NCBI GenBank assembly: GCA_965199495.1
Contig: CBDASK010000003.1
Span: forward strand, 1,600,001 to 1,664,000
Direction of reading: 5' to 3'
From: Abditibacterium sp.
GTDB lineage: Bacteria > Armatimonadota > Abditibacteriia > Abditibacteriales > Abditibacteriaceae
DNA length: 64,000 nucleotides
In this document: positions 1 through 64,000 of the stretch, one piece after another
Numbering within the stretch: the stretch's first letter is position 1
Layout: each line of letters starts with the position of its first letter
Position numbers and translations under genes: made by a program
The notes under the pieces: generated by a model
What the model saw: the letters and a program-made list of their open reading frames with translations, nothing else
Database searches by the model: none
What the model was told of the DNA's origin: nothing

Positions 1-2
1 TC

Positions 3-431
3 TGCGTCGGGTTGGCGCCCGATGGAACGGCGTCGAATAACAATCTCGATATGTGGGAAGAACTTAGATTAGTCGCCACGCTCCACAAAGCCACGACGGG
101 CGACGCCACGATGATTTCGGCGCGCGAAGCTCTGCAAATGGCGACCCTTGACGGCGCGCGTTGTCTGGGAATTTCCGATCAAACTGGCTCGCTCGAAAGG
201 GGCAAAAAAGCCGATATCGTTTTAGTGGACTTCGACAAACCGCATCTGACGCCGCGTCATAACGTGGTTTCGCATCTGGTTTATGCGGCGGGCGCCTCGG
301 ACGTTTCGAGCGTGATGGTGGACGGCAATTGGCTCTTGAAAAACGGCGAATGGAAAACGTTGGATGTCAAAGAAATCTGCGCCACCGCAGAAGCGATGGC
401 GCAGGATTTAGTCGCGCAGGCGGGCAGTTGA
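3..431 (+). CDS. Amidohydrolase (MtaD/SsnA-like deaminase), C-terminal part; truncated at the window edge
   Basis: The frame is open from the window start. Motifs VGLAPDGTASNNNLDMWEE, ALQMATLDGA, GSLERGKKADIVLVD and VSSVMVDG are typical of the amidohydrolase C-terminus. Confidence 0.85.
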   Translation, partial: CVGLAPDGTASNNNLDMWEELRLVATLHKATTGDATMISAREALQMATLDGARCLGISDQTGSLERGKKADIVLVDFDKPHLTPRHNVVSHLVYAAGASDVSSVMVDGNWLLKNGEWKTLDVKEICATAEAMAQDLVAQAGS

Positions 432-438
432 ATCCACT

Positions 439-1305
439 CTATTTCAAATTGCCGATCATTCGTTTGTGCGTGACGCTGCCCAGATCGGTGGCCGTGGCTC
501 CGACTTGCGGCAACTTATCGAGAAACGCGAAATTTTCCATCGCGTCGCCGCTTTGATATTTATCGGCCAATTGTTCCAAGGTTTCGTCGGTCACGCCCGC
601 ATAAGAAACGTGCTTGACGTAACTACCGACCGCGTCGCGATATTGCGAATAGAGCGTGAGCGTGGAATCGTCGCGATTGTAGAGCGCCGTCGCATAGCCA
701 CTGCACATCGTGGGCGGAAACGTGTTGAGTTTCTGGTCGAAATTCCAGTTGAGCCGAATTGTCCGAGCTTTAGCATCGTCTTTTAACACCCGCGACAACA
801 AAGCGAGCGGTTGCGCCGATTCGGCCTTAATCTGCACCGCATCACCTCTGTGGATGACCAGAGGAGAAATCGTTACGGGCACGGTCACCGCATTCGGCGC
901 ATCGCCCATCGGTTCGCCCAATTCGGCCAAATCGGCGGCGGCGTCCGCGACGCGTTTGGTGCGCGTGCAAAGGTTGGTTTGCAATTGGTCGTCGCCCTTA
1001 TTTTTAAAAGCGTAGACGAGATAATCGCGGTCGCGGTCGAACACGATGCCGCACGCGGCGCTTTCGCTGTTAGACACAACAGCAGCCACGTCGCCTTGGA
1101 CGCCCTTCCACTTTTTGGAAACGGCGAACTGAAACGTGTTGGTGCCCTTACTTTTCTCGACCGAAGTCACTTTACCCACGAAAACCGCCGCCGATTGTTC
1201 GAGCGCGATTTTAGGAGCAGGCGGCGGCGCGCAACTGCACGCCTGAGCGATGGACGGGGCCGCGCACAAAGCGCCCGCGAGAACGAGTTTGAAAATGTTG
1301 TTCAT
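439..1305 (-). CDS. Secreted TIMP/NTR-like domain protein
   Basis: Signal peptide ending AQA, then CSC, AVFVGKV, V.KKWKG, SAACG, YLVYA and LCTRT, matching the bacterial TIMP-like pattern. Confidence 0.7.
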   Translation of the reverse strand: MNNIFKLVLAGALCAAPSIAQACSCAPPPAPKIALEQSAAVFVGKVTSVEKSKGTNTFQFAVSKKWKGVQGDVAAVVSNSESAACGIVFDRDRDYLVYAFKNKGDDQLQTNLCTRTKRVADAAADLAELGEPMGDAPNAVTVPVTISPLVIHRGDAVQIKAESAQPLALLSRVLKDDAKARTIRLNWNFDQKLNTFPPTMCSGYATALYNRDDSTLTLYSQYRDAVGSYVKHVSYAGVTDETLEQLADKYQSGDAMENFAFLDKLPQVGATATDLGSVTHKRMIGNLK

Positions 1306-1349
1306 GGAATTTCTGCGATTAAAGACTGCGTTATGGCGCGCGATGTTCC

Positions 1350-1385
1350 AAAAAAGCCCGCGAATTGGATTCGCGGGCTTTTGTT
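1350..1385 (-). terminator. Intrinsic terminator downstream of the DUF3072 gene
   Basis: Stem AAAAGCCCGCGAAT/ATTCGCGGGCTTTT followed by a T-run on the minus strand. Confidence 0.7.
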
Positions 1386-1404
1386 GTGGGTTCGCAGCGA
1401 CAAT

Positions 1405-1650
1405 TTACTTGCCGCGCCCGGTTTTCTCCTGCAATTCGTCAATGCGCTTGGAAGCGTCGGCTTTGTTGAGCGTGTCGTCGAACGGCTCGTTCGCTTGATC
1501 GGACAGCGTCTTCAAATACGATTTCTGCGCGCCGGTCATCGGCTCTTCGCCAGTCGCCCAGGTGTCGGGGTCTTTCACCGCGTTCGAGTTCTCGCCGGTG
1601 TTGATTTCGTCATGCGTTTTGGGGGTCGAATCTTGATTTTGTGTGGCCAT
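1405..1650 (-). CDS. DUF3072-family small protein
   Basis: KDPDTWATGEEPMTGAQKSYLKTL...KADASKRIDELQ signature. ATG at 1650 chosen as the start. Confidence 0.8.
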   Translation of the reverse strand: MATQNQDSTPKTHDEINTGENSNAVKDPDTWATGEEPMTGAQKSYLKTLSDQANEPFDDTLNKADASKRIDELQEKTGRGK

Positions 1651-1754
1651 AATAATTGGTTTTATCTCCGTCAATGAAATCAAGCAAAGCCAATGCCAAA
1701 AATTTAGCTTTTGGGAAAACAACGCTGGCTAATTCGCTGCATAATCTCGTTTTT

Positions 1755-3095
1755 ATGCGCGCAATTTTGGCTTTGACAGCAGTCGTAACTTTGGGGCTGA
1801 GCGTTTCGCCGACGCAGGCCCAGATCAAAATCGTCGGACAGAACTCGAACCTTTCGACGCCGAGCGTTGTTTTGCCCGCGATTCCCTCGCGCGGCACGAC
1901 GCCGACGGTTGGCGTGCCAAGAGTTGCGAGTCCGAAAGTGATTAATTCCGGCGTCAACGACGGCGTGACCGTGATGGGTGCGCCCATACCGAAAGTTTCG
2001 GCGTCGCGCGCCAAATACGAACCGGCGGGCGACAAGGTTTATCACGGCGCGTCCCTCCCCGACGCATGGAGCGAGAACGGTTTGCGGCGCCAAATCGCCG
2101 ATTATAACGAGGCGGCGGGCAAGAAAATTTCAGTCGTGACGTGGTTTGCCTCGGCCTACGAAAAGGGCCGCATGACGAGTTGGAGCCAATCTTATGCGCC
2201 CAACATGGCGCGCGTGCAGCGTTTGGGCGCGGTTTCGCTCATCAAGTTTTCTACCCAAGATTACGCGTGGGATCAAACCCACAAAATGGCCGACTTAAAG
2301 TCCATCGCGCGCGGCACATGGGACGATTATTTTAAGCAAGCGGCGCTGGCCGTAAAGCAGTTTGGTGGGCCGGTTTTCATTTCGATTGACCACGAAATGA
2401 ACGGCAACTGGTATCCCTACTCGCAAGCCTATCCCGGCGCGGACACGACGGCGGCGGATTACGTGGCGGCTTGGCGGCGCATTGTCACGATTTTCAACCA
2501 AAACGGCGCCAACAACGTCGCGTGGGTCTGGTCGCCCAATGTGCCCGATGTCGGCGGCGTCGGCTATGAAGCGTATTATCCCGGCGACAGTTATGTGGAT
2601 TGGGTCGGCGTTTCGCTGTATTCGGGCAACGACCCGACGGCGATGGACGATATTTACCAAAAATATGCGGCGAAGAAACCGTTTTTCATTACCGAATGGG
2701 CGACGGCGCCCGAAAAGAATCGCTATAACTCGCAGTTTCCCGGCGAGGTCGCGTGGGTCAAAGAGTTTTTCGATTCGCTCAACGAGCGTTATCCGCGCGT
2801 CAAAGCGATTTCGTGGTTCAACTGGAATCAGGGCGATGGCGACTATCGTTTGCAGCGCGTGCCCGAACAGGCCAAAGCCTACGCGGGCGACGTGGCTGCA
2901 CCGCGCTATCTGGCCAGCGCCGGAGATTTGGTCGCCGATAACACGCAACCCGCATTGCCGCGTTTGGACGTGCCGGGCCGCGAAGTTGTCTTAAAAGACG
3001 CCCCCAAAGTCGTTGATCCGAAGCCGCAAGCCGCGCCGCTTCAGCGCACGTTATTAGATCGCGTTCGCATTCAAACGGTGCCCACGCAACGGTAA
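1755..3095 (+). CDS. Secreted glycoside hydrolase family 26 (beta-mannanase-like)
   Basis: Signal peptide; motifs HEMNGNWYP, WVWSPN, YYPGDSYVDWVGVS and KPFFITEW. Confidence 0.85.
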   Translation: MRAILALTAVVTLGLSVSPTQAQIKIVGQNSNLSTPSVVLPAIPSRGTTPTVGVPRVASPKVINSGVNDGVTVMGAPIPKVSASRAKYEPAGDKVYHGASLPDAWSENGLRRQIADYNEAAGKKISVVTWFASAYEKGRMTSWSQSYAPNMARVQRLGAVSLIKFSTQDYAWDQTHKMADLKSIARGTWDDYFKQAALAVKQFGGPVFISIDHEMNGNWYPYSQAYPGADTTAADYVAAWRRIVTIFNQNGANNVAWVWSPNVPDVGGVGYEAYYPGDSYVDWVGVSLYSGNDPTAMDDIYQKYAAKKPFFITEWATAPEKNRYNSQFPGEVAWVKEFFDSLNERYPRVKAISWFNWNQGDGDYRLQRVPEQAKAYAGDVAAPRYLASAGDLVADNTQPALPRLDVPGREVVLKDAPKVVDPKPQAAPLQRTLLDRVRIQTVPTQR

Positions 3096-3126
3096 TTTGG
3101 CCGAGCCAAACAATTTTGCACTTACA

Positions 3127-3293
3127 ATTTGTCATTCTGAGCGCGGGCGCCCTCTGGGCAGCAGGAACGAACGCAGTCGAAAAATATACAGGTTGCGAGT
3201 GAACTCGACTTTCGTCGGTAATCTTACGTCATGGATTCTTCGACTGCGTTCGTTCCTGCTGCCCAGAGGGCGCCCGCGCTCAGAATGACAAAT
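3127..3293. repeat. Palindromic REP-like element, family A (TGTCATT...AATGACA)
   Basis: Inverted arms of about 55 bp (ATTTGTCATTCTGAGCGCGGGCGCCC.../...GGGCGCCCGCGCTCAGAATGACAAAT). A near-identical copy lies at 7249-7413. Confidence 0.9.
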
Positions 3294-3331
3294 GTGGCGC
3301 ATCTTGCACGTTCAAATGGCACTAATTTTCC

Positions 3332-6061
3332 TCAACTTAGTGTCTTAGTCATGTCGCGCAACGTTTCGACTAACTTGCTGGGCACAATCGGTTTGGTCAA
3401 ATGATTCTGAAAGCCCGCTTCCAATGCGCGCGCGCGGTCTTCGTTGCGGGCGTAGGCCGTAAGAGCCACGGCGGGCGTGTGACCGCCACATTCGGTGGAA
3501 AGCGCGCGCACGCTTTCGATGAGCGAATAGCCGTCGGAACCTGGCATGCCGATGTCCGACAGCAAAATGTCGGGGCGAAACTGTTCCAGAATTTCCAGCG
3601 CTTGCTCGGCGTTGCCAGCGATTTCGATTTGCGCGCCGTAACGCGTCAAAACCAACTGTAACATCTCGCGCGCGTCGGCTTCGTCGTCCACGATCAAAAT
3701 TTTGACGCCCCGCAAACTTTGCTGCGCGTCGGGCGCCGCTTCGCCATCCGCACTTGCGCCCAATTCATCCGTGCTGTGGGCGCCCAAAACCGGCGCGATT
3801 GGCAAATGAACGCGAAAGGTGCTGCCCTGCCCCAGACCCGGAGAATCCACGCTGACGCTCCCGCCGTGTTGCTCGACCAAATGGCGCACGATGGAAAGGC
3901 CCAAACCCAAACCGCCCGTCGCGCGCGTAGACGAGGCGTCAGCCTGACGGAAGCGCTCGAAGACGTGCGGCAGAAATTCGGGCGCGATGCCCGCGCCCGA
4001 ATCGGTGATTTCCAAAGCGTATCCCGAATCTTCGCGCGCGAGTTTTACCTTGACTTGACCGCCGCGCGGCGTGAACTTAACGGCATTGGCAATCAGATTC
4101 CACGCGACCTGCTGCAAGCGGTCGGCGTCGCCGACGCTACCCGCGCCGCGCGCGGGCAGGTCGGCCAGCAGAGCCACGCCCTTGACGCGCGCCGTCGGCT
4201 CGACGGTTTCGATGGCCGCGCGCACCACCTCGCTCAGATCAATTGAAATCAGTTCGAGTTTCAATTTGCCCGAAATAATGCGCGAAACATCCAATAAATC
4301 GTTGACGATTTGCGCCTGGGCGCGCGTGTTGCGCTCGATGACATCGTAGGCTTGCTTGCGAAAATCGGCGTCGGGATCATCGGTTTTGAGCAGTTCCAGC
4401 CAACCCAAAATTGGCGTCAGTGGCGTGCGCAGTTCGTGCGAAACGACGGCCAAAAATTCGTCTTTGAGGCGATTGGCGTTTTCGGCTTCTAAGCGCGCTT
4501 TCTCTTCGTTTTGCAACGCCTCCGCGCGATGCGCATCGGCGATTTTGGCATCGTCAATGTCGGTGCAGGTGCCAAACCATTGGACGATTTGACCGCGCTT
4601 GTCGCGCAGTGCCAGCGCGCGCGCCAGAAACCAGTGATATTCGCCGTCGCTGCGCCGCAAGCGATATTCGATTTCGTAGGGAGCGCCGCTATCAATCGAA
4701 TACTGCCAACGTATGCGCGCGCGGTCAACGTCGTCGGGATGCAACGGCATCGCCCAACCGCTACCGAAACTCTGCGCGGGCGAAAGCCCGGTGAACTGAT
4801 ACCAACGCTGGTTAAAATAGACGTGCGCGCCGCTCGCGTTGGTCATCCACACCATTTGTGGCATCTGTTCAGTGACCAAACGATATCGCTCTTCGAGCGC
4901 CGCCAGTGCCGCTTTCTCGCGTTGCGCAGCCTCGAACAAACGCGCATTTTCCAGCGAAAGCGCGGCCTGTCCGGCCAAGCCCTGAATCAAATGTTCGGCG
5001 TTTTTGCCGAAATTATTGGCTTTGGGATGCGCCAAAAACAGCGCGCCCAGCCACAAGCCCGAACGCGCTACAATCGGCGCCGCTAAATACGAAGCCACGG
5101 CGCCGCCCGCGCCAAACGGCGTGCGCAGTTTGGGCGCCCGATCCGTGTCGCGAATCTCGATGCCCTCGAAACGCGCGTCAGTTTGCAAATCGTCGGCTTG
5201 AATTGTTTCGGCACTTTCAACCGAAATCGCGTTGGAGCGCAACGCGTCGCCAAACGCGATGGGTTCTGGGCCAAACATCGCGCGCGGGTCGAGCGGCGAC
5301 AGCGCGTATTCGGGATTGGCCACATCTGGCCCGCACGAATAGGGCGGCGCCACGCTTTCCTGGGGCGACGGCAAAAACGCGCCGATGGTGGCGCCCGTCA
5401 GGTCAACCGCCGCTTGCGTAATCGCTTCGACCAATTTGCCCGCATCTAATTCGCCCGCTACAATGCGCCCGATTCGGTATAAAGTCGCGGTAATTTCGGT
5501 CTCTTCGCGCAACCGAATTTCGGTGAGTTTGCGGAGGCTGATGTCTTCGTGCGTAACAACCACGCGCGTTGGCTCCTTTGTTTCGGGTGCGGGCACGCTA
5601 TTCCAAAACCGCGTGGCGCGCAGGGCATACCAACGCTGCTGGTTGGGCGCATGACACGGATATTCCAGATAAAATTCGTCGCGTTGCCCGCCCAAGACTT
5701 CGCCCAGCCCCTGTAAAACCAAGGGCGCCTCTTCGGCGTTGGCGCCGGTCGCGCGCGCGCAAACCGCCAGATAATTGGCGCCCAAACCGTAGGATTCGCC
5801 GCTAAAATCATTGGATTGGGCGTAGCGGCGCCACGCCGCGTTGATCGAAATAATGGTGCCACCTTCGTCCAAAATCGCCAGATGCGCGGGCAGCGAATCT
5901 ATCGTCGCCTGCAAAACCGGCGACGCGACATCCGAAGCGATGCCATCGCGAACGACAGTTGCATCGGAATTCCCAACACTCAAATCTGGTTGGGACGAAA
6001 CGGAATTATCGCAAGATTGCTCGGAACAGCAAACCGGATTCGGCAAAACAAGAAACGACAT
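3332..6061 (-). CDS. Hybrid sensor histidine kinase (PAS-GAF-PAS-HisKA-HATPase-REC)
   Basis: H-box SHELRTPL, N-box NLIANAVKF, G-boxes DSGAGI and GLGLGL, C-terminal receiver (ILIVDDE...LLSDIGMP...KP). Confidence 0.92.
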   Translation of the reverse strand: MSFLVLPNPVCCSEQSCDNSVSSQPDLSVGNSDATVVRDGIASDVASPVLQATIDSLPAHLAILDEGGTIISINAAWRRYAQSNDFSGESYGLGANYLAVCARATGANAEEAPLVLQGLGEVLGGQRDEFYLEYPCHAPNQQRWYALRATRFWNSVPAPETKEPTRVVVTHEDISLRKLTEIRLREETEITATLYRIGRIVAGELDAGKLVEAITQAAVDLTGATIGAFLPSPQESVAPPYSCGPDVANPEYALSPLDPRAMFGPEPIAFGDALRSNAISVESAETIQADDLQTDARFEGIEIRDTDRAPKLRTPFGAGGAVASYLAAPIVARSGLWLGALFLAHPKANNFGKNAEHLIQGLAGQAALSLENARLFEAAQREKAALAALEERYRLVTEQMPQMVWMTNASGAHVYFNQRWYQFTGLSPAQSFGSGWAMPLHPDDVDRARIRWQYSIDSGAPYEIEYRLRRSDGEYHWFLARALALRDKRGQIVQWFGTCTDIDDAKIADAHRAEALQNEEKARLEAENANRLKDEFLAVVSHELRTPLTPILGWLELLKTDDPDADFRKQAYDVIERNTRAQAQIVNDLLDVSRIISGKLKLELISIDLSEVVRAAIETVEPTARVKGVALLADLPARGAGSVGDADRLQQVAWNLIANAVKFTPRGGQVKVKLAREDSGYALEITDSGAGIAPEFLPHVFERFRQADASSTRATGGLGLGLSIVRHLVEQHGGSVSVDSPGLGQGSTFRVHLPIAPVLGAHSTDELGASADGEAAPDAQQSLRGVKILIVDDEADAREMLQLVLTRYGAQIEIAGNAEQALEILEQFRPDILLSDIGMPGSDGYSLIESVRALSTECGGHTPAVALTAYARNEDRARALEAGFQNHLTKPIVPSKLVETLRDMTKTLS

Positions 6062-6141
6062 AACGACATAAAGCGCGCTAAAATTGGAAAGTTAGGACGA
6101 AATAAGACGCGTCAAGTTGCCGCGCCTTAATATAAAGCGAT

Positions 6142-6170
6142 ATTATTCTCGACCTAATATCAGTTGTCAA
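6142..6170 (-). promoter_or_regulatory. Putative sigma70 promoter for the hybrid kinase
   Basis: The minus strand reads TTGACA-N17-AATAAT. Confidence 0.5.
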
Positions 6171-6192
6171 CAGAAGGAAAGCAAAGAAAAGT

Positions 6193-6221
6193 TTGACGTT
6201 TTACGCCATCTCTACTAAAAT
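6193..6221 (+). promoter_or_regulatory. Putative sigma70 promoter for the 6439 gene
   Basis: TTGACG-N17-TAAAAT. Confidence 0.6.
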
Positions 6222-6438
6222 TGTTTCAACGGTGTAAATCCCACGTAACTTTTAGAATTAAGCGGCCAAAATCAAGGTCGCGCGCAACAAAGGCGCAAAG
6301 GTTCGATTTCACGAGTGTAGGCAACATGGATACTGCATTTTTGAGCGAATTTGAGCGTGAATTGAAGGGCGCAATTTGATTTGGCGGGTTGTTTTTAGCG
6401 GAAACGGCGATGCTCACCGTTAACAGGAGAATTTAGAA

Positions 6439-7164
6439 ATGCAGAAAATCATCAACAGTGTCGCTCTGGCGACCATCGCCCTCGCGGCGACAGCGGGCGC
6501 GGCTCACGCCGACCTCAACATTTCGGGCGCCGTCGGTTTGCCGCTCAACCCGACCGCTCAGATTCCAGCGCAGGGCGGCGCGCGCATCCAGGGCAACTAC
6601 TACGACCTGGCCAGCGGCACTTCTTACTACGGTTTGTTCGGCGCTGCGCGCGTCGGCGAGAAAATCGAAGTCAACGGCGGCGTTGACAAGCTGGAGAACT
6701 ACAAAACCGGTTTCGCGATTGGCGCCAAATATCTGATTACTCGCGAGAGCGATCCGGCGGGCGTGCGTTTGGCCGTGGGCGCCGGTTACAACGAGGCTTT
6801 GCTGAAAAATACCAACGCTTATGTTGTGGCCAGCAAATATCTGGGTCAGGTCGCTGATGGTCGCACCCCGATCACGGGTCATCTGGGCGTGCGCTACGAC
6901 AACTTCGACGCGTTTGGCGGCAACTCGGACAAGTTCTCGGTTTTCGCGGGCGCCGAAGTGCCGATCACGCAGACCGGCGACATCAGCGCCGTCGGTGAAG
7001 TGGGCACCAAAATCGCCGATGGCGGCAAAGTTCCCTACTCGATTGGCGTGCGTTATCGTCCCCAAGGCCGTCCGTTCGGCGCTTCGGTCGGTTTGGCGCA
7101 ACAGGGCATCGGCAGCGGTGGCCGCGTTTACGCGCAGATCGGTTATACCTTCAACACCAAATAA
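6439..7164 (+). CDS. Secreted, probably outer-membrane beta-barrel protein
   Basis: SD AGGAGA, signal peptide ending AHA, Gly/aromatic-rich alternating strands, C-terminal YAQIGYTF, strongly biased codon use. Confidence 0.65.
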   Translation: MQKIINSVALATIALAATAGAAHADLNISGAVGLPLNPTAQIPAQGGARIQGNYYDLASGTSYYGLFGAARVGEKIEVNGGVDKLENYKTGFAIGAKYLITRESDPAGVRLAVGAGYNEALLKNTNAYVVASKYLGQVADGRTPITGHLGVRYDNFDAFGGNSDKFSVFAGAEVPITQTGDISAVGEVGTKIADGGKVPYSIGVRYRPQGRPFGASVGLAQQGIGSGGRVYAQIGYTFNTK

Positions 7165-7176
7165 ACTTTGGCGTTG

Positions 7177-7220
7177 AAACCCAAAAGCCCGCGACTGGCG
7201 TCGCGGGCTTTTTTGGGTTT
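7177..7220 (+). terminator. Intrinsic terminator
   Basis: AAAAGCCCGCGAC-TGGC-GTCGCGGGCTTTTTT right after the stop codon. Confidence 0.8.
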
Positions 7221-7248
7221 ATCAAGGCGACGTGGCTGCTGACGCGCG

Positions 7249-7413
7249 CTTTGTCATTCTGAGCGCGGGCGCCCTTTGGGCAGCAGGGACGAACGCAGTC
7301 GAAGAATCCATAACTCTCGATGAGGATAAAGCGAAATCGTCGCGCGACCTATGGATTCTTCGACTGCGTTCGTCCCTGCTGCCCAAAGGGCGCCCGCGCT
7401 CAGAATGACAAAG
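7249..7413. repeat. Palindromic REP-like element, family A
   Basis: Long inverted arms; near-identical to 3127-3293. Confidence 0.9.
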
Positions 7414-7433
7414 ATGCGTAACGCATTTAATCG

Positions 7434-8123
7434 CTACCGTTCTGCCGCTTTAATCGCCGCGCGAATGCCCTGTTCCAATCGTTGCGTCGCGATTTCGCGT
7501 GCCTCGCGCTTGGGCAAATCCTGCAAATCGTCCAATGAAATCGGCGCGCCGTAATGAACACTGACGCGGCCCAGCGTCGGGCGTGGCATCAACTCGCCAT
7601 AAGGCACGATTTGACCTGCGCCCGCCAAACCGACCGGCACGATGGTCGCGCCGCTTTTGAGCGCCAGTTGCAACACGCCCGGAAGTAGCGCCGCGAGTTT
7701 GCCATCGGGCGCGATGCGGCCTTCGGGAAAAACGACCAAGGCTTCGCCGCGCGCTAAAATGCCCGCCGCTTTGCGCAACGCCGCGCGGTCGGGCGCGCCC
7801 GGATCAACGGGAAACGAGCCGACCAAATCCAAAACCGGCGCCAGCCATCCGATTTGCCACAGTTCGCGCTTGGCCATATAACCCGTCGGACGCAGCGTCG
7901 CCGCGCCGATGAGAAGTGGGTCGGCATCCGAAATGTGATTCGACGCCAGAATAACCGCGCCCGTGCGCGGCACATTTTGGCGGCCCGTCACACGAAAACG
8001 CGGCGCCATCGCGCGCATCAAAAAGCGCGCGAACAGTTGCACGATGGGAAACCAGCGCCGGTAGAACGGCGTAAATGCCGAATCGGTTTCGGAGCGGAAG
8101 AAAGAAGGTTTGTCGAGGCTCAC
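7434..8123 (-). CDS. plsC: 1-acyl-sn-glycerol-3-phosphate acyltransferase
   Basis: NHISDAD (HX4D), MAKREL and VFPEGR motifs. Confidence 0.85.
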   Translation of the reverse strand: MSLDKPSFFRSETDSAFTPFYRRWFPIVQLFARFLMRAMAPRFRVTGRQNVPRTGAVILASNHISDADPLLIGAATLRPTGYMAKRELWQIGWLAPVLDLVGSFPVDPGAPDRAALRKAAGILARGEALVVFPEGRIAPDGKLAALLPGVLQLALKSGATIVPVGLAGAGQIVPYGELMPRPTLGRVSVHYGAPISLDDLQDLPKREAREIATQRLEQGIRAAIKAAER

Positions 8124-8166
8124 GATTTGTAGTTTGATTGGATTGAGTTGCGCGCCGTCGGACGCA

Positions 8167-8742
8167 CTATTTGCCGCGATGAATGGCGCTCCACTTGACT
8201 AATTCGGCGCTCATCTTTTCCAGCGATTGCGCCAACTTTTCGTCTTTGAGTTGGCCGTTTTCGTCGAAGGCGCCATACGATTTGGCAATCGAAAGTTGCG
8301 AGGGAATCGCCCACAGGTGCAGTTGGCGCGCGATGCCGCGCAAATGCGAGAGCGCCTGAATCGCGCCGATTTGACCAGCAGCCACGCCGAGCAGGGCGAC
8401 GACTTTGCCCTCGAAATCGGCAATCGAAGCCAAATCCAACGCGTTTTTTAAAGCGCCCGAATACGAACCGTGATATTCGGGCGTCGCCCACAACAAGCCG
8501 TCGGCGCCGCGAATGGCGGTTAATAGTTTTTCGGCGTCGGGCCATTCGTTGGGATTCCAATCGCTCGACGCGAACGGCAATTGGAGTTCGCGCAAATCGA
8601 GCAGTATCGTCTCACCGCCCGCGCGCTCTGCGGAATCCAGCGCCAATTGCAACGCGCGACGCGTGGTCGAATCGGCACTCAGGCTGCCGCAAATGCCGAC
8701 GATGACGGGCGAATCGGCGGATTGAGATTGAGGAATTTCCAT
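8167..8742 (-). CDS. NADPH-dependent FMN reductase
   Basis: GICGSLS and ADGLLWATPEYHGSYSGALKNALD. Confidence 0.9.
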   Translation of the reverse strand: MEIPQSQSADSPVIVGICGSLSADSTTRRALQLALDSAERAGGETILLDLRELQLPFASSDWNPNEWPDAEKLLTAIRGADGLLWATPEYHGSYSGALKNALDLASIADFEGKVVALLGVAAGQIGAIQALSHLRGIARQLHLWAIPSQLSIAKSYGAFDENGQLKDEKLAQSLEKMSAELVKWSAIHRGK

Positions 8743-8800
8743 GAATTTGAGTTAATCCCTTTGGCGTTGGGTGCGCAAATGTGGCGACTGTCGAAGCTCA

Positions 8801-8890
8801 CGCGACAAGCGGGGCTGACGCACCCTTCCAATCGTCAATCTTTCGACACAATCCGCCGATTGGAAGGGTGCGTCAGCCCCGCTTGTCGCG
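8801..8890. repeat. Palindromic REP-like element, family C (GCGGGGCTG...CCTTCCAATC)
   Basis: Perfect inverted arms; related copies at 48768-48838 and 50715-50798. Confidence 0.85.
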
Positions 8891-8981
8891 AAGCGCGCTC
8901 TGTGAGGATTTACCCTTATCCAAAGCACAATTCGCGCGCGACTTGTCAAACTATGCGCGTGCCGATTTTCCGGTCGCTCCA

Positions 8982-10532
8982 ATGAATCAACCTCAAGCCC
9001 TTTACCGCAGTTTCGGATTGTTACTGGCTCTCCTGCTTTTTCTGGTCGGGCTTTCGCTTTATAACTTCCGTCTGCTCGGCCAAGCCAGCGCCTATAGCAC
9101 GCGCTCCTATCAAACGCTGCTCGAAAGCGAGGGGCTGATGCAATCGCTACTCAACATGGAAACCGGCGTGCGCGGCTATCTGCTGACTGGCGACGAGCAA
9201 TTTTTGGATCCCTACAACAGTGGGCGCGCCAATTATCAGGTGCATCTGGCGAACGTCAACGAGTTGATGAAAAGCTCGCCCGAACAGATCGTGCGCTTGC
9301 AAGAGTTGGATCGGTTGCAGCATAAATGGCTCGACACCATGATTGCGCCCGCCATCGAGCAACGGCGCGACGCGGCGACGATGCAGGAGGGTTTGGCGGC
9401 GGCTTCGACGCAGGCCATCGAACGCAAAGCCGCGATGGACGATATGCGCAACACCATCGTGCGCATCGAAGATCAGGAAAAAACATTATTGCAAGCGCGC
9501 GGCGAACAACTGGCGCAACGGCGCAGTGGCTTCATCTGGATTTTGTGGGGCGGCGGTTTGTTCTCGATTGTGATTACCGCCGCGCTCGCGGCTTTCGCGG
9601 CGCGCGCCGCCGGACAAATCGCATTGGCGCAGGCCCGCTTGGAAACCAGCAACCGCGAACTGCTTGCCTCGAAAACGCAGGTCGAAGCCGAAAACGCGCA
9701 ACGCCGCGCCGCCGAGGCAAAACTGCGCGAGGCCGTGCAGGATTTGCAACGATCTAACGCCGAATTGGAGCAGTTCGCCTACGTCGCCTCGCACGATTTG
9801 CAGGAGCCACTGCGCGCCGTGGCTGGCTGCGTACAGGTCTTGCAAAAACGCTACGGCGGCAAACTCGATGCGCGCGCCGACCAGTTCATCGAACACGCCG
9901 TGAGCGGCGCGCAACGGATGCAAAACCTCATCAACGATTTGCTGGCCTACTCGCGCGTCGGCACCCACGGCAAACCGTTCGAGGACGTTGCGCTCGATAA
10001 AATCGCCGACTACGCGCTGCAAAACCTGAGCGAACGCATCAAAGAAACCGGCGTCATCGTCACGCGCGACGCCTTGCCGCAGGTTTGGGGCGACGGCGGC
10101 CAACTCGAACTGGTGTTGCAGAATTTGGTTTCTAACGCGCTCAAATTTCGCGGCGAAACCGAGCCGCAGGTTCACATCGGTTACCAACTGCGCCGCGCGT
10201 TGCGCCCGGTTGGCAATGACGGCGCAACGGCTTTGAGCGACGAAGCCCAACATGTGATTTCGGTGCGCGATAACGGATTGGGCATCGAACCGCAATATTT
10301 TCAGCGTATTTTCGTGATGTTCCAGCGTCTGCATACGCGCACCGAATTTCCCGGAACGGGCATCGGTCTGGCGATTTGCAAAAAAATCGTCGAGCGTCAC
10401 GGCGGTTCGATTGGCGTCGAAAGCGTGCCGGGCGAAGGCGCGACATTCTGGTTTTCGCTTCCGGTTCACGCTGAGAATAGAAGCGAAAATGGAATAGAAT
10501 CGCCCGCGCCTGTGGCAACCGGCGCGAATTGA
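8982..10532 (+). CDS. CHASE3-domain sensor histidine kinase
   Basis: TM helix, CHASE3 motif [21 protein letters not shown], second [16 protein letters not shown], HATPase boxes. The ORF extension upstream of 8982 is repeat sequence. Confidence 0.9.
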
Positions 10533-10545
10533 GGTAAAGTTATTC

Positions 10546-11004
10546 ATGTCCAATCACACCGATTTTCCCAATGGAGGGCACATCAAACCCGTAGATATTC
10601 TTTTAGTTGAAGATTCGCCGACCGACGTTTTACTGGCGCAGGAGGCGCTCGAACACGCCAAAGTTTTGAACACTTTGCACGTCGTTTCCGATGGCGTCGA
10701 GGCGATGACGTTTTTGCGCCGCGAAGGCGAATACGCCGATATGGAGCGGCCCGATCTGATTTTGCTCGACCTGAACTTGCCACGCAAAGACGGGCGCGAA
10801 GTGTTGGAAGAGATCAAAAATGACGAGGCCCTCAAGCGCATCCCAGTCGTCGTTCTCACCACTTCCAAAGCCGAGGAAGACGTGTTGCGCGCCTACGGCC
10901 TGCACGCCAACTGTTATATCAGCAAGCCAGTGGATTTCGAGCAGTTCGCCGATGTGGTCAAGGCCATCGAGACTTTTTGGTTCACCATCGTGCGCCTGCC
11001 GTAA
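10546..11004 (+). CDS. Single-domain response regulator (Rcp1-like)
   Basis: [30 protein letters not shown] and ANCYISKP. Confidence 0.92.
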
Positions 11005-11034
11005 TTGGAGCGGGGTTTTCTTTCAAATTTTGCG

Positions 11035-12237
11035 ATGCAAACGTTTCACGATCCGGCCTCCGATCTGTCCGCCGCGCCCGCGCGCGAGGCGTTGCGCGTG
11101 TTGCTGGTCGAGGACAACCCGACCGACGCGCTGATGGTCGAAGTCGCGTTGGAAGAAATGAGCGCGCCCGCGCCCGTTCTGACGCACGTCGAATTGCTGT
11201 GCGACGCGAAAAGCGCGCTGGAAACGGAAGAATTCGACGTTGTCTTCATTGACCTGAACTTGCCCGATGGCGAAGGTTTGGGCAACTTCGAGCAATTGCA
11301 CGAACTATCGCCCGACCTGCCGATGATCGTTTTGACCGGTTTAGCCGACGAAAGCGTCGCCGTGGCTGCCATCGCGCGCGGCGCCTCGGATTATCTCATC
11401 AAAGGCGAGGCGCCCGCCGCCTTATTGGAACGCTCGATTCGCTACGCCATCGAGCGCAAGCGCAACGAGAACGGGCGTTTGGAACTGGTCAAAGCGCAAA
11501 TCGAGCGCGAAGAAGCCGAAGCCGCCAACGCCGCCAAAGACCAATTTTTAGCTACGATTTCGCACGAACTGCGCACGCCGCTCAACGCGATTATGGGTTG
11601 GACATCGCTCGTGCGCGGCGGCGATTTGGACGAAGAAACCACGCAACAGGCCCTCGAAGTTATCGAGCGCAACGCGCGCGTGCAAGCTCAACTCATCGAA
11701 GATTTGCTCGATGTTTCGCGCATTATTTCCGGCAATTTCCGGCTCGAATTCGGCGAAATAGACTTGTGCAGCATCGTCAAAGCGACGCAACTGACGCTGC
11801 AACCGCAACTTCAAAGCAAACAACTCGACCTGCAATTGGATTTGCAGCCCGTCGCCGAAATCTGCGGCGACCCGACGCGCTTGCAACAGGTCGTGTGGAA
11901 TTTATTGTCCAACGCGATCAAGTTCACGCCCGAAACTAAACAGGTGCGCGTCAGCACGCAGCAGTTCGGCGACCACATCATTCTGGAAGTTTCCGACGAC
12001 GGTCAAGGCATCGCGCCCAACGTGATTTCCCACATTTTCGACCGCTTTCGTCAGGCCGACGGCTCGACCACACGCCGCCACGGCGGCTTGGGTTTGGGCT
12101 TGGCCATCGTGCGCCACATCGTCGAACTGCATCACGGCACGGTTGACGTGCGCAGCGCGGGCGCCGGTCAGGGCACGACCTTCACCGTGACGTTGCCGAT
12201 GCGTAGCGCCGCCGAAGTCATCGAAGATTTCGCGTGA
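11035..12237 (+). CDS. REC-HisKA-HATPase hybrid kinase
   Basis: N-terminal receiver (VLLVEDN, IDLNLPD), SHELRTPL, NLLSNAIKF, GLGLGL. Confidence 0.9.
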   Translation: MQTFHDPASDLSAAPAREALRVLLVEDNPTDALMVEVALEEMSAPAPVLTHVELLCDAKSALETEEFDVVFIDLNLPDGEGLGNFEQLHELSPDLPMIVLTGLADESVAVAAIARGASDYLIKGEAPAALLERSIRYAIERKRNENGRLELVKAQIEREEAEAANAAKDQFLATISHELRTPLNAIMGWTSLVRGGDLDEETTQQALEVIERNARVQAQLIEDLLDVSRIISGNFRLEFGEIDLCSIVKATQLTLQPQLQSKQLDLQLDLQPVAEICGDPTRLQQVVWNLLSNAIKFTPETKQVRVSTQQFGDHIILEVSDDGQGIAPNVISHIFDRFRQADGSTTRRHGGLGLGLAIVRHIVELHHGTVDVRSAGAGQGTTFTVTLPMRSAAEVIEDFA

Positions 12238-12286
12238 ATTGTTTGAATTTCGGTTTGTATTTGCAAGGTCAAAACATGCAGAAGTG

Positions 12287-12452
12287 ACGCAGTTAGCCTC
12301 GCCTGTCATTTCGAGCGAAGCCGAGAAATCTTTTGCCTGCGCGGCAGCGTAAGTTCAATTCACATTCACCTTTAGGCTTTCGTATTACTGCGCTACCGCG
12401 AGGCAAAAGATTTCTCGGCTTCGCTCGAAATGACAGGCGAGGCCAACTGCGT
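12287..12452. repeat. Palindromic REP-like element, family A' (TGTCATTTCGAGCGAAGCCGAGAAATCT)
   Basis: Inverted arms; same core as 35788-35972. Confidence 0.9.
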
Positions 12453-12577
12453 TTTGCCTAAGCCAATTCACGTTGATCTCCGTGCGCTTATTCGTTCGTG
12501 CGCCAATTGGTAAAAAGCGTGCCTCACCAAACTCGCATTTTCGCGTTTGACGCGATGCGGTTTGGGAGATTTTTACT

Positions 12578-14059
12578 ATGGCCTTAATTCCCGGTGGCAC
12601 TCGTTCACGATTTGGCGGAGCAACGACGGCTCCGCCCGCGCCCAACGGCAACGGCGCGAATGGCAACGGCGAAATTCGCCCCAAAATCGTTGAGGTGCAG
12701 GACGACATGGCTGCTGCCGAGCCGGCGAAAACCGGCGGTCTGGCGGCGTTTCTCGAAGCCGAGATGCACATGCCCGACGACGAAGACGACACCGACTTCG
12801 ACGACGAGCTGTTGCGTTTGTCGCACAAAATCCACGAAGTTTTGGTGGATGAATTGGGCGGCCAACAGTTCAAGGCCGACGACCGCGACCGTTTGCGGCC
12901 CGTCGCCACGCAGGTCATGGCCGACGTTTTGAAAGACGAAAAGCCACTGATGCCCAAGCGCAAAGCGGTATTGGTCGAGGAAGTTTTGAACGAAGTTCTG
13001 GGCTTTGGCCCGATGCAATATCTGCTCAACGACCCGACGATTTCGGAAATTATGGTCAACTCGCCGACCGATATTTTCATCGAGCGCAAAGGCAAAATCT
13101 GCCGCTCCAAACGAAAATTCGTTGACCAAGATCACGTTCTCAACATCGTTGACCGCATCGTGCGCCCGTTGGGCAAAACCGCCAACGCGCGCACGCCCTT
13201 GGTTGACGGACGCTTGCCCGATGGAAGTCGCGTCAACATCGTGATTCCGCCGCTCGCTTTGAACGGGCCGAGCATGAGCATCCGCAAATTTTTTCAGAAG
13301 AAATTGGAAGCCGAAGCCTTGGTTGAGTTCGGTTCGATGACCGAGCCGATGCGTATTTTCCTCGAAGCCGCCGTCAAAGCGCGTATGAACTGCATCATCG
13401 CGGGCGGCACCGGTTCGGGCAAAACTACGACGCTCAACATCACGAGCAACTTCATTCCGCAAACCGAGCGCGTCGTCACCATCGAAGACGCCGCCGAATT
13501 GCAGGTTTACATTCCCAATCTGGTGCGCATGGAATCGCGCCCGGCCAACATCGAAGGCGAAGGCGAAGTCACGATTCGCGATCTGGTCAAAAACGCGTTG
13601 CGTATGCGTCCCGACCGCATCATCGTCGGCGAGTGTCGCGGCGGCGAAACGCTCGATATGTTGCAGGCGATGAACACCGGCCACGAGGGCAGTCTGTCCA
13701 CGGTTCACTCCAACTCGCCGCGTGATACGGTTTCTCGTTTGGAAACGCTGTGCCTGATGAGCGGTTTAGATTTGCCGATTCGCGTGATTTCCAAACAGAT
13801 TTCGTCGGCGATTAACCTCATCGTGCAGCAAGCGCGTCTGTCGGACGGCTCGCGCAAAGTGACGCACATCACCGAGGTGCAGGGAATGGAAGGCGACACG
13901 CTGCTGTTGCAAGATATTTTCATCTTCGACCAGAAAGGCCGCAGTTCCGACGGCAAAGTGATCGGCAGACATCGCGCGACGGGTTTTCGTCCCAAGTGCG
14001 TCCACGAAATCGAAGCCCGTGGCTACGATTTGCCGCGCAATTTGTTTCAACCCGATTGA
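12578..14059 (+). CDS. cpaF: Tad/Flp pilus assembly ATPase CpaF/TadA
   Basis: [35 protein letters not shown] and AMNTGHEGS. Confidence 0.95.
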
Positions 14060-14097
14060 TTTGCGCCCTTGGCTTAATTCGATTTAAGATCGATAAT

Positions 14098-15594
14098 TCA
14101 CGCGTAACTCGCCAAAAACTTCGGCGGGCGGCGCGCCATCGTCGCTTGCTCCCAAGCGTAGGCGATGGCGATTAATTTCGGCTCGGAGAACGCGCGACCG
14201 AAAAACGAAAGGCCAATCGGCAGTTCGCAAATGAAACCCGACGGCACCGTGATATTGGGATAACCCGCGACCGCCGCCAGACTGGAACTGGAAACGTAAT
14301 TGGTCGGGCAATCGCCATTAACTAAATCAATCAGCCAGACCGGCGCGTTCGACGGCGCGACGATGGCGTCGAGATCGCCTTGGTTCATCACGAGGTCAAT
14401 GCCTTTTTCCCGCGTCAATTGTTTGGCGCGCGCCAGAGCGGCTCGATATTCGGGCGCGCTCAAATCGCCTTTGGCGTCGGCTTTGACCAATGTTTCCTGT
14501 CCGAAATAACGCAGCTCTCGGTCGGCGTGGCTGCTGTTGAAGGCGATGAGTTTGGCCAGCGAATTATGTTCGCCGCCGCGTTGTTTTAAATAGGCGTTTA
14601 AATCGTGCTTGAACTCGTGGAGCAAAACCTCGAATTCGTCGGCGCCGAAATTATCGAGATCGGGAAAATGAACGTCTACCAATTGGGCGCCGCACGCGCT
14701 TAACGTTTGTAAATTGCGCTCCATCAACGCGTCAACGCGCGCGTTGCGCCCGAAATATTGGCGTGCCACGCCCAACTTCGCGCCGCGTAGTCCAGTTTTA
14801 TCGAGGAATCGCGTGTAATCGAGTTCGCGCGGCACGCCGACTGTTATCGCATCGGCATCGTCTGCGCCCGCCAAAACGTTAAGCAAAATCGCCGCATCGG
14901 CGACGCAGCGTGTCATCGGGCCAGCGGTGTCTTGGCTGTGCGCGATGGGAATGATGCCGCTACGCGAAATCAAACCCAACGTCGGTTTAATCCCGACGAT
15001 GCCGTTGACCGCCGACGGACAAACGATGGAGCCGTCGGTTTCGGTGCCCACGGCAACCGCGCACAGATTAGCAGCCACGGCGACGCCCGAACCCGACGAC
15101 GAACCGCACGGACTGCGATCCAAAATGTAGGGATTGCGTGTTTGGCCGCCGCGCGCCGACCAACCGCTCGACGAATGGTCGCTGCGAAAATTGGCCCACT
15201 CGCTCAAGTTGGTTTTGCCCAAAATTATCGCGCCCGCCGCGCGCAAACGGCTCACGAGAAAAGCGTCGCGTTGCGGCGTTGGAGCATCGCCCAGTGCCAG
15301 ACTGCCCGCCGTTGTTTTCATCGCGTCGGCGCTGTCAATGTTGTCTTTGAGCAAAATCGGAATGCCGTGCAATGGCGAACGAACCGAGCCGTTGGCGCGC
15401 TCAATGTCCGCGCGATGCGCCAGCGATAACGCATCGGCGTTGAGTTCGATGACTGATTGAAGCGATTCGTCCAACTGCTCGATGCGGCGCAGATAAATCT
15501 CGGTGAGTTGCCGCGCGCTCACGGCGCCGGAGTTCATCGCGGCTTGCAACTCGGCCACGGTTTTTTCTTCGACGGCAAAGGGAATTTCGCTCAT
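14098..15594 (-). CDS. Amidase signature family protein
   Basis: LHGIPILLKDNI, GKTNLSEWANFRS, GSSSGS and GTETDGSI. Confidence 0.92.
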   Translation of the reverse strand: MSEIPFAVEEKTVAELQAAMNSGAVSARQLTEIYLRRIEQLDESLQSVIELNADALSLAHRADIERANGSVRSPLHGIPILLKDNIDSADAMKTTAGSLALGDAPTPQRDAFLVSRLRAAGAIILGKTNLSEWANFRSDHSSSGWSARGGQTRNPYILDRSPCGSSSGSGVAVAANLCAVAVGTETDGSIVCPSAVNGIVGIKPTLGLISRSGIIPIAHSQDTAGPMTRCVADAAILLNVLAGADDADAITVGVPRELDYTRFLDKTGLRGAKLGVARQYFGRNARVDALMERNLQTLSACGAQLVDVHFPDLDNFGADEFEVLLHEFKHDLNAYLKQRGGEHNSLAKLIAFNSSHADRELRYFGQETLVKADAKGDLSAPEYRAALARAKQLTREKGIDLVMNQGDLDAIVAPSNAPVWLIDLVNGDCPTNYVSSSSLAAVAGYPNITVPSGFICELPIGLSFFGRAFSEPKLIAIAYAWEQATMARRPPKFLASYA

Positions 15595-15749
15595 GGGGAA
15601 TTACGTGGCACTCAAAAAAAGGCCAATGCTGTGAATGACAGCTTTTGTGCTTAAACATCGCGCCCGAAATGGGGCGCGATGTGGAATACAACTTTTGATT
15701 TTACAATCGCTGGACTGAGCGCGCGTTTCGATTAGCGCGACTTTTTGCT

Positions 15750-16715
15750 ATGGAAACACTCATCGTCGGAATGGTGATCTTCAACGTGGTGGCCTTGGTC
15801 GCCATGAAGGCGCTCAAGAAAAAACCGTCCGCCATCACCACCGATGGCGTTTCGGTCGAGGCCACACAGGCCAATTTGACGCGCGCCAAAACCGAGAAAT
15901 TCACGCTGTTGGCGCGGCTGTTCAAAGGCCGCAAAGAATCCAACGCCATCGAGCGCAACTTGGTGACCGCCAACATCTTGCTCAAACCGAGCGAGTTTCT
16001 GGCGATTAACCTGGTCGTCGAAGTCGTGTTCTTGATTTTGGCGGTCGTCGCGCTACGCTTCATGTCCAACGACGGCGCTTTTGTCACCCTGCTCAAGCGC
16101 ATGGGTTTTCTGGCGTTCATGATCTTCATCGGCTGGCGCGGCCCGCAGATGGTGCTGGCGTTTTTAGCTGGCAAGCGGCGCAACACTTTGGAAATCCAAT
16201 TGGCCGATGCGCTGACGATTATCTCCAGCTCGCTCAAAGGTGGCTACTCGTTTGTGCAGGGTTTGGATATGGCGGGCACCCAGATGGAAGAGCCAATTAA
16301 AGGCGAAATTCAGCGCGTGATTCGGCTGATTCAACTGGGTTTGGACACGCCCAAGGCGCTATTGCAAATGTCGGATCGAGTCAATTCCTACGATTACGAC
16401 ATGACGATTTCGGCGACCAACATTCAGTTGGCTGTCGGCGGCAACTTGTCCTCGCTGTTGGAAGGCATCGCCGCCACGATTCGCGACCGCATCCGTTTGC
16501 GGCGCGACATCGCGGCGCTGACGGCGCAGGGCCGCATTTCGGGCGGCATTTTGTTCGTTTTGCCCATCGGCATCGCCTGTTTTTTGTGCGTCATCAACTG
16601 GGAATACATGTCGGCGCTCTTCACGCCGATTGGCTTCAACTTTCTTTATATGGCGGCGGGCCAACAGGCGGCAGGCTTTTTCTGGATCAAAAAACTGCTC
16701 GATTTCGATAATTAA
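15750..16715 (+). CDS. tadB: Tad pilus inner-membrane protein TadB (T2SS F family)
   Basis: QLADAL...SLKGGYS, GGNL...IAATIRDR...ALTAQGRISG, TM helices. Confidence 0.9.
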   Translation: METLIVGMVIFNVVALVAMKALKKKPSAITTDGVSVEATQANLTRAKTEKFTLLARLFKGRKESNAIERNLVTANILLKPSEFLAINLVVEVVFLILAVVALRFMSNDGAFVTLLKRMGFLAFMIFIGWRGPQMVLAFLAGKRRNTLEIQLADALTIISSSLKGGYSFVQGLDMAGTQMEEPIKGEIQRVIRLIQLGLDTPKALLQMSDRVNSYDYDMTISATNIQLAVGGNLSSLLEGIAATIRDRIRLRRDIAALTAQGRISGGILFVLPIGIACFLCVINWEYMSALFTPIGFNFLYMAAGQQAAGFFWIKKLLDFDN

Positions 16716-16745
16716 CGACGGGATTTCCAACCATCTCCAAGCATC

Positions 16746-17756
16746 ATGGATCATTTACTTTCAATTACTCTGGTGACTGTCTGGGTCGGCTTTTTGGTCG
16801 CGATGGGCAAAGTTCTATCGGAGCAGATGTCGCGTTCGGGCTTCAAAAAGCGCATTCAGCGCACTTTGATGACCGACGATGAACTCGTCGAATCAATGAT
16901 GAAAGACGACGAGCCGAAGAATACCGACATGGACAAATCGTTCGTGGCGCGCATTCTGGGGCCGATTGTCGTCCGATTTGGCGAGTTCTTCAAGTCGTCG
17001 GCGCGCGACGCGGCGGGCGGACAAATCCGCGAAATGCTCGAACAGGCCGGACATCCACTGGGCATGCACTACCCGCAATTTCTGGGTCTCAAACTGTTCT
17101 GTCTGATGGCGTTTTTCGTCATCGGAACGATCACTTCATTTATCGGCGTGCCCATGCTGATGAAATTGGGCGGACTGGCCGACGATTTCGCCACGCGCAC
17201 GCTGTTACAACTGCTGTGGCTGGTTATTTTCGCCTATCTCGGCTTCACCGGCCCGACGTTTTGGTTGCGCCGCACCGTCAATAAGCGCATCAAACAAATC
17301 CGCAAAGCGATGGCCGACGTCGTAGATTTAATCGTGCTGGCCATCGAAGCCGGTCTGGGTTTCGACCAAGCCGTCGGTCAGGCCGTCGCCAAAACGAGCG
17401 GCCCTTTGACCGACGAATTGGCGCGCGTTTTGGACGAAATCCGCGTCGGCAAACCGCAGGGCGAAGCGTTTCGCGATATGTCCAAACGCGTGCGCATGTC
17501 GGAACTCACGCTACTCGTGGCTGCCATTGACCAGGCCACGCGCATGGGAACCGGACTTTCGCAGGCTCTGCGCTTGCAATCTACCGAAATTCGCGAACGC
17601 CGCATGGCTTTCATCCGCGAGCAGGCCGGAAAACTGCCCGTCAAAATGATGATGCCACTGGTGTTTTGTATTTTCCCCGCGCTGTTCGTGGTAATTCTCG
17701 GCCCCGCCGCCGTCAAAATGATCTTGATGTCGCAAGCGGGCGAACTGCCTTCGTAA
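16746..17756 (+). CDS. tadC: Tad pilus inner-membrane protein TadC
   Basis: DLIVLAIEAGLGFDQA, ALRLQSTEIRERR and EQAGKLPVKMMMPLVFCIFPALFVVILGP. Confidence 0.9.
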   Translation: MDHLLSITLVTVWVGFLVAMGKVLSEQMSRSGFKKRIQRTLMTDDELVESMMKDDEPKNTDMDKSFVARILGPIVVRFGEFFKSSARDAAGGQIREMLEQAGHPLGMHYPQFLGLKLFCLMAFFVIGTITSFIGVPMLMKLGGLADDFATRTLLQLLWLVIFAYLGFTGPTFWLRRTVNKRIKQIRKAMADVVDLIVLAIEAGLGFDQAVGQAVAKTSGPLTDELARVLDEIRVGKPQGEAFRDMSKRVRMSELTLLVAAIDQATRMGTGLSQALRLQSTEIRERRMAFIREQAGKLPVKMMMPLVFCIFPALFVVILGPAAVKMILMSQAGELPS

Positions 17757-17771
17757 GTTGTGGACAAAGTG

Positions 17772-17807
17772 AAAGCCGCCGCTCTCAGTTGGAGCGGCGG
17801 CTTTTTT
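17772..17807 (+). terminator. Intrinsic terminator after tadC
   Basis: AAAGCCGCCGCTC...GAGCGGCGGCTTTTTT. Confidence 0.8.
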
Positions 17808-17853
17808 AGCTCAGCTCGCATTATTTTCAGCGTGAAGTTAGCGGGGCTTGCGC

Positions 17854-18077
17854 CTAAAGGGATTGAATTGAGTTGGAAGGGCTTATAATTCACCCCCCAC
17901 TGCCTTCGGCATCTCCCCCCTCCGAGAGGGGAAGAATGCCTCAGTTATTTCGCCGCTTCGCATTGACCAAGAAAGCTCTTTTACCTGATGAGGCATTCTT
18001 CCCCTTTCGGAGGGGAGATGCCGAAGGCAGTGGGAGTGTGAATTATAAGCCCTTCCAACTCAATTCAATCCCTTTAG
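17854..18077. repeat. Long palindromic REP-like element, family B (CCTTCGG.CATCTCCCC...GGGG)
   Basis: Inverted arms of about 90 bp; core related to 21813-21993. Confidence 0.85.
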
Positions 18078-18094
18078 CGATGAATTCCGCACTT

Positions 18095-19522
18095 CTACCG
18101 CTTCAACCAAACATGAGCCTCGACAAATTTTGCCGCGCGCGCCTTGTCGCTCATCGCAATCCACGCGATCATGCCGCGCGCGTAACTTAGCGCGTCGCGC
18201 CCGATATGCTGGCTCATCTGTTCGGCGCCGATTTGTTCGTAGCGGTGCAAAAACGCGCGAAATTTGCGCAAATCACCCCGCGAAACGCGCGGCCCATCGG
18301 CGTCTTGCGCGTTGACGACCAAACCCGTCACGACCTGGCGCGCGTGCGGGCGCATGACGGCGGTTTTCTCGTCGTTGACGACCAACTTTTCGTCGGCCAC
18401 GACGCGGCGCGTTAATCCAATTAACTTGTTGACATCGGCGTTGCCATCGTCGCTGGAAAACACCAAATCGTCGGCGTAGCGCGAATAGACGAAGCCCAGC
18501 GTTTGCGCGATGCCGCTCAAGCGCGCGTCCAGACGGCGGCACAGCAAATTGGTGATCGTCGGCGAAGTGCAGGCGCCCTGCGGCAAAACGCGCTCGCCGA
18601 CCGCGACGTAGCGTTTGGTTTCGTCTAAAGTTAATTCGACGCGCGGCGCTTCGGTCGCAAGTAGCGCCAGCATGGTAGAGATGCCCTCGTTGTAACCAAA
18701 ATTCTGAAACAAATTTTTGACGCGTTTGAAGCCGATGGACGGAAAGAAATCTTTCAGGTCAATGCGCACGACGACGGCGCGGCTCGCGTGACGCCGCGCG
18801 TTTTCGACGACCGACGCGCCCGGCGCGAACGCCGTGGCTGCATTATGAATCGGCAACGGCTTCAAAACATTTTCCAGCAACCAACTTTGCGCGACGCGCA
18901 GGCGCGTTTTGGGCGACGAAACGTTGCGCATTCCGCCGCGTTTTTTGGGAATTTGAAACCGATAATAATGATCCACCGACGAGGCGCCGCGATGATAACA
19001 CAGCCACGTCAACTCGCTCGGCGCAATGCCAATTGCGCCCGCGATGTCGGCGGGATTTTGCAGCGCGGGCACGCCCAAACGCTGGCGTTGCGTCTGGTCG
19101 CCGCCTTCAAAATTCAAGCCCTGCGAAACGCCGTGCCCCAAAAACTGCGGCTCACTGGCGCGCTTATTTTTCCACAACTCCGCGCGCTTAACGGCCTCGC
19201 GCGCCTTGCGCTCGCGCCGTTCTTCGCGCTGGGCTTTGACGCGCGCGATGCGGCGCGCCCGAATCTCGTCGAGCGCGCCCTGCACATCGGCGGTTTTGGC
19301 GATTTCGGCCTCGATTTCGGTGAGTTCGCGGCGTAAAGGCGCCAATTCGCGGTCGAGTCGCGCGACTTCGCGTTCGGCGATTTCGATTTGCTCTTTCAAG
19401 CCTTCGGGCGGCGGCCAAAATCCCAGACGGCGCATTTCGGCCATCTCGAAGGCCTCTTTGCCTTCCTCTTTGATGCGGGCGCGCCAGTCTCTGGGCACAG
19501 ATTCGTTTTCAATTTCAGCCAT
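18095..19522 (-). CDS. Retron-type reverse transcriptase with a long charged N-terminal extension (Mx162-like)
   Basis: RT motifs IDLKDFFPSI, LPQGACTSP and YSRYADDL, plus the retron signatures NARRH (region X, NAxxH) and VVTGLVV (region Y, VTG). About 150 aa of helical N-terminal extension. Confidence 0.93.
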   Translation of the reverse strand: MAEIENESVPRDWRARIKEEGKEAFEMAEMRRLGFWPPPEGLKEQIEIAEREVARLDRELAPLRRELTEIEAEIAKTADVQGALDEIRARRIARVKAQREERRERKAREAVKRAELWKNKRASEPQFLGHGVSQGLNFEGGDQTQRQRLGVPALQNPADIAGAIGIAPSELTWLCYHRGASSVDHYYRFQIPKKRGGMRNVSSPKTRLRVAQSWLLENVLKPLPIHNAATAFAPGASVVENARRHASRAVVVRIDLKDFFPSIGFKRVKNLFQNFGYNEGISTMLALLATEAPRVELTLDETKRYVAVGERVLPQGACTSPTITNLLCRRLDARLSGIAQTLGFVYSRYADDLVFSSDDGNADVNKLIGLTRRVVADEKLVVNDEKTAVMRPHARQVVTGLVVNAQDADGPRVSRGDLRKFRAFLHRYEQIGAEQMSQHIGRDALSYARGMIAWIAMSDKARAAKFVEAHVWLKR

Positions 19523-19545
19523 AATTAACTCTCTTTTTCCGTTTT

Positions 19546-19787
19546 GTTGAAGAAGGTATGAGGTTTGGCCCCCTCCCGCCGCCCAGAGGGCACCCGGCTC
19601 CCCCGTTCCGGGAGAGGGAGCTACGTTTCAGTCGCCGCTACGATACGGAGCTTGCTTTAAAGTTTGAAATCGGCACCGTTCACAACGTTTAAGCAAGCTG
19701 CGAAAACTAACGGCGACTGAAACGTAGCTCCCTCCCCCGTGCCGGGAGAGGGTTGGGGAGGGGGCTGAACCTCATACTCTCTTCAAC
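19546..19787. repeat. Palindromic REP-like element (CTCCCCCGTTCCGGGAGAGGG core) between the SWIM gene and the RT
   Basis: Nested inverted arms. The same core occurs at 46917-47078, outside the retron locus. Confidence 0.75.
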
Positions 19788-21771
19788 TTTCCAACATCGT
19801 CTGAAACTCGGATTCGGTCAAAACCGTGACGCCCAACAATTTCGCTTTGGTCAGCTTGCTGCCCGCTTTGTCGCCCGCGACGAGATAATCCAAGTTTTTC
19901 GAGACGCCGCTCGCCGCTTTGCCGCCGCGTTGCTCGACCAGACTCTGCGCCTGATCGCGCCCGTAAATCGTCAGCGCGCCGGTGAAACAGAACGATTTGC
20001 CCGCGAACTGCTGCGGATCGAAACTCGCCGCGCCCGATTTTTTGCCGCCCTCGCCCTGCGCGGCTTTGAGGCCGGTCACGCGCGCCAAAGCCAGCGCCGT
20101 CGCCGACAGAATATGCGCGCATGGGCCTTTTTTGAGTTTGTCGCGCCGAAAGTCGGCGCACGAACACTGCGCGAACGGCACGCGCCCGTCGGCATCCACA
20201 TCCACCGTCACGTCGAATTTGGCTTGATTGCGCGTCGAGCCGCGACTGTCCACGGTTGAGACCTGCGCCTGCAAACGCGTCAGACCTGCGCGCAAACCGA
20301 AATCGTCGTCTTCGCTGGCGTCTTTCCACTTGACGCCGCCCGCCGCCACGATGCGCCGCGCCAACTCGATTTTCGGATCGCGTTCGCCTTTCAAAGCTTG
20401 CGCGCCCGGCGGCAACAGTTTGCGCCAGCGATAAAACCCGCCAATCGCATCGAACATCGCGTCGCCATCGCGACAGATTTGCTGCAATGCCGCCGTCGCC
20501 GCCTCGCGCGATAAATCCGAGCGATTGGCCAACTCTTCGGGCGTGAGTTTGAGCGCGCTTTCCAATTGCCCGCGCGCCAGTTCAATATCGCCCGCCGTGA
20601 CCGGCGCCGTGGCTGCCAGCAGGTCGAAGCGCGCCGCGCTCGACCAATCATTTTTTGTCCAGCCACTCAAACCAACATCGAAGCGATGACTGTCCGCTTC
20701 GACGCTCCAAAAATGTGGCATGCCCGTGCCCAAAAGCCGAACTTGCACCGTTTGCGCATAAGCCAACAGCGATTCGATAGAAAACAAACGGCGCCGTCCC
20801 CACACGCGAATCTCCTGCGATTCGCCATTATAAACGTGATTATGCTCGACAATTTCAACATTCCACGGCTCTAAAACTATTTTCGGTTTGGCGCCATTTT
20901 CCAGCACGAATCGAATCGCGCGCGGCGATTCTTTTTCGCGGTCACGCCGCAAAACCATCAAGATTTCGGCGACCGTGGAGGCGCTCAAAGTCAAATCAAC
21001 GCCGGGCAAGGTGCCCGCCGACTGAACCTGCAAAAAGCCGCGCACCCACGAGGGCGGCAAATCAATTTTCTTTTCCACGCGCGTGCCCGCATCGGTGCCA
21101 ATCGAAACGCCGCCGCCCTCCACGCTCAAGCGCGCCGGACGATACGAGCGCACGCGCCGAATTTCGGCGGCCAAGGCCGCCGAAAAGTCCACGTTCGTGG
21201 TGCCAAACACGGTTTCGCCCTGCGTTTCCAGATTAGCGGCAGCGACCGTCACGCGGCCATATGAGCTTTCGTCCTGCGAGAAAACCTCGAAAATCGTGGC
21301 ATCGGGATGAACCGAAACGACCGGATCGAGAATGACCCACAGCGCGAAATCGCGCGAGTAAAGCCACTTCCAATAGCGCTTTTTGGCGCCCCATAATTGC
21401 GTCGAACCCAAATCTCTGCGAAACGGCGCGGCCTCGTCATTAAGCGTTTGGATTTGCCCTTTGAGTGCTTCGCGCCGCTCGGTTTGCGCGGGCAATTGTT
21501 GGCGGCGCGCTTCGAGTTGCGGCGACAATTCCTTGAGATATTCGCCGCGCACCCATTCTTGATAAGCCGTGTGGTCTTTGGCGGCAAAGCGCAAATCGGA
21601 GCCGACGACCTCGAATAATGCCAACATCGCGCGCGCATAAGCGGGCGAATTTTTGATCGTCGCGCTCAGTCGCACGGCGGGGCGGCCCTGTTGCGCGGCC
21701 AGAGAAAAAGCCATCGCGTCGCCCGCGTCAGCCACGGCGGACGGGCGGGCATAAGTTTGAGTGATCCACAT
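19783..21771 (-). CDS. SWIM zinc-finger protein with C-terminal BRCT domain (retron-associated)
   Basis: SWIM motif CSC...GPCAH near 20112-20170. The C-terminus FAGKSFCFTGAL...GGKAASGVSKNLDYLVAGDKAGSKLTKAKLLGV is a LigA/RFC-type BRCT. N-terminal motifs LDPVVSVHPD..FEVFSQDESSYG and SWVRGFLQVQSA. Confidence 0.85.
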   Translation of the reverse strand: MWITQTYARPSAVADAGDAMAFSLAAQQGRPAVRLSATIKNSPAYARAMLALFEVVGSDLRFAAKDHTAYQEWVRGEYLKELSPQLEARRQQLPAQTERREALKGQIQTLNDEAAPFRRDLGSTQLWGAKKRYWKWLYSRDFALWVILDPVVSVHPDATIFEVFSQDESSYGRVTVAAANLETQGETVFGTTNVDFSAALAAEIRRVRSYRPARLSVEGGGVSIGTDAGTRVEKKIDLPPSWVRGFLQVQSAGTLPGVDLTLSASTVAEILMVLRRDREKESPRAIRFVLENGAKPKIVLEPWNVEIVEHNHVYNGESQEIRVWGRRRLFSIESLLAYAQTVQVRLLGTGMPHFWSVEADSHRFDVGLSGWTKNDWSSAARFDLLAATAPVTAGDIELARGQLESALKLTPEELANRSDLSREAATAALQQICRDGDAMFDAIGGFYRWRKLLPPGAQALKGERDPKIELARRIVAAGGVKWKDASEDDDFGLRAGLTRLQAQVSTVDSRGSTRNQAKFDVTVDVDADGRVPFAQCSCADFRRDKLKKGPCAHILSATALALARVTGLKAAQGEGGKKSGAASFDPQQFAGKSFCFTGALTIYGRDQAQSLVEQRGGKAASGVSKNLDYLVAGDKAGSKLTKAKLLGVTVLTESEFQTMLES

Positions 21772-21812
21772 AATAAATTGGGGGAGGTTTGGGGGGTTTC
21801 TATCTATTCTCG

Positions 21813-21993
21813 TCGCGCATCAGCTCCGCACCCCCTCTGTCCTTCGGACATCTCCCCCTCCGAAAGGGGGAGAAAGCGTCGTTACCCTCGACATCGCCAC
21901 AACCCGCGCTATTAATGAACGGTAAAAGCGCCTCTCCCCCTTTCGGAGGGGGAGATGTCCGAAGGACAGAGGGGGTGCGGAGCTGATGCGCGA
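21813..21993. repeat. Palindromic REP-like element, family B
   Basis: Near-perfect inverted arms of about 60 bp (TCGCGCATCAGCTCCGCACCCCC.../...GGGGGTGCGGAGCTGATGCGCGA). Confidence 0.9.
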
Positions 21994-22009
21994 TTCAATT
22001 AAAGAATTC

Positions 22010-25000
22010 CTAAATCGCACCCACGCCTCCGACTTCGACGCCCGCGACCTCGTTTTCCATCGCGCGCCGTGCCAACTGTTCCAACGCCCAATCGGCGTCG
22101 CGCGGCGTTTTGCCGCGCGCCAATTCCAACAGCGTGGCGTCATCGGGCAACGGTGCGCCCTGCGCGCGCCGCGTTTGCACCAAACTCTTCGCCCGGCGCG
22201 CGCGATTGCGCCCACGCAAAACCGCGCGGTCAAATTCGAGCGGTTCGGCCTTATCGCTCGTTTGCGCGTCGCGATTCAACAACAATTGTGCCACGAAACT
22301 CTGCATTTCGGCATTGGGATTTTCTTCCAACTTTTCCAACAATCCATCGCCCAATAGCGCGTCCAAACGCGCCTCGGTGAACTCGCGACCAAACTCGCGC
22401 ACGCGCAAATGCGGGCTGTCGCACAGCGCCAACGCCAGATGCGCGAGGTTTTCCGTGCGCGAATCGAACCAATGTTTGGCTGCGTCCATCGCATCGCGCA
22501 AATCCGATTCGAGCAAACGCAATGCGATTGGCACGCTCAAACCGCGCCCGGCCAACACGCGCAAACCAAAGGCGCGCACGGCGGGCAAAGGATGAATCGC
22601 GGCTTCGATGGCGGTTTCGCCGTCCAATTCGCGCGCACCGAGCCACAACAAAATTAGCGGTTCGAGCGACGGATCGTCGAAGGGCGTAACGTCGCTTTCG
22701 AGCGCGCCGAAAGTCCCGGCGAAATCGGCATCGTCAATCAAGCGCGCGCGCAGCAAACCGCCATCGAACGAGAACGAACGCGCCGCTTCCCAGAACGCGG
22801 CGCGGCGCTCAACATCATTTTGCAAAACCTGCAACAAAGCCGGGCGCCACGTTTGCCAGACCGCATCGGGCACGCTGGCGATCAGGCTCAGCAGCAAACT
22901 GAGCGCGAGTTGTCCGGCGGCTCCGGCGAAGGTGGCCGAAACGAGCGGATCGTTGAAAGTGCGCGCGCGCAACTGTTCGATGTTGGGGTTTTTGCCGTCC
23001 AAGAACTCCTGCACCGCGCGCCAAAAACCCGCCGCGACCTCGGCATGCGGCGCAATCGCCGCCACAAACGCGGGCTTCCACTCGTTCCATTTGGCGTCGG
23101 GCAAATTGGCGATGGTTTCGACCACGATCTTCGCTGGCAAAAAAATCGCGTAAGCGCCAAAAACCGCGCCCGGCACGCCGGAATTGGTGTAGTAAGCGCC
23201 CGCATCCGAGCCGACGAATTCGCCGCTCCAACGCGGACGAACTTCGCGCCAATCGAGCGCGCCGCGCACCAGACAGGCGCGCGCATCGGCGCTGTTCAAA
23301 GCGTCTTGCAACGCGTCCGAAATGCGCCAGTTAATGGTGCGCGCGCTCCAATCGTAACTTTGCGCCAGGCCGCGCAGCAAACTCAGCCACACGCCGCTCA
23401 AAGTCGCGCTCGCAGTCCGCGACGCCGCAACCAACAGCCACGCCGCCGCGCGCTCCGGGCCAGAACTGGCGCGCACGGCCTTGTCAATTTGTTCTTTACT
23501 AAAATCGGCGCGCGCCGCGCTTTCGAGTAGCGCATCCAAAACGGCGGCATTGGCCACGCCAAACGGCACGAGCGGCAAAACCTGCGCGGCGCTCAGGCGG
23601 CGGCAGAACTGCGCGCCCAACGCTTTGAGCGGCGCCTCGCTCGAACCCAAAAGCGTTCGCAAAATCGGCAAAGCGCCGTCGGCGCGAAACTCTGGGTCGG
23701 ATAAATCGAAGCGCGCCACCAACAACAGCGCGATTTCGCGCGCGCGGCGCGTCAACGACGAAACCTTGACGCGCCGCCCGAATTTGTCGCGCTCGACGGG
23801 CAACGATTGCCCCAGAAAACTCGCCAGTTCGGTCGCGATTTGCGGCGAAGTCCCGGCGCGCTCCAGCAGTTCGCGCCGCTTCGACGCGCTCAAAACGCAC
23901 AGCGCGCCCGCAATCGCGCGCGGCGAAAGCGAGGACGCATCCGCCGCCAGAGCCGCGCGCGCGCCGATAACGCGCAAGTTGGGCCACGACGACGACACGT
24001 AACTCTCGATTTGCGCCGCCGACAAAGGCGCCGTGGCTGCTGTTACCTGGCGCGCCAGATGAACGACCGGCGCCGTCACGCTGTTGCCGACCAAAGCGCG
24101 CAAAATTTCGGGATGCGCGTCCCACGCGGCGGGCGCGCGCTCGACGCGGCGCCCGATGACGAGCGCATCAGCGTCGCGTTTAGTTAGGTAGGCACCGCGC
24201 CCGTGCGAGGCTTGAACCCAATTCGGATGGTGAGCCGCGACCAAATCGGCGGCAATCCAATTGTCGTCCCAGTTCAAATTGGGGCGCGCCGAGATTTCCT
24301 GAAAAAACGCGCTCGCCAACGTCGTGAAAGCGGCGGCGTCGGTTTGCGACAATTGGCGCAACAGGCGGCGTCCGCGCCGTTTGAGATAAGCGAACGTCGC
24401 GGGCGCGGGCGGCTTGCCGATTTCCTGCGCTTTGGCCGGGTCGGAAATATCGAACAAACGCAGACCGCCGCGCGTGGCGAGATAGAGCAGTTCGCCGACC
24501 AGCTCGACCGACGTAATTTCGTTGTAAGCGAACGCACCCAAATCGCATTCGCCCTGCAACTTCGGCGCATTGGGATTGGATAAATCAACCAGACGAAATT
24601 TAAATTCGTAATTCCCGTTGCTCCAGGTTTGGCACAGCACGGCGGCGCGATTATGGTCGCAACTCAAGCGATTGGCGCCATCTAATTTCAGATTGCCAAC
24701 TTCGCGCGGTTTACCTAAATCGCTCAAATCGTAGACGAGCAGTTGGCCGTTGGTAACGCTTACCCAATGTTGCCCGATGGGCTGCAAAGTGGTGGAATAT
24801 TCGCTGCTTAATTTTCCCGCCAGGCGCGGATTGTTTGGGTCGGACAAATCGGCGAACTGCAACTCGTAACGCACACCGCGCGATTGATAATTGTAAATCA
24901 TCGCCGCCGCGAAATTAGAGCCGCCGATAAGTCCATAATACGACTGAACGAATTCGCAACTGCCGATTTCAACTAAATCGCCGTCGCGCGCCTCGCGAAC

Positions 25001-25555
25001 GCGCAGCGTCGTGCCGTCCAAACCGATTACGCGACCGTCCGCGATGGCCGTGCCGTAAGAGCTGGAGTTAAATTCACCATCGAACGACGGTTGCGCGGGG
25101 TTGGCCAAATTCAAACGCCAGATTCTGCCGTTGCTGCGCACCCACAACCAGCCACCGGAAACGATAACTTCGCTCGGCAACGGATCGGTCAACGCGGGCG
25201 TCCAGGTCGCGACCAAACGCGGATGAACCGGCTGGCTCAAATCGTAAGTTTGCAGCTCGCGCCCGCTCGCCCAAAGATAAGCGAAACCGTTATGCAGGCA
25301 CATCGCGCCGAAATTGCCCGCGACGGCGACGTTTTGACTTTTGCTCGCGTTTTCCAGCGGTTGCGCGTCCAAACGCCCCAGCAATGCCGCCACAACTTCG
25401 GGTTCGCGCGCGCCGTTCACATACGCGGCTTCGGCCTCTTTATAGAGGCGCTTAAAAGTTTGCCACGGCCCGTAAACCAGCGGCGTTTCGCGAATCCAGT
25501 GAATGAGTTCGGCGCGCGTGGCTGCATCGGCGGGCGGAAACGAAGGCGAAAACAT
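22010..25555 (-). CDS. Large alpha-helical (ARM/HEAT-like) protein with an inserted LVIVD-repeat beta-propeller (retron-associated)
   Basis: 1181 aa with six D-L/I-S-x-P repeats at about aa 100-380. The remainder is Ala/Leu-rich and helical with HEAT-like C-terminal units (HPLPAVRAFG, DSPHLRVREFG). Co-oriented with the SWIM and RT genes. Confidence 0.75.
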   Translation of the reverse strand: MFSPSFPPADAATRAELIHWIRETPLVYGPWQTFKRLYKEAEAAYVNGAREPEVVAALLGRLDAQPLENASKSQNVAVAGNFGAMCLHNGFAYLWASGRELQTYDLSQPVHPRLVATWTPALTDPLPSEVIVSGGWLWVRSNGRIWRLNLANPAQPSFDGEFNSSSYGTAIADGRVIGLDGTTLRVREARDGDLVEIGSCEFVQSYYGLIGGSNFAAAMIYNYQSRGVRYELQFADLSDPNNPRLAGKLSSEYSTTLQPIGQHWVSVTNGQLLVYDLSDLGKPREVGNLKLDGANRLSCDHNRAAVLCQTWSNGNYEFKFRLVDLSNPNAPKLQGECDLGAFAYNEITSVELVGELLYLATRGGLRLFDISDPAKAQEIGKPPAPATFAYLKRRGRRLLRQLSQTDAAAFTTLASAFFQEISARPNLNWDDNWIAADLVAAHHPNWVQASHGRGAYLTKRDADALVIGRRVERAPAAWDAHPEILRALVGNSVTAPVVHLARQVTAATAPLSAAQIESYVSSSWPNLRVIGARAALAADASSLSPRAIAGALCVLSASKRRELLERAGTSPQIATELASFLGQSLPVERDKFGRRVKVSSLTRRAREIALLLVARFDLSDPEFRADGALPILRTLLGSSEAPLKALGAQFCRRLSAAQVLPLVPFGVANAAVLDALLESAARADFSKEQIDKAVRASSGPERAAAWLLVAASRTASATLSGVWLSLLRGLAQSYDWSARTINWRISDALQDALNSADARACLVRGALDWREVRPRWSGEFVGSDAGAYYTNSGVPGAVFGAYAIFLPAKIVVETIANLPDAKWNEWKPAFVAAIAPHAEVAAGFWRAVQEFLDGKNPNIEQLRARTFNDPLVSATFAGAAGQLALSLLLSLIASVPDAVWQTWRPALLQVLQNDVERRAAFWEAARSFSFDGGLLRARLIDDADFAGTFGALESDVTPFDDPSLEPLILLWLGARELDGETAIEAAIHPLPAVRAFGLRVLAGRGLSVPIALRLLESDLRDAMDAAKHWFDSRTENLAHLALALCDSPHLRVREFGREFTEARLDALLGDGLLEKLEENPNAEMQSFVAQLLLNRDAQTSDKAEPLEFDRAVLRGRNRARRAKSLVQTRRAQGAPLPDDATLLELARGKTPRDADWALEQLARRAMENEVAGVEVGGVGAI

Positions 25556-25558
25556 GAT

Positions 25559-25608
25559 AAAAAAGGAGCCATCAAAAACGCGCGCATTTGCGGGTTTTTG
25601 ATGGCTTC
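25559..25608 (-). terminator. Terminator-like hairpin between the ncRNA array and the first protein gene
   Basis: Stem GGAGCCATCAAAAAC/GTTTTTGATGGCTTC followed on the minus strand by T6, ending 3 nt before the ATG at 25555. Confidence 0.6.
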
Positions 25609-25621
25609 AAAACTCCGATTC

Positions 25622-25897
25622 TGAACCGGGGACGAGCCAACTCGACGAAAACGAAAAGCGCCACAAAACAAAAGGAGACCGGCGGCGTTCACTGTAGCGA
25701 TGTACGGGGCCGACGCGAAATTTGGCCCGTGCGCCTACGGACTCAGCGCGGTGCAAAGTTTCGCGTCGGCCCCGTATATCGCGAAAACGCAACGGCGTGC
25801 CGGTGACGTATGACGGGCTTCACTTCGACCGCGACGAATCATCGCAGAGATGCTGGCCACTTTTCTAATTTCGCGGATTTGTCCCGTCGCCGGTTCA
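25622..25897 (-). ncRNA. Retron-like msr/msd ncRNA, downstream unit of the tandem pair
   Basis: Closing inverted arms 25622-25663 / 25854-25897, AGCAU at the end of the 5' arm (candidate branching G at 25853), a small msr hairpin, and a long hairpin 25697-25782 with G.T pairs on the + (cDNA) strand. Confidence 0.8.
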
Positions 25898-25925
25898 AAA
25901 ACGGCGTCGGAACCGGGAAAATTTC

Positions 25926-26166
25926 ACCAACGGAAACGAGCGAGTTTTCACTTAACAAGAGGAGACCGGCGGCGTTCACTGTAGCGATGTACGCAGTAGT
26001 GCGGAGTGGTGGCCCGTGCGCTTGCGGACTCAGCGCGGTGCCATCACTCCGCACTACTGCGTATATCGCGAAAACGCAACGGCGTGCCGGTGACGTGTAA
26101 CGGGCTTCACTTCAATCGCGACGAAACATCGCGCAAAATGCTGAAGAACTCGCTCGCCTCGTTGGT
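25926..26166 (-). ncRNA. Retron-like msr/msd ncRNA, promoter-proximal unit of the tandem pair
   Basis: Closing arms 25926-25950 / 26142-26166 pair with G.U on the minus strand. AGCAU gives a candidate branching G at 26141. Long hairpin 25984-26069. Confidence 0.82.
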
Positions 26167-26174
26167 TGCCTTAA

Positions 26175-26203
26175 ATCTTAACCGATTGCTTGCGACTTCA
26201 CAA
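26175..26203 (-). promoter_or_regulatory. Putative sigma70 promoter of the retron ncRNA array/operon
   Basis: The minus strand reads TTGTGA-N17-TAAGAT. The predicted start site falls at the 5' closing arm of the first ncRNA unit. Confidence 0.6.
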
Positions 26204-26227
26204 GGGCAAATGAAAACATTTTAAGAG

Positions 26228-29200
26228 TTATTTTTTGCTCGCCAACTCATGTAACTCATTTTGCACCGGCGCGCGCACTCTGAGCTTTTGTTCTTTTTTA
26301 ATTTCGGTGTTTTCCCTCAGCAAATCGGTCAATTGAGGCGCACTGAGTGGCTGGGCGAAGAAATAGCCCTGACCGATGGCGCAACCCATTTCGCGCAGCT
26401 CGCCCAACTGTTCCGAAGTTTCGATGCCCTCGGCGGTGATTTCGATGCCCAATCCTTGCCCCAGCGTTTGCACGGCCTGCATGATGACCGAGCGTTCTTT
26501 TTTGGCTTTGCCGTTGCGCGTCACTTTGCCCATCGTCTGCACGAACGAGCGGTCAATTTTGAGCGAATCAATCGGAAAACGTTCGATGTAGGCCAGCGAC
26601 GAGTAGCCGGTGCCGAAATCGTCAATGGCGAGTTTGACGCCCAATTCGCGCAGTTTTTCCAAAACCACAATCGTCGAATCGGTGTCTTCCATGACGGCGG
26701 TTTCGGTGATTTCGAGTTCCAGACAAAATGCGGGCAGTTCGGTCTCTTCCAAAATATCGGCGACGATTTGCACGATGTCTGTGCTTTGAAACTGGCGCGC
26801 CGACATATTGACGCTCATCTTGAGCGGCCACAGCGACGGAAACTGGTTTTGCCACTTTTTGGCCTGTTGACAAGCCTCGCGCAAAACCCATTGGCCAATG
26901 GAAAGTATCATGCCGCTTTCTTCGGCAATCGGAATGAAATCGGTCGGCGAAATCAGACCTTTGTCGGGATGTTGCCAGCGCACTAAGGCTTCGGTGCCGA
27001 TGATGCGGTTGCTGTTCAAATCTATCAGTGGCTGGTAGTCGAGGCGCAACTGTTCCCACTTGACGGCCTGACGCAACTCGATTTCGAGTTGCAGACGACT
27101 GAGCGCGACAGCGCTCATTTTGACATCGAAAATTTCGTAGCGCGCCTTGCCTTTGTTCTTGGCGCGATACATCGCGATGTCGGCGTTGCGTAGCAAATCG
27201 CTGGCGCGGTCGTGGCGCGAAAAACTCATCGCCACGCCAATCGAAGCGGTGATCTCGAACTCGCGACCATCGAGAAAAATCGGCGCGCTCAGCGCCTCAA
27301 TTAAACGTTCGGTGATGGCGCGGGCATCGTCAATGCCGTTCAAATCTTCCAGCAATAAGGTGAATTCGTCGCCGCCAAAACGCGCGGCGGTATCGCCGGG
27401 CCGCAACGTTTCAAAGAGTCGCTTACCGATTTCTTGCAAGAGCGCGTCACCTTTTTCGTGGCCCATCGTGTCGTTGACGACTTTGAATCTGTCCAAATCG
27501 AAAAACAGAATCGCGAGGGCTTTGCCGCGCCGGTCTAAGCGCGCCAAACCCTGCTCGACACGGTTCATAAACAGCGAGCGATTGGGCAGTTCGGTGAGCG
27601 GGTCGTGAAACGCGCGATGTTCGAGTTGTTCCTCGTAACGCTTGCGCTCGGTGATGTCAGAGAATGTCCACACGCGCCCGAAACAGGGCACCTGCGCGGC
27701 TTCGCCCTCACTTTTTTGATTGGCACGCGCGCTTAGTTCGCGCGCAATCGGGGACAAGGCGGCGGGCGTGGCTCGTGCGGGCGCCGAGGTGCGCTCGAAG
27801 ATGCGACCATCGCGCAATCGGATTTCGTCGCGGCTCGACGAAGTGGGATTTTGGCGCAGCAAATTCATCTTTTCGACGAATTCTTCGGGCTGACACATCA
27901 GCGACAAAACGCACGCCATCAGTTGTCGCCGGGCGCGCAACTCTTCGACGAGGGCGGGCGGAATATGCCACATTTCGGCGAAGCGCGTGTTAAGCGAAAC
28001 CGCGTTGCCCTGCGCGTTCACCAGACAAATTCCGTCGGTGGAGGCCTCCTGCGTCGCCGCTAAAATCGCGTTAGAGCGCACAATCGCTTCCAGATGCCGC
28101 GCGCGTTCGGTGATGTCAACGGCCAAACCGCGCAGTCGCACCAGTTGCGTTCGCGTAACAGACTCGCCATTTTCGCCGCGCTCCACGATTTGTCTGGTTT
28201 CGGGCGTGACCAAAACGCGCAACCAGAACGCGCGTTTATCTTTGGCAATCGCGCGAAATTCGCATTGCCACGGTTCGGTCGAATCCGCGTTAGCCAGCAA
28301 CTGCGCATGGACGCGGCGCCGGTCGTCGGGATGCACGACGCGCAACCACAGACGATGGTCGGCCAACCACTGCGAAGCCGGATAGCCCAACCATTGCTCG
28401 ATGGGCTGCGACACAAATGTCGGGCGCCGCGTGCTGGCGTCGGCTTCCCAAACGATGCCGTCCACATCGTTGACCAAACCGCGATAACGAGTTTCGGCCT
28501 CGCGCGCGCCTTGCAGCAGACGGACGCCGCGCACAGCCACGGCGGCTTGCTCGCCCGCCATTAAGCACAAATGCGCGTGTTCCTGCGTCCAAACGAACGG
28601 TTTGGCGGCGGCAAAAAACAGGGCGCCCTGCTTCAAATCTTCGACGTGCAACGGCACCGACAACAGCGAACGAATCGGAAAATCAAAACCCGCGTCGCCG
28701 CTTCGCGCGTTGTCGAGCCAAATTTCTTCGCGCTCCAACGTCTCCCACAACGGACAATGAGGCGACGTTGCGCGCGTAATAATCTGGCGAAACGCGCCAT
28801 CCGCGCGATGCCCCACAACATCCAACGCGTCGCCGCGCCCGGCGCCCGGCAAAACTAAGAGCAGCGCTGTCACCGGCAACAACGGATGCAGATGTTCCCA
28901 AACCGCGCTGGCGATGGCGCTCAATTCGTTTTTGGAGTGGATGTTTTTGGCCAGCGAAATCAGCGTTTCGAGTTCGATTTGATGGCGCCTGCGCGCGGTA
29001 ATTTCGCGCGAAACCACGACAACGCGGCGCTCCTCGCCGGTTCCAATGCCGCGCAGCACCGACTCAAACCAGTGATACGCTCCGTTGCCCAACCCAAAAC
29101 GGTGTTCGATGCGCCCCACGCGCATACCGACCAGCGCCGCCGTATATTCGGCGATGACCGCGCCCAAATCTTCATCGGGCACGTTATCGAAAAAAGAAGT

Positions 29201-29464
29201 GCCTTGCAGCACTTCGACCTCCAGTCCTACTGTGACGCTAAACGGGGACGAAACATAGGCAAAGCAGCCCTCGGTATCGAGTTCGCAAATCAGATCGAAA
29301 CTCGAATCGGCCAGCGCACGATAACGCTCCGCTTTGGCCCGGCTGTTGGCCTGAGCATCAGAACAAGGGAGCGCGGAAGCCGAGTGAGATAAGGGCGCGA
29401 ACTCAACTGAAGAAGGCGGGTGAATCGCGTGGTCTGCGGTCTGCGAACGTTCGGGAGATTCCAT
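26228..29464 (-). CDS. PAS/GAF-containing diguanylate cyclase/phosphodiesterase (GGDEF-EAL)
   Basis: HDPLTELPNR, ARFGGDEF, TEALVRW, LELEITE and DDFGTGYSSL. Confidence 0.95.
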   Translation of the reverse strand: MESPERSQTADHAIHPPSSVEFAPLSHSASALPCSDAQANSRAKAERYRALADSSFDLICELDTEGCFAYVSSPFSVTVGLEVEVLQGTSFFDNVPDEDLGAVIAEYTAALVGMRVGRIEHRFGLGNGAYHWFESVLRGIGTGEERRVVVVSREITARRRHQIELETLISLAKNIHSKNELSAIASAVWEHLHPLLPVTALLLVLPGAGRGDALDVVGHRADGAFRQIITRATSPHCPLWETLEREEIWLDNARSGDAGFDFPIRSLLSVPLHVEDLKQGALFFAAAKPFVWTQEHAHLCLMAGEQAAVAVRGVRLLQGAREAETRYRGLVNDVDGIVWEADASTRRPTFVSQPIEQWLGYPASQWLADHRLWLRVVHPDDRRRVHAQLLANADSTEPWQCEFRAIAKDKRAFWLRVLVTPETRQIVERGENGESVTRTQLVRLRGLAVDITERARHLEAIVRSNAILAATQEASTDGICLVNAQGNAVSLNTRFAEMWHIPPALVEELRARRQLMACVLSLMCQPEEFVEKMNLLRQNPTSSSRDEIRLRDGRIFERTSAPARATPAALSPIARELSARANQKSEGEAAQVPCFGRVWTFSDITERKRYEEQLEHRAFHDPLTELPNRSLFMNRVEQGLARLDRRGKALAILFFDLDRFKVVNDTMGHEKGDALLQEIGKRLFETLRPGDTAARFGGDEFTLLLEDLNGIDDARAITERLIEALSAPIFLDGREFEITASIGVAMSFSRHDRASDLLRNADIAMYRAKNKGKARYEIFDVKMSAVALSRLQLEIELRQAVKWEQLRLDYQPLIDLNSNRIIGTEALVRWQHPDKGLISPTDFIPIAEESGMILSIGQWVLREACQQAKKWQNQFPSLWPLKMSVNMSARQFQSTDIVQIVADILEETELPAFCLELEITETAVMEDTDSTIVVLEKLRELGVKLAIDDFGTGYSSLAYIERFPIDSLKIDRSFVQTMGKVTRNGKAKKERSVIMQAVQTLGQGLGIEITAEGIETSEQLGELREMGCAIGQGYFFAQPLSAPQLTDLLRENTEIKKEQKLRVRAPVQNELHELASKK

Positions 29465-29677
29465 GAGGAAATAGCGGCGACGCCCGGCGGACGGGCGAAA
29501 AACATCAGGCGCGTCGCGCCAGCTCCGCGCGGTGATTGCGAAATTCTACATCGGGATAATCTTGCAGTTTCATCGAAAAACTGGTGGAGTGACAAGTCAC
29601 GAGATAAGGAATAGCGGCTAAACCCCACTCTTTGCAAAATACCGGTAAAGCGCCGTTTTCCAAGAGTATAAACGCGT

Positions 29678-31384
29678 CTACTTTCCGATCAACTGCATGA
29701 TGCTGGGCAGCAGATTTTCCGGTTTATCGTCTTTCTTCATCACGCCGGTGGCTCCGACTTCGGTCATGCGAATTTGAGCCTCAACCTCCGATTGCGACGA
29801 GAACAGGATCACTGGAACGTTATGTCCATAATTCATGCCACGAATTAAACGCGTGGCATCCCAACCGTTCAGGCCGGGCATTTCAGCGTTCATAATTACG
29901 GCGTCAAAACGTTCGTCGCGCACCGCTTCGACGGCTTCGATGCCATCGTAAACCGTGCGCACCGAATGTCCCTGCGACGCGAAAATCAGCCGCGTCACTT
30001 CGCGCGCTTCGGCGTTGTTGTCCGCGACCAAAATGCGGCGCGGCAAACATTGCTCTTCGCGCGTCAAAGCATAGCGCGGCGGATGATCGAGCGTCGAAAG
30101 CACGAGTTCCTGTTTTTCCAACGCGTGCAAAACCGTCATCACGCGCAAAAGCGGCATCGAATCTACTTCGGCGATGCCGCGCGCCGACATTTCGCCATAT
30201 TCGGCCAACAGCGCATAAACCGCGCGCTCGTCGGGCATCAGGCTTTCCATCAACGGTCCCAGCATCACCACACGTTGCAAGCCCGCCAATTTTTTCAGGC
30301 GCGGCTCGACGACGCCTTCGATGAGCGTGCCCGCCGCGACCGGCGTAATCGGCCCGACGCGCGAGTGCGCGCCGACCTGCACGCCCGCACCGATGTCGCA
30401 GCCCTCGCCCACGACCGAAAGCGCCTCAACGGTGGTTTCGCGGCCCAGACGCGAACGAGCCGCCACAACGCACTCGGTCAGGCGAACTTTGGCGCCCAGC
30501 GTGACTTGATCGTAAACCACCGATTTGGAAATGTGCGAATTTTCGCCGATGAAACAATTGGCGCCGATGACCACGCCGGGGCCGAGCGTGCAGCCACCGC
30601 CGATCTTGGTGCCCGCGCCAATCACATAAGGCGGCAGCAGCATCGTATCGTCGGGAATATGCACGTCGGGCGCCACGTCGGCGCGCCCGGCAATCGAGTG
30701 CATATTGCCCTCGATATAATTGCCCACGCGGCCAATGTCCACCCAGAACCCGTTGATTTCCCACGCGTAAAACTGCTGATTTTCTTCCATCAATTTGGGA
30801 AACAGTTGGCGCGCGAAATCGTAAGTCGAACCAAGGGGAACATCGGCGAACGCCGATTTTTTCAAGATATAAATGCCCGAACTCGCCAGATTGGAGTAAG
30901 CATCTTCGGGCCGTGGCTTCTCTTGAAAGCGCAGGATGCGCCCGTCTGCGCCGACATCGCAAATGCCGAATTCGCGCGTATCGGCGACTTTCATCGTCGC
31001 GATGGTCACGTCGGCGCTTTTGTCGCGATGCGCCGCCAAAAACGCGGCATAATCGATGTCAACGACGGCGTCGCCCTGCACCACTATGAACTCGTCCTGC
31101 AACATCTCCATGATGTTGCGAATGCAACCGGCAGTGCCCAGCGGTTTGTCTTCTTTGACGCACTTAACAGGAATCGGCAAGTTCAACTGACTGAGATTTT
31201 CGTCAATCAATTCGGCCAGATAGTTGGTGGTGATAATTACTTCGTCGCAACCCGCCAGCGCCAACGCGTCCACGATGCGCGCCAGAGCCGGACGCCCGGC
31301 GATGGGCAGCATCGGTTTGGGTAGCGTGTAAGTCAGGGGCCGCAAGCGCGTGCCCATGCCTCCGGCTAAAATAATGGCTTGCAT
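29678..31384 (-). CDS. NDP-sugar pyrophosphorylase (mannose-1-P guanylyltransferase-like) with LbH repeats, fused to a wHTH and a C-terminal receiver-like domain
   Basis: AIILAGGMGTRLRPLT...PKPMLP, EDKPLGTAG, RFQEKP, WVDIG, hexapeptide repeats, C-terminal REC fold. Confidence 0.85.
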   Translation of the reverse strand: MQAIILAGGMGTRLRPLTYTLPKPMLPIAGRPALARIVDALALAGCDEVIITTNYLAELIDENLSQLNLPIPVKCVKEDKPLGTAGCIRNIMEMLQDEFIVVQGDAVVDIDYAAFLAAHRDKSADVTIATMKVADTREFGICDVGADGRILRFQEKPRPEDAYSNLASSGIYILKKSAFADVPLGSTYDFARQLFPKLMEENQQFYAWEINGFWVDIGRVGNYIEGNMHSIAGRADVAPDVHIPDDTMLLPPYVIGAGTKIGGGCTLGPGVVIGANCFIGENSHISKSVVYDQVTLGAKVRLTECVVAARSRLGRETTVEALSVVGEGCDIGAGVQVGAHSRVGPITPVAAGTLIEGVVEPRLKKLAGLQRVVMLGPLMESLMPDERAVYALLAEYGEMSARGIAEVDSMPLLRVMTVLHALEKQELVLSTLDHPPRYALTREEQCLPRRILVADNNAEAREVTRLIFASQGHSVRTVYDGIEAVEAVRDERFDAVIMNAEMPGLNGWDATRLIRGMNYGHNVPVILFSSQSEVEAQIRMTEVGATGVMKKDDKPENLLPSIMQLIGK

Positions 31385-31410
31385 AAATTTTGCTCCGAAA
31401 TTTTCTCTCT

Positions 31411-32010
31411 TTAATTATTCAACGCGAACCAGAACGGCACGCCGAACGCCAATTCCAATGCCAATGCAATAAAAAATCCGGCGGACAGTCCGACGCCCCA
31501 CGGCACGAATTTTTTGGTCACCGTCGGGCGCGGCGCATCGGGCGCACTACGCGTCATCAGGGCGATGGCGAAATAATTTTTGAGGTTTTGCCCGACGCCC
31601 TGAAGTTCGTTGCGGCGCAGCAGCCACGGCAACGAGATGAGGGCGAAAGCGACGGCGCCATACAAAAAACCGAACGTGCAAAACGCCCAGCCTTTGAGCG
31701 CGCCGACGCCGCCCAAAAGTTTGACATCGCCCGCCTTGGCCACGCCCAGCATCATCGGAATCCATTGAATTCCCAACCCGATAAACAGGCCCAACAACGA
31801 CCACCCTAAACCGTTGACGCCGCCAAAAATTCCGTTGAGCAACAAGCCAATTCCCATCGTCGGAAACGTGACTTTATTATAAATTTTGTGCTTCGTGCCA
31901 TCGGTATAAGCGCAAATCGCCAGAAAAACCGCCAGCACCAAATTGGTGAGCAGAATCCCGATGGATGAAACGCCGATGGACGCGGCGGAAAAGTGGGACA
32001 AAAACGACAT
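31411..32010 (-). CDS. cpaA: A24 prepilin peptidase (CpaA/TadV-like)
   Basis: AYTD...KIYN, AGDVKLL and VPWGVGL motifs; multi-TM. Confidence 0.8.
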   Translation of the reverse strand: MSFLSHFSAASIGVSSIGILLTNLVLAVFLAICAYTDGTKHKIYNKVTFPTMGIGLLLNGIFGGVNGLGWSLLGLFIGLGIQWIPMMLGVAKAGDVKLLGGVGALKGWAFCTFGFLYGAVAFALISLPWLLRRNELQGVGQNLKNYFAIALMTRSAPDAPRPTVTKKFVPWGVGLSAGFFIALALELAFGVPFWFALNN

Positions 32011-32103
32011 TCGTTGAAGGTTTATGGAAAGAATTTGGCCTTTTGCCAAAACCTTTTGATTCAAGCAGTTTTACAGAATCGCACGATTCTATAAACTTAA
32101 TCC

Positions 32104-33105
32104 ATGACGCAACTTCGCTTGTTCATCGTCGGCCTTTCGGTCTGTGGCGCCGCATTTCTGGCGCGCCATTCCACATCCGCCGCCCCGACAATTTTGCCGC
32201 CCGGTGCATCCAGCGCGCCGATTCGGCTGGCGCAGGCTCCAAGGACAATATTTCCTAAAATTACGGTGCCGCCGCAAGCCACTAACACATCCGTCTCTTA
32301 CGCGACGCCGTTTCAACTCGACCTTCACGGCGATAACTACCGATTCGACCATCGTGATTTCAACAGGAGGCCAAACGGGGAATTGCCGTTGACGATACGT
32401 TCCGCGCAAGCTCGCTTCATCGAACTTTATGTGAACGTGACGCAGGGAGCGGGCAAAACGCCCGTGCGAGATGTGCCGTTGCGGTGGCGTGCGAGCGGCG
32501 GAAAATTTCAAGAAGCGGTTTTTAATTCTTCAAGCGGCAAAAACGCGACGATTAGCGAGGTCAAAAGCAACGCCTACGGATATACGCCCGCGCAGTGGGT
32601 GCCAGACAAACAGGGACGTTTTTTGGTTTGGATCGAGGTTTTGCGACCCGATGGCAGCGTTTTTCAAAGCTCGAAGAAAATCGCGGTTGTGGTGCGCGCC
32701 GCGCAGTGGAAAACCAAAGTTATGACGGGACAATGGAGCGAAACGCGCGGGCAAACCAACGTTTACCAGCGACCGGTTTATCTGTTCTGGGAACTCGACG
32801 ACCCCGGCCAACTCAAGCGCATCGAAGCGGTGCCGGTGGCTGCTTCGGTCGCCTTGCCCGATGGCACGCCCGTCGCCGCCAACGTTTCGTGGTTCGACAA
32901 ACAAACGGCGTCATCGTTGGGTTTGCCCAGAGAAGGTCAAAACAATACGTCGTTGCAATCGAACTTGACGCAGTTTGTGCGTTACGAGCCGACGAATGCG
33001 CCCGTCGAAGACCTGAACGCCTTTACCGTGCAGGGCAAGCTGGCTGCGCCGCTCTCGGCTCAGTTGCAGCAGACCATGAACGCCGAAGAAGCCAGTGGAT
33101 TATAA
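32104..33105 (+). CDS. Hypothetical secreted protein (Ig-like, beta-rich)
   Basis: Signal peptide and genome-typical codon use; no recognisable catalytic motif. Confidence 0.65.
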   Translation: MTQLRLFIVGLSVCGAAFLARHSTSAAPTILPPGASSAPIRLAQAPRTIFPKITVPPQATNTSVSYATPFQLDLHGDNYRFDHRDFNRRPNGELPLTIRSAQARFIELYVNVTQGAGKTPVRDVPLRWRASGGKFQEAVFNSSSGKNATISEVKSNAYGYTPAQWVPDKQGRFLVWIEVLRPDGSVFQSSKKIAVVVRAAQWKTKVMTGQWSETRGQTNVYQRPVYLFWELDDPGQLKRIEAVPVAASVALPDGTPVAANVSWFDKQTASSLGLPREGQNNTSLQSNLTQFVRYEPTNAPVEDLNAFTVQGKLAAPLSAQLQQTMNAEEASGL

Positions 33106-33107
33106 CC

Positions 33108-34232
33108 ATGAAACACGTTTCGAGGCGAATTTTAGGTCGCGAACTTCTGCTGCTGATGTCACCGTTGTTGGCGGTGGGCGCGGTCGCATTTTTCTTCTGG
33201 TGGCGCGCACAAAGCGGCCCGCGCTTGCTGGAAACGCCGACGCCGGTTTCCAAAGTCTGGTTTCTGCCCGACAATCGCATCTTCGCCATCGGCTCGTCTG
33301 CGGTGAAAGGCAACACCAACGTGCCCACGCAACTTTATGTGTGGGACGCGCGTTCGGGCCAACTTTTAATCAGTCGAATGCACGATGTTCAAACCAGAGA
33401 TTCGTCGCTTTCGCCCGACGAAAAATTGTGGGTCTACAGCGTGGCTGCTCCCGCGACGGGCGCCGTCGTCGGCATGGAAGTGCGCAACGTGCGCGATTTT
33501 TCTCTGGTGCTGAAATCTCCCCTCACGCTTTCGTTAATCAACTGGAACGACGAGCGCGAATTGGAAGGTTATAATTCCAAAACCCGAAAATTCGAGCGCT
33601 ACTTCATAGACGAGAAAAATCATCGTTTTAATTACGTGGGATCGAATATGAAAAGCAAAGAGTGGCCGAAATCTTCGCCCGATGGGAAATGGAAAGTCGA
33701 ACGCGAATTTGGCCAAGAACACCGGTTCGATTATGACGATATTCGCTATTCCAACACACAGAATGTCTACTTTTATAAAAGGGAAATGATTTTTCGTCCG
33801 AGCAATCCTCAACTTAAAATTCGCCGAACATCGGGCAATTGGAACGCGACGCGTTGCACGCGCGATAGCCAAACGTTTCTGGGTATTGTCAATCTGCGGC
33901 CCTCCGAAATTAAGCGCGACGACATCGTGCGGTTCGATGCAGCCACCGGCACTTTTTCCAGCGTTCGATTGCAAAGCACCGATTACAACGATTGGTTCGA
34001 TGCGGAGTTTTCATCAGACGGGCGTTTTTTGGTGAGTTCGCGCGAACGGGGCCAAATCTGGGAAGTCTGGGACGCGCGTTCGGGCCAGCTTTTGCGCAGC
34101 GTGGGCAAAGCCGTAGATAAACCCGATTGGCTCGCCGACTATACGCCGCGCCTGTCGCCCGACGGCAAATTTTGGGTTCGCCCCACGCAACGCGGCGTCG
34201 AACTGTGGGACTTGGCGAAATTGGCGAATTGA
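33108..34232 (+). CDS. Membrane-anchored WD40-like beta-propeller protein
   Basis: ATG at 33108, N-terminal TM, VWDARSGQLL occurring twice, and SPDG/SSDG turns. Confidence 0.7.
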   Translation: MKHVSRRILGRELLLLMSPLLAVGAVAFFFWWRAQSGPRLLETPTPVSKVWFLPDNRIFAIGSSAVKGNTNVPTQLYVWDARSGQLLISRMHDVQTRDSSLSPDEKLWVYSVAAPATGAVVGMEVRNVRDFSLVLKSPLTLSLINWNDERELEGYNSKTRKFERYFIDEKNHRFNYVGSNMKSKEWPKSSPDGKWKVEREFGQEHRFDYDDIRYSNTQNVYFYKREMIFRPSNPQLKIRRTSGNWNATRCTRDSQTFLGIVNLRPSEIKRDDIVRFDAATGTFSSVRLQSTDYNDWFDAEFSSDGRFLVSSRERGQIWEVWDARSGQLLRSVGKAVDKPDWLADYTPRLSPDGKFWVRPTQRGVELWDLAKLAN

Positions 34233-34240
34233 AACCAAAT

Positions 34241-35809
34241 TTAATTCGCGCGCCGCAGCACACCGAGCGCGAAAATCATCGCGCCGCCGCACAGCGCCAT
34301 CAATAATAGACAAAGTGCCGCTACGTCTGAAGCGATGCCCGCGTGCAAAAAGTTAAAAATCGGAATCGGTAAGGTATCGCCGCCCGGCCCGTGAACCAAA
34401 ACCGTGACCGTGAGTTCGCCCGCGCTCCACGCCCAAACCAAACCCCACGCTCCGGCGATGGCGCCGCGAAGTAGCGGCAACGCGATATGAGCAGCCACGC
34501 GCAACGGCGAGGCGCCCAGATTGGCGGCGGCCCATAACGATTCGGCGGGCAAGCGCGCCGTTGCGCCCCACAGAATTGCGATGGCGAGCGGCAAAAAACG
34601 CGCGCAATCGCCCCAAATTGTCATGCCGTAGGCGCTGTCATAAAGCGCGCCGGTCAATGGGCGATTGAACGCCTCGATTAAAGCCACGCCGATGACGACC
34701 GACGCCCACAAGCCCGGCGCGAGCGTCAAAGCCAAGGCGACATTGCGCACGCGCGAGGGCCAACTGCGCCACGACAGACAGAGCGCCAATGCCAGCGCCG
34801 CGCAAATCGTCGCGGACAATGTAGCGACGATGAGCGTGTTCCACAGCGCGTCGGTATTGGCGCCGAGGGTATCGGCAATGGAGCGCGCGTCTTCTAATTC
34901 GCTCGCGAATCGCCACCCCAAAAAGCCGGGCGAAATCAGAAATAACGGCGCCCAAACGATCAAACTTCGCGAACGCGCCGCGTTGGGTTCGCTGGCGGGC
35001 GCGCTCCACTGTGTGGCGATGCGCAGCGCGGGCCACAAAAAAAAGAGCGCCATCAACGGCACCGGCCACGCCGTCAAAGCCGCGCGCAAATTCGGGTCGC
35101 CCAAAGCGGTTGGGCTGTTGAGTTGGCGATAAATCTCGCTCGAAATCGTCGGATACGACAACAAATCGGGCGCGCCCATTTCCCACAAACAAAGCGCGCC
35201 TACCACGCCTGCGCTCGCCACAATCGCGGGCCAAATGCGACGGCCCAGCACGCCGCTCCACGCTTGAATTGAATTGCATAACGCGCGCGCGGCCTCTTCT
35301 TCTTCGCGCGGCAAAGCGGCCAACGCCGCCGCCGTCGCGAAAGCCACGACCGGGAAATAAACCAACGAAAGCGCGAGCGCGCACGCCCACAACGGGAAGC
35401 GATCCGGCCCGCCGAGGGAGAAAAACGGAGCCGCCGCCAACACCGCCGGAATGCCAAGCGGCAGCGCCGTCAGGGCCGCGAACAAAGCGCGAGGACGGCG
35501 CGGCCCGCGCGCGATGAGAAAACCCAACGGCACGCCGAGCAACGTCGCGGCGCACGCGGTCAAAACGCTTAAAACGAACGACGATGCGGCCAACCGAAAG
35601 ACCAGCGCGTTGAAAACCAGCGCGCGCGCATCGGGCACCCACAGGGCGTGCGCGTAGAGCAAGAGTAGCGGCGCCCACAGAGCGACAATAGCAGCGCCGC
35701 ACAGCGTAAGCGCGAGGCGCGAAGGGCGTCGAATCACGCGTTTTAGTATGGCGATTTCGCGCGTGGGTGAAACTCGATTCTGTTTCTCAGAAGTTGCGCC
35801 GTTGGCCAT
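34241..35809 (-). CDS. Fe3+/thiamine-type ABC transporter permease (two FbpB-like halves); start uncertain
   Basis: EEEAARAL and AAANLGAS EAA loops, TLPIPIF, many TM helices. The annotated ATG lies inside a repeat arm. Confidence 0.8.
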   Translation of the reverse strand: MANGATSEKQNRVSPTREIAILKRVIRRPSRLALTLCGAAIVALWAPLLLLYAHALWVPDARALVFNALVFRLAASSFVLSVLTACAATLLGVPLGFLIARGPRRPRALFAALTALPLGIPAVLAAAPFFSLGGPDRFPLWACALALSLVYFPVVAFATAAALAALPREEEEAARALCNSIQAWSGVLGRRIWPAIVASAGVVGALCLWEMGAPDLLSYPTISSEIYRQLNSPTALGDPNLRAALTAWPVPLMALFFLWPALRIATQWSAPASEPNAARSRSLIVWAPLFLISPGFLGWRFASELEDARSIADTLGANTDALWNTLIVATLSATICAALALALCLSWRSWPSRVRNVALALTLAPGLWASVVIGVALIEAFNRPLTGALYDSAYGMTIWGDCARFLPLAIAILWGATARLPAESLWAAANLGASPLRVAAHIALPLLRGAIAGAWGLVWAWSAGELTVTVLVHGPGGDTLPIPIFNFLHAGIASDVAALCLLLMALCGGAMIFALGVLRRAN

Positions 35810-35972
35810 TGTTTGTCATTTCGAGCGAAGCCGAGAAATCTTGCGGCCCCGCGCCAGAGGAAGTGATGCATGGGTCTAAATGTGAAAACCGCTCGAATTG
35901 CGCTGCCGCGCGGTCGCAAGATTTCTCGGCTTCGCTCGAAATGACAAACAATGGCCAACGGCGCAACTTCTG
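35788..35972. repeat. Palindromic REP-like element, family A'
   Basis: Inverted arms of about 60 bp; core shared with 12287-12452. Confidence 0.9.
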
Positions 35973-36023
35973 TATTATTTCCCGTCTTCCGTCTCCCAAC
36001 TTCTGTATTCTTATAATCCCAAT

Positions 36024-36824
36024 ATGTCCCGCGAAAACCAACATCAACCGCAAGCTCTGCCCAACTCCGACATCGAGGCGCCCAAATCGCAGGTCAAAGC
36101 CGCCGCGCGCAAAACAGAAGATTTCGGGTTGCTCAACCCCGCTCGCCCGACGGCGTTGCAGCAGGATTTCACCGAATCCGACACCTGGCGCGTGATGCGC
36201 ATTCAGGCCGAGTTCGTCCATTCGTTCGAGACGATGAGCCGCATCGGCCCGGCTATCGCGCTTTTTGGTTCGGCGCGTTTACAGGAAAACACGCCCTACA
36301 ACGACGCCGCCCGCGACGTGGCTGCTCGTTTGGTGCGCAACGGCTGGGCCGTGATGACCGGCGGCGGGCCGGGCATTATGCAGGCGGGCAATCGCGGCGC
36401 GCGCGAGGCCGAACAGCCGGGCGAAAAGATGTCCATCGGATTGAACATCGAACTGCCGTTTGAACAGCATCTCAACCCGTATATTGACGTTGGAATCAAT
36501 TTTCGCTACTTTTTCACGCGCAAAGTCAACTTCGTCAAATACGCGTCGGGCTTCGTCATTTTCCCCGGCGGCTTCGGCACCTTGGACGAGTTTTTCGAGT
36601 CGCTGACTTTGGTGCAAACCCACAAAATTCAAAACTTCCCGATTGTTTTGTTCGGCACCAGTTATTGGGGCGGCTTGCTCGATTGGATTCGCGAAACCTT
36701 GGTTTCGCACGGCACCATCTTGGAATCGGATTTAGATTTGATTCACCTGACTGACGACCCGGCAGAAGTCATCAGCTACATTTTCGAGAATACCCGCAAT
36801 GTGCGCAACCCATCAAGCGAATAA
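36024..36824 (+). CDS. LOG family nucleotide monophosphate nucleosidase (TIGR00730-like)
   Basis: FGSAR, TGGGPGIM, FRYFFTRK and PGGFGTLDE. Confidence 0.92.
   Translation: MSRENQHQPQALPNSDIEAPKSQVKAAARKTEDFGLLNPARPTALQQDFTESDTWRVMRIQAEFVHSFETMSRIGPAIALFGSARLQENTPYNDAARDVAARLVRNGWAVMTGGGPGIMQAGNRGAREAEQPGEKMSIGLNIELPFEQHLNPYIDVGINFRYFFTRKVNFVKYASGFVIFPGGFGTLDEFFESLTLVQTHKIQNFPIVLFGTSYWGGLLDWIRETLVSHGTILESDLDLIHLTDDPAEVISYIFENTRNVRNPSSE
36736..36824 (+). repeat. Direct repeat copy 1 (3' end of the LOG gene)
   Basis: 89 bp with 7 mismatches to 37899-37987. Confidence 0.9.
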
Positions 36825-36861
36825 AGCGAATTTATGCGATGGACTAAGTGTTGTTTCCTAT

Positions 36862-36900
36862 AATCCGTTTAAAGCCACTTCAAGCGGCTTTAAACGGATT
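36862..36900. promoter_or_regulatory. Palindrome upstream of the TA pair (operator or terminator)
   Basis: AATCCGTTTAAAGCC-N9-GGCTTTAAACGGATT. Confidence 0.5.
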
Positions 36901-36936
36901 GAAGCGGGCTGGCGATTGAAGTAAAATCTAATCGCT

Positions 36937-37269
36937 ATGGAAATGCTTTTAACCATTGAACAGGCGGCTTTGCGGTTACAACTACACCGCGACACGGTGA
37001 GAAAACAACTCAAGCGCGGCGAGTTGCGTGGCGTGAAGCGCGGGCGAGTTTGGCGCGTGCCAGAAAGCGCGCTTGGAGAAGCGGCGCCAACGCCAGCCAC
37101 GCCGCCCGTCCCGACGACGCCAGAAGCGAGGGTGGGACAACTGGACGACTTTTTAAAAAGCGTCGAAGTGCTGACGCAACGCATGGAAGCAGCGGGCTTT
37201 AAAGGGGTAAATGGAGCGGAATTAGTGCGCGAAGGACGAGAGGAAAGGGAGCGTCAAATTGGCGAGTAA
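36937..37269 (+). CDS. Excisionase-type HTH (HTH_17) protein, probable antitoxin
   Basis: LLTIEQAALRLQLHRDTVRKQLKRGELRGVKRGRVWRVP and an antitoxin-like tail ELVREGREER. Overlaps the PIN gene. Confidence 0.75.
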   Translation: MEMLLTIEQAALRLQLHRDTVRKQLKRGELRGVKRGRVWRVPESALGEAAPTPATPPVPTTPEARVGQLDDFLKSVEVLTQRMEAAGFKGVNGAELVREGREERERQIGE

Positions 37270-37783
37270 TCCAAGTTCCGATCAATTAACCGTTGCACTT
37301 GGGAGCGCTACAAGCGTCGTCATGGACGCCAGCTTAGCGATTGACGCCATTGCAGGGGAGACAGCGCGCAGGGCGCGGGCACTCCGTTTTCTCACAATAT
37401 GCAACGCGCACGGCGTGGCTCTGATTGTTCCACCAACTTTTCCCAGCGAAGCCGACACCGCAATTCGCCGGATCATCGCACGCGGACAAATGCCCGCAGC
37501 CGATATGCCGTTAATCTTTGGCATGCTCGATAAGTTGCCGCTCGCTATGGCGCTCGATGCCGCAGAGCTTGAAGCCGTCAGGCAACGCGCGCGGCAAATC
37601 GCGGAAGAGTTGGCACTGACGCCGGTTTACGATTCGACTTACGCCGCCTTGGCCGAGGCTCGCGGATGCGACTTTTGGACGGCGGACGAGAAGTTTGCCA
37701 ATGCCGCAAAACAGTTGCGACGCCAGCCGGATGGAACGATGGCGCCGACACTTTCAAACGTGCGATTTATCGGCGATTTCTAA
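37259..37783 (+). CDS. vapC: PIN-domain (VapC-like) toxin
   Basis: VVMDAS, SE, VYDSTYAALAE and FWTADEKF acidic PIN motifs. Confidence 0.8.
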   Translation: MASNPSSDQLTVALGSATSVVMDASLAIDAIAGETARRARALRFLTICNAHGVALIVPPTFPSEADTAIRRIIARGQMPAADMPLIFGMLDKLPLAMALDAAELEAVRQRARQIAEELALTPVYDSTYAALAEARGCDFWTADEKFANAAKQLRRQPDGTMAPTLSNVRFIGDF

Positions 37784-37898
37784 ATCCTAATGAGCCGAGA
37801 CATTTATCGCAACAAAACACCACGAGAAAATTGGGCAACACGATACTCGTTCGGCAAACGAAGGGCGATTAAGGTTTGTGTCCCCTGCTCTTGCGTAA

Positions 37899-37987
37899 AT
37901 TTGATTCACCTGACCGACGACTCGGCAGAAGTCATCAGCTACATTTTCGAGAACACCCGCAACGTGCGCAACCCATCGAACGAATGA
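37899..37987 (+). repeat. Direct repeat copy 2 (orphan LOG 3' end)
   Basis: Encodes LIHLTDDSAEVISYIFENTRNVRNPSNE*, against LIHLTDDPAEVISYIFENTRNVRNPSSE* in copy 1. Confidence 0.9.
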
Positions 37988-38014
37988 GGTTGCTGAGCGT
38001 GTTGGAAACTTGCG

Positions 38015-38560
38015 ATGAAACCTAATTTTAAAACTTTCGGTTGCTTTTTTCTGCTCGCGATTCTCGCTTTGTCCATCGTGTTATTTTTCACGATGGGCGA
38101 CGAATATCCTAATTACACGCGTCAAAGGCCCGCGTTCAATGACATTGTCGGCACTTGGGTTTTAACGAACGAAACGGTTCAAGAGATGAAGAGGTTGAAC
38201 GTTTATAAGTCAGCCAATACGTCAATAGAAATTAGGAGCGATGGCACATTCAAAGCTACCGATTTGCCCGCTGCCGCTTATTCTCAGAGCGGCTTCGGAT
38301 GGGGTTCTGATGGAGGTGGAGGCAAATTAGCATCTCCATCCGGCAAATGGTCATTGGGCCAAGAGAAATTCCAGCCATTTCATGATGCGGATGAAGAGGA
38401 GATAGAGGTCTGGAACTTATATCTTCCTTTCGATAATTTATCTGGTTACTTGGCACCTCAGGGCTATCCGATTTTGTTAAATCAATCGCCTCCATACATC
38501 ATCCATATTCCCTTTGGAGATGAAGATGCCAGTGAACACATTGACTTTGTAAAGCAGTAA
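38015..38560 (+). CDS. Hypothetical membrane-anchored protein, visibly AT-richer than its neighbours
   Basis: N-terminal TM, DIVGTW motif, atypical codon use. Confidence 0.65.
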   Translation: MKPNFKTFGCFFLLAILALSIVLFFTMGDEYPNYTRQRPAFNDIVGTWVLTNETVQEMKRLNVYKSANTSIEIRSDGTFKATDLPAAAYSQSGFGWGSDGGGGKLASPSGKWSLGQEKFQPFHDADEEEIEVWNLYLPFDNLSGYLAPQGYPILLNQSPPYIIHIPFGDEDASEHIDFVKQ

Positions 38561-38564
38561 ATCG

Positions 38565-39575
38565 CTAATTCTCAAACGCCCGCGCCAACGTTTCGACGTT
38601 GCGCGTTACGTCGAATTCGCGTTCGACAACTTGCCGCGCGTTGCAGCCACGGCGCCGCGTTTCGTCAGCATTTTCCCAAACGCGCGTGATGGTTTGCGCC
38701 AATTCGTTCGCGTTATTGGGCGCGCACAGCCAGCCGGTTTGGTCGTTGATCAAATCACTCGCGCTGCCCGCCGTTGTGGTGACGACTGGCAAACCTAACG
38801 CGGCACCTTCGAGTAAAACGTTGGCCAAACCGTCGCGGTCGCCATTCGCGTCAATGCGCGAGGGCAAAACCAGACAATTGGCCCAATCGCGCATCGTTGC
38901 GATGACTTGCGCGTGCGGCAAAGCGCCGCGCGCGATGGACGCGTCGAATTGCGCGCGCATCGGGCCGTCGCCGATGATTTGAACTTGGGCATCTAAAATT
39001 TTGGCGGCTTCGATTAAATCGGGCCAGCCTTTTTTCTGGATCAATCGTCCGACGCCCAACAAACGCATCGGGCCAACTTTCCATTCGCGAAACGGATAAT
39101 TTTCCAGAGGGATTCCGTGCGGCGCGTAAATCACGTTAGCGCCGTATTTTTTCAATTCGGTTTCGCCTGAGCGCGTGCAAACCGTCGCCCATTTGGCCGC
39201 ATTTAGCTTCGAGCCTAAATCGCCGCCGCTTACCCATAAATCGTGGGCGTGCGCGGCGAAACTCCACGGCAAACCGGCTTGATTCGCCACTGCGCGCGCG
39301 ATGTCGGCGACGTGATTGGCCCACGCGGCGTGGACGTGGCTGATGCTGGCGCGCGCGAGTTGCGGCGCCAACTTTTCGCCGGTTGCGCGCCAGAAATAAT
39401 CGGCGCCGCGCAACTTCAAGGCGCGCGGCAAAAGCGGAATGGGTTGCGCGCCTTCGCCCGCGTTGAGCGCCCAGATTTCGATGATTAATCCGCGCGCGCG
39501 CAATGCGTCAATCTCGCGCGCCAGAAAGGTTTCGGTCGTCGAGGGAAAAGTGTCGAACAGATACGCAATTTTCAT
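38565..39575 (-). CDS. Glycosyltransferase family 4
   Basis: FPSTTETF, VGRLIQKKG and DGLANVLLEGAALGLPVV. Confidence 0.9.
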   Translation of the reverse strand: MKIAYLFDTFPSTTETFLAREIDALRARGLIIEIWALNAGEGAQPIPLLPRALKLRGADYFWRATGEKLAPQLARASISHVHAAWANHVADIARAVANQAGLPWSFAAHAHDLWVSGGDLGSKLNAAKWATVCTRSGETELKKYGANVIYAPHGIPLENYPFREWKVGPMRLLGVGRLIQKKGWPDLIEAAKILDAQVQIIGDGPMRAQFDASIARGALPHAQVIATMRDWANCLVLPSRIDANGDRDGLANVLLEGAALGLPVVTTTAGSASDLINDQTGWLCAPNNANELAQTITRVWENADETRRRGCNARQVVEREFDVTRNVETLARAFEN

Positions 39576-40708
39576 GCGCTTGGCTCCATTTGGTCGAAGC
39601 GCTCGAAATCAAAGCCGGGATTGTCGAATTCCCAGTAGACATCGAGCGTCGCGCGCGCGGCGCGTTCCCAAGTGAACTCGCGCGCGTATTGGCGGCCCGT
39701 CGCGCCCAGTTTTTGACGCAAATTCTCGTCGCCCAACAAACGCGCGATTGAATCGGCGATGGCGCGCGGGTTGCGCGGCGGCGGACACAACGCGTGCTGC
39801 TCCAAATTTGGCAACGGCACCGCACTCGATGCGACAACAGGCGCGCCGCACGCCAAGGCTTCTAAAACGGGCAAACCGAATCCTTCGCATAATGACGGAA
39901 AACAGAAAACTTCGCACGCGCTTAAAAGCGCGGGCACATCTGCGCGCGGCACGAAACCCAATTGTCGGATGCCGCTTAGCAACGCCTCGGATTGCGGCCA
40001 CGGCGCGATGCCGCCCGCGACGATTAAAGGCAACGCATCGGGCAAAAGTTTTAACGCGCGCAATAAGTTGGGCAAATTTTTCTTCGGCTCGAAGTTGCCC
40101 AGATAAAACAAAAACTGGGGCGGCAAATCGTATTTGGCGCGCACATTCGCGATGGCGTCGGGCGAAACCGGCGCGCTCCATTCGGGCGCGACGCCCAGAG
40201 GAATCACGCGCACATCGGCATGGGGCGCGCGGCGCAAAACGGCCTCGCGCGTGCGCGGCGTGCTGACCAAAACGCGCGCGGCGCGGCGCAAACTCTGCGG
40301 CATAAGGGCGCGATAATGCGCGCGATTGGCGCGGCGGGCGAAGTGCGGCTGATCCAGAGCGATTAAATCTTGAACCGTCAGAATCGTCGGGACGGGGCTG
40401 AGCAACGGCATCACGTAATTCCACGCGTGCAGCAAATCGGCGTTGGTGGCGCGTAATAAGCGCGGCAGTTCGAGCTGTTGCCACGCGATACGCCGCGCCT
40501 TTTGCGCGCTCGTAAACGGCAGACGATGCCACGTCCAACGCGGGCCGTCTTGCCAGTGCGCGGGCGCATCAGCGGGCACGCACACCAAATAATGATTGCG
40601 CCCGTCCAAGGCGCGCAGATGCGCGAAGGTTTCCCACAACGCGGTCTCGATGCCGCCGCGTCTGCCGTCCGGTTGGTGTAACGCCGTCGCGTCGAAAACG
40701 ATTCTCAT
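39572..40708 (-). CDS. Glycosyltransferase family 4 (MtfB-like)
   Basis: GNFEPKKN and FPSLCEGFGLPVLEALACG. Confidence 0.9.
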   Translation of the reverse strand: MRIVFDATALHQPDGRRGGIETALWETFAHLRALDGRNHYLVCVPADAPAHWQDGPRWTWHRLPFTSAQKARRIAWQQLELPRLLRATNADLLHAWNYVMPLLSPVPTILTVQDLIALDQPHFARRANRAHYRALMPQSLRRAARVLVSTPRTREAVLRRAPHADVRVIPLGVAPEWSAPVSPDAIANVRAKYDLPPQFLFYLGNFEPKKNLPNLLRALKLLPDALPLIVAGGIAPWPQSEALLSGIRQLGFVPRADVPALLSACEVFCFPSLCEGFGLPVLEALACGAPVVASSAVPLPNLEQHALCPPPRNPRAIADSIARLLGDENLRQKLGATGRQYAREFTWERAARATLDVYWEFDNPGFDFERFDQMEPSA

Positions 40709-40722
40709 GGGGAAATGGGCGG

Positions 40723-41030
40723 ATATATTTTAGCCATAAAAACGCAGAATTCACCAAAGGCACAAAAAATCGGGCGAACAGTATTTATTAATGCGGCTTC
40801 ACAGAAGTTTCTGCTCAATTGTAGGGTCACCGGCTTGCCGTGACCGCGAACGTTCCATTGCTTGCAAATCATTGCTTTTGCCAGGAGCATTACGTTTGCG
40901 GTCACGGCAAGCCGGTGACCCTACAATTGAGCAGAAACTTCTGTGAAGCCGCATTAAGGAAAGTTGGACAACCTATTTTTGAATCTTTTGTGCCTTTGGT
41001 GAATTCTGCGTTTTTGTGGCTAAAATATAT
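40723..41030. repeat. 308-bp compound palindrome (family D outer arms, GTAG-type inner arms)
   Basis: Outer arms ATATATTTTAGCCATAAAAACGCAGAATTCACCAAAGGCACAAAA; inner arms TTAATGCGGCTTCACAGAAG...GTAGGGTCACCGGCTTGCCGTGACCGC. Confidence 0.9.
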
Positions 41031-41103
41031 TGAAAAGATGAACAGCTACCTCAAAAAATTTGAGGCGACTTTGGTGCTGAATAGTCTAAGCACTCCCCAA
41101 AGT

Positions 41104-41817
41104 ATGTATCTCATTTTCGATTCTTACGGCACGCTCATGGAAATGGACGATTTCTATGGCCGCTTGCAAAGCGGTTTTAAAAAGCTCGGCGTCGCTTTGC
41201 CGCTCGATGTCGTCAAGCGCGCCGCGCATGTCGAAATGCGACATTATATGAAGGGCGCGCGTTTCGCCAATTGCCTTGAATCGTGGAACAAACTGCGCCG
41301 CGATTGCGCCCAAATTCTGGAAAATGCGATTCGCGAACAGGGTTATAAAATCGAATTGCCCGCCGAAAAAGTGATGGACGTTTTGAGCGAAGCCGTCGTT
41401 TACAAACCGTTTCCAGATATTAAATCGTCGCTGGAAAAATTGCGCGCCAAAGGCATTCGACTGGGCGTTTTATCGAACTGGGATTTCAAGTTGCAAGGCG
41501 CCCTCGAAGATGCGGGCATCGCGCATTTATTCGATTTCGTGTTGCCGAGCGCGCAAGTCGGCCTCGAAAAACCGGCGCGCGAATTTTTCGAGCGCGGTCT
41601 GGCTTTAGCGCGCAAAGTCGTGCCCGATTTAAAAGCGCGCGATTGTTTTTACGTCGGCGATCACTACGAAAAAGACGTTTTGGGCGCGCGCAGTGCCGGA
41701 CTTAGCCCGCTGTGGCTGGTGCGCGACAAACGCGATCTGCCATCGGGCGAAACCCACGAAGCCAAAGACGATGTGCCGCGCTTGCGCTCGCTGCGCGATT
41801 TACTGAAGTTGTTTTAA
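41104..41817 (+). CDS. HAD-family hydrolase
   Basis: LIFDSYGTL, LGVLSNWD, EKP and YVGDHYEKDVLGA. Confidence 0.88.
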   Translation: MYLIFDSYGTLMEMDDFYGRLQSGFKKLGVALPLDVVKRAAHVEMRHYMKGARFANCLESWNKLRRDCAQILENAIREQGYKIELPAEKVMDVLSEAVVYKPFPDIKSSLEKLRAKGIRLGVLSNWDFKLQGALEDAGIAHLFDFVLPSAQVGLEKPAREFFERGLALARKVVPDLKARDCFYVGDHYEKDVLGARSAGLSPLWLVRDKRDLPSGETHEAKDDVPRLRSLRDLLKLF

Positions 41818-41826
41818 ATTCAAATT

Positions 41827-41978
41827 GCCACAGAGTTCACAGAGAACGCACAGAGGGACACAGAAAAGAACGAAGAAATCAAAAAGTAGAAGAACCAAAT
41901 TTTATAGTTTTGCCTATATAAATTGATTTCTTCGTTCTTTTCTGTGTCCCTCTGTGCGTTCTCTGTGAACTCTGTGGC
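41827..41978. repeat. Palindromic REP-like element, family D (GCCACAGAG...CTCTGTGGC)
   Basis: Perfect inverted arms of about 55 bp with internal CACAGAG units. Confidence 0.9.
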
Positions 41979-41992
41979 TAAAATAAAATCTC

Positions 41993-43120
41993 ATGTCCGA
42001 CCCCATTCAAGAACCCGAAGCACAATTAGAAGACGATAATTCTGTGGACAAAGACGCGGTTTTGCGCGCGCTCAATCACGTTCAAGACCCCGATTTGGGC
42101 CGCTCCATCGTCGAACTCGGCTTTATCAAACGCTTGCGCTCGTGCGCGGGCACGGTCGCGTTCGACATCGAACTGACGACGCCCGCCTGTCCCGTCAAGG
42201 AACAAATGCAGGCGCAGGCGCACGATTTGGTGATGCAAGTCGAGAACGTGACCGCAGTCAACGTCACCATGACGGCGCAGACGCGGCAGTTGATTGATAT
42301 TCGCGGCGGCATTCCCGGCGTGAAGAACACCATCGCCGTGGCTGCTGGCAAGGGCGGCGTCGGCAAAAGCACGACTTCGGTGAATATCGCCATCGCTTTG
42401 GCTGAAACCGGTGCCAAAGTCGGTTTGCTCGACGCCGATATTTATGGCCCGTCCATCCCGATACTAATGGGCATCGAAGAAGGCGAAATGCCCGATGGCG
42501 AAGAGATTAACGGCGTGCAGCGCATTTATCCACTTGACAGGTTCGGCCTGAAATTGATGTCGGTCGGTTTTTTGACCGAGCGCAACAATCCAATTATCTG
42601 GCGCGGCCCGATGGTTGGCAAAATGCTGACGACGTTTCTCAAAAGCGTGGATTGGGGCGATTTGGATTATCTGATTTTGGATTTGCCGCCGGGCACGGGC
42701 GATATTCAATTAACTCTGGTGCAAAACGCGCCTTTGAGCGGCGCTGTTATCGTGACGACGCCCGAAGCGGTCGCGGGCGAAGACGTGATTCGCGCGGGCA
42801 AAATGTTCGATAAAATCGGCCAAAGCCTAAATATTAAAGTGCCGATTTTAGGCGTCGTCGAAAACATGAGCTGGTTCGAGACGCCCGACGGCGAGCGCCA
42901 TTACATTTTCGGTCAGGGCGGCGGCGAGCGCATCGCCGACGAATTCGAGGTGCCATTGTTGGGGCAAGTGCCGCGCACGCTGGAAATCATGCAAGGCGGC
43001 GATTCGGGTATTCCGATTACGGTTTCGCAGCCAAACTCGCCGATGGCGAAAATTTACGGCGAAATCGCGGGCCAATTGGCCCGCCGCGTGGCAACTTTGG
43101 CTGTTGAGAGTGGCGCATAA
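41993..43120 (+). CDS. mrp: Mrp/ApbC Fe-S cluster carrier ATPase
   Basis: LTTPACP, GKGGVGKST, DADIYGPS, DLPPGTGD and VVENMS. Confidence 0.93.
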   Translation: MSDPIQEPEAQLEDDNSVDKDAVLRALNHVQDPDLGRSIVELGFIKRLRSCAGTVAFDIELTTPACPVKEQMQAQAHDLVMQVENVTAVNVTMTAQTRQLIDIRGGIPGVKNTIAVAAGKGGVGKSTTSVNIAIALAETGAKVGLLDADIYGPSIPILMGIEEGEMPDGEEINGVQRIYPLDRFGLKLMSVGFLTERNNPIIWRGPMVGKMLTTFLKSVDWGDLDYLILDLPPGTGDIQLTLVQNAPLSGAVIVTTPEAVAGEDVIRAGKMFDKIGQSLNIKVPILGVVENMSWFETPDGERHYIFGQGGGERIADEFEVPLLGQVPRTLEIMQGGDSGIPITVSQPNSPMAKIYGEIAGQLARRVATLAVESGA

Positions 43121-43136
43121 ATTGTGAATAGAAACC

Positions 43137-43171
43137 AAACGACCCGCGATTTCAAAAATCGCGGGTCGTTT
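43137..43171 (+). terminator. Terminator after mrp
   Basis: AAACGACCCGCGATTT-CAA-AAATCGCGGGTCGTTT. Confidence 0.7.
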
Positions 43172-43287
43172 CTAATTCGCTAAATAGGCGGTTTCCTCAA
43201 GACTCCACTCGCGGCACAGAAACGAAGATTGAAATAACGCAAAAGGCTGCGCCGTATCTGGCTCGGCTTCTTCATAATGACTTAAAT

Positions 43288-43328
43288 ACAAGAAGCGCCG
43301 CGATATTGTATATCGCGGCGCTTCTTGT
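43288..43328 (-). terminator. Terminator after the DUF1559 gene
   Basis: ACAAGAAGCGCCGCGATA...TATCGCGGCGCTTCTTGT hairpin. Confidence 0.65.
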
Positions 43329-43342
43329 TATGAGGAGACAAA

Positions 43343-44137
43343 TTAACTTTTGTCGACTCGGATTTGCCAATTCCTGACTTGATCACCAAGAGTAGTGTTG
43401 ACAGTTGTTGCATCAGGTTCATCCTCGACGGTCCAGGCATTGGTTCCCTGAATAGTCGTGATCGGCTTAACGGCCTTGACGTGACCATCGGTATATAGGA
43501 AATTGCAGGTTTGCAAGTGGCCGTTGAACGCGTGATCCGGCACCAATTCGCTATATTCACGCCGGGACTCTCCAACCATAAGCGTTCGCGATGGATCTTG
43601 CAGTTGGGCCAGACTGGCGCCTACACCTTGAGCTGATGGGGTTGTTGCGTTCGTGCCGGTCACACCACCCCAACCATTGATAGCATAAGAGATTGGGAAA
43701 ATTGGAGCGCCGGGAACTGAACCTCCCGCCACCAATTTGGCCGGGTCGCTATCACGACAGTTCGTGCCGCCAGGAACATTGGCGTTTTGAACGTTTGAGT
43801 TGGACGGGCAAGCGAAGAGTTGCGTGCTCTTGACATACGGGTAGATACTACGACGCCACGAATTATATTCTTGTAAGTCCGTACTCGCAGGTGCTCCCCA
43901 TATACGCATCGGGAATCTCTCATCATAGTCTTGCGCGTATTGCATGATACCCAAGCCGATCTGCTTGAGATTGGATTGGCAAGACGCGCGACGCGCGTTT
44001 TCGCGAGCGCGCGCAAAAACAGGGAACAGAATCGCCGCCAGAATGGCGATAATGGCGATAACCACGAGGAGTTCTATCAAAGTAAACGCTTGGCGCTTGT
44101 GGACAGAACCTTTGGGGGAATGAGTGAAATATGACAT
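43343..44137 (-). CDS. Prepilin-type N-terminal / DUF1559 / H-X9-DG protein
   Basis: [47 protein letters not shown] and [15 protein letters not shown]. Confidence 0.92.
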
Positions 44138-44345
44138 GAAATTTAAATTTCCTTATACGCCTGCATCGAGTGGCGAATTCCAAAAGTATACCCATCAATG
44201 TTAAATTCTAAACAAGACTGGCCGAACTTTGTAAAATTTTGTCATTCTATTCGCAAATACTCCAATTTGAAGAACAGCTGAAAACCCAAAAAAAACACGA
44301 AACCCAATTCCATGCCAAACATATAGTTAGGCGGCTTACTATTCT

Positions 44346-44903
44346 ATGAGAAAACCAACGGCGCCGGGGATGTTGCTTTTACGCGATTTGCCCCGCTACG
44401 AAATGTTGCAGGAAAAAGCAAAGCGCTATCCCGAACTCGACGCGAGCGCGGTGGATGCGACTTTGGTTTTGCTGCGCGTGGCCTCGGATGTGTTCGAGGG
44501 CATGGGCGCGCATCTGGCGCGCCACGACATTTCGCAGGGGCGCTTCATGGTTTTGGTGCTACTCGACCGATACAGCCACGGCGAAGGCATTCTGCCCTCG
44601 GAAATTGCCGAACAACTCGGCGTGACGCGCGCGACGGTGACTGGATTGCTCGATGGGTTGGAAAAATGTCATTTGATTTCGCGGCAAATGCACCCCGAAG
44701 ATAGGCGGGCGTTTTGCATCGAACTCACGCCCAAAGGCCGGAAGTTTTTGGCCGAAATGCTGCCCGAACATTACCGTCGCATCGCCGGTTTAATGGCCCA
44801 TCTCAGCGAAGCCGAACAGCGCCAGTTGGTCAAACTTTTGAGCAAAGTCGCGCACGGGCAAAACGCCCTGCACGACGAAAATTGGCAACCCTGCGAAAAT
44901 TAA
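44346..44903 (+). CDS. MarR family transcriptional regulator
   Basis: PSEIAEQLGVTRATVTGLLDGLEK...EDRR..IELTPKG; directly upstream of an efflux pair. Confidence 0.9.
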   Translation: MRKPTAPGMLLLRDLPRYEMLQEKAKRYPELDASAVDATLVLLRVASDVFEGMGAHLARHDISQGRFMVLVLLDRYSHGEGILPSEIAEQLGVTRATVTGLLDGLEKCHLISRQMHPEDRRAFCIELTPKGRKFLAEMLPEHYRRIAGLMAHLSEAEQRQLVKLLSKVAHGQNALHDENWQPCEN

Positions 44904-44930
44904 TTTTCTCGATTCAAACTTTAAAATCCC

Positions 44931-46877
44931 ATGAAAACCGTAGACCGTCCCGCTCCGCAAACCAGCGAAGAAGCAGAAAATAAGGCGCCTGACAATCAGG
45001 AGCCAAAGCACGAAGCGCCCGTTACGGCGACTGAGCCGCCTCAAAAAGGCAAATCGTCCAAGGACAAAAAGGCCGACGCCCGCAAGAAAAAATTGGCGTT
45101 GCTCATCGGCATTCCAGTTTTGATCGTCGCCGGAATTATCGGCGTCAACAAATATCGCTGGGGTCAATGGCACGTCTCGACCGACGATGCCTACACCACG
45201 TCGGACGTGGTTCAAATCACGCCGCAGGTCAATGGGCGCATTGAGAAATTACTGGTCACCGATAACCAGACCGTGAAAAAAGGCCAGCTTTTGGCGGTTT
45301 TAGACCCGTCGAGTTATCAGGTCGCGGTCGAAAACGCCAAGGCGAATTTGGCCGTCGCCATCGCGGCCAAAAACGCGGCGCAACGTCAAGTCGAACTGAC
45401 GGGCGCGACCGGAGACGCGCAGGTTTCTCAGGCGCAGGGCGGCATTTCGCAAGCGCAAGGCGGCATCGGTGCGGCGCAGGCGGGCGTGGCTCAGGGCGAC
45501 GCGGGCATTTCGCAAGCGCAAGCCGCCATTGATACGGCGCGCGATAGCGCCCGCGCCGCGCAAACCGGAATTACCAGCGCCCAAGCCGCGCGCGACCGCG
45601 CGATTCAAGCGGCCAAAGCGGCCAAAACGCAAATCGCCTCGGCTCAGGCACGAGCCACCGGCACCGGCGCCGGTGTTAGTCAGGCCAACGCCAATTTGAA
45701 AGCGCAACAGGCGGCGCGGGCGCGCGCCGTCGAAGCGGTCAAAGCCGCGCAGGCCGATGTGAAAACTGCGGGCGCGGGCGTGGCTTCGGCGCGCGCGCAG
45801 ATTGATGTCGCGCAAGCGGGCATTGACACGGCGCAAGCGCAACTCGTGCGTGCCAACAAAGATTTGACGCGCGCGCAGGAACTTTACACCGGCGGCGCCG
45901 CGCCGCGTTCGAGCGTGGACACCGCGCAAGCCGCACAGAAAACCGCCAACGCTCAACTCGACGGCGCCAAAGCGCAGTTGCAGGCGGCGCAGCAAAATTT
46001 GCAACAGGCGCAATCGTTTCAGACCGCCAAAGAAGCCGCCGTCACTTCGGCGCGCGCCGGAGTGAACGCCGCCGATGCGCAGATCGCGGCCTCGCGCGCG
46101 CAGGTCGAAGCGGCGCGCGCTGGAGCCAGTGGCGGCGCGCCCGATGTGGCTAATGCGCGCGCCCAATACGCCGCCGCGCAGGGCGCCGTGAACGAAGCCG
46201 AAGCAAAAATCAGTTCGGAGCGCGCCATGACCAAAGCCGCCAGCGACCAAATCGCCCAAGCGCAGGCGGCGCTGACCAACGCGCAAGCCGCCAAAAACGC
46301 CGCGCAACAACAAGTGGATGTGGCGCGTGGCAAAGCGCAACAGGCGCAGGGCACGTTGCAGCAAGCCAACACGGGCAACCAACAGGTTTCGGTCGCCAAA
46401 GCCAATTTCAAGTCGGCGCAGGCCAAAGTCTCCCAGGCGCAAGCCGCGCTGCAACAGGCACAACTCGACTTGAGCCGTACGCAAATCAAAGCGCCCGTTG
46501 ATGGCACGGTTTCGCGGCGCAACGGCCAAATCGGCCAACAACTCGCGACCGGACAAGCGATTATGGCTCTGGTGCCGCTCAACGATGTGTGGCTCATCGC
46601 CAACTTCAAGGAAACGCAGATGGCTGGCCTCCGCGTCGGCGAGGAAGTGGACATCGAAATTGACGCCTTGCCCAAACACGATTTCAAGGGCCACGTCCAA
46701 TCCTTAGCGGCGGGCACCGGCAGCGTGTTCGCCCTGTTGCCCGCCGAAAACGCGACCGGCAACTTCACCAAAGTCGTGCAACGCGTGCCGGTGAAAATCA
46801 CCTTCGATCCGAATCAGGACGGCTTAGATCAGTTGCGCGCGGGCCTGTCGGCGTTGCCAACCGTGGCAACGAAATAG
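44931..46877 (+). CDS. emrA: EmrA/HlyD-family membrane fusion protein with a very long Ala/Gln coiled coil
   Basis: STDDAY, ITPQVNG, IKAPVDG, ANFKETQ and LLPAENATGNFTKVVQRVPV. Confidence 0.88.
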   Translation: MKTVDRPAPQTSEEAENKAPDNQEPKHEAPVTATEPPQKGKSSKDKKADARKKKLALLIGIPVLIVAGIIGVNKYRWGQWHVSTDDAYTTSDVVQITPQVNGRIEKLLVTDNQTVKKGQLLAVLDPSSYQVAVENAKANLAVAIAAKNAAQRQVELTGATGDAQVSQAQGGISQAQGGIGAAQAGVAQGDAGISQAQAAIDTARDSARAAQTGITSAQAARDRAIQAAKAAKTQIASAQARATGTGAGVSQANANLKAQQAARARAVEAVKAAQADVKTAGAGVASARAQIDVAQAGIDTAQAQLVRANKDLTRAQELYTGGAAPRSSVDTAQAAQKTANAQLDGAKAQLQAAQQNLQQAQSFQTAKEAAVTSARAGVNAADAQIAASRAQVEAARAGASGGAPDVANARAQYAAAQGAVNEAEAKISSERAMTKAASDQIAQAQAALTNAQAAKNAAQQQVDVARGKAQQAQGTLQQANTGNQQVSVAKANFKSAQAKVSQAQAALQQAQLDLSRTQIKAPVDGTVSRRNGQIGQQLATGQAIMALVPLNDVWLIANFKETQMAGLRVGEEVDIEIDALPKHDFKGHVQSLAAGTGSVFALLPAENATGNFTKVVQRVPVKITFDPNQDGLDQLRAGLSALPTVATK

Positions 46878-46916
46878 GTTTAATTATTCGGTCATTGTAA
46901 CGTCCAGCCCGCTCCC

Positions 46917-47078
46917 CAGCCCTCCCCCGTTCCGGGAGAGGGGGCACCTTTCGGGGCGACGGCGAGTATCGAACTTTCTTAATTTTCAATGGACGGCGCC
47001 GTTTTATTACGTCGGAGGCAGTTCTATTTCCAATCGGCGGCTTCTACATGCCCCCTCTCCCGGAACGGGGGAGGGCTG
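46917..47078. repeat. Palindromic REP-like element (CCCTCCCCCGTTCCGGGAGAGGGG)
   Basis: 30-bp inverted arms; core shared with 19546-19787. Confidence 0.8.
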
Positions 47079-47140
47079 CGGAGGGGGCACCAGTGCCGAA
47101 AACTTCGCTCGCCGACAACCCATTCCCCAACACAAATATC

Positions 47141-48748
47141 ATGGCCACCGCAACTTTATCCAAATCCGGCTCGCCGCGCGCAGCAGCCACGCCGCGTCCC
47201 GACTATCTCAATTATTCGGTTGCCACGCGCTGGATCGTGTTGGCCGCCGTCGTTCTGGGCGCGATTCTCGAAATTCTCGATACCACCATCGTCTCGACAG
47301 CCATCCCGCAAATGCAGGGCAATCTGGGCGCGACTTTGGACGAAATCGGCTGGGTTTCGACGGGTTACATCGTCGCTAACATTATCGTTTTGCCGCTCAC
47401 CGGTTGGTTTTCGTCGAAGTTTGGGCGGCGCCATTATCTGGCAGCTTCGATGGCGTTTTTCACATTCGCTTCGTTCATGTGCGGCAATTCGAGCGGTTTA
47501 TGGGAATTGGTTTTCTGGCGCATCATGCAGGGCGCGGGCGGCGCGGCCTTAATCTCGACGGCACAGGCGACACTTTTATCCATTTTCCCACCCAAACAGC
47601 ACAACATGGTGCAGGGCATTTTCGGATTGGCGATTATGGTTGCGCCGACAACCGGCCCGACGATTGGCGGTTACATCGTTGACCATTATTCGTGGCCGTG
47701 GGCGTTTTTCGTCAATGTTCCGTTGGGAATCCTCGGCGTTTTCTTGGTGATGAATTACCTCAAAGACGACGAAACCGCCAAGCCGCCGGGCAAAGTGGAT
47801 GTTATCGGCATCGCGTTTCTGGCGCTGGGATTGGGCTGTTTCCAGACTTTATTGGAAAAAGGCAATCGCGAAGGCTGGTTCGATTCGAGCCTTATCATCA
47901 CGCTGTTTATCCTCGCTTTCACCGGCCTGGCCTCTTTCATTTACTGGGAACTCAAAACAGACCAACCCGCCGTCAACCTGCGAATTTTGAAAAATCAGGC
48001 GTTTATGGCGGGCTGCGTCTACAATTTTGTTATCGGCACCGGGCTTTATACTTCAGTCTTTATCTTTCCGGTTTTCATGCAGAATTTGGCCGGTTACACA
48101 GCGCAAGAAACCGGAATGCAACTTATTCCGCGCGGTCTGGCGACGGCGATTGTCACTATCGTTTCGATTCGGCTCACCGCCAAAATTCAGCCGAAATATC
48201 TGCTGGCGACCGGTTCAGCGCTGTTCACCATTGGGCAACTCTACTTTCATAACATCACGCCGCAAACCAGCCCCGACCAATTATTGTGGCCGATGATTAT
48301 CACCGGCGCCTCGTTGGGAATGCTCATCGTGCCCTTATCGGTGGCGGCGTTGGGCGCGCTCAAACCGCAGGAAGTGCCCGCAGGAGCCGGCTTGTTCAAC
48401 CTGACGCGCCAGTTGGGCGGCTCGATTGGCATCGCGGTTTCGGCGACTTTGTTGGACAAATGGTCGCAACAAGCGCGCGCGCCGATGGTGGATTTGATCA
48501 ACCCGCTCAACCCGGCGTGGGCCGAGCGACTGGCGACCATGACGCGCACGTTTCAGGCGCAGGGCTTGGACGCCAACACGGCGCATGACCGCGCTTACTT
48601 GATTATGAATCGCATCATTCAAGGCCAAAGCACAACGATTGCCTTCGAGAAAGCCTACTTCGCCCTCGCGATGCTATTTTTGTGCGCGATGCCGCTGTTG
48701 CTATTGTTCAAGAAAGTGAAAGGCGGCGCGCCCGCCGAAATGCACTGA
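47141..48748 (+). CDS. emrB: DHA2/EmrB-family MFS efflux permease
   Basis: ILDTTIV, WVSTGY, RIMQGAGG, APTTGPTIGGY, WPWAFFVNVP and NLTRQLGGSIG. Confidence 0.92.
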   Translation: MATATLSKSGSPRAAATPRPDYLNYSVATRWIVLAAVVLGAILEILDTTIVSTAIPQMQGNLGATLDEIGWVSTGYIVANIIVLPLTGWFSSKFGRRHYLAASMAFFTFASFMCGNSSGLWELVFWRIMQGAGGAALISTAQATLLSIFPPKQHNMVQGIFGLAIMVAPTTGPTIGGYIVDHYSWPWAFFVNVPLGILGVFLVMNYLKDDETAKPPGKVDVIGIAFLALGLGCFQTLLEKGNREGWFDSSLIITLFILAFTGLASFIYWELKTDQPAVNLRILKNQAFMAGCVYNFVIGTGLYTSVFIFPVFMQNLAGYTAQETGMQLIPRGLATAIVTIVSIRLTAKIQPKYLLATGSALFTIGQLYFHNITPQTSPDQLLWPMIITGASLGMLIVPLSVAALGALKPQEVPAGAGLFNLTRQLGGSIGIAVSATLLDKWSQQARAPMVDLINPLNPAWAERLATMTRTFQAQGLDANTAHDRAYLIMNRIIQGQSTTIAFEKAYFALAMLFLCAMPLLLLFKKVKGGAPAEMH

Positions 48749-48767
48749 GTGCGCATCGCACATCAAG

Positions 48768-48838
48768 AAAGCGGGGCTGGCGCCTCCTTCCAATCGGTTG
48801 CAAGACGAGTGATTGGAAGGAGGCGCCAGCCCCACTTT
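48768..48838. repeat. Palindromic REP-like element, family C (probably also terminates the convergent genes)
   Basis: GGGGCTGGCGCCTCCTTCCAATC.../...GATTGGAAGGAGGCGCCAGCCCC. Confidence 0.85.
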
Positions 48839-48856
48839 TCTGTTCGTATAGCGAAT

Positions 48857-50647
48857 TCATTCATGTCCCGCCCGGCGTGGCTGCCAGTCGCGCTTGTCTG
48901 GAAGTTGCGCTTCTTCCAGAATTTGCCGCGCTTTGGCGGACGAATAGTTCGGGCCTTTCTTCCACAAAATCACGCGCGGATGATCGTAAACCGACAAAGC
49001 CTCTTCGGCGTTATCGTCGGGAAATTGGAGCGGCCCCAAACTTGGATACGACGTGAATTCGCGTTCTTTGTTAAAGCCCAGTTCGCCGTTCCACAAAGCA
49101 TAATAGAAGCGCGAGGTCATCGGCCATTTGGCGGGCCAGCGCGGGATGTTTTGCCAACTGCGGCCCGACGAGAAAAATATCCAGTCGCTGTCGTTCAAAA
49201 CCCGCAACATCTTCTCGCGTTTATCGAGCGTATCCAAAGCGTAACTATCGAGCAATTGCGAGCGCAAATCGCCGCTCCCCGAAGGAATCCAGCCGAGGGG
49301 CAAACTCTCGTCCCACACCGTTTCATTGGCGACGGCGGTGCCGGGCGCGATGTGCGACACAATCCAGCGCGAAGCCTCCAAACGCGTGTGCGTGCGACCA
49401 TAAATTCCGGTCACAGCCACGCACCACAACGCGCTAAATCCCGCCAACAAAATCGGGCCAAATCGCAAAATGCGCCATTTTTGAACTAACGTTTGCCAAA
49501 AGTAAGCGCCCAATAACGCGATAAACGGCGTCATCGGCAAAAAGTAGCGGGTGAACTTGGAAAACGTCGCGCCCTGCACGCCAAATAAAACCAGACAAAA
49601 CAGCGCGCTCGCCAACAAAATCGGGCCGCGCTGCTCGCCGCGCAAATCGCGTTGGGACGCGCGCACCAAAACCAACGCAATTCCCAGCGCGCCCGAAACG
49701 AGTGTGCCCCAGCCGTAACCCCAAAATCCCAGATTGCACGCCGAGAACAGCCACGGCGTCCGACCGATCCATTGGACATCGAACGGAACGTCCACTTCGC
49801 CGCGCGTAATCGCGCTTTGGGCGGCCAAATCGCCCCAGAATCGCGGTTCGAGCCGCACATCGAAAAACCCGAACTCGCCAGCAAACGCCATCGGCTGAAA
49901 TATCCGAAAACAAATCAGCGCTATTACCGCGCAACCGACGGCGCCCCAAAAGAGTTGGCGTCTGGGATATTTATGCGCGCTCGCAACCAGACAAACTAAC
50001 ATGGGCACGACGATAAAAATCGCCGAGATTTTGCACGCCATCGCCACGCCCAGACAAACGCCGCAAAGCAACGTATCGCGCCCGCGCCCGCTCTGTTGCC
50101 AGCGCGCGGCGGCCCAAAAGCTCGCCAGCATCCAGAAAGCGGCGAAATTATCGACAGTAAAAAAATGGCTTTGCTGCACGCCCAGCGCCGCGAGCGCCAC
50201 CAAAGCCGTCGCGAAGAGCGCCCAAACATTAGCCAAAATGCGGCGCGCCAGCAGAAACGTCAGGCCGACCGTCAAGCTATCGCACAGCGCGGAAAGTCCG
50301 CGTCTGACGATGAAAAGCGAATCAATGCCGAAATGCTGTGCGAGAGCGAAAACCGTTTTGCCCAGCAAAAGCGGCCACTGCCCGTAAACATAATGCGCGC
50401 CCTTGGAGTTGGCCGGATTGAACGGCGAATGCGCCGAATCGAACCACTGCGCCCACGAACTCGGCCAGCCAATGCGGCTGATAATGTCCATCACAAACCG
50501 TTCGTCGGGATGCAACTGCGCGCTCTCGTCCCAGTTCAAACCGTAAAATCGGCAGCCGATGCCCAGCGCAATCAAGCCGACCAAAAACGCCTCGAAAACG
50601 CGCGTGTTCAGAGCGCGCGATTGAGGTTGGGCAGGAGAAGATTTCAT
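48857..50647 (-). CDS. GT-C fold membrane glycosyltransferase (PMT/ArnT-like)
   Basis: GLNWD...HPDERF, YVYG, QQSHFFTVD, many TM helices. Confidence 0.78.
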   Translation of the reverse strand: MKSSPAQPQSRALNTRVFEAFLVGLIALGIGCRFYGLNWDESAQLHPDERFVMDIISRIGWPSSWAQWFDSAHSPFNPANSKGAHYVYGQWPLLLGKTVFALAQHFGIDSLFIVRRGLSALCDSLTVGLTFLLARRILANVWALFATALVALAALGVQQSHFFTVDNFAAFWMLASFWAAARWQQSGRGRDTLLCGVCLGVAMACKISAIFIVVPMLVCLVASAHKYPRRQLFWGAVGCAVIALICFRIFQPMAFAGEFGFFDVRLEPRFWGDLAAQSAITRGEVDVPFDVQWIGRTPWLFSACNLGFWGYGWGTLVSGALGIALVLVRASQRDLRGEQRGPILLASALFCLVLFGVQGATFSKFTRYFLPMTPFIALLGAYFWQTLVQKWRILRFGPILLAGFSALWCVAVTGIYGRTHTRLEASRWIVSHIAPGTAVANETVWDESLPLGWIPSGSGDLRSQLLDSYALDTLDKREKMLRVLNDSDWIFFSSGRSWQNIPRWPAKWPMTSRFYYALWNGELGFNKEREFTSYPSLGPLQFPDDNAEEALSVYDHPRVILWKKGPNYSSAKARQILEEAQLPDKRDWQPRRAGHE

Positions 50648-50714
50648 CGGGAAACGAGTGATTTAATGAGCAATTTTTTTTGAATCCAACTGTTCATTTG
50701 CACGCAATTCTCAT

Positions 50715-50798
50715 TATTCTGCGGGGCTGGCGCATCCTTCCAATCTGCTGAGAGCCTCGAAAATAGAGATTGGAAGGATGCGCCAGCCCCGCAGAATA
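50715..50798. repeat. Palindromic REP-like element, family C
   Basis: TATTCTGCGGGGCTGGCGCATCCTTCCAATCT inverted arms. Confidence 0.85.
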
Positions 50799-50882
50799 GT
50801 CTCGCTTGCTTCACCTGTTGGAACTCAAATTCAAAGTGTGCTTGGCATTCTTAAATTATTAACGGAGCAATTATACCGGAGA

Positions 50883-51602
50883 TTATCGCGCCTCGCCCGC
50901 CGATATTCCCAAAAATTCGCGTGTGGCCCGCGCGCTGTTTTCGTCGGTTCGCAAGCGCATTTTCAACGCTTCCAAATCCGCCGCGTCATCCACATCGTGC
51001 CATTTTGGCAAAACGAAATAATTCAATTTCAACGCCTGCAAACGAGAGATTAATCGCGCGCAAACATCGTCGCGGCCCCAGGCGATGCCGTCGAAGATGG
51101 CGGCGGGCACAGAACACGAGGCGCCGATTAGTACGAAGCCGCCATCAACGCTCGGCGCGACGACGACTTGATTTTCGTCCAGCGCCTCGAACGCGTTGCG
51201 CAACAATTCGAGCGGCAAATCGGGCGCGTCCGAGCCGATAACAATGCAACGCGCGAAACCGCGCGCGCGCATCTCGTTCAACGCGTTGAGCATGCGCGCC
51301 CCCAAATCCTCGCCAGTTTGCGGCAACGCATCGCCGTCCCACAAATCGCGCAATTCGTCGCCCGCATCGGCGGGCGTGAAGCACAGCCACGTTGCGACTT
51401 GGGGCGCAAGCCAGCGCCCCAAATCAAAGCAATCGCGCAACATCGCGCGGTAAAGTTGCAACGCGAAGGGCGCGCCGTGGCTGCTGGCGAGACGCGTCTT
51501 GACTTCGCCGATGCGCGGCGCCCGACAAAAAATAACCAACGCCGCTTTGGCTGAGGTTGCGTCGTTTTGCGGATGAGAAATATCGAAATTTAAACTCGTC
51601 AT
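50883..51602 (-). CDS. TIGR04282/DUF2064-family glycosyltransferase-like protein
   Basis: FCRAPRIGEVKTRL, QTGEDLGARM, IGSDAP, DGGFVLIG and DVDDAADL. Confidence 0.85.
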   Translation of the reverse strand: MTSLNFDISHPQNDATSAKAALVIFCRAPRIGEVKTRLASSHGAPFALQLYRAMLRDCFDLGRWLAPQVATWLCFTPADAGDELRDLWDGDALPQTGEDLGARMLNALNEMRARGFARCIVIGSDAPDLPLELLRNAFEALDENQVVVAPSVDGGFVLIGASCSVPAAIFDGIAWGRDDVCARLISRLQALKLNYFVLPKWHDVDDAADLEALKMRLRTDENSARATREFLGISAGEAR

Positions 51603-51681
51603 CGCACTTGAGTATCGCTATACTTCCCCAATCACTCGAATCAATGAAACCGAATTAGATTTTGAGAGTCGAGTTTCACCC

Positions 51682-52371
51682 ATGATTAAAACCGTTTCTT
51701 TCGCGCCGCCGCGCGCGGTGCGCACTGCCGCTTCATCCAATAAAAATTCGGGCAAAGGTGCCAATACGAGAGCCGCGAGTTCTGTGGCTCTCGCAAAATC
51801 TTCGCCCGCGAAAGTTCAGTCGCCAACTCAAGTGGCGCCGTCAAAGACGAAAAACCCCGAAAGCGTGACGGCGACTCTCGATTTCGATGCGACACCTGAA
51901 GCGGCTCCAGCGCCCAAAAAACCGCGCGTCTCCAAAATTGCGGCAAATGTCGAATCGAAATCGGTGAAGCGCGACGCGGCGAAAGTTGCGGACGAATTAG
52001 CAGCCACGGCGCCACAGCCACCGGCGAGCCAACCGGTTGCGGCGCCCAAAGCCAAACGTTCGCGCGTGCCCAAAGATTTGGCGGCGCAATATGGCGGCGC
52101 CTCGCAAACCGAAGAAGCGCCGCGCCGCGCTATTGAAACGGTGGCGCCGCGCAAGCGTTTGACGCGCGCCAAAAAAGAGGCGCGTTCGCAATTGTTGCGC
52201 GCCGATGACGAAGTGTTGCAGCGCTTGCAACAGGCCAACGCCATCGAAGCGAAAAAGCCGGAACGGCGTGGGCGTGGCTGGGAGTTCGAGTGCGGTTGCT
52301 GCGGGCGCGTCACGCGTTTTCAGACTCCAGGCGCGATTTGCGAATGCGGCGCCATCGCGGTGCGCGAGTAG
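51682..52371 (+). CDS. Hypothetical Lys/Ala/Pro-rich protein with a C-terminal zinc ribbon
   Basis: Low-complexity basic N-terminus; C-terminal CGCCG...CECG. Confidence 0.7.
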   Translation: MIKTVSFAPPRAVRTAASSNKNSGKGANTRAASSVALAKSSPAKVQSPTQVAPSKTKNPESVTATLDFDATPEAAPAPKKPRVSKIAANVESKSVKRDAAKVADELAATAPQPPASQPVAAPKAKRSRVPKDLAAQYGGASQTEEAPRRAIETVAPRKRLTRAKKEARSQLLRADDEVLQRLQQANAIEAKKPERRGRGWEFECGCCGRVTRFQTPGAICECGAIAVRE

Positions 52372-52535
52372 GTTTGCAAGCGAGAAAATTGGCGCTTTTT
52401 ATGAGCAGAATTGGGGAAATGCGCTCAGGCAAGGTAAAATAAAGAACGGGCCGCTGCCAGCGATGGAAAGCGTATGGCGCGGCACGCTTTAGTTGCCGAG
52501 TTGTCAGACATTTCGGCAGTTCCACTTCTAATCTC

Positions 52536-53273
52536 ATGCAATTCATCACTCGTGTGCTGATCGTGCTGGGCGTGTTGGCCAGCTTGGGCTACGGCTCGTA
52601 TGCTTTCGGCAAATATGTCTTGAGCGCTCGTTTGTTCGGGCCGACCAAAAACTCCGCGACGGCCAAAAGCACGCTGCAATCGCCCTCCGACGTGGATGTC
52701 GAAGTTGTGCCCGCGCCGCAACCCAAAGCCACCGACGACGATTCATCGGGCATCGCGCCAACAATCGAGCCACGCCCGACGCCTGAAGAGCGCACCGAAA
52801 CCACGCCTTCGCTCGACAACGGCGACGACAATCGCGGCAGTAGCGCCAACAACAGCAACGACGATACGCCGCGCGCAAAACCCAAACGCCGCAAGCGCCG
52901 CAAACCGCGCGTGCGCTCAACGGATCGTCCCAAGAAACGCGAAACAACGGAGCAAACGGCAACGCAACCCGCGGTTCAAGCTCCGCCCGCGCGCGAGCAA
53001 AACGTGGATCCGCCCGCCAACGATAACAGCGGCGGTGGCAACGATGCGCCGCGTATCCCCATCCCGCGCAATGACGCCCCGCGCGTTGAAACTCCGCGTA
53101 ACGACAATCCGGTGCCTTCGCCCACGCGCCGCGAACGCGAACGGCGCACCGTTCCCAAAGTCGAGCCGCGCACCGAGACCGCACCGCCGCGCCGCCGCGA
53201 ATCTTCGCCCGTGCCCGTCCCCGAAGGCGCGTTGGGCGGACGCAGCGAATCACCCGTTCCCATGCCGGGCTGA
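52536..53273 (+). CDS. Hypothetical membrane-anchored Pro/Arg-rich protein
   Basis: N-terminal TM followed by a disordered tail; a terminator follows. Confidence 0.7.
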   Translation: MQFITRVLIVLGVLASLGYGSYAFGKYVLSARLFGPTKNSATAKSTLQSPSDVDVEVVPAPQPKATDDDSSGIAPTIEPRPTPEERTETTPSLDNGDDNRGSSANNSNDDTPRAKPKRRKRRKPRVRSTDRPKKRETTEQTATQPAVQAPPAREQNVDPPANDNSGGGNDAPRIPIPRNDAPRVETPRNDNPVPSPTRRERERRTVPKVEPRTETAPPRRRESSPVPVPEGALGGRSESPVPMPG

Positions 53274-53289
53274 GAAATAAAGCCAGACA

Positions 53290-53327
53290 AAAGCAAGCTC
53301 ATCTGCGCAGATGAGCTTGCTTTTTTT
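53290..53327 (+). terminator. Intrinsic terminator
   Basis: AAAGCAAGCTCATCTGCGCAGATGAGCTTGCTTTTTTT. Confidence 0.8.
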
Positions 53328-53362
53328 ATCCTTCAGACTTCCGCCTTTCCTATACTTTCCCC

Positions 53363-55699
53363 ATCGCAACCACAGATTTACTTTCGGGCCTCAACGAGCC
53401 GCAGCAACAAGCCGTCACCCACGAATCCGGGCCACTGCTGATTTTTGCCGGAGCCGGTTCGGGCAAAACGCGCACTCTGACGCATCGCATCGCCTATCTC
53501 ATCGGGCATCACGGCGTTTCGCCGCAACATATTTTGGCGGTGACTTTCACCAACAAAGCCGCCAAAGAGATGCGCGAACGTTTGGAAGTTTTGATCGGCC
53601 CCGTCGCCAAACGAATGTGGCTGGGCACTTTCCACGCGCTGTGCGCGCGCATGTTGCGCGTTCACGGCGAGCGCATCGGCATCAACCCGCGTTTCGCGAT
53701 TTTCGATACCGACGACAGCACGCGTTTAATCAAAGAGATTTTGAAAGATCTGAATCTCGACACCCAGCGTTTTCCGCCCGCGCGCGTTTTGGGCAAAATT
53801 AGCGACGCCAAAAACGCGCTCAAGACGCCCGAAACTGTCGCCGCCGAAGCGGTTCACTCGCACCAAAAGGTTTACGCGCAGCTTTACTCGCATTATCAAG
53901 CCCGCCTGCGCGAGATTTCGGCGCTCGACTTCGACGATTTATTGTCCGAATCGGTGCGTCTGCTTCAGCAAAGCTCGGAATCGCTGGAACATTGGAGCCA
54001 GCGTTTTCGCCACGTTTTGATTGACGAATTTCAAGATGTCAACGAAGCCCAATTTCAGTGGGCGCGTTTGTTGGCGAGTAAACATAATAATATCTGCGTT
54101 GTGGGTGACGATGATCAAAGCATTTACGCGTGGCGCGGCGCGAATGTGCAGATTATTCTCGATTTCGAGAAGCGTTATCCCGATGCCAAAGTGATTCGGT
54201 TGGAGCAAAATTATCGTTCGACGCAGAACATTTTGGACGCGGCTTATGGCGTGATTTCGCATAATTTGGGGCGCGCCGATAAGAAACTTTGGAGCGACCA
54301 GAAGGGCGGTGAAGAGATCGCTTTGCACGGTTCGTATAACGCGGTCGAAGAGGCGAGTTGGGTTGTGCGCCAAATCGAGATTTTGATGCGCGAAGAGCGC
54401 ATTTCGTTCGGCGATTGCGCGATTTTGTGTCGCGTCAACGCGCAGTCGCGGCCCTTCGAGGAAGCGTTTATGCGCTCGCGGATGCCGCTCAAATTGGTCG
54501 GCACGCAGCGATTTTACGAGCGCCGCGAGATTCGCGACGTGATGGCGTATCTCAAATTTCTCTACAATCCCGACGACGGCGTTTCGGCGGCGCGGCTCAT
54601 CAACACGCCGCCGCGCGGCATCGGCGCGGTGACGATTAGCAAATTGCAGGAAATGGCGCGCGCGCGCGAAATTTCGCTGGGCGCGATTTTGTTGGACAAA
54701 GACGCGACCAAAGAATTGACGCCCGCCATCGCGCGCAAAATTACGCCGCTTCGCAACACGCTGGTGCAGATTTTCAATGACGCCAACAAAGCGCAGACTT
54801 TGGCCGATTTGGTCGAGCGCGTTTTGGAGCGCACCGAGTTCATCGAATATCTCGATAATTCCAACGAAAAAGATAACGTGGATCGCGTCGCCAACGTCGA
54901 AGAGTTCGTGCGCGCCGCCGAATCGTTCGATTTAAGATTGGCCGAGGAATTGGACGAAGCGGGCGAAACCGTCGAAGAGTGGGACGAGAAAGACCCGCTG
55001 CGATTGGGCCAATTTCTGAGTGAAACCGCGTTGCAGGGCGGAACCGACAAAGACGCGCAAACCGACGACGCCGTGACGTTTATGACGCTGCACGCCGCCA
55101 AAGGTCTGGAGTTCCCGATTGTGTTTTTGGTCGGCTTAGAGCAGGGCTTGTTGCCGCACGCACGCGCGGTTTTTAGCGACAGCGCGACCGAAGAAGAACT
55201 CGAAGAAGAGCGGCGTTTGATGTATGTCGGATTGACGCGCGCGCGCAAACGCGCGATTTTGACCTTCGCGGCGCAACGCACCATGCACGGGCGCACGGAA
55301 TCCACGATGCCCTCGCAATTCATCGAAGAAATCCCCGCGCATTTGCTGCGCCGTAGCGGCATGGCTGGTGGCGGCTCGCCGATAGTTCAGAATCGTCGCA
55401 CCAGTTGGGGCCGCGATGATTTCAAAAGTTTGCCGCGCCCATCGGAGCCGGTTTCGCCGATTCCCCCGGCGCCAGCAGCCACGTCGGCGGCAACCAAAAG
55501 TTCCAAGCGCAGTTTCGACAAACCGGCGACCTTTAAAGTCGGCGACAAACTGCGGCACAAATCGTATGGCGAAGGTTTAGTCGTCGCGGCGAGCGCGGGC
55601 GGCGGCGTGGGAGAATGGGTCGAAGTCGCGTTTTTGACGGGCGACGCGGGCAAGAAAAAGTTGATCGTGGCGTATGCGAATTTGGAAAAAGTGAGTTGA
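53363..55699 (+). CDS. pcrA: ATP-dependent DNA helicase PcrA/UvrD; start apparently at non-canonical ATC 53363
   Basis: In frame upstream of the ORF-track start: LLSGLNEPQQQAV...AGAGSGKT. Downstream: TFTNKAA, DEFQD, VGDDDQSIY, LEQNYRS, TLHAAKGLEF and EEERRLMYVGLTRA. Confidence 0.93.
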   Translation: MATTDLLSGLNEPQQQAVTHESGPLLIFAGAGSGKTRTLTHRIAYLIGHHGVSPQHILAVTFTNKAAKEMRERLEVLIGPVAKRMWLGTFHALCARMLRVHGERIGINPRFAIFDTDDSTRLIKEILKDLNLDTQRFPPARVLGKISDAKNALKTPETVAAEAVHSHQKVYAQLYSHYQARLREISALDFDDLLSESVRLLQQSSESLEHWSQRFRHVLIDEFQDVNEAQFQWARLLASKHNNICVVGDDDQSIYAWRGANVQIILDFEKRYPDAKVIRLEQNYRSTQNILDAAYGVISHNLGRADKKLWSDQKGGEEIALHGSYNAVEEASWVVRQIEILMREERISFGDCAILCRVNAQSRPFEEAFMRSRMPLKLVGTQRFYERREIRDVMAYLKFLYNPDDGVSAARLINTPPRGIGAVTISKLQEMARAREISLGAILLDKDATKELTPAIARKITPLRNTLVQIFNDANKAQTLADLVERVLERTEFIEYLDNSNEKDNVDRVANVEEFVRAAESFDLRLAEELDEAGETVEEWDEKDPLRLGQFLSETALQGGTDKDAQTDDAVTFMTLHAAKGLEFPIVFLVGLEQGLLPHARAVFSDSATEEELEEERRLMYVGLTRARKRAILTFAAQRTMHGRTESTMPSQFIEEIPAHLLRRSGMAGGGSPIVQNRRTSWGRDDFKSLPRPSEPVSPIPPAPAATSAATKSSKRSFDKPATFKVGDKLRHKSYGEGLVVAASAGGGVGEWVEVAFLTGDAGKKKLIVAYANLEKVS

Positions 55700-55865
55700 T
55701 ATAGAAAAGCCACCAAGAACGCACCAAGGGCACAAAGAAACCCGAAGAAATTAAAACGGTGAGGAACTATTTTTGATAGTTTTGCTTTTACGAATTAATT
55801 TCTTCGGGTTTCTTTGTGCCCTTGGTGCGTTCTTGGTGTCCTTGGTGGCTTTTCTATATCAACTC
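55693..55865. repeat. Palindromic REP-like element, family D, overlapping the stop codons of both convergent genes
   Basis: Arms begin GAGTTGATATAGAAAAGCCACCAAG; 9-bp CACCAAG units. Confidence 0.88.
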
Positions 55866-57071
55866 GCCGTGATTCAACGCGCAAAACGCCTCGACGACGC
55901 GGGGGTCGAAATGCGTGCCCGCACATTTTTTAATTTCGGCTAAGGCGTCTTCAATCGGCCACGCCGCTTTGTAGGGACGCTCGTGCGTCAGAGCATCGAA
56001 CACGTCAATGACGGCGGCGATGCGGCCTTCGAGCGGAATCGCTTTGCCCGCCAGTTGCATCGGATAGCCAGTGCCATCGAACCGTTCGTGGTGGGTGCGC
56101 GCGATGATTTCGGCGCGTTGCATCAGCGGCGAGCGAGAGTGGGAAAGCAAAGCAGCACCCGTCAACGCGTGGGTTTTCATCAGGATGAACTCTTCGTTTG
56201 TGAGTTTGCCGGGTTTAAGCAAAACCGAATCGGGAATCGCGATTTTGCCGATGTCGTGCAGCGTTGCGGCGCGGCCAATCAAATGGGCTTCGTGGGCCGA
56301 TATTCCCAGTTGGAGCGCCAGTTTTTCGGCGCACTGGCCCACGCGTTGGATGTGTTCGCCCGTATCGTCATCGCGAAATTCGGCGGCCTGCGCCAACTTT
56401 TCCAACGCCTCGGTTTGCGATTCCTGCAAATCCAGATTGATGCGCTCTAACTCGCGCGTGCGCTGCCTCACGCGCTCTTCCAACTGCGCGTTGACCGCGC
56501 GCAACTGCTGATCTAACAAGCGCGATTTGATCAGGTTGCGCGCGCGCAAACGCGTTTCCATCATGTCAATCGGCTTGTTGACGAAATCGCTCGCGCCCAG
56601 CGAAAGCGCGCGGCGACACGCGGTGCGCGAGGCATCGGCGGTCAAAACCAGAATCGGAATCGCGTTTTCCGGCCCCCACGCGGCGCGCAAAGTTTCCAGA
56701 ACTTGATAACCGTCCAAATGCGGCATCATCAAATCGAGCATCAATAAATCGGGCGGATTTTCGAGGCACTGCTGCAAACCCAAACGCGAATCGGTCGCGC
56801 TACGAATGTTGCAATAGCCGTCGCCCTGCAAAATTCGCTGCAACAAAACCACGTTGGCCGGTTCGTCGTCCAGCACAAAAATCGTCGCCTCGTGAACGTC
56901 AACGGAGTTTTTGACGCCGGGCGCATAGGCGAGAAGGAAGTTGTTTTGATTCATCATCTTCTCTTTGGCTGCCAACTCAGCGACATCAATTTTAATGCCT
57001 GGCGAGGTGCTGGTTTCGCATGGAAGTGGCGCATCTGCGACGAACATCGCGTTTAAGTCAAAGGTTGTCAT
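55854..57071 (-). CDS. REC + HD-GYP c-di-GMP phosphodiesterase (RpfG-like); start uncertain
   Basis: VLDDE, LDLMMP, HDIGK and HHERFDGTGYP. Confidence 0.92.
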   Translation of the reverse strand: MTTFDLNAMFVADAPLPCETSTSPGIKIDVAELAAKEKMMNQNNFLLAYAPGVKNSVDVHEATIFVLDDEPANVVLLQRILQGDGYCNIRSATDSRLGLQQCLENPPDLLMLDLMMPHLDGYQVLETLRAAWGPENAIPILVLTADASRTACRRALSLGASDFVNKPIDMMETRLRARNLIKSRLLDQQLRAVNAQLEERVRQRTRELERINLDLQESQTEALEKLAQAAEFRDDDTGEHIQRVGQCAEKLALQLGISAHEAHLIGRAATLHDIGKIAIPDSVLLKPGKLTNEEFILMKTHALTGAALLSHSRSPLMQRAEIIARTHHERFDGTGYPMQLAGKAIPLEGRIAAVIDVFDALTHERPYKAAWPIEDALAEIKKCAGTHFDPRVVEAFCALNHGELI

Positions 57072-57090
57072 AGCTTAAAAATTTCCTTAG

Positions 57091-59142
57091 TTACTTACCC
57101 TTGTCAATGATTTCGCCTTTTTGTTTTTCAACGGTTGCGAGGCATTGATCTAAGACGTTGAGCAGGTGCGCGATATTGAAGGGTTTAGCCAAATAATCGT
57201 TGGCGCCAGCAGCCAACAAACGTTCGACCTGACCGGGCGTGGCATCGGCGCTGATCATGATCACCGGCACGTTTTTCAAGTTTTCGTCCGCGCGCAGGCG
57301 CCGCAAAACTTCGTCGCCGTTGATGTCGGGCAAATGCAAATCGAGCAAAACCACATCGGGCCGTTGCTGCCGCGCCATCTCGATACCGACTTCGCCCTGA
57401 AACGCAGTCAGCAAACGCACTTCGGGACGATAGGCCAGAATCCCTTCCATCAATTGAACGTTGGGCAAATTGTCCTCGATATAAAGCACGCTCCAACGCG
57501 TAGCCACTGGCGACCTGTCGCCGGTGGCTGCTCCTGCTTGGGCGACATTGAGTTGAGACAATGGCAATTCGGCGAGGGGCAATTCGATCCAAAACGTGCT
57601 GCCCTGCTCGTCCGAACGAAAATCCAACTGTCCGTTCATTGTCTGCGCCAGGCGATGAGAGAGCGCCAGCCCAATGCCGGTGCCTTCGATGCTGCTCGAC
57701 TCGGCGCCCAACCGGTCGAATGCCACCCACAAACGCTCGCGGTTTTCGGGCGCGATGCCCTTTCCGGTGTCGGTCACGCACAGGCGCACCAGTTCCGCAT
57801 GGTCTTGATCCGGCTGTTTCCTCGTTTCGAGCGAGAGCGTCACCGTTCCGTTTTTGCGATTGTATTTAATGGCGTTGGAAAGCAAATTCAACACGATTTG
57901 TTTCACACGGCGGCGGTCGCCCAGCACGGCGAGCGGCGAATCGAAAACGTCGCTTTGGCGCAAACTGATGCCAAATCCTGCGGCCATCGGGCGCACCAAA
58001 TCGAGCGCTTCGTGCGCGACTTCGGCGACGCGAATCGGCTCGACGGACAGAGCCACGGCGCCGGTTTCGATGCGAGAAATATCTAAAACCTCGTTGATCA
58101 GTTCCAGCAGATGACGCCCGGCCTTGAGAATATGCTCGGTACTTTCGCGACTGCCGGGCGATTGTTCTTCGAGTTCCAACAGTTGACCAAACCCCAGAAT
58201 CGCGTTGAGCGGCGTGCGCAGTTCGTGGCTGACGCGGCCCAAAAAGTCCGATTTGGCGCGGTTGGCGGCTTCGGCCTCTTCGCGCGCGCGCGTCAGGGCA
58301 GTCTCGATTTCTTTGCGCGCGGTGATGTCGCGTTGCAGCGAAACCCAGTGCGTATACCAACCGCGCTCGTCAGCGACCGGCACAATCGAAAGCTCGACCC
58401 AGAACGGCACGCCCGCCTTGGTATAATTGAGCATCTCGACCACAATCGGCTTCCAACGCTTAAGCGCCCGGCGAATTTGCTCGCGCGCCGCCGGGTCGGT
58501 GCCTTCGCCCTGCATCATGCGCGGCGTTTGGCCCATCACCTCTTCGAGCGTGTAACCGCTCATCTTGCAATAGGCCTCGTTGGCGTAGAGAATGCGCGGC
58601 CCCGGCAAATCAATCGGCTCGGCTTCGGTAATCAAAATCGCATCGTTGGCATTGACGGCGACCGATTCGAGCAAACGCAATCGCTCGTTCTGCTGGCGAC
58701 GCACGTCAATATTTTGCACCTGAACCAGCAGATAATCGGGCGCGCCGTCCGCGCCGCGCACCAGCGAAACCATGAATTGCGCCCAGAATTTCGCTCCATC
58801 GCACCGCACAAATTCGCGTTCAATGGAAAGCGACTTCTCTTCGCCCTTCAACAAACGTTGGGCGTTTTCAATCGAAATATCGACCTCTTCGGGCGGCAAT
58901 AAATCGCGGTAATTATACTCGGCCAATCGCTCGACTTCTATGCCGCTCATTTCGGCGAATTTGCGATTGATGCGCAAAAATCCTCCGTCCAGACCGACCA
59001 TCGCCTCGCCCAACGACGACTGCTCAAACGCGCCCTCCAAGCGTTCAACCGCCAAACGGCGCACGGCCTCATCGCGCGTCTCATCCATAAAATCATCCTT
59101 CATATAAACAACTGCCAAGCAACATAATGGCCTACTTGACAC
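57091..59142 (-). CDS. PAS-PAS hybrid histidine kinase with C-terminal REC; start uncertain
   Basis: SHELRTPLN, NLLSNAIKYN, DTGKGI, GTGIGL, VLYIEDN and LLDLHLP. Confidence 0.92.
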   Translation of the reverse strand: MSSRPLCCLAVVYMKDDFMDETRDEAVRRLAVERLEGAFEQSSLGEAMVGLDGGFLRINRKFAEMSGIEVERLAEYNYRDLLPPEEVDISIENAQRLLKGEEKSLSIEREFVRCDGAKFWAQFMVSLVRGADGAPDYLLVQVQNIDVRRQQNERLRLLESVAVNANDAILITEAEPIDLPGPRILYANEAYCKMSGYTLEEVMGQTPRMMQGEGTDPAAREQIRRALKRWKPIVVEMLNYTKAGVPFWVELSIVPVADERGWYTHWVSLQRDITARKEIETALTRAREEAEAANRAKSDFLGRVSHELRTPLNAILGFGQLLELEEQSPGSRESTEHILKAGRHLLELINEVLDISRIETGAVALSVEPIRVAEVAHEALDLVRPMAAGFGISLRQSDVFDSPLAVLGDRRRVKQIVLNLLSNAIKYNRKNGTVTLSLETRKQPDQDHAELVRLCVTDTGKGIAPENRERLWVAFDRLGAESSSIEGTGIGLALSHRLAQTMNGQLDFRSDEQGSTFWIELPLAELPLSQLNVAQAGAATGDRSPVATRWSVLYIEDNLPNVQLMEGILAYRPEVRLLTAFQGEVGIEMARQQRPDVVLLDLHLPDINGDEVLRRLRADENLKNVPVIMISADATPGQVERLLAAGANDYLAKPFNIAHLLNVLDQCLATVEKQKGEIIDKGK

Positions 59143-59216
59143 AATCGTTGGAAGAGTGAACAGAATCAGGGTTTCCCCCTGGAAGCGCGCATCTATTTTG
59201 CAGAGAGAGCTTGCTC

Positions 59217-59687
59217 ATGTCCTCAACCCAAGACCGCGAACTCATCGCGCGCGCAATTTTGTGGAAAGACGATGCCCTGCTCGTCAACGCCAATCGCAAC
59301 GCGAAAACCGGCGAAAATTATGTCGCCCTGCCCGGCGGCCACGTCGATCCGGGCGAGCATTGCGTGCAGGCGCTACAACGCGAAATCGAGGAAGAATTGG
59401 CCGCGCAATGCCAAATCGGCGATTTGCAGTTCGTCTGCGAAAGCATTTATCCGGGTCGTCGCAAAAGCGAGTCGCAGCGCCACGAACTGACCCTGATTTT
59501 CGCGGGCGAAATCAGTGGCGAAGGGACGCGCGAAGACGGCACCATATTCAGCCCGGAAGACGATAAAAACTTTCGATGGTTGCCCCGCAGCGAATTGGAA
59601 GCGGCCAATCTTTTGCCCGCCGATGTGAAAGCGTTTTTGCTGGGCCAAGTGAAAGACCGCTATCGTTTTTCCGATTCGCGCGTCTGA
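59217..59687 (+). CDS. NUDIX hydrolase
   Basis: Nudix box PGGHVDPGE...ALQREIEEEL. Confidence 0.88.
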   Translation: MSSTQDRELIARAILWKDDALLVNANRNAKTGENYVALPGGHVDPGEHCVQALQREIEEELAAQCQIGDLQFVCESIYPGRRKSESQRHELTLIFAGEISGEGTREDGTIFSPEDDKNFRWLPRSELEAANLLPADVKAFLLGQVKDRYRFSDSRV

Positions 59688-59716
59688 AACCGCAGCCGTT
59701 TTTCGGTTTCTATTTC

Positions 59717-60394
59717 ATGTCTTCCCTTATCGAAATTGCCGGTCTGACCAAAAATTATCAAGTCGAAAAACGCGTCGTTCACGCCTTGCAGGGCGTTGAT
59801 TTAATTGTCCCATCGGGCCAATTTTTGGCAATTGTCGGACGCAGTGGTTGCGGAAAATCCACCTTATTGAACTTGTTGGGCGGTCTCGATACGCCCAGCG
59901 CAGGTCAACTTCAAGTCGGCGGCGCCGACGTGGCTGCTTTGGACGAACGCGGTTTGACCAATTATCGGCGCGATACCGTCGGCATCGTTTTCCAGTTTTT
60001 CAATTTGATGCCGCTCCTAACGGCGACCGAAAACGCGGCGTTGCCCGCGCTGTTGGCGGGCAAACCAAAAAAGCCGACCTTTGAGCGCGCGCGGATATTG
60101 CTGGAAAAAGTCGGGTTGGGCCACCGCTTAGACCAAGGCGCGAGTTTATTATCGGGTGGCGAAATGCAACGCGTGGCGGTGGCGCGCGCGCTGATTAACG
60201 ATCCGCTACTAATTTTGGCCGACGAGCCGACGGGCAATTTGGATTCGCAATCATCGCAAGCGGTATTGGGCGCTTTGCGCGAACTGACGCGCGACGAAGG
60301 CAAAACCGTGGTGATGGTGACGCACTCGCGCGAGGCCGCCGCCATCGCCGATGTCACGCGCGAAATGCGCGACGGCGTATTCGTCGAAGGTTAG
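59717..60394 (+). CDS. ABC transporter ATP-binding protein (LolD/MacB-like)
   Basis: GRSGCGKST, LSGGEMQRVAVARAL, ADEPTGNLD and MVTH. Confidence 0.92.
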   Translation: MSSLIEIAGLTKNYQVEKRVVHALQGVDLIVPSGQFLAIVGRSGCGKSTLLNLLGGLDTPSAGQLQVGGADVAALDERGLTNYRRDTVGIVFQFFNLMPLLTATENAALPALLAGKPKKPTFERARILLEKVGLGHRLDQGASLLSGGEMQRVAVARALINDPLLILADEPTGNLDSQSSQAVLGALRELTRDEGKTVVMVTHSREAAAIADVTREMRDGVFVEG

Positions 60395-60409
60395 CATTGT
60401 TGCTCAATT

Positions 60410-61948
60410 TCAGTTCATTTCCACATCATCTACGACCATCGAATAAATCGTGTCGGGCGCGGCCTCAATTGTGATTTTCTTGTTCGTAATATCAACTGAT
60501 GAAGTCGCAAAACGTTGGCTGCCGTCGGTATGCGTTTGCGTCAATTGCGCGCTATTTCTCACAGTTTTCAAGTTCGATAAATCGTAAATGATGGGCTGCG
60601 CGTTGCCATAATTAATCGTGATAAACGTCAGTTGTCTCTTTTTGGCATCGTAAGCAACAATGGAATTGTTGTCATCGCTACCGATGATTTTCAGGCCGGG
60701 GCGCAGAAAGCGGGTGAACTGGGCGAACGCGTAAAATTTGGTATAAACCCATTTCGGCTGACCCGATTCGGGATCGGCGGCAGTTTTCCCTTCTTGCCCG
60801 TTGACCAAACCCCACGCGCTCGCCGGTTCGAGGGCTTGCCAGTAAATCCACGCTGTCGGACGAATGAAGTTGATGTCTTCCATAATTGTCTGCCCCAGTT
60901 TCATGCCGCCGCCTTCATTGTCGCCGAACTCGTCGGCCCACAAACGCGTTTGGCCAACGCTATCGCGCAAACGCTGGCGCGCGGCGTTGTCGCGCATCGG
61001 TTCGAGGCCCGAATACGAATGAACGTTGACTTTATCAATTAATGTAACGGCTTTAACGCTTTTGCCCGCGAATTGAACATCGCGGTTTTTGAAAAATTCG
61101 TGGGTTTCGCGCGCTTGCACCACATTATTTTCGTCGCTGGCGCTAATTCCGACTTTTTGCAAACCGTCATTGTCCAGTTCTTCGCGCAAATATGCCAAAA
61201 TATCGGCCTGATCTTCGCGCGAGATATTGGCGCCTTCCTGATTTTTCGGATAATTCCACCAACCGGCGCTCGGCTCGTTGAAAGGCTCGATTGTATCCAC
61301 TTTCACGCCCCAGTTTTTCTGGGCGTGACTCACGACGCTCGCCAAATAATGCGCGAAATCGCGTTTGTTCCAATTTTGCAAGCGCCCGCCCGCCGACGAT
61401 TTCGAGTCCATCATCCACCACATCGGCGCGTTGGAAAAGAACTCGACTTTGTCGGCCCCGCGCGCAATCGCGGCTTGCATCATCGAACGTTGTGCGGCAT
61501 CGCGCGACCACTCCCAACTCGGCGACGCAGGATTTTTATCGGCCCAGTTGATCCAGTACCCGTCAATATCGCGCGCCCACGACAAAATATCGGGCTTGCA
61601 CTCGACGGCGTTTTCAAATTGGTCGTCGCGCCCCCGCCCGCCGCCGCCGACGTTATAACGCAAGATATTGAAATTCAAACCCGGCAATTTCTGGTCGAGA
61701 AACGATATGGTTTTGTCGGTGTAAAACAGATCGGCGTAAAGATTCGCGTAATTTTTGCCACCAACCATATTGGGCCACCACGCGAACGAACAGCCCCAAC
61801 CTTCCCACGTCCCGCGATTCTCGTCGGGATTGATTTTCAGCGTATAACCGGTCGGATTTTTTGGGTTCACGGGCGCGGGCGCGTCCTGAGCGCCACTTAC
61901 GATTGAAGTCGCCGCCAGAGCAGCCACGGCGAGGAGCAGTTTGAACAT
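60410..61948 (-). CDS. Secreted GH30 glycoside hydrolase (endo-beta-1,6-galactanase-like)
   Basis: Signal peptide; WEGWGCS, RYNVGG, FSNAPMWWM, EPFNEP and NVHSY. Confidence 0.82.
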   Translation of the reverse strand: MFKLLLAVAALAATSIVSGAQDAPAPVNPKNPTGYTLKINPDENRGTWEGWGCSFAWWPNMVGGKNYANLYADLFYTDKTISFLDQKLPGLNFNILRYNVGGGGRGRDDQFENAVECKPDILSWARDIDGYWINWADKNPASPSWEWSRDAAQRSMMQAAIARGADKVEFFSNAPMWWMMDSKSSAGGRLQNWNKRDFAHYLASVVSHAQKNWGVKVDTIEPFNEPSAGWWNYPKNQEGANISREDQADILAYLREELDNDGLQKVGISASDENNVVQARETHEFFKNRDVQFAGKSVKAVTLIDKVNVHSYSGLEPMRDNAARQRLRDSVGQTRLWADEFGDNEGGGMKLGQTIMEDINFIRPTAWIYWQALEPASAWGLVNGQEGKTAADPESGQPKWVYTKFYAFAQFTRFLRPGLKIIGSDDNNSIVAYDAKKRQLTFITINYGNAQPIIYDLSNLKTVRNSAQLTQTHTDGSQRFATSSVDITNKKITIEAAPDTIYSMVVDDVEMN

Positions 61949-61994
61949 GGGAACAGATTGACATTCCCATACATCGGATGTCGCGCTCGACAGA

Positions 61995-62119
61995 CTTTAA
62001 CCACAAAAACCCAAAAACCTCAAAAGGACACAAAAAGAACGAATCACCCGCTAAAAGTTACGCAAGTTAATTCGTTCTTTTTGTGTCCTTTTGAGGTTTT
62101 TGGGTTTTTGTGGTTAAAG
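61995..62119. repeat. Palindromic REP-like element, family D
   Basis: CTTTAACCACAAAAACCCAAAAACCTCAAAAGGACACAAAAAGAACGAAT inverted arms. Confidence 0.88.
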
Positions 62120-62151
62120 CGAATTTACACGATTTTGGATTCGGACAATTT

Positions 62152-64000
62152 TCATTTGCCCAACGGCAAATCTACGCGCGCGCTAAAAGCCAGTTCGGCG
62201 TCTTTGCGCTCCATCATGGTTTGGCACAATGTCTGTATGCTCGGCGCGACTTTTCGCGTAAACGTTTGGCCATTGACGGTGAAATTCACCGGTTTGCTGA
62301 AATCAATCAGGCGGCTGTCGAGCAGAACGCTGGCATTTTTTACGTTCGGCGTGGCTGTGACTGTCACTGCGTTATTTTCGCAGGTCGCGTCAATGCGTTT
62401 TTCTTTGGCGGGCGTGTCAGCGTGCAGCCAGTAAAAATCGTGAATGACGCCGTCGGTTTGCAGCCAGTTCAGCGTGCGCGGAACCGGGTTGCGCACTTCG
62501 GGATACATCGGCACGATCATATCGCGGTCGGGCAGATTGCCGTGTTCAAATCCCATTTTCACGCTCACAGTCACCGGATAAATATCGGTGCGGTCGCCGC
62601 GCAACGCGACGATTTCGTCGGCGAATTTTTGGTTGCGCGATAATCGGTCGTAGGCCAAATCTTTCTCGCCGACCCACGCCGTAAAAGGCGTATTCCGTAG
62701 CGTCACGGGTGTGCTTTCGCCGTCGGTCACTGCGCCCGCCGAAGCGTGAATCGCCGCGAAATGATCGGGCATTTTCGGGCCAATCGCATAGGCGCCGTAG
62801 CCGCCGTGCGAGTAACCCATGATGAAAACTTTGTCGCTGTCCACATCGTTCAAGACGACCTGCTGCTCGATCAAATTGGCGATGAGCGGATAAACGTAAT
62901 CGTCATAAAATCCGTTCCAGGTGTCGTTGGGCGCGCGCAACGCCAGATATTTGTAGCCGCCCAATTCGGGATGATCGAAATAATGCTGCGCCATTTCGTG
63001 CCACTGCTGGTCGTTGACTTCTTTGGCGGTGCCGCCGCCGCCGTGCATCGCGATGAAAAGCGGCCAACCGTTTTTCGGGCGCGTGCCGACGGTTTTGATG
63101 ATATATGGACTGAGATACTCGCCTGATGTCACCTGATTTTTGGCAAAATCGGCTTGCAAACTCGCGCTTTGCGTGGTTTTGAAAGCGCTCCAAACCGCCG
63201 CGCGCACGGCGGGTTCATTGGTCTTCAAAGCCTTGTCAAGGGCGCCGGGAAACTTGAAATTGGCGCGCTCGGTTTCGGTCGCGTTGAAGTAGTCGGACGC
63301 CGCTTTGTTGATTTGCGCCGCGAGTTTGGCGGGCAATTGTTTGGTGATGGGCGGCGTAACATAGCGCGGCAAAGTGAATTGCATATCGCGCGTGGCTGCT
63401 GGCGCGACGGGAGCAGCCACGGCGGGCGCGTTCTCGTCTGTGGGCGGCTTGAGTTGCAGTACGACCAACTGCTCCGTCTGGTCTTGCGGCGCGAAAGTGC
63501 TGTTCATCGTTTGGCCGCCGTAATCCACCGTCATGGCATACGTCGCGGCGCGCGGCACATTGAAGGTGAGAAAATTATTGGTGTCGCCGCTTTCGTCAAT
63601 CGTGGTGCCCTCGAAAATTTGCGTCGCGTCGGCGTTGTTGGTCAGCTTGATTTTGGCGGCCACGCGTTTTTTGTCGGGGCCAACCAAACCGATTTGCAAA
63701 CGCGTCAAAGCAGGTTGCGGTTTGGCGTCTTTGGCGTAGCGCGTCGTCACGTTTTGGGCGCTGACCCAATCGAGTTTGTCGTCCCACACAAGCGGGAAAT
63801 GGGTGCCGGTGCGCTTCCAACTCGTCGCGTAAATCGCGTGCAAACCGTCGTCTTTGGCGGCGGCGGCATCGCCCTCGAACCAGCCGTGATCGTAGCCTTT
63901 GTCGTCGGGTTCGGCGGCGCCGATGTAATGCCAATCGCCCTTGTCCCAAACCTCGACCCATGTATGATTGCCGCGCTCGTTGCTCCACATCGGCGTGCCA
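62152..64000 (-). CDS. Transglutaminase-like domain fused to a C-terminal alpha/beta hydrolase; 5' end lies outside the window
   Basis: GNHTWVEVWD.GDWH; later AMHGGG and MGYSHGGYG (GxSxG). Confidence 0.75.
   Translation of the reverse strand, partial: GTPMWSNERGNHTWVEVWDKGDWHYIGAAEPDDKGYDHGWFEGDAAAAKDDGLHAIYATSWKRTGTHFPLVWDDKLDWVSAQNVTTRYAKDAKPQPALTRLQIGLVGPDKKRVAAKIKLTNNADATQIFEGTTIDESGDTNNFLTFNVPRAATYAMTVDYGGQTMNSTFAPQDQTEQLVVLQLKPPTDENAPAVAAPVAPAATRDMQFTLPRYVTPPITKQLPAKLAAQINKAASDYFNATETERANFKFPGALDKALKTNEPAVRAAVWSAFKTTQSASLQADFAKNQVTSGEYLSPYIIKTVGTRPKNGWPLFIAMHGGGGTAKEVNDQQWHEMAQHYFDHPELGGYKYLALRAPNDTWNGFYDDYVYPLIANLIEQQVVLNDVDSDKVFIMGYSHGGYGAYAIGPKMPDHFAAIHASAGAVTDGESTPVTLRNTPFTAWVGEKDLAYDRLSRNQKFADEIVALRGDRTDIYPVTVSVKMGFEHGNLPDRDMIVPMYPEVRNPVPRTLNWLQTDGVIHDFYWLHADTPAKEKRIDATCENNAVTVTATPNVKNASVLLDSRLIDFSKPVNFTVNGQTFTRKVAPSIQTLCQTMMERKDAELAFSARVDLPLGK

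Follow-up and report, generated by a model that had tools for sequence, protein, structure and literature searches.

A dispersed, polar DNA word resembling uptake sequences in a clade of Abditibacteriaceae (Armatimonadota)

Introduction

Why would one short, non-palindromic word recur on both strands of a bacterial chromosome, in several reading frames and between genes? The question is raised by a 64,000-nucleotide stretch of an Abditibacterium sp. chromosome (hereafter the window). An initial annotation, made from the letters alone, had counted at least 27 copies of a 9-mer there, against about 1 expected, and read it as a lineage-specific signal for DNA uptake or chromosome binding. All 27 positions and strands are exact, the window holds no further 9-mers, and dinucleotide shuffles (n = 100) give a mean of 1.04 copies and a maximum of 4. 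To our knowledge, only two proteobacterial families have established uptake tags of the sequence-specific kind, with HIP1 as a debated third.

Results

The 9-mer is part of a longer asymmetric word. The unit is CG[ACG]CGTGGCT(GC), 10 to 12 bp long, in which the CGTGGCT core is strict and the edges are graded. The annotated 9-mer is itself enriched, and the full motif extends beyond it, with the CG[ACG] prefix present at 21 of the 27 copies. The window holds 21 full 12-mer sites, 6 prefix-less 9-mers and 13 further 10-bp core sites, listed here with the encoded peptide in brackets.

1082..1093, minus, full 12-mer site (DVAA)
2888..2899, plus, full 12-mer site (DVAA)
3464..3473, minus, 10-bp core site, absent from the initial annotation
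5093..5102, minus, 10-bp core site
7228..7239, plus, full 12-mer site, intergenic, convergent genes on either side
8378..8389, minus, full 12-mer site (GVAA)
9815..9824, plus, 10-bp core site
11358..11369, plus, full 12-mer site (AVAA)
14523..14534, plus, full 12-mer site (SSHA, antisense)
15071..15082, minus, full 12-mer site (AVAA)
17516..17524, plus, 9-mer without CG[ACG] prefix (LVAA)
18830..18841, plus, full 12-mer site, retron RT gene (AAT)
20605..20616, plus, full 12-mer site, retron SWIM/BRCT gene (AAT)
21730..21739, minus, 10-bp core site
23436..23445, minus, 10-bp core site
24029..24040, plus, full 12-mer site, retron WGR/HEAT-like gene (AAT)
25517..25525, plus, 9-mer without prefix (AAT)
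28535..28544, minus, 10-bp core site
31620..31628, minus, 9-mer without prefix (PWLL)
33440..33448, plus, 9-mer without prefix (SVAA)
34491..34499, minus, 9-mer without prefix (RVAA)
34682..34691, minus, 10-bp core site
36314..36325, plus, full 12-mer site (DVAA)
37095..37104, minus, 10-bp core site
37411..37420, plus, 10-bp core site
38643..38654, minus, full 12-mer site (RGC)
42334..42345, plus, full 12-mer site (AVAA)
44574..44583, minus, 10-bp core site
47183..47194, minus, full 12-mer site (AAT)
48873..48884, plus, full 12-mer site (WQPR, antisense)
49749..49758, minus, 10-bp core site
51473..51484, plus, full 12-mer site (SSHG, antisense)
52000..52011, minus, full 12-mer site (AAT)
55475..55486, minus, full 12-mer site in pcrA (AAT)
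58051..58060, minus, 10-bp core site
59926..59937, plus, full 12-mer site (DVAA)
61920..61931, minus, full 12-mer site (AVAA)
62347..62356, plus, 10-bp core site
63391..63399, plus, 9-mer without prefix, left arm of inverted pair in ORF
63413..63424, minus, full 12-mer site (AVAA), right arm of inverted pair

The readings VAA, AAT, RGC, SSH and WQP proposed in the initial annotation all hold, PWLL at 31620 is additional, and the copy at 7231 is, as described, intergenic, the sole one among the 27. The inverted pair at 63391/63413 is real but lies within an ORF; it folds at z −3.0. Three adjacent genes at 18095-25555 match retron type XIII models, and each carries the word at least once, as had been claimed. 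Rfam gave no matches within the window.

Over-representation is genome-wide and withstands codon control. The repetition on both strands extends to the whole chromosome, with 2,799 copies (1,392 plus and 1,407 minus; ~590 per Mb). Because most coding copies fall in two reading frames, we considered an artefact of codons, peptides or composition. That explanation is refuted. Called genes hold 1613 copies of the 9-mer, compared with 82 expected from synonymous-codon shuffles and 257 when each codon is sampled on the previous one (8 replicates each), so the enrichment does not vanish under the codon control that the annotation had named as its refutation. The 10-bp core stands 9-25-fold above codon-aware nulls, the excess persists in all six frames, and intergenic copies number 228 against ~6 expected. 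In the host, 92% of sites are coding, as synonymous or conservative spellings. The proteome bears an imprint of the word: VAA, AVA and AAT rank high among over-represented tripeptides, and at motif-encoded residues the agreement with motif-free orthologues is lower than expected (362 of 648, against 431). The word has been written into genes and spacers by point mutation and is maintained under selection or drive.

No replichore bias was found (49.3-50.7% across all origin positions); ordinary replichores are visible in the TA skew of the chromosome, and the word disregards them. Lagging-strand priming and multi-origin replication were rejected on the same grounds. Twenty maintenance and competence genes carry 29 sites in 44.8 kb, which equals the coding mean; this lack of enrichment is a point against an uptake signal. 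Close pairs number 74 within 45 bp; the majority are genic, and ~20 are intergenic, many of them directly 3′ of stop codons. The small number of inverted pairs counts against an uptake signal, and the intergenic pairs beside stop codons speak for one.

The word marks one clade and is rare in mobile DNA. Three of the 13 genomes of the genus (the host G000, G004 and G011) carry the word, and they form one clade with 100/100 support (ComEC tree, 13 rows), in agreement with the earlier term "lineage-specific". The ten motif-free congeners hold 41-105 copies each, compared with 61-148 for control words, a contrast that also argues against an artefact. G000 and G011 use the same word and G004 a longer dialect, with CGTGGCTG common to both. 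Sites are conserved between relatives: 63 of 87 are identical in G011, against 180 of 518 control words. Where genomes differ at a site, they do so by point changes, and positions have turned over across the clade. The plasmid has no copies and a phage has 2, islands are depleted, and 8 of 235 20-kb windows hold three copies or fewer. Long residence of the retron in the lineage is plausible, since islands, plasmid and phage lack the word, although its four sites are slight evidence. No other dispersed word was found in 120-140-kb samples of six of the ten motif-free congeners (G002, G006, G007, G009, G010 and G012). The abundant word of genome G017 was rejected as a second case because it is a 24-bp palindromic hairpin, and viral contigs gave 25 single, unenriched matches of the G004 word.

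G004 raises the possibility that the word derives from a REP family or is read by its transposase, a strand-specific HUH nuclease. In 400 kb of that genome, 62 of the 203 sites are paired as 31 inverted doublets beginning GTAG-GAC...GTC; 27 lie outside long ORFs, and the doublets occur in all gene geometries. G000 also has an unrelated REP-like family. The predominantly genic sites of G000, however, lack GTAG and the hairpin, 114 of the 141 solo sites of G004 lie in ORFs, and the point changes between genomes do not fit a repeat. We regard a REP origin as highly improbable; it is simpler to suppose that repeats picked up a word that was useful.

Copies are spaced separately on each strand. We found that same-strand copies avoid one another below ~1.5 kb and opposite-strand copies do not, such that 742 of 985 near neighbours alternate in strand. 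Opposite-orientation copies show no exclusion from 50 bp upward. Spacing depends on the DNA strand and not on the direction of the gene, which again contradicts an artefact, and same-strand avoidance recurs in both motif-bearing relatives. The word is evenly spaced on each strand independently, with a range of ~1-1.5 kb.

Two control systems differ in this property. Uptake signal sequences (USS) of the Pasteurellaceae type, in 591 kb of metagenome contigs (a Pasteurellaceae genome was sought in the class sample, with none among 151), have a weak gap of the same sign, five times shorter than the one here: of 37 pairs separated by 60-300 bp, 8 share a strand, against a mean of 17.3 in permutations (P = 0.001). 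The DNA uptake sequence (DUS) of Neisseria has no same-strand gap (15 of 37, P = 0.18), and 53 of 108 neighbours alternate. In a toy model whose rules were set by hand, so that agreement means consistency and not proof, two-sided polar saturation over 1.5 kb reproduces the observed curve, and orientation-blind saturation fails.

Strand-specific spacing would be the natural footprint of an intracellular polar processing site that replaced Chi in function. There, a nuclease or recombination loader moving along the DNA would halt or begin its work on meeting the first copy in the right orientation, so that an evenly spaced set would be required on either strand. Absence of replichore bias would then follow from breaks being random (desiccation, radiation) instead of arising by fork collapse, and non-polarised Chi candidates are reported for Vibrio (10.1101/2020.08.13.249359). 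Gene content points the same way. RecBCD and AddAB were not found in G000 (95% complete), G004 (92%) or G011 (87%), which yielded only PcrA rings. A second UvrD_C match of the AddA type was found in all 10 motif-free congeners, in two of them as fragments, and in none of the 3 motif-bearing genomes. An AddB-like ORF of ~1000-1160 aa was found in 8 of the 10, with a fragment at a contig edge in a ninth, and again in none of the 3. In G012 the pair is in tandem, with best matches, under cut-offs, to RexB/TIGR03623 and AddA. A 1421-aa PD-(D/E)XK and SF1 nuclease-helicase (best PDB matches DNA2 and Upf1) is present in exactly the 3 motif-bearing genomes of 13. However, the co-occurrence of the word with AddAB absence counts as n = 1, being a single evolutionary event. 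The nuclease-helicase, although it tracks the clade within the genus, was rejected as the reader: it is broken in G011 (N-terminal half missing, stop, frameshift), which nevertheless conserves its sites, and 4 of 4 outside carriers lack a dispersed non-palindromic word (67-120 kb sampled each). The 5′/3′ asymmetry of the gap is weak and inconsistent, and untuned one-sided toy runs give too shallow a gap. Directional shielding was likewise rejected: of 36 comparisons, a few reached P = 0.01-0.04 with a stronger 3′ member below 1 kb, and the effect reversed at 1-2 kb and was lost with other scores. An extra FtsK/TraB or HerA translocase was also discarded (single FtsK in 5 of 5 genomes, DUF87 in 0 of 5). 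On balance, replacement of Chi seems a doubtful explanation.

Per-strand spacing, the two-sided 1-2 kb range and unbiased replichores would also be accounted for by a methylation or nicking mark for mismatch-repair strand discrimination, or by a HIP1-like product of methyl-directed repair, acting at an asymmetric site on each strand. MutS and MutL are present, and GC at four-fold sites drops slightly with distance from a site. Against this, the within-gene GC gradient is 0.003 and four-fold divergence is constant with distance, so that an antimutator gradient was rejected. No methyltransferase among those tested tracks the clade (C5 enzymes were sought by pattern only): an MmeI-like enzyme is absent from G011 and G004, for a type ISP-like enzyme the values are just 41% in G004 and 33% in G009, a motif-free genome, and PF01555 proteins occur in 13 of 13 genomes. 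The idea that MutL lost its endonuclease fails as well, as the motif NQHRAHE is identical in 3 motif-bearing and 8 motif-free genomes (11 of 11). We consider such a mark very unlikely.

Sites are locked to a helical A/T wave. Sites keep a constant rotational setting relative to the 11.2-bp A/T wave of the genome, with ~80% phase locking (amplitude 0.065 versus ~0.078 locally). Both arms share one phase (5′ arm, 0.054; 3′ arm, 0.037), and peptide-matched controls show no phase signal (0.002), another point against an artefact. The lock far exceeds that of USS (0.014) or DUS (0.008), and it would not be expected if a helicase read the site in single-stranded form, which further weakens the case for a Chi replacement. 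Amplitudes of the wave are 0.023-0.050 (at 11.1-11.2 bp) in the three motif-bearing genomes and lower, 0.008-0.020, in five motif-free congeners; G007 peaks at 10.1 bp (0.024).

The phase lock, shared by both arms, and the stronger wave of motif-bearing genomes could point to a site of chromosome architecture, where a wrapping or looping protein (type II topoisomerase, SMC loader or other nucleoid protein) is positioned by the word on curved, supercoiled DNA. The 9-mer would fit an early gyrase cleavage consensus. According to PMC6379681, the arms of gyrase sites are periodic; the same paper describes a motif that is symmetric, degenerate and indirectly read, whereas the word here hardly varies and lacks symmetry. 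A protein with a stable footprint would keep out copies in either orientation, contrary to the strand-specific gap; convergent spacers are not preferred (336, 351 and 314 per Mb), and the amplitude of the wave is equal far from and near sites. An architectural site is thus unlikely.

Competence genes are present, and no receptor stands out. ComEC (13 of 13), ComEA (13 of 13) and PilD (12 of 13) are encoded across the genus, RecA in 5 of 5 genomes and ComM above cut-off in 4 of 5; DprA was sought by pattern only. Motif-free congeners also encode the competence machinery, including pilins, ComEA and ComEC. Comparison of a single pil locus with that of 6 other genomes brought out no clade-specific pilin that might be the receptor, and a degenerate ComEC nuclease motif was rejected as an explanation because all 13 genomes have it. 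The literature searched yielded no demonstration of competence in Abditibacteriaceae.

Discussion

We propose, with a probability of about 0.5, that the word is a polar self-DNA recognition signal, most likely a USS-like DNA uptake sequence. It has the genomic hallmarks of such sequences (density, both strands, unbiased replichores, proteome imprint, dialects, absence from mobile DNA, competence genes). The initial reading as an uptake or chromosome-binding signal therefore stands in this respect, with the reservations that no reader was found and that the strand-specific spacing is unlike that of Neisseria DUS. The putative reader would bind duplex, gently bent DNA, with constraint centred ~15-45 bp 5′ of the core, and would track along it in fixed polarity without flipping. 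For such a reader, a second copy in the same orientation within scanning range adds nothing, and an inverted copy adds fully. More tentatively, the reader may be part of the type IV pilus/ComEA/ComEC pathway, and the word may have been multiplied by molecular drive, through biased uptake and subsequent recombination by RecA/DprA/ComM. Counting against a polar uptake signal, uptake by H. influenzae was reported to be independent of USS orientation within a fragment (PMC1939737).

The strong lock to a wave usually linked to supercoiling (PMC4132750) suits an intracellular reader. We also entertain, as a tentative possibility, a previously undescribed intracellular machine that tracks supercoiled duplex DNA in fixed polarity and that took over break processing or chromosome organisation upon AddAB loss. 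Its signal would span the chromosome, be tiled on each strand and disregard replichores, and would be distinct from Chi, KOPS and uptake sequences alike. An intracellular reader would make the word a new kind of polar chromosome signal.

New relative to the initial annotation are the strand-specific gap and the helical phase lock. A tag in Armatimonadota that is young (3 of 13 congeners) and yet split into dialects offers a near-paired comparison in which the reader could be found and the emergence of such a system followed. As a genomic test of reader movement on DNA, the gap is simple to apply: it separates DUS from USS in our controls, has a bearing on how the receptor for USS locates its site, and is applicable to uptake-like words in uncultured lineages.

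Comparison with known systems

The closest parallel is the USS of Pasteurellaceae, whose predicted receptor is ComN/PpdA (PMC12616744) and whose flanks carry phased A/T (PMC7811141). In both words the core of ~9-10 bp is asymmetric, is graded at its edges and lies between helically phased flanks. Both occur about once per 1-2 kb in equal orientations, prefer certain frames, imprint tripeptides, form some inverted pairs at gene ends and, in our control, show a same-strand gap of the same sign. They differ in sequence and phylum, and the word here is GC-rich; its flanks are a soft lock to the 11.2-bp wave reaching ±150 bp, where USS has two strong tracts, and its gap is deeper and extends to ~1.5 kb instead of ~0.3 kb. 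The DUS of Neisseriaceae, with eight dialects and the receptor ComP (PMC3630211), is likewise a non-palindromic word of 10-12 bp with clade-specific dialects round a shared core, a proteome imprint and unbiased replichores. The DUS of N. polysaccharea, however, lacks the same-strand gap and phase lock, and occurs largely as intergenic inverted pairs (93 plus-minus pairs within 60 bp per 400 kb), whereas 92% of sites here are coding solos.

Chi (RecBCD/AddAB) shares the asymmetry and the core-genome enrichment, and its orientation-specific reading would suit the strand-specific spacing seen here; the word here has no leading-strand bias, is longer and far more enriched, and RecB/AddA were not found. 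The origin-to-terminus skew of KOPS/SRS is absent here, with a single FtsK in each of the five genomes. REP/REPIN elements have an extragenic GTAG hairpin that G000 sites lack, and the G004 doublets fit in part. The arms of the E. coli gyrase motif, as PMC6379681 describes them, are similarly periodic in GC/AT (10.75-11.2 bp, over >100 bp), but that motif is symmetric, degenerate and 130 bp long, unlike an invariant asymmetric core with strand-specific spacing. Cyanobacterial HIP1, highly iterated and possibly linked to transformation (PMC13756078), resembles the word in its iteration through genes, quasi-regular spacing, possible link to transformation and hosts with a strong ~11-bp wave; it differs in that the word here is not a palindrome, and no co-distributed methyltransferase was found among those tested.

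Overrepresentation of the word

The initial annotation had listed 27 copies of a 9-mer in the window. These are exactly the copies present (dinucleotide shuffles, n = 100: mean 1.04, maximum 4), and the window sequence agrees with the peptides named for it, with the one copy between genes, and with the inverted pair. On the 4.72-Mb contig that holds the window (C3), the 9-mer occurs 863 times on the plus strand and 917 times on the minus strand, evenly across 200-kb bins. Substitution counts gave the consensus CG[ACG]CGTGGCT (the 10-bp core), followed by G (75%), C (56%), and T (49%), with core positions almost invariant when the context of the 12-mer, the full site, is present. The most overrepresented hexamer in the genome (G000) is GTGGCT (6,390 vs 3,073 expected, maximal-order Markov model). 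The core has 2,799 copies on C3 (1,392 plus, 1,407 minus), 0 on C1 (25 kb, about 0.3 expected), and 2 on C2 (65 kb, about 0.8 expected); judged by eye from their ORFs, C1 resembles a mobilisable plasmid and C2 a phage.

Within genes (3,882 genes from a dicodon-trained caller, 83% coding), we found 2,558 copies of the core, compared to 103 in synonymous shuffles and 293 under a previous-codon null, in which each codon is drawn given the preceding one and which was trained on the motif-bearing genome itself. The corresponding values for the 12-mer are 1,196, 19, and 73. The claimed enrichment withstands this codon-aware control, since the excess over both nulls persists in all six frames (8 replicates each). 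Intergenic spacers contain 228 cores vs about 6 expected. The sign of the TA skew at four-fold sites switches near 2.0 Mb, at the location of dnaA, and near 4.4 Mb, and the word has no replichore bias (49.3 to 50.7% "leading," whichever origin was tried). The word has altered protein sequences; motif-encoded residues agree with motif-free orthologues in 362 of 648 cases vs 431 expected (246 genes).

Distribution and turnover in relatives

Among 13 genomes of the genus, core counts are 2,801 in G000, 2,548 in its congener G011, 912 in its congener G004, and 41 to 105 in the remaining ten (reversed controls, 61 to 148). The 48 sampled genomes of other genera show no enrichment (the 12-mer count never exceeds 45). 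G000, G004, and G011 form one clade (support 100/100 in a single-gene ComEC tree of 13 rows), and the lineage specificity first proposed is thus borne out by conservation in relatives: the word is real, strong, and lineage-specific. The best named DnaN homologues of G000 are "Abditibacteriaceae," "Abditibacteriota," and "Armatimonadota" proteins (69 to 72% identity), and we assign the genome to Abditibacteriaceae.

The consensus of G011 (300 kb examined) is identical to that of G000, while G004 (400 kb examined) uses a longer dialect, about TAGGACGTGGCTGGTGTC, with CGTGGCTG in common. The 203 sites in G004 comprise 62 in 31 inverted doublets (27 of them outside long ORFs) and 141 unpaired sites, or solos, 114 of which lie in ORFs. 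An origin of the word as a REP appears very improbable. When G000 was aligned with G011 (151 kb, 85.5% identity), 65 of 87 sites were still sites, 63 of them identical, vs 180 of 518 peptide-like control words retained; in the alignment with G004 (243 kb, 79.9% identity), just 23 of 165 sites were retained. This retention and turnover indicate that sites are kept yet replaceable, and that density and spacing count while position does not.

Strand-specific spacing

At distances below 1 kb, G000 has 164 and 192 same-strand pairs, vs 411 and 419 expected. The observed/expected ratio is about 0.2 at 100 to 300 bp and climbs to 1 at 1.5 to 2 kb, convergent and divergent pairs stay at about 1.0 to 1.1 from 50 bp upward, and four control words have no same-strand gap. 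Per-strand gaps between sites have a gamma shape of 2.0. At 60 to 800 bp, the same:opposite ratio of pairs is 104:393 when both sites lie in one gene, 56:101 when they lie in two genes of like orientation, 23:58 when the two genes are opposed, and 36:88 when one site is intergenic; three control sets have the opposite trend. The spacing rule obeys the DNA strand rather than the transcript. Strand-label permutation shows the gap again in both G011 (P = 0.002) and G004 (P = 0.0005), and any one-sided effect (5′ vs 3′) is weak and inconsistent.

In a toy simulation with saturation rules set by hand, which shows consistency and not proof, two-sided polar saturation over 1.5 kb gave 0.27, 0.39, 0.55, 0.92, and 1.03, beside observed values of 0.19, 0.33, 0.70, 0.87, and 1.05. 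Orientation-blind saturation emptied both the same- and opposite-strand curves, and untuned one-sided runs left too shallow a gap. A protein recognising the word (a reader) would travel along DNA without flipping, over about 1 to 1.5 kb.

Helical phase

Motif-centred A+T content oscillates with a period of 11.1 to 11.2 bp; the amplitude is 0.054 in the 5′ flank and 0.037 in the 3′ flank, and the oscillation fades out by ±150 bp. The phase is identical at sense, antisense, and intergenic sites, is strongest at third codon positions (0.070), and is the same in G011 and in non-repeat G004 sites. Peptide-matched non-motif codons and random positions gave 0.002, and four other words 0.004 to 0.019; words with a mismatch at core positions 7 to 9 show no phase lock. 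A GC-rich tract lies at +19 to +26 in all frames. The 11.2-bp wave is genome-wide and not stronger close to sites. Strong AA/TT periodicity of 11.2 bp is seen throughout the genome, and in this the motif-bearing clade exceeds most sampled congeners. The lock is maximal 27 to 38 bp away on the 5′ side, where it attains about 80% of the amplitude of the local wave, and then falls off roughly like the wave's own coherence; a shorter 5′ constraint may therefore account for how far it extends. We infer recognition of duplex, bent DNA. An architecture or topology site, a reading for which this phase would speak, is quite unlikely. An early gyrase cleavage consensus may fit the 9-mer. The word failed the tests defining a gyrase motif, as it did those for Chi, KOPS, HIP1, and REP.

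Candidate readers and break-processing genes

Competence genes are present but are common to motif-free congeners too. An AddA-like gene occurs in 10 of 10 motif-free congeners and a full AddB-like gene in 8 of 10, plus one fragment; neither was found in G000, G004, or G011 (genomes 87 to 95% complete), where end resection is presumably by RecJ/RecQ. Within the genus, these three genomes alone carry a nuclease-helicase (1,421 aa, PD-(D/E)XK plus SF1, DNA2/Upf1-like; G000:C3:4111365-4115630, L075), which we take to be comparable to bacterial DNA2-like proteins. It is a gain in a clade without AddAB, and its distribution in the phylum is uneven, with 14 of 201 genomes carrying it. As the reader it was rejected, being broken in G011 and present in four sampled phylum carriers without such a word. 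A putative Chi replacement, a reading that the missing AddAB pair would favour, is unlikely.

Methyltransferases, MutL, FtsK, and HerA were examined and showed no link to the word, and a mark for methylation or mismatch repair is very improbable.

Several features of these genes deserve record. The MutL endonuclease motif is expected to start with Asp; MutL has NQHRAHE at that position in 11 of 11 genus genomes (L454-L464 and G000 mutL). The ComEC metallo-beta-lactamase motif is degenerate in 13 of 13 (L022-L034). Short C-terminal comM fragments, the usual trace of elements that integrate into comM, number 3 in G000 (C3:1120703-1255865) and 7 in the motif-free congener G012 (C1:57183-292257). 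In G000, GyrB has 1,158 aa with an apparent intein (C3:4092616-4096092), a single GyrA/ParC-type gene matched the search pattern, and PcrA (window 53534-55699) is the sole UvrD-family helicase found.

Other repeats and genes nearby

A second, separate family in G000 (226 matches to GTCTCTACG; C3, e.g., 83228-83323), which we take to be REP-like, is arranged largely as inverted doublets with a spacing of about 87 bp, and none lies within the window. A palindromic hairpin of 24 bp, AGTACGGTCGA-NN-TCGACCGTACT, flanked by A/T-rich sequence, recurs about 1,200 times in a further genome, G017 (L295-L300), at a density of one per kb within the sample; G017 is the only one of 27 family genomes to have it. 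Throughout G000, the strong avoidance of many palindromic hexamers (TTCGAA, GCCGGC, CCGCGG, CGATCG, ATCGAT, and GTCGAC) suggests that restriction-modification weighed heavily on this genome in the past. Directly behind mutS lies a type II restriction-modification pair. The window also carries:

12578-14059, TadA-like ATPase
18095-25555, minus strand, three-gene retron, matches the PADLOC type XIII models
44370-48748, MarR-EmrA-EmrB efflux operon

The retron encodes an RT, a SWIM/BRCT protein, and a 1,181-aa WGR/HEAT-like protein with an LVIVD repeat; its RNA had no Rfam match.

Proposed function and comparison with uptake sequences

The word is a polar signal, kept by selection or drive and dependent on duplex phase, that tiles each strand about once per 3.1 to 3.4 kb. 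That it is a categorically new intracellular polar signal is rather unlikely. The literature searched, including few subscription papers, holds no description of the word, of the lineage's use of such a word, or of an orientation-specific spacing rule (parts of 10.1101/2020.08.13.249359 on Chi candidates, PMC6379681 on the gyrase motif, PMC13756078 on HIP1, PMC4132750 on the A/T wave, and 10.1101/2025.10.24.684340).

In known uptake words, the phase signal is much smaller (0.008 for the DUS of Neisseria polysaccharea, 0.014 for Pasteurellaceae-type USS). Pasteurellaceae-type USS solos avoid the same orientation at 60 to 300 bp (8 same-strand among 37 pairs, where permutation gave a mean of 17.3; P = 0.001), with no same-strand effect past 300 bp, in 55 nonredundant segments (591 kb) from 74 USS-rich metagenome loci of 115 fetched (L315-L429). 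DUS solos of Neisseria polysaccharea (400 kb) have no gap (15 of 37 same-strand pairs at 60 to 300 bp, P = 0.18). Karlin et al. 1996, as cited in PMC1939737, reportedly noted "even spacing" of USS and may already have treated orientations separately. This contrast between USS and DUS is not described in the literature searched (parts of PMC1939737, PMC2817400, PMC7811141, PMC12616744, and PMC3630211). Supplementary Figure S9 of PMC7811141, on USS pair spacing, bears on our control. We propose, with a probability of roughly one half, that the word is a putative DNA uptake signal; by genomic criteria it resembles an uptake sequence, with USS-like hallmarks and a gap of the same sign as that of USS.
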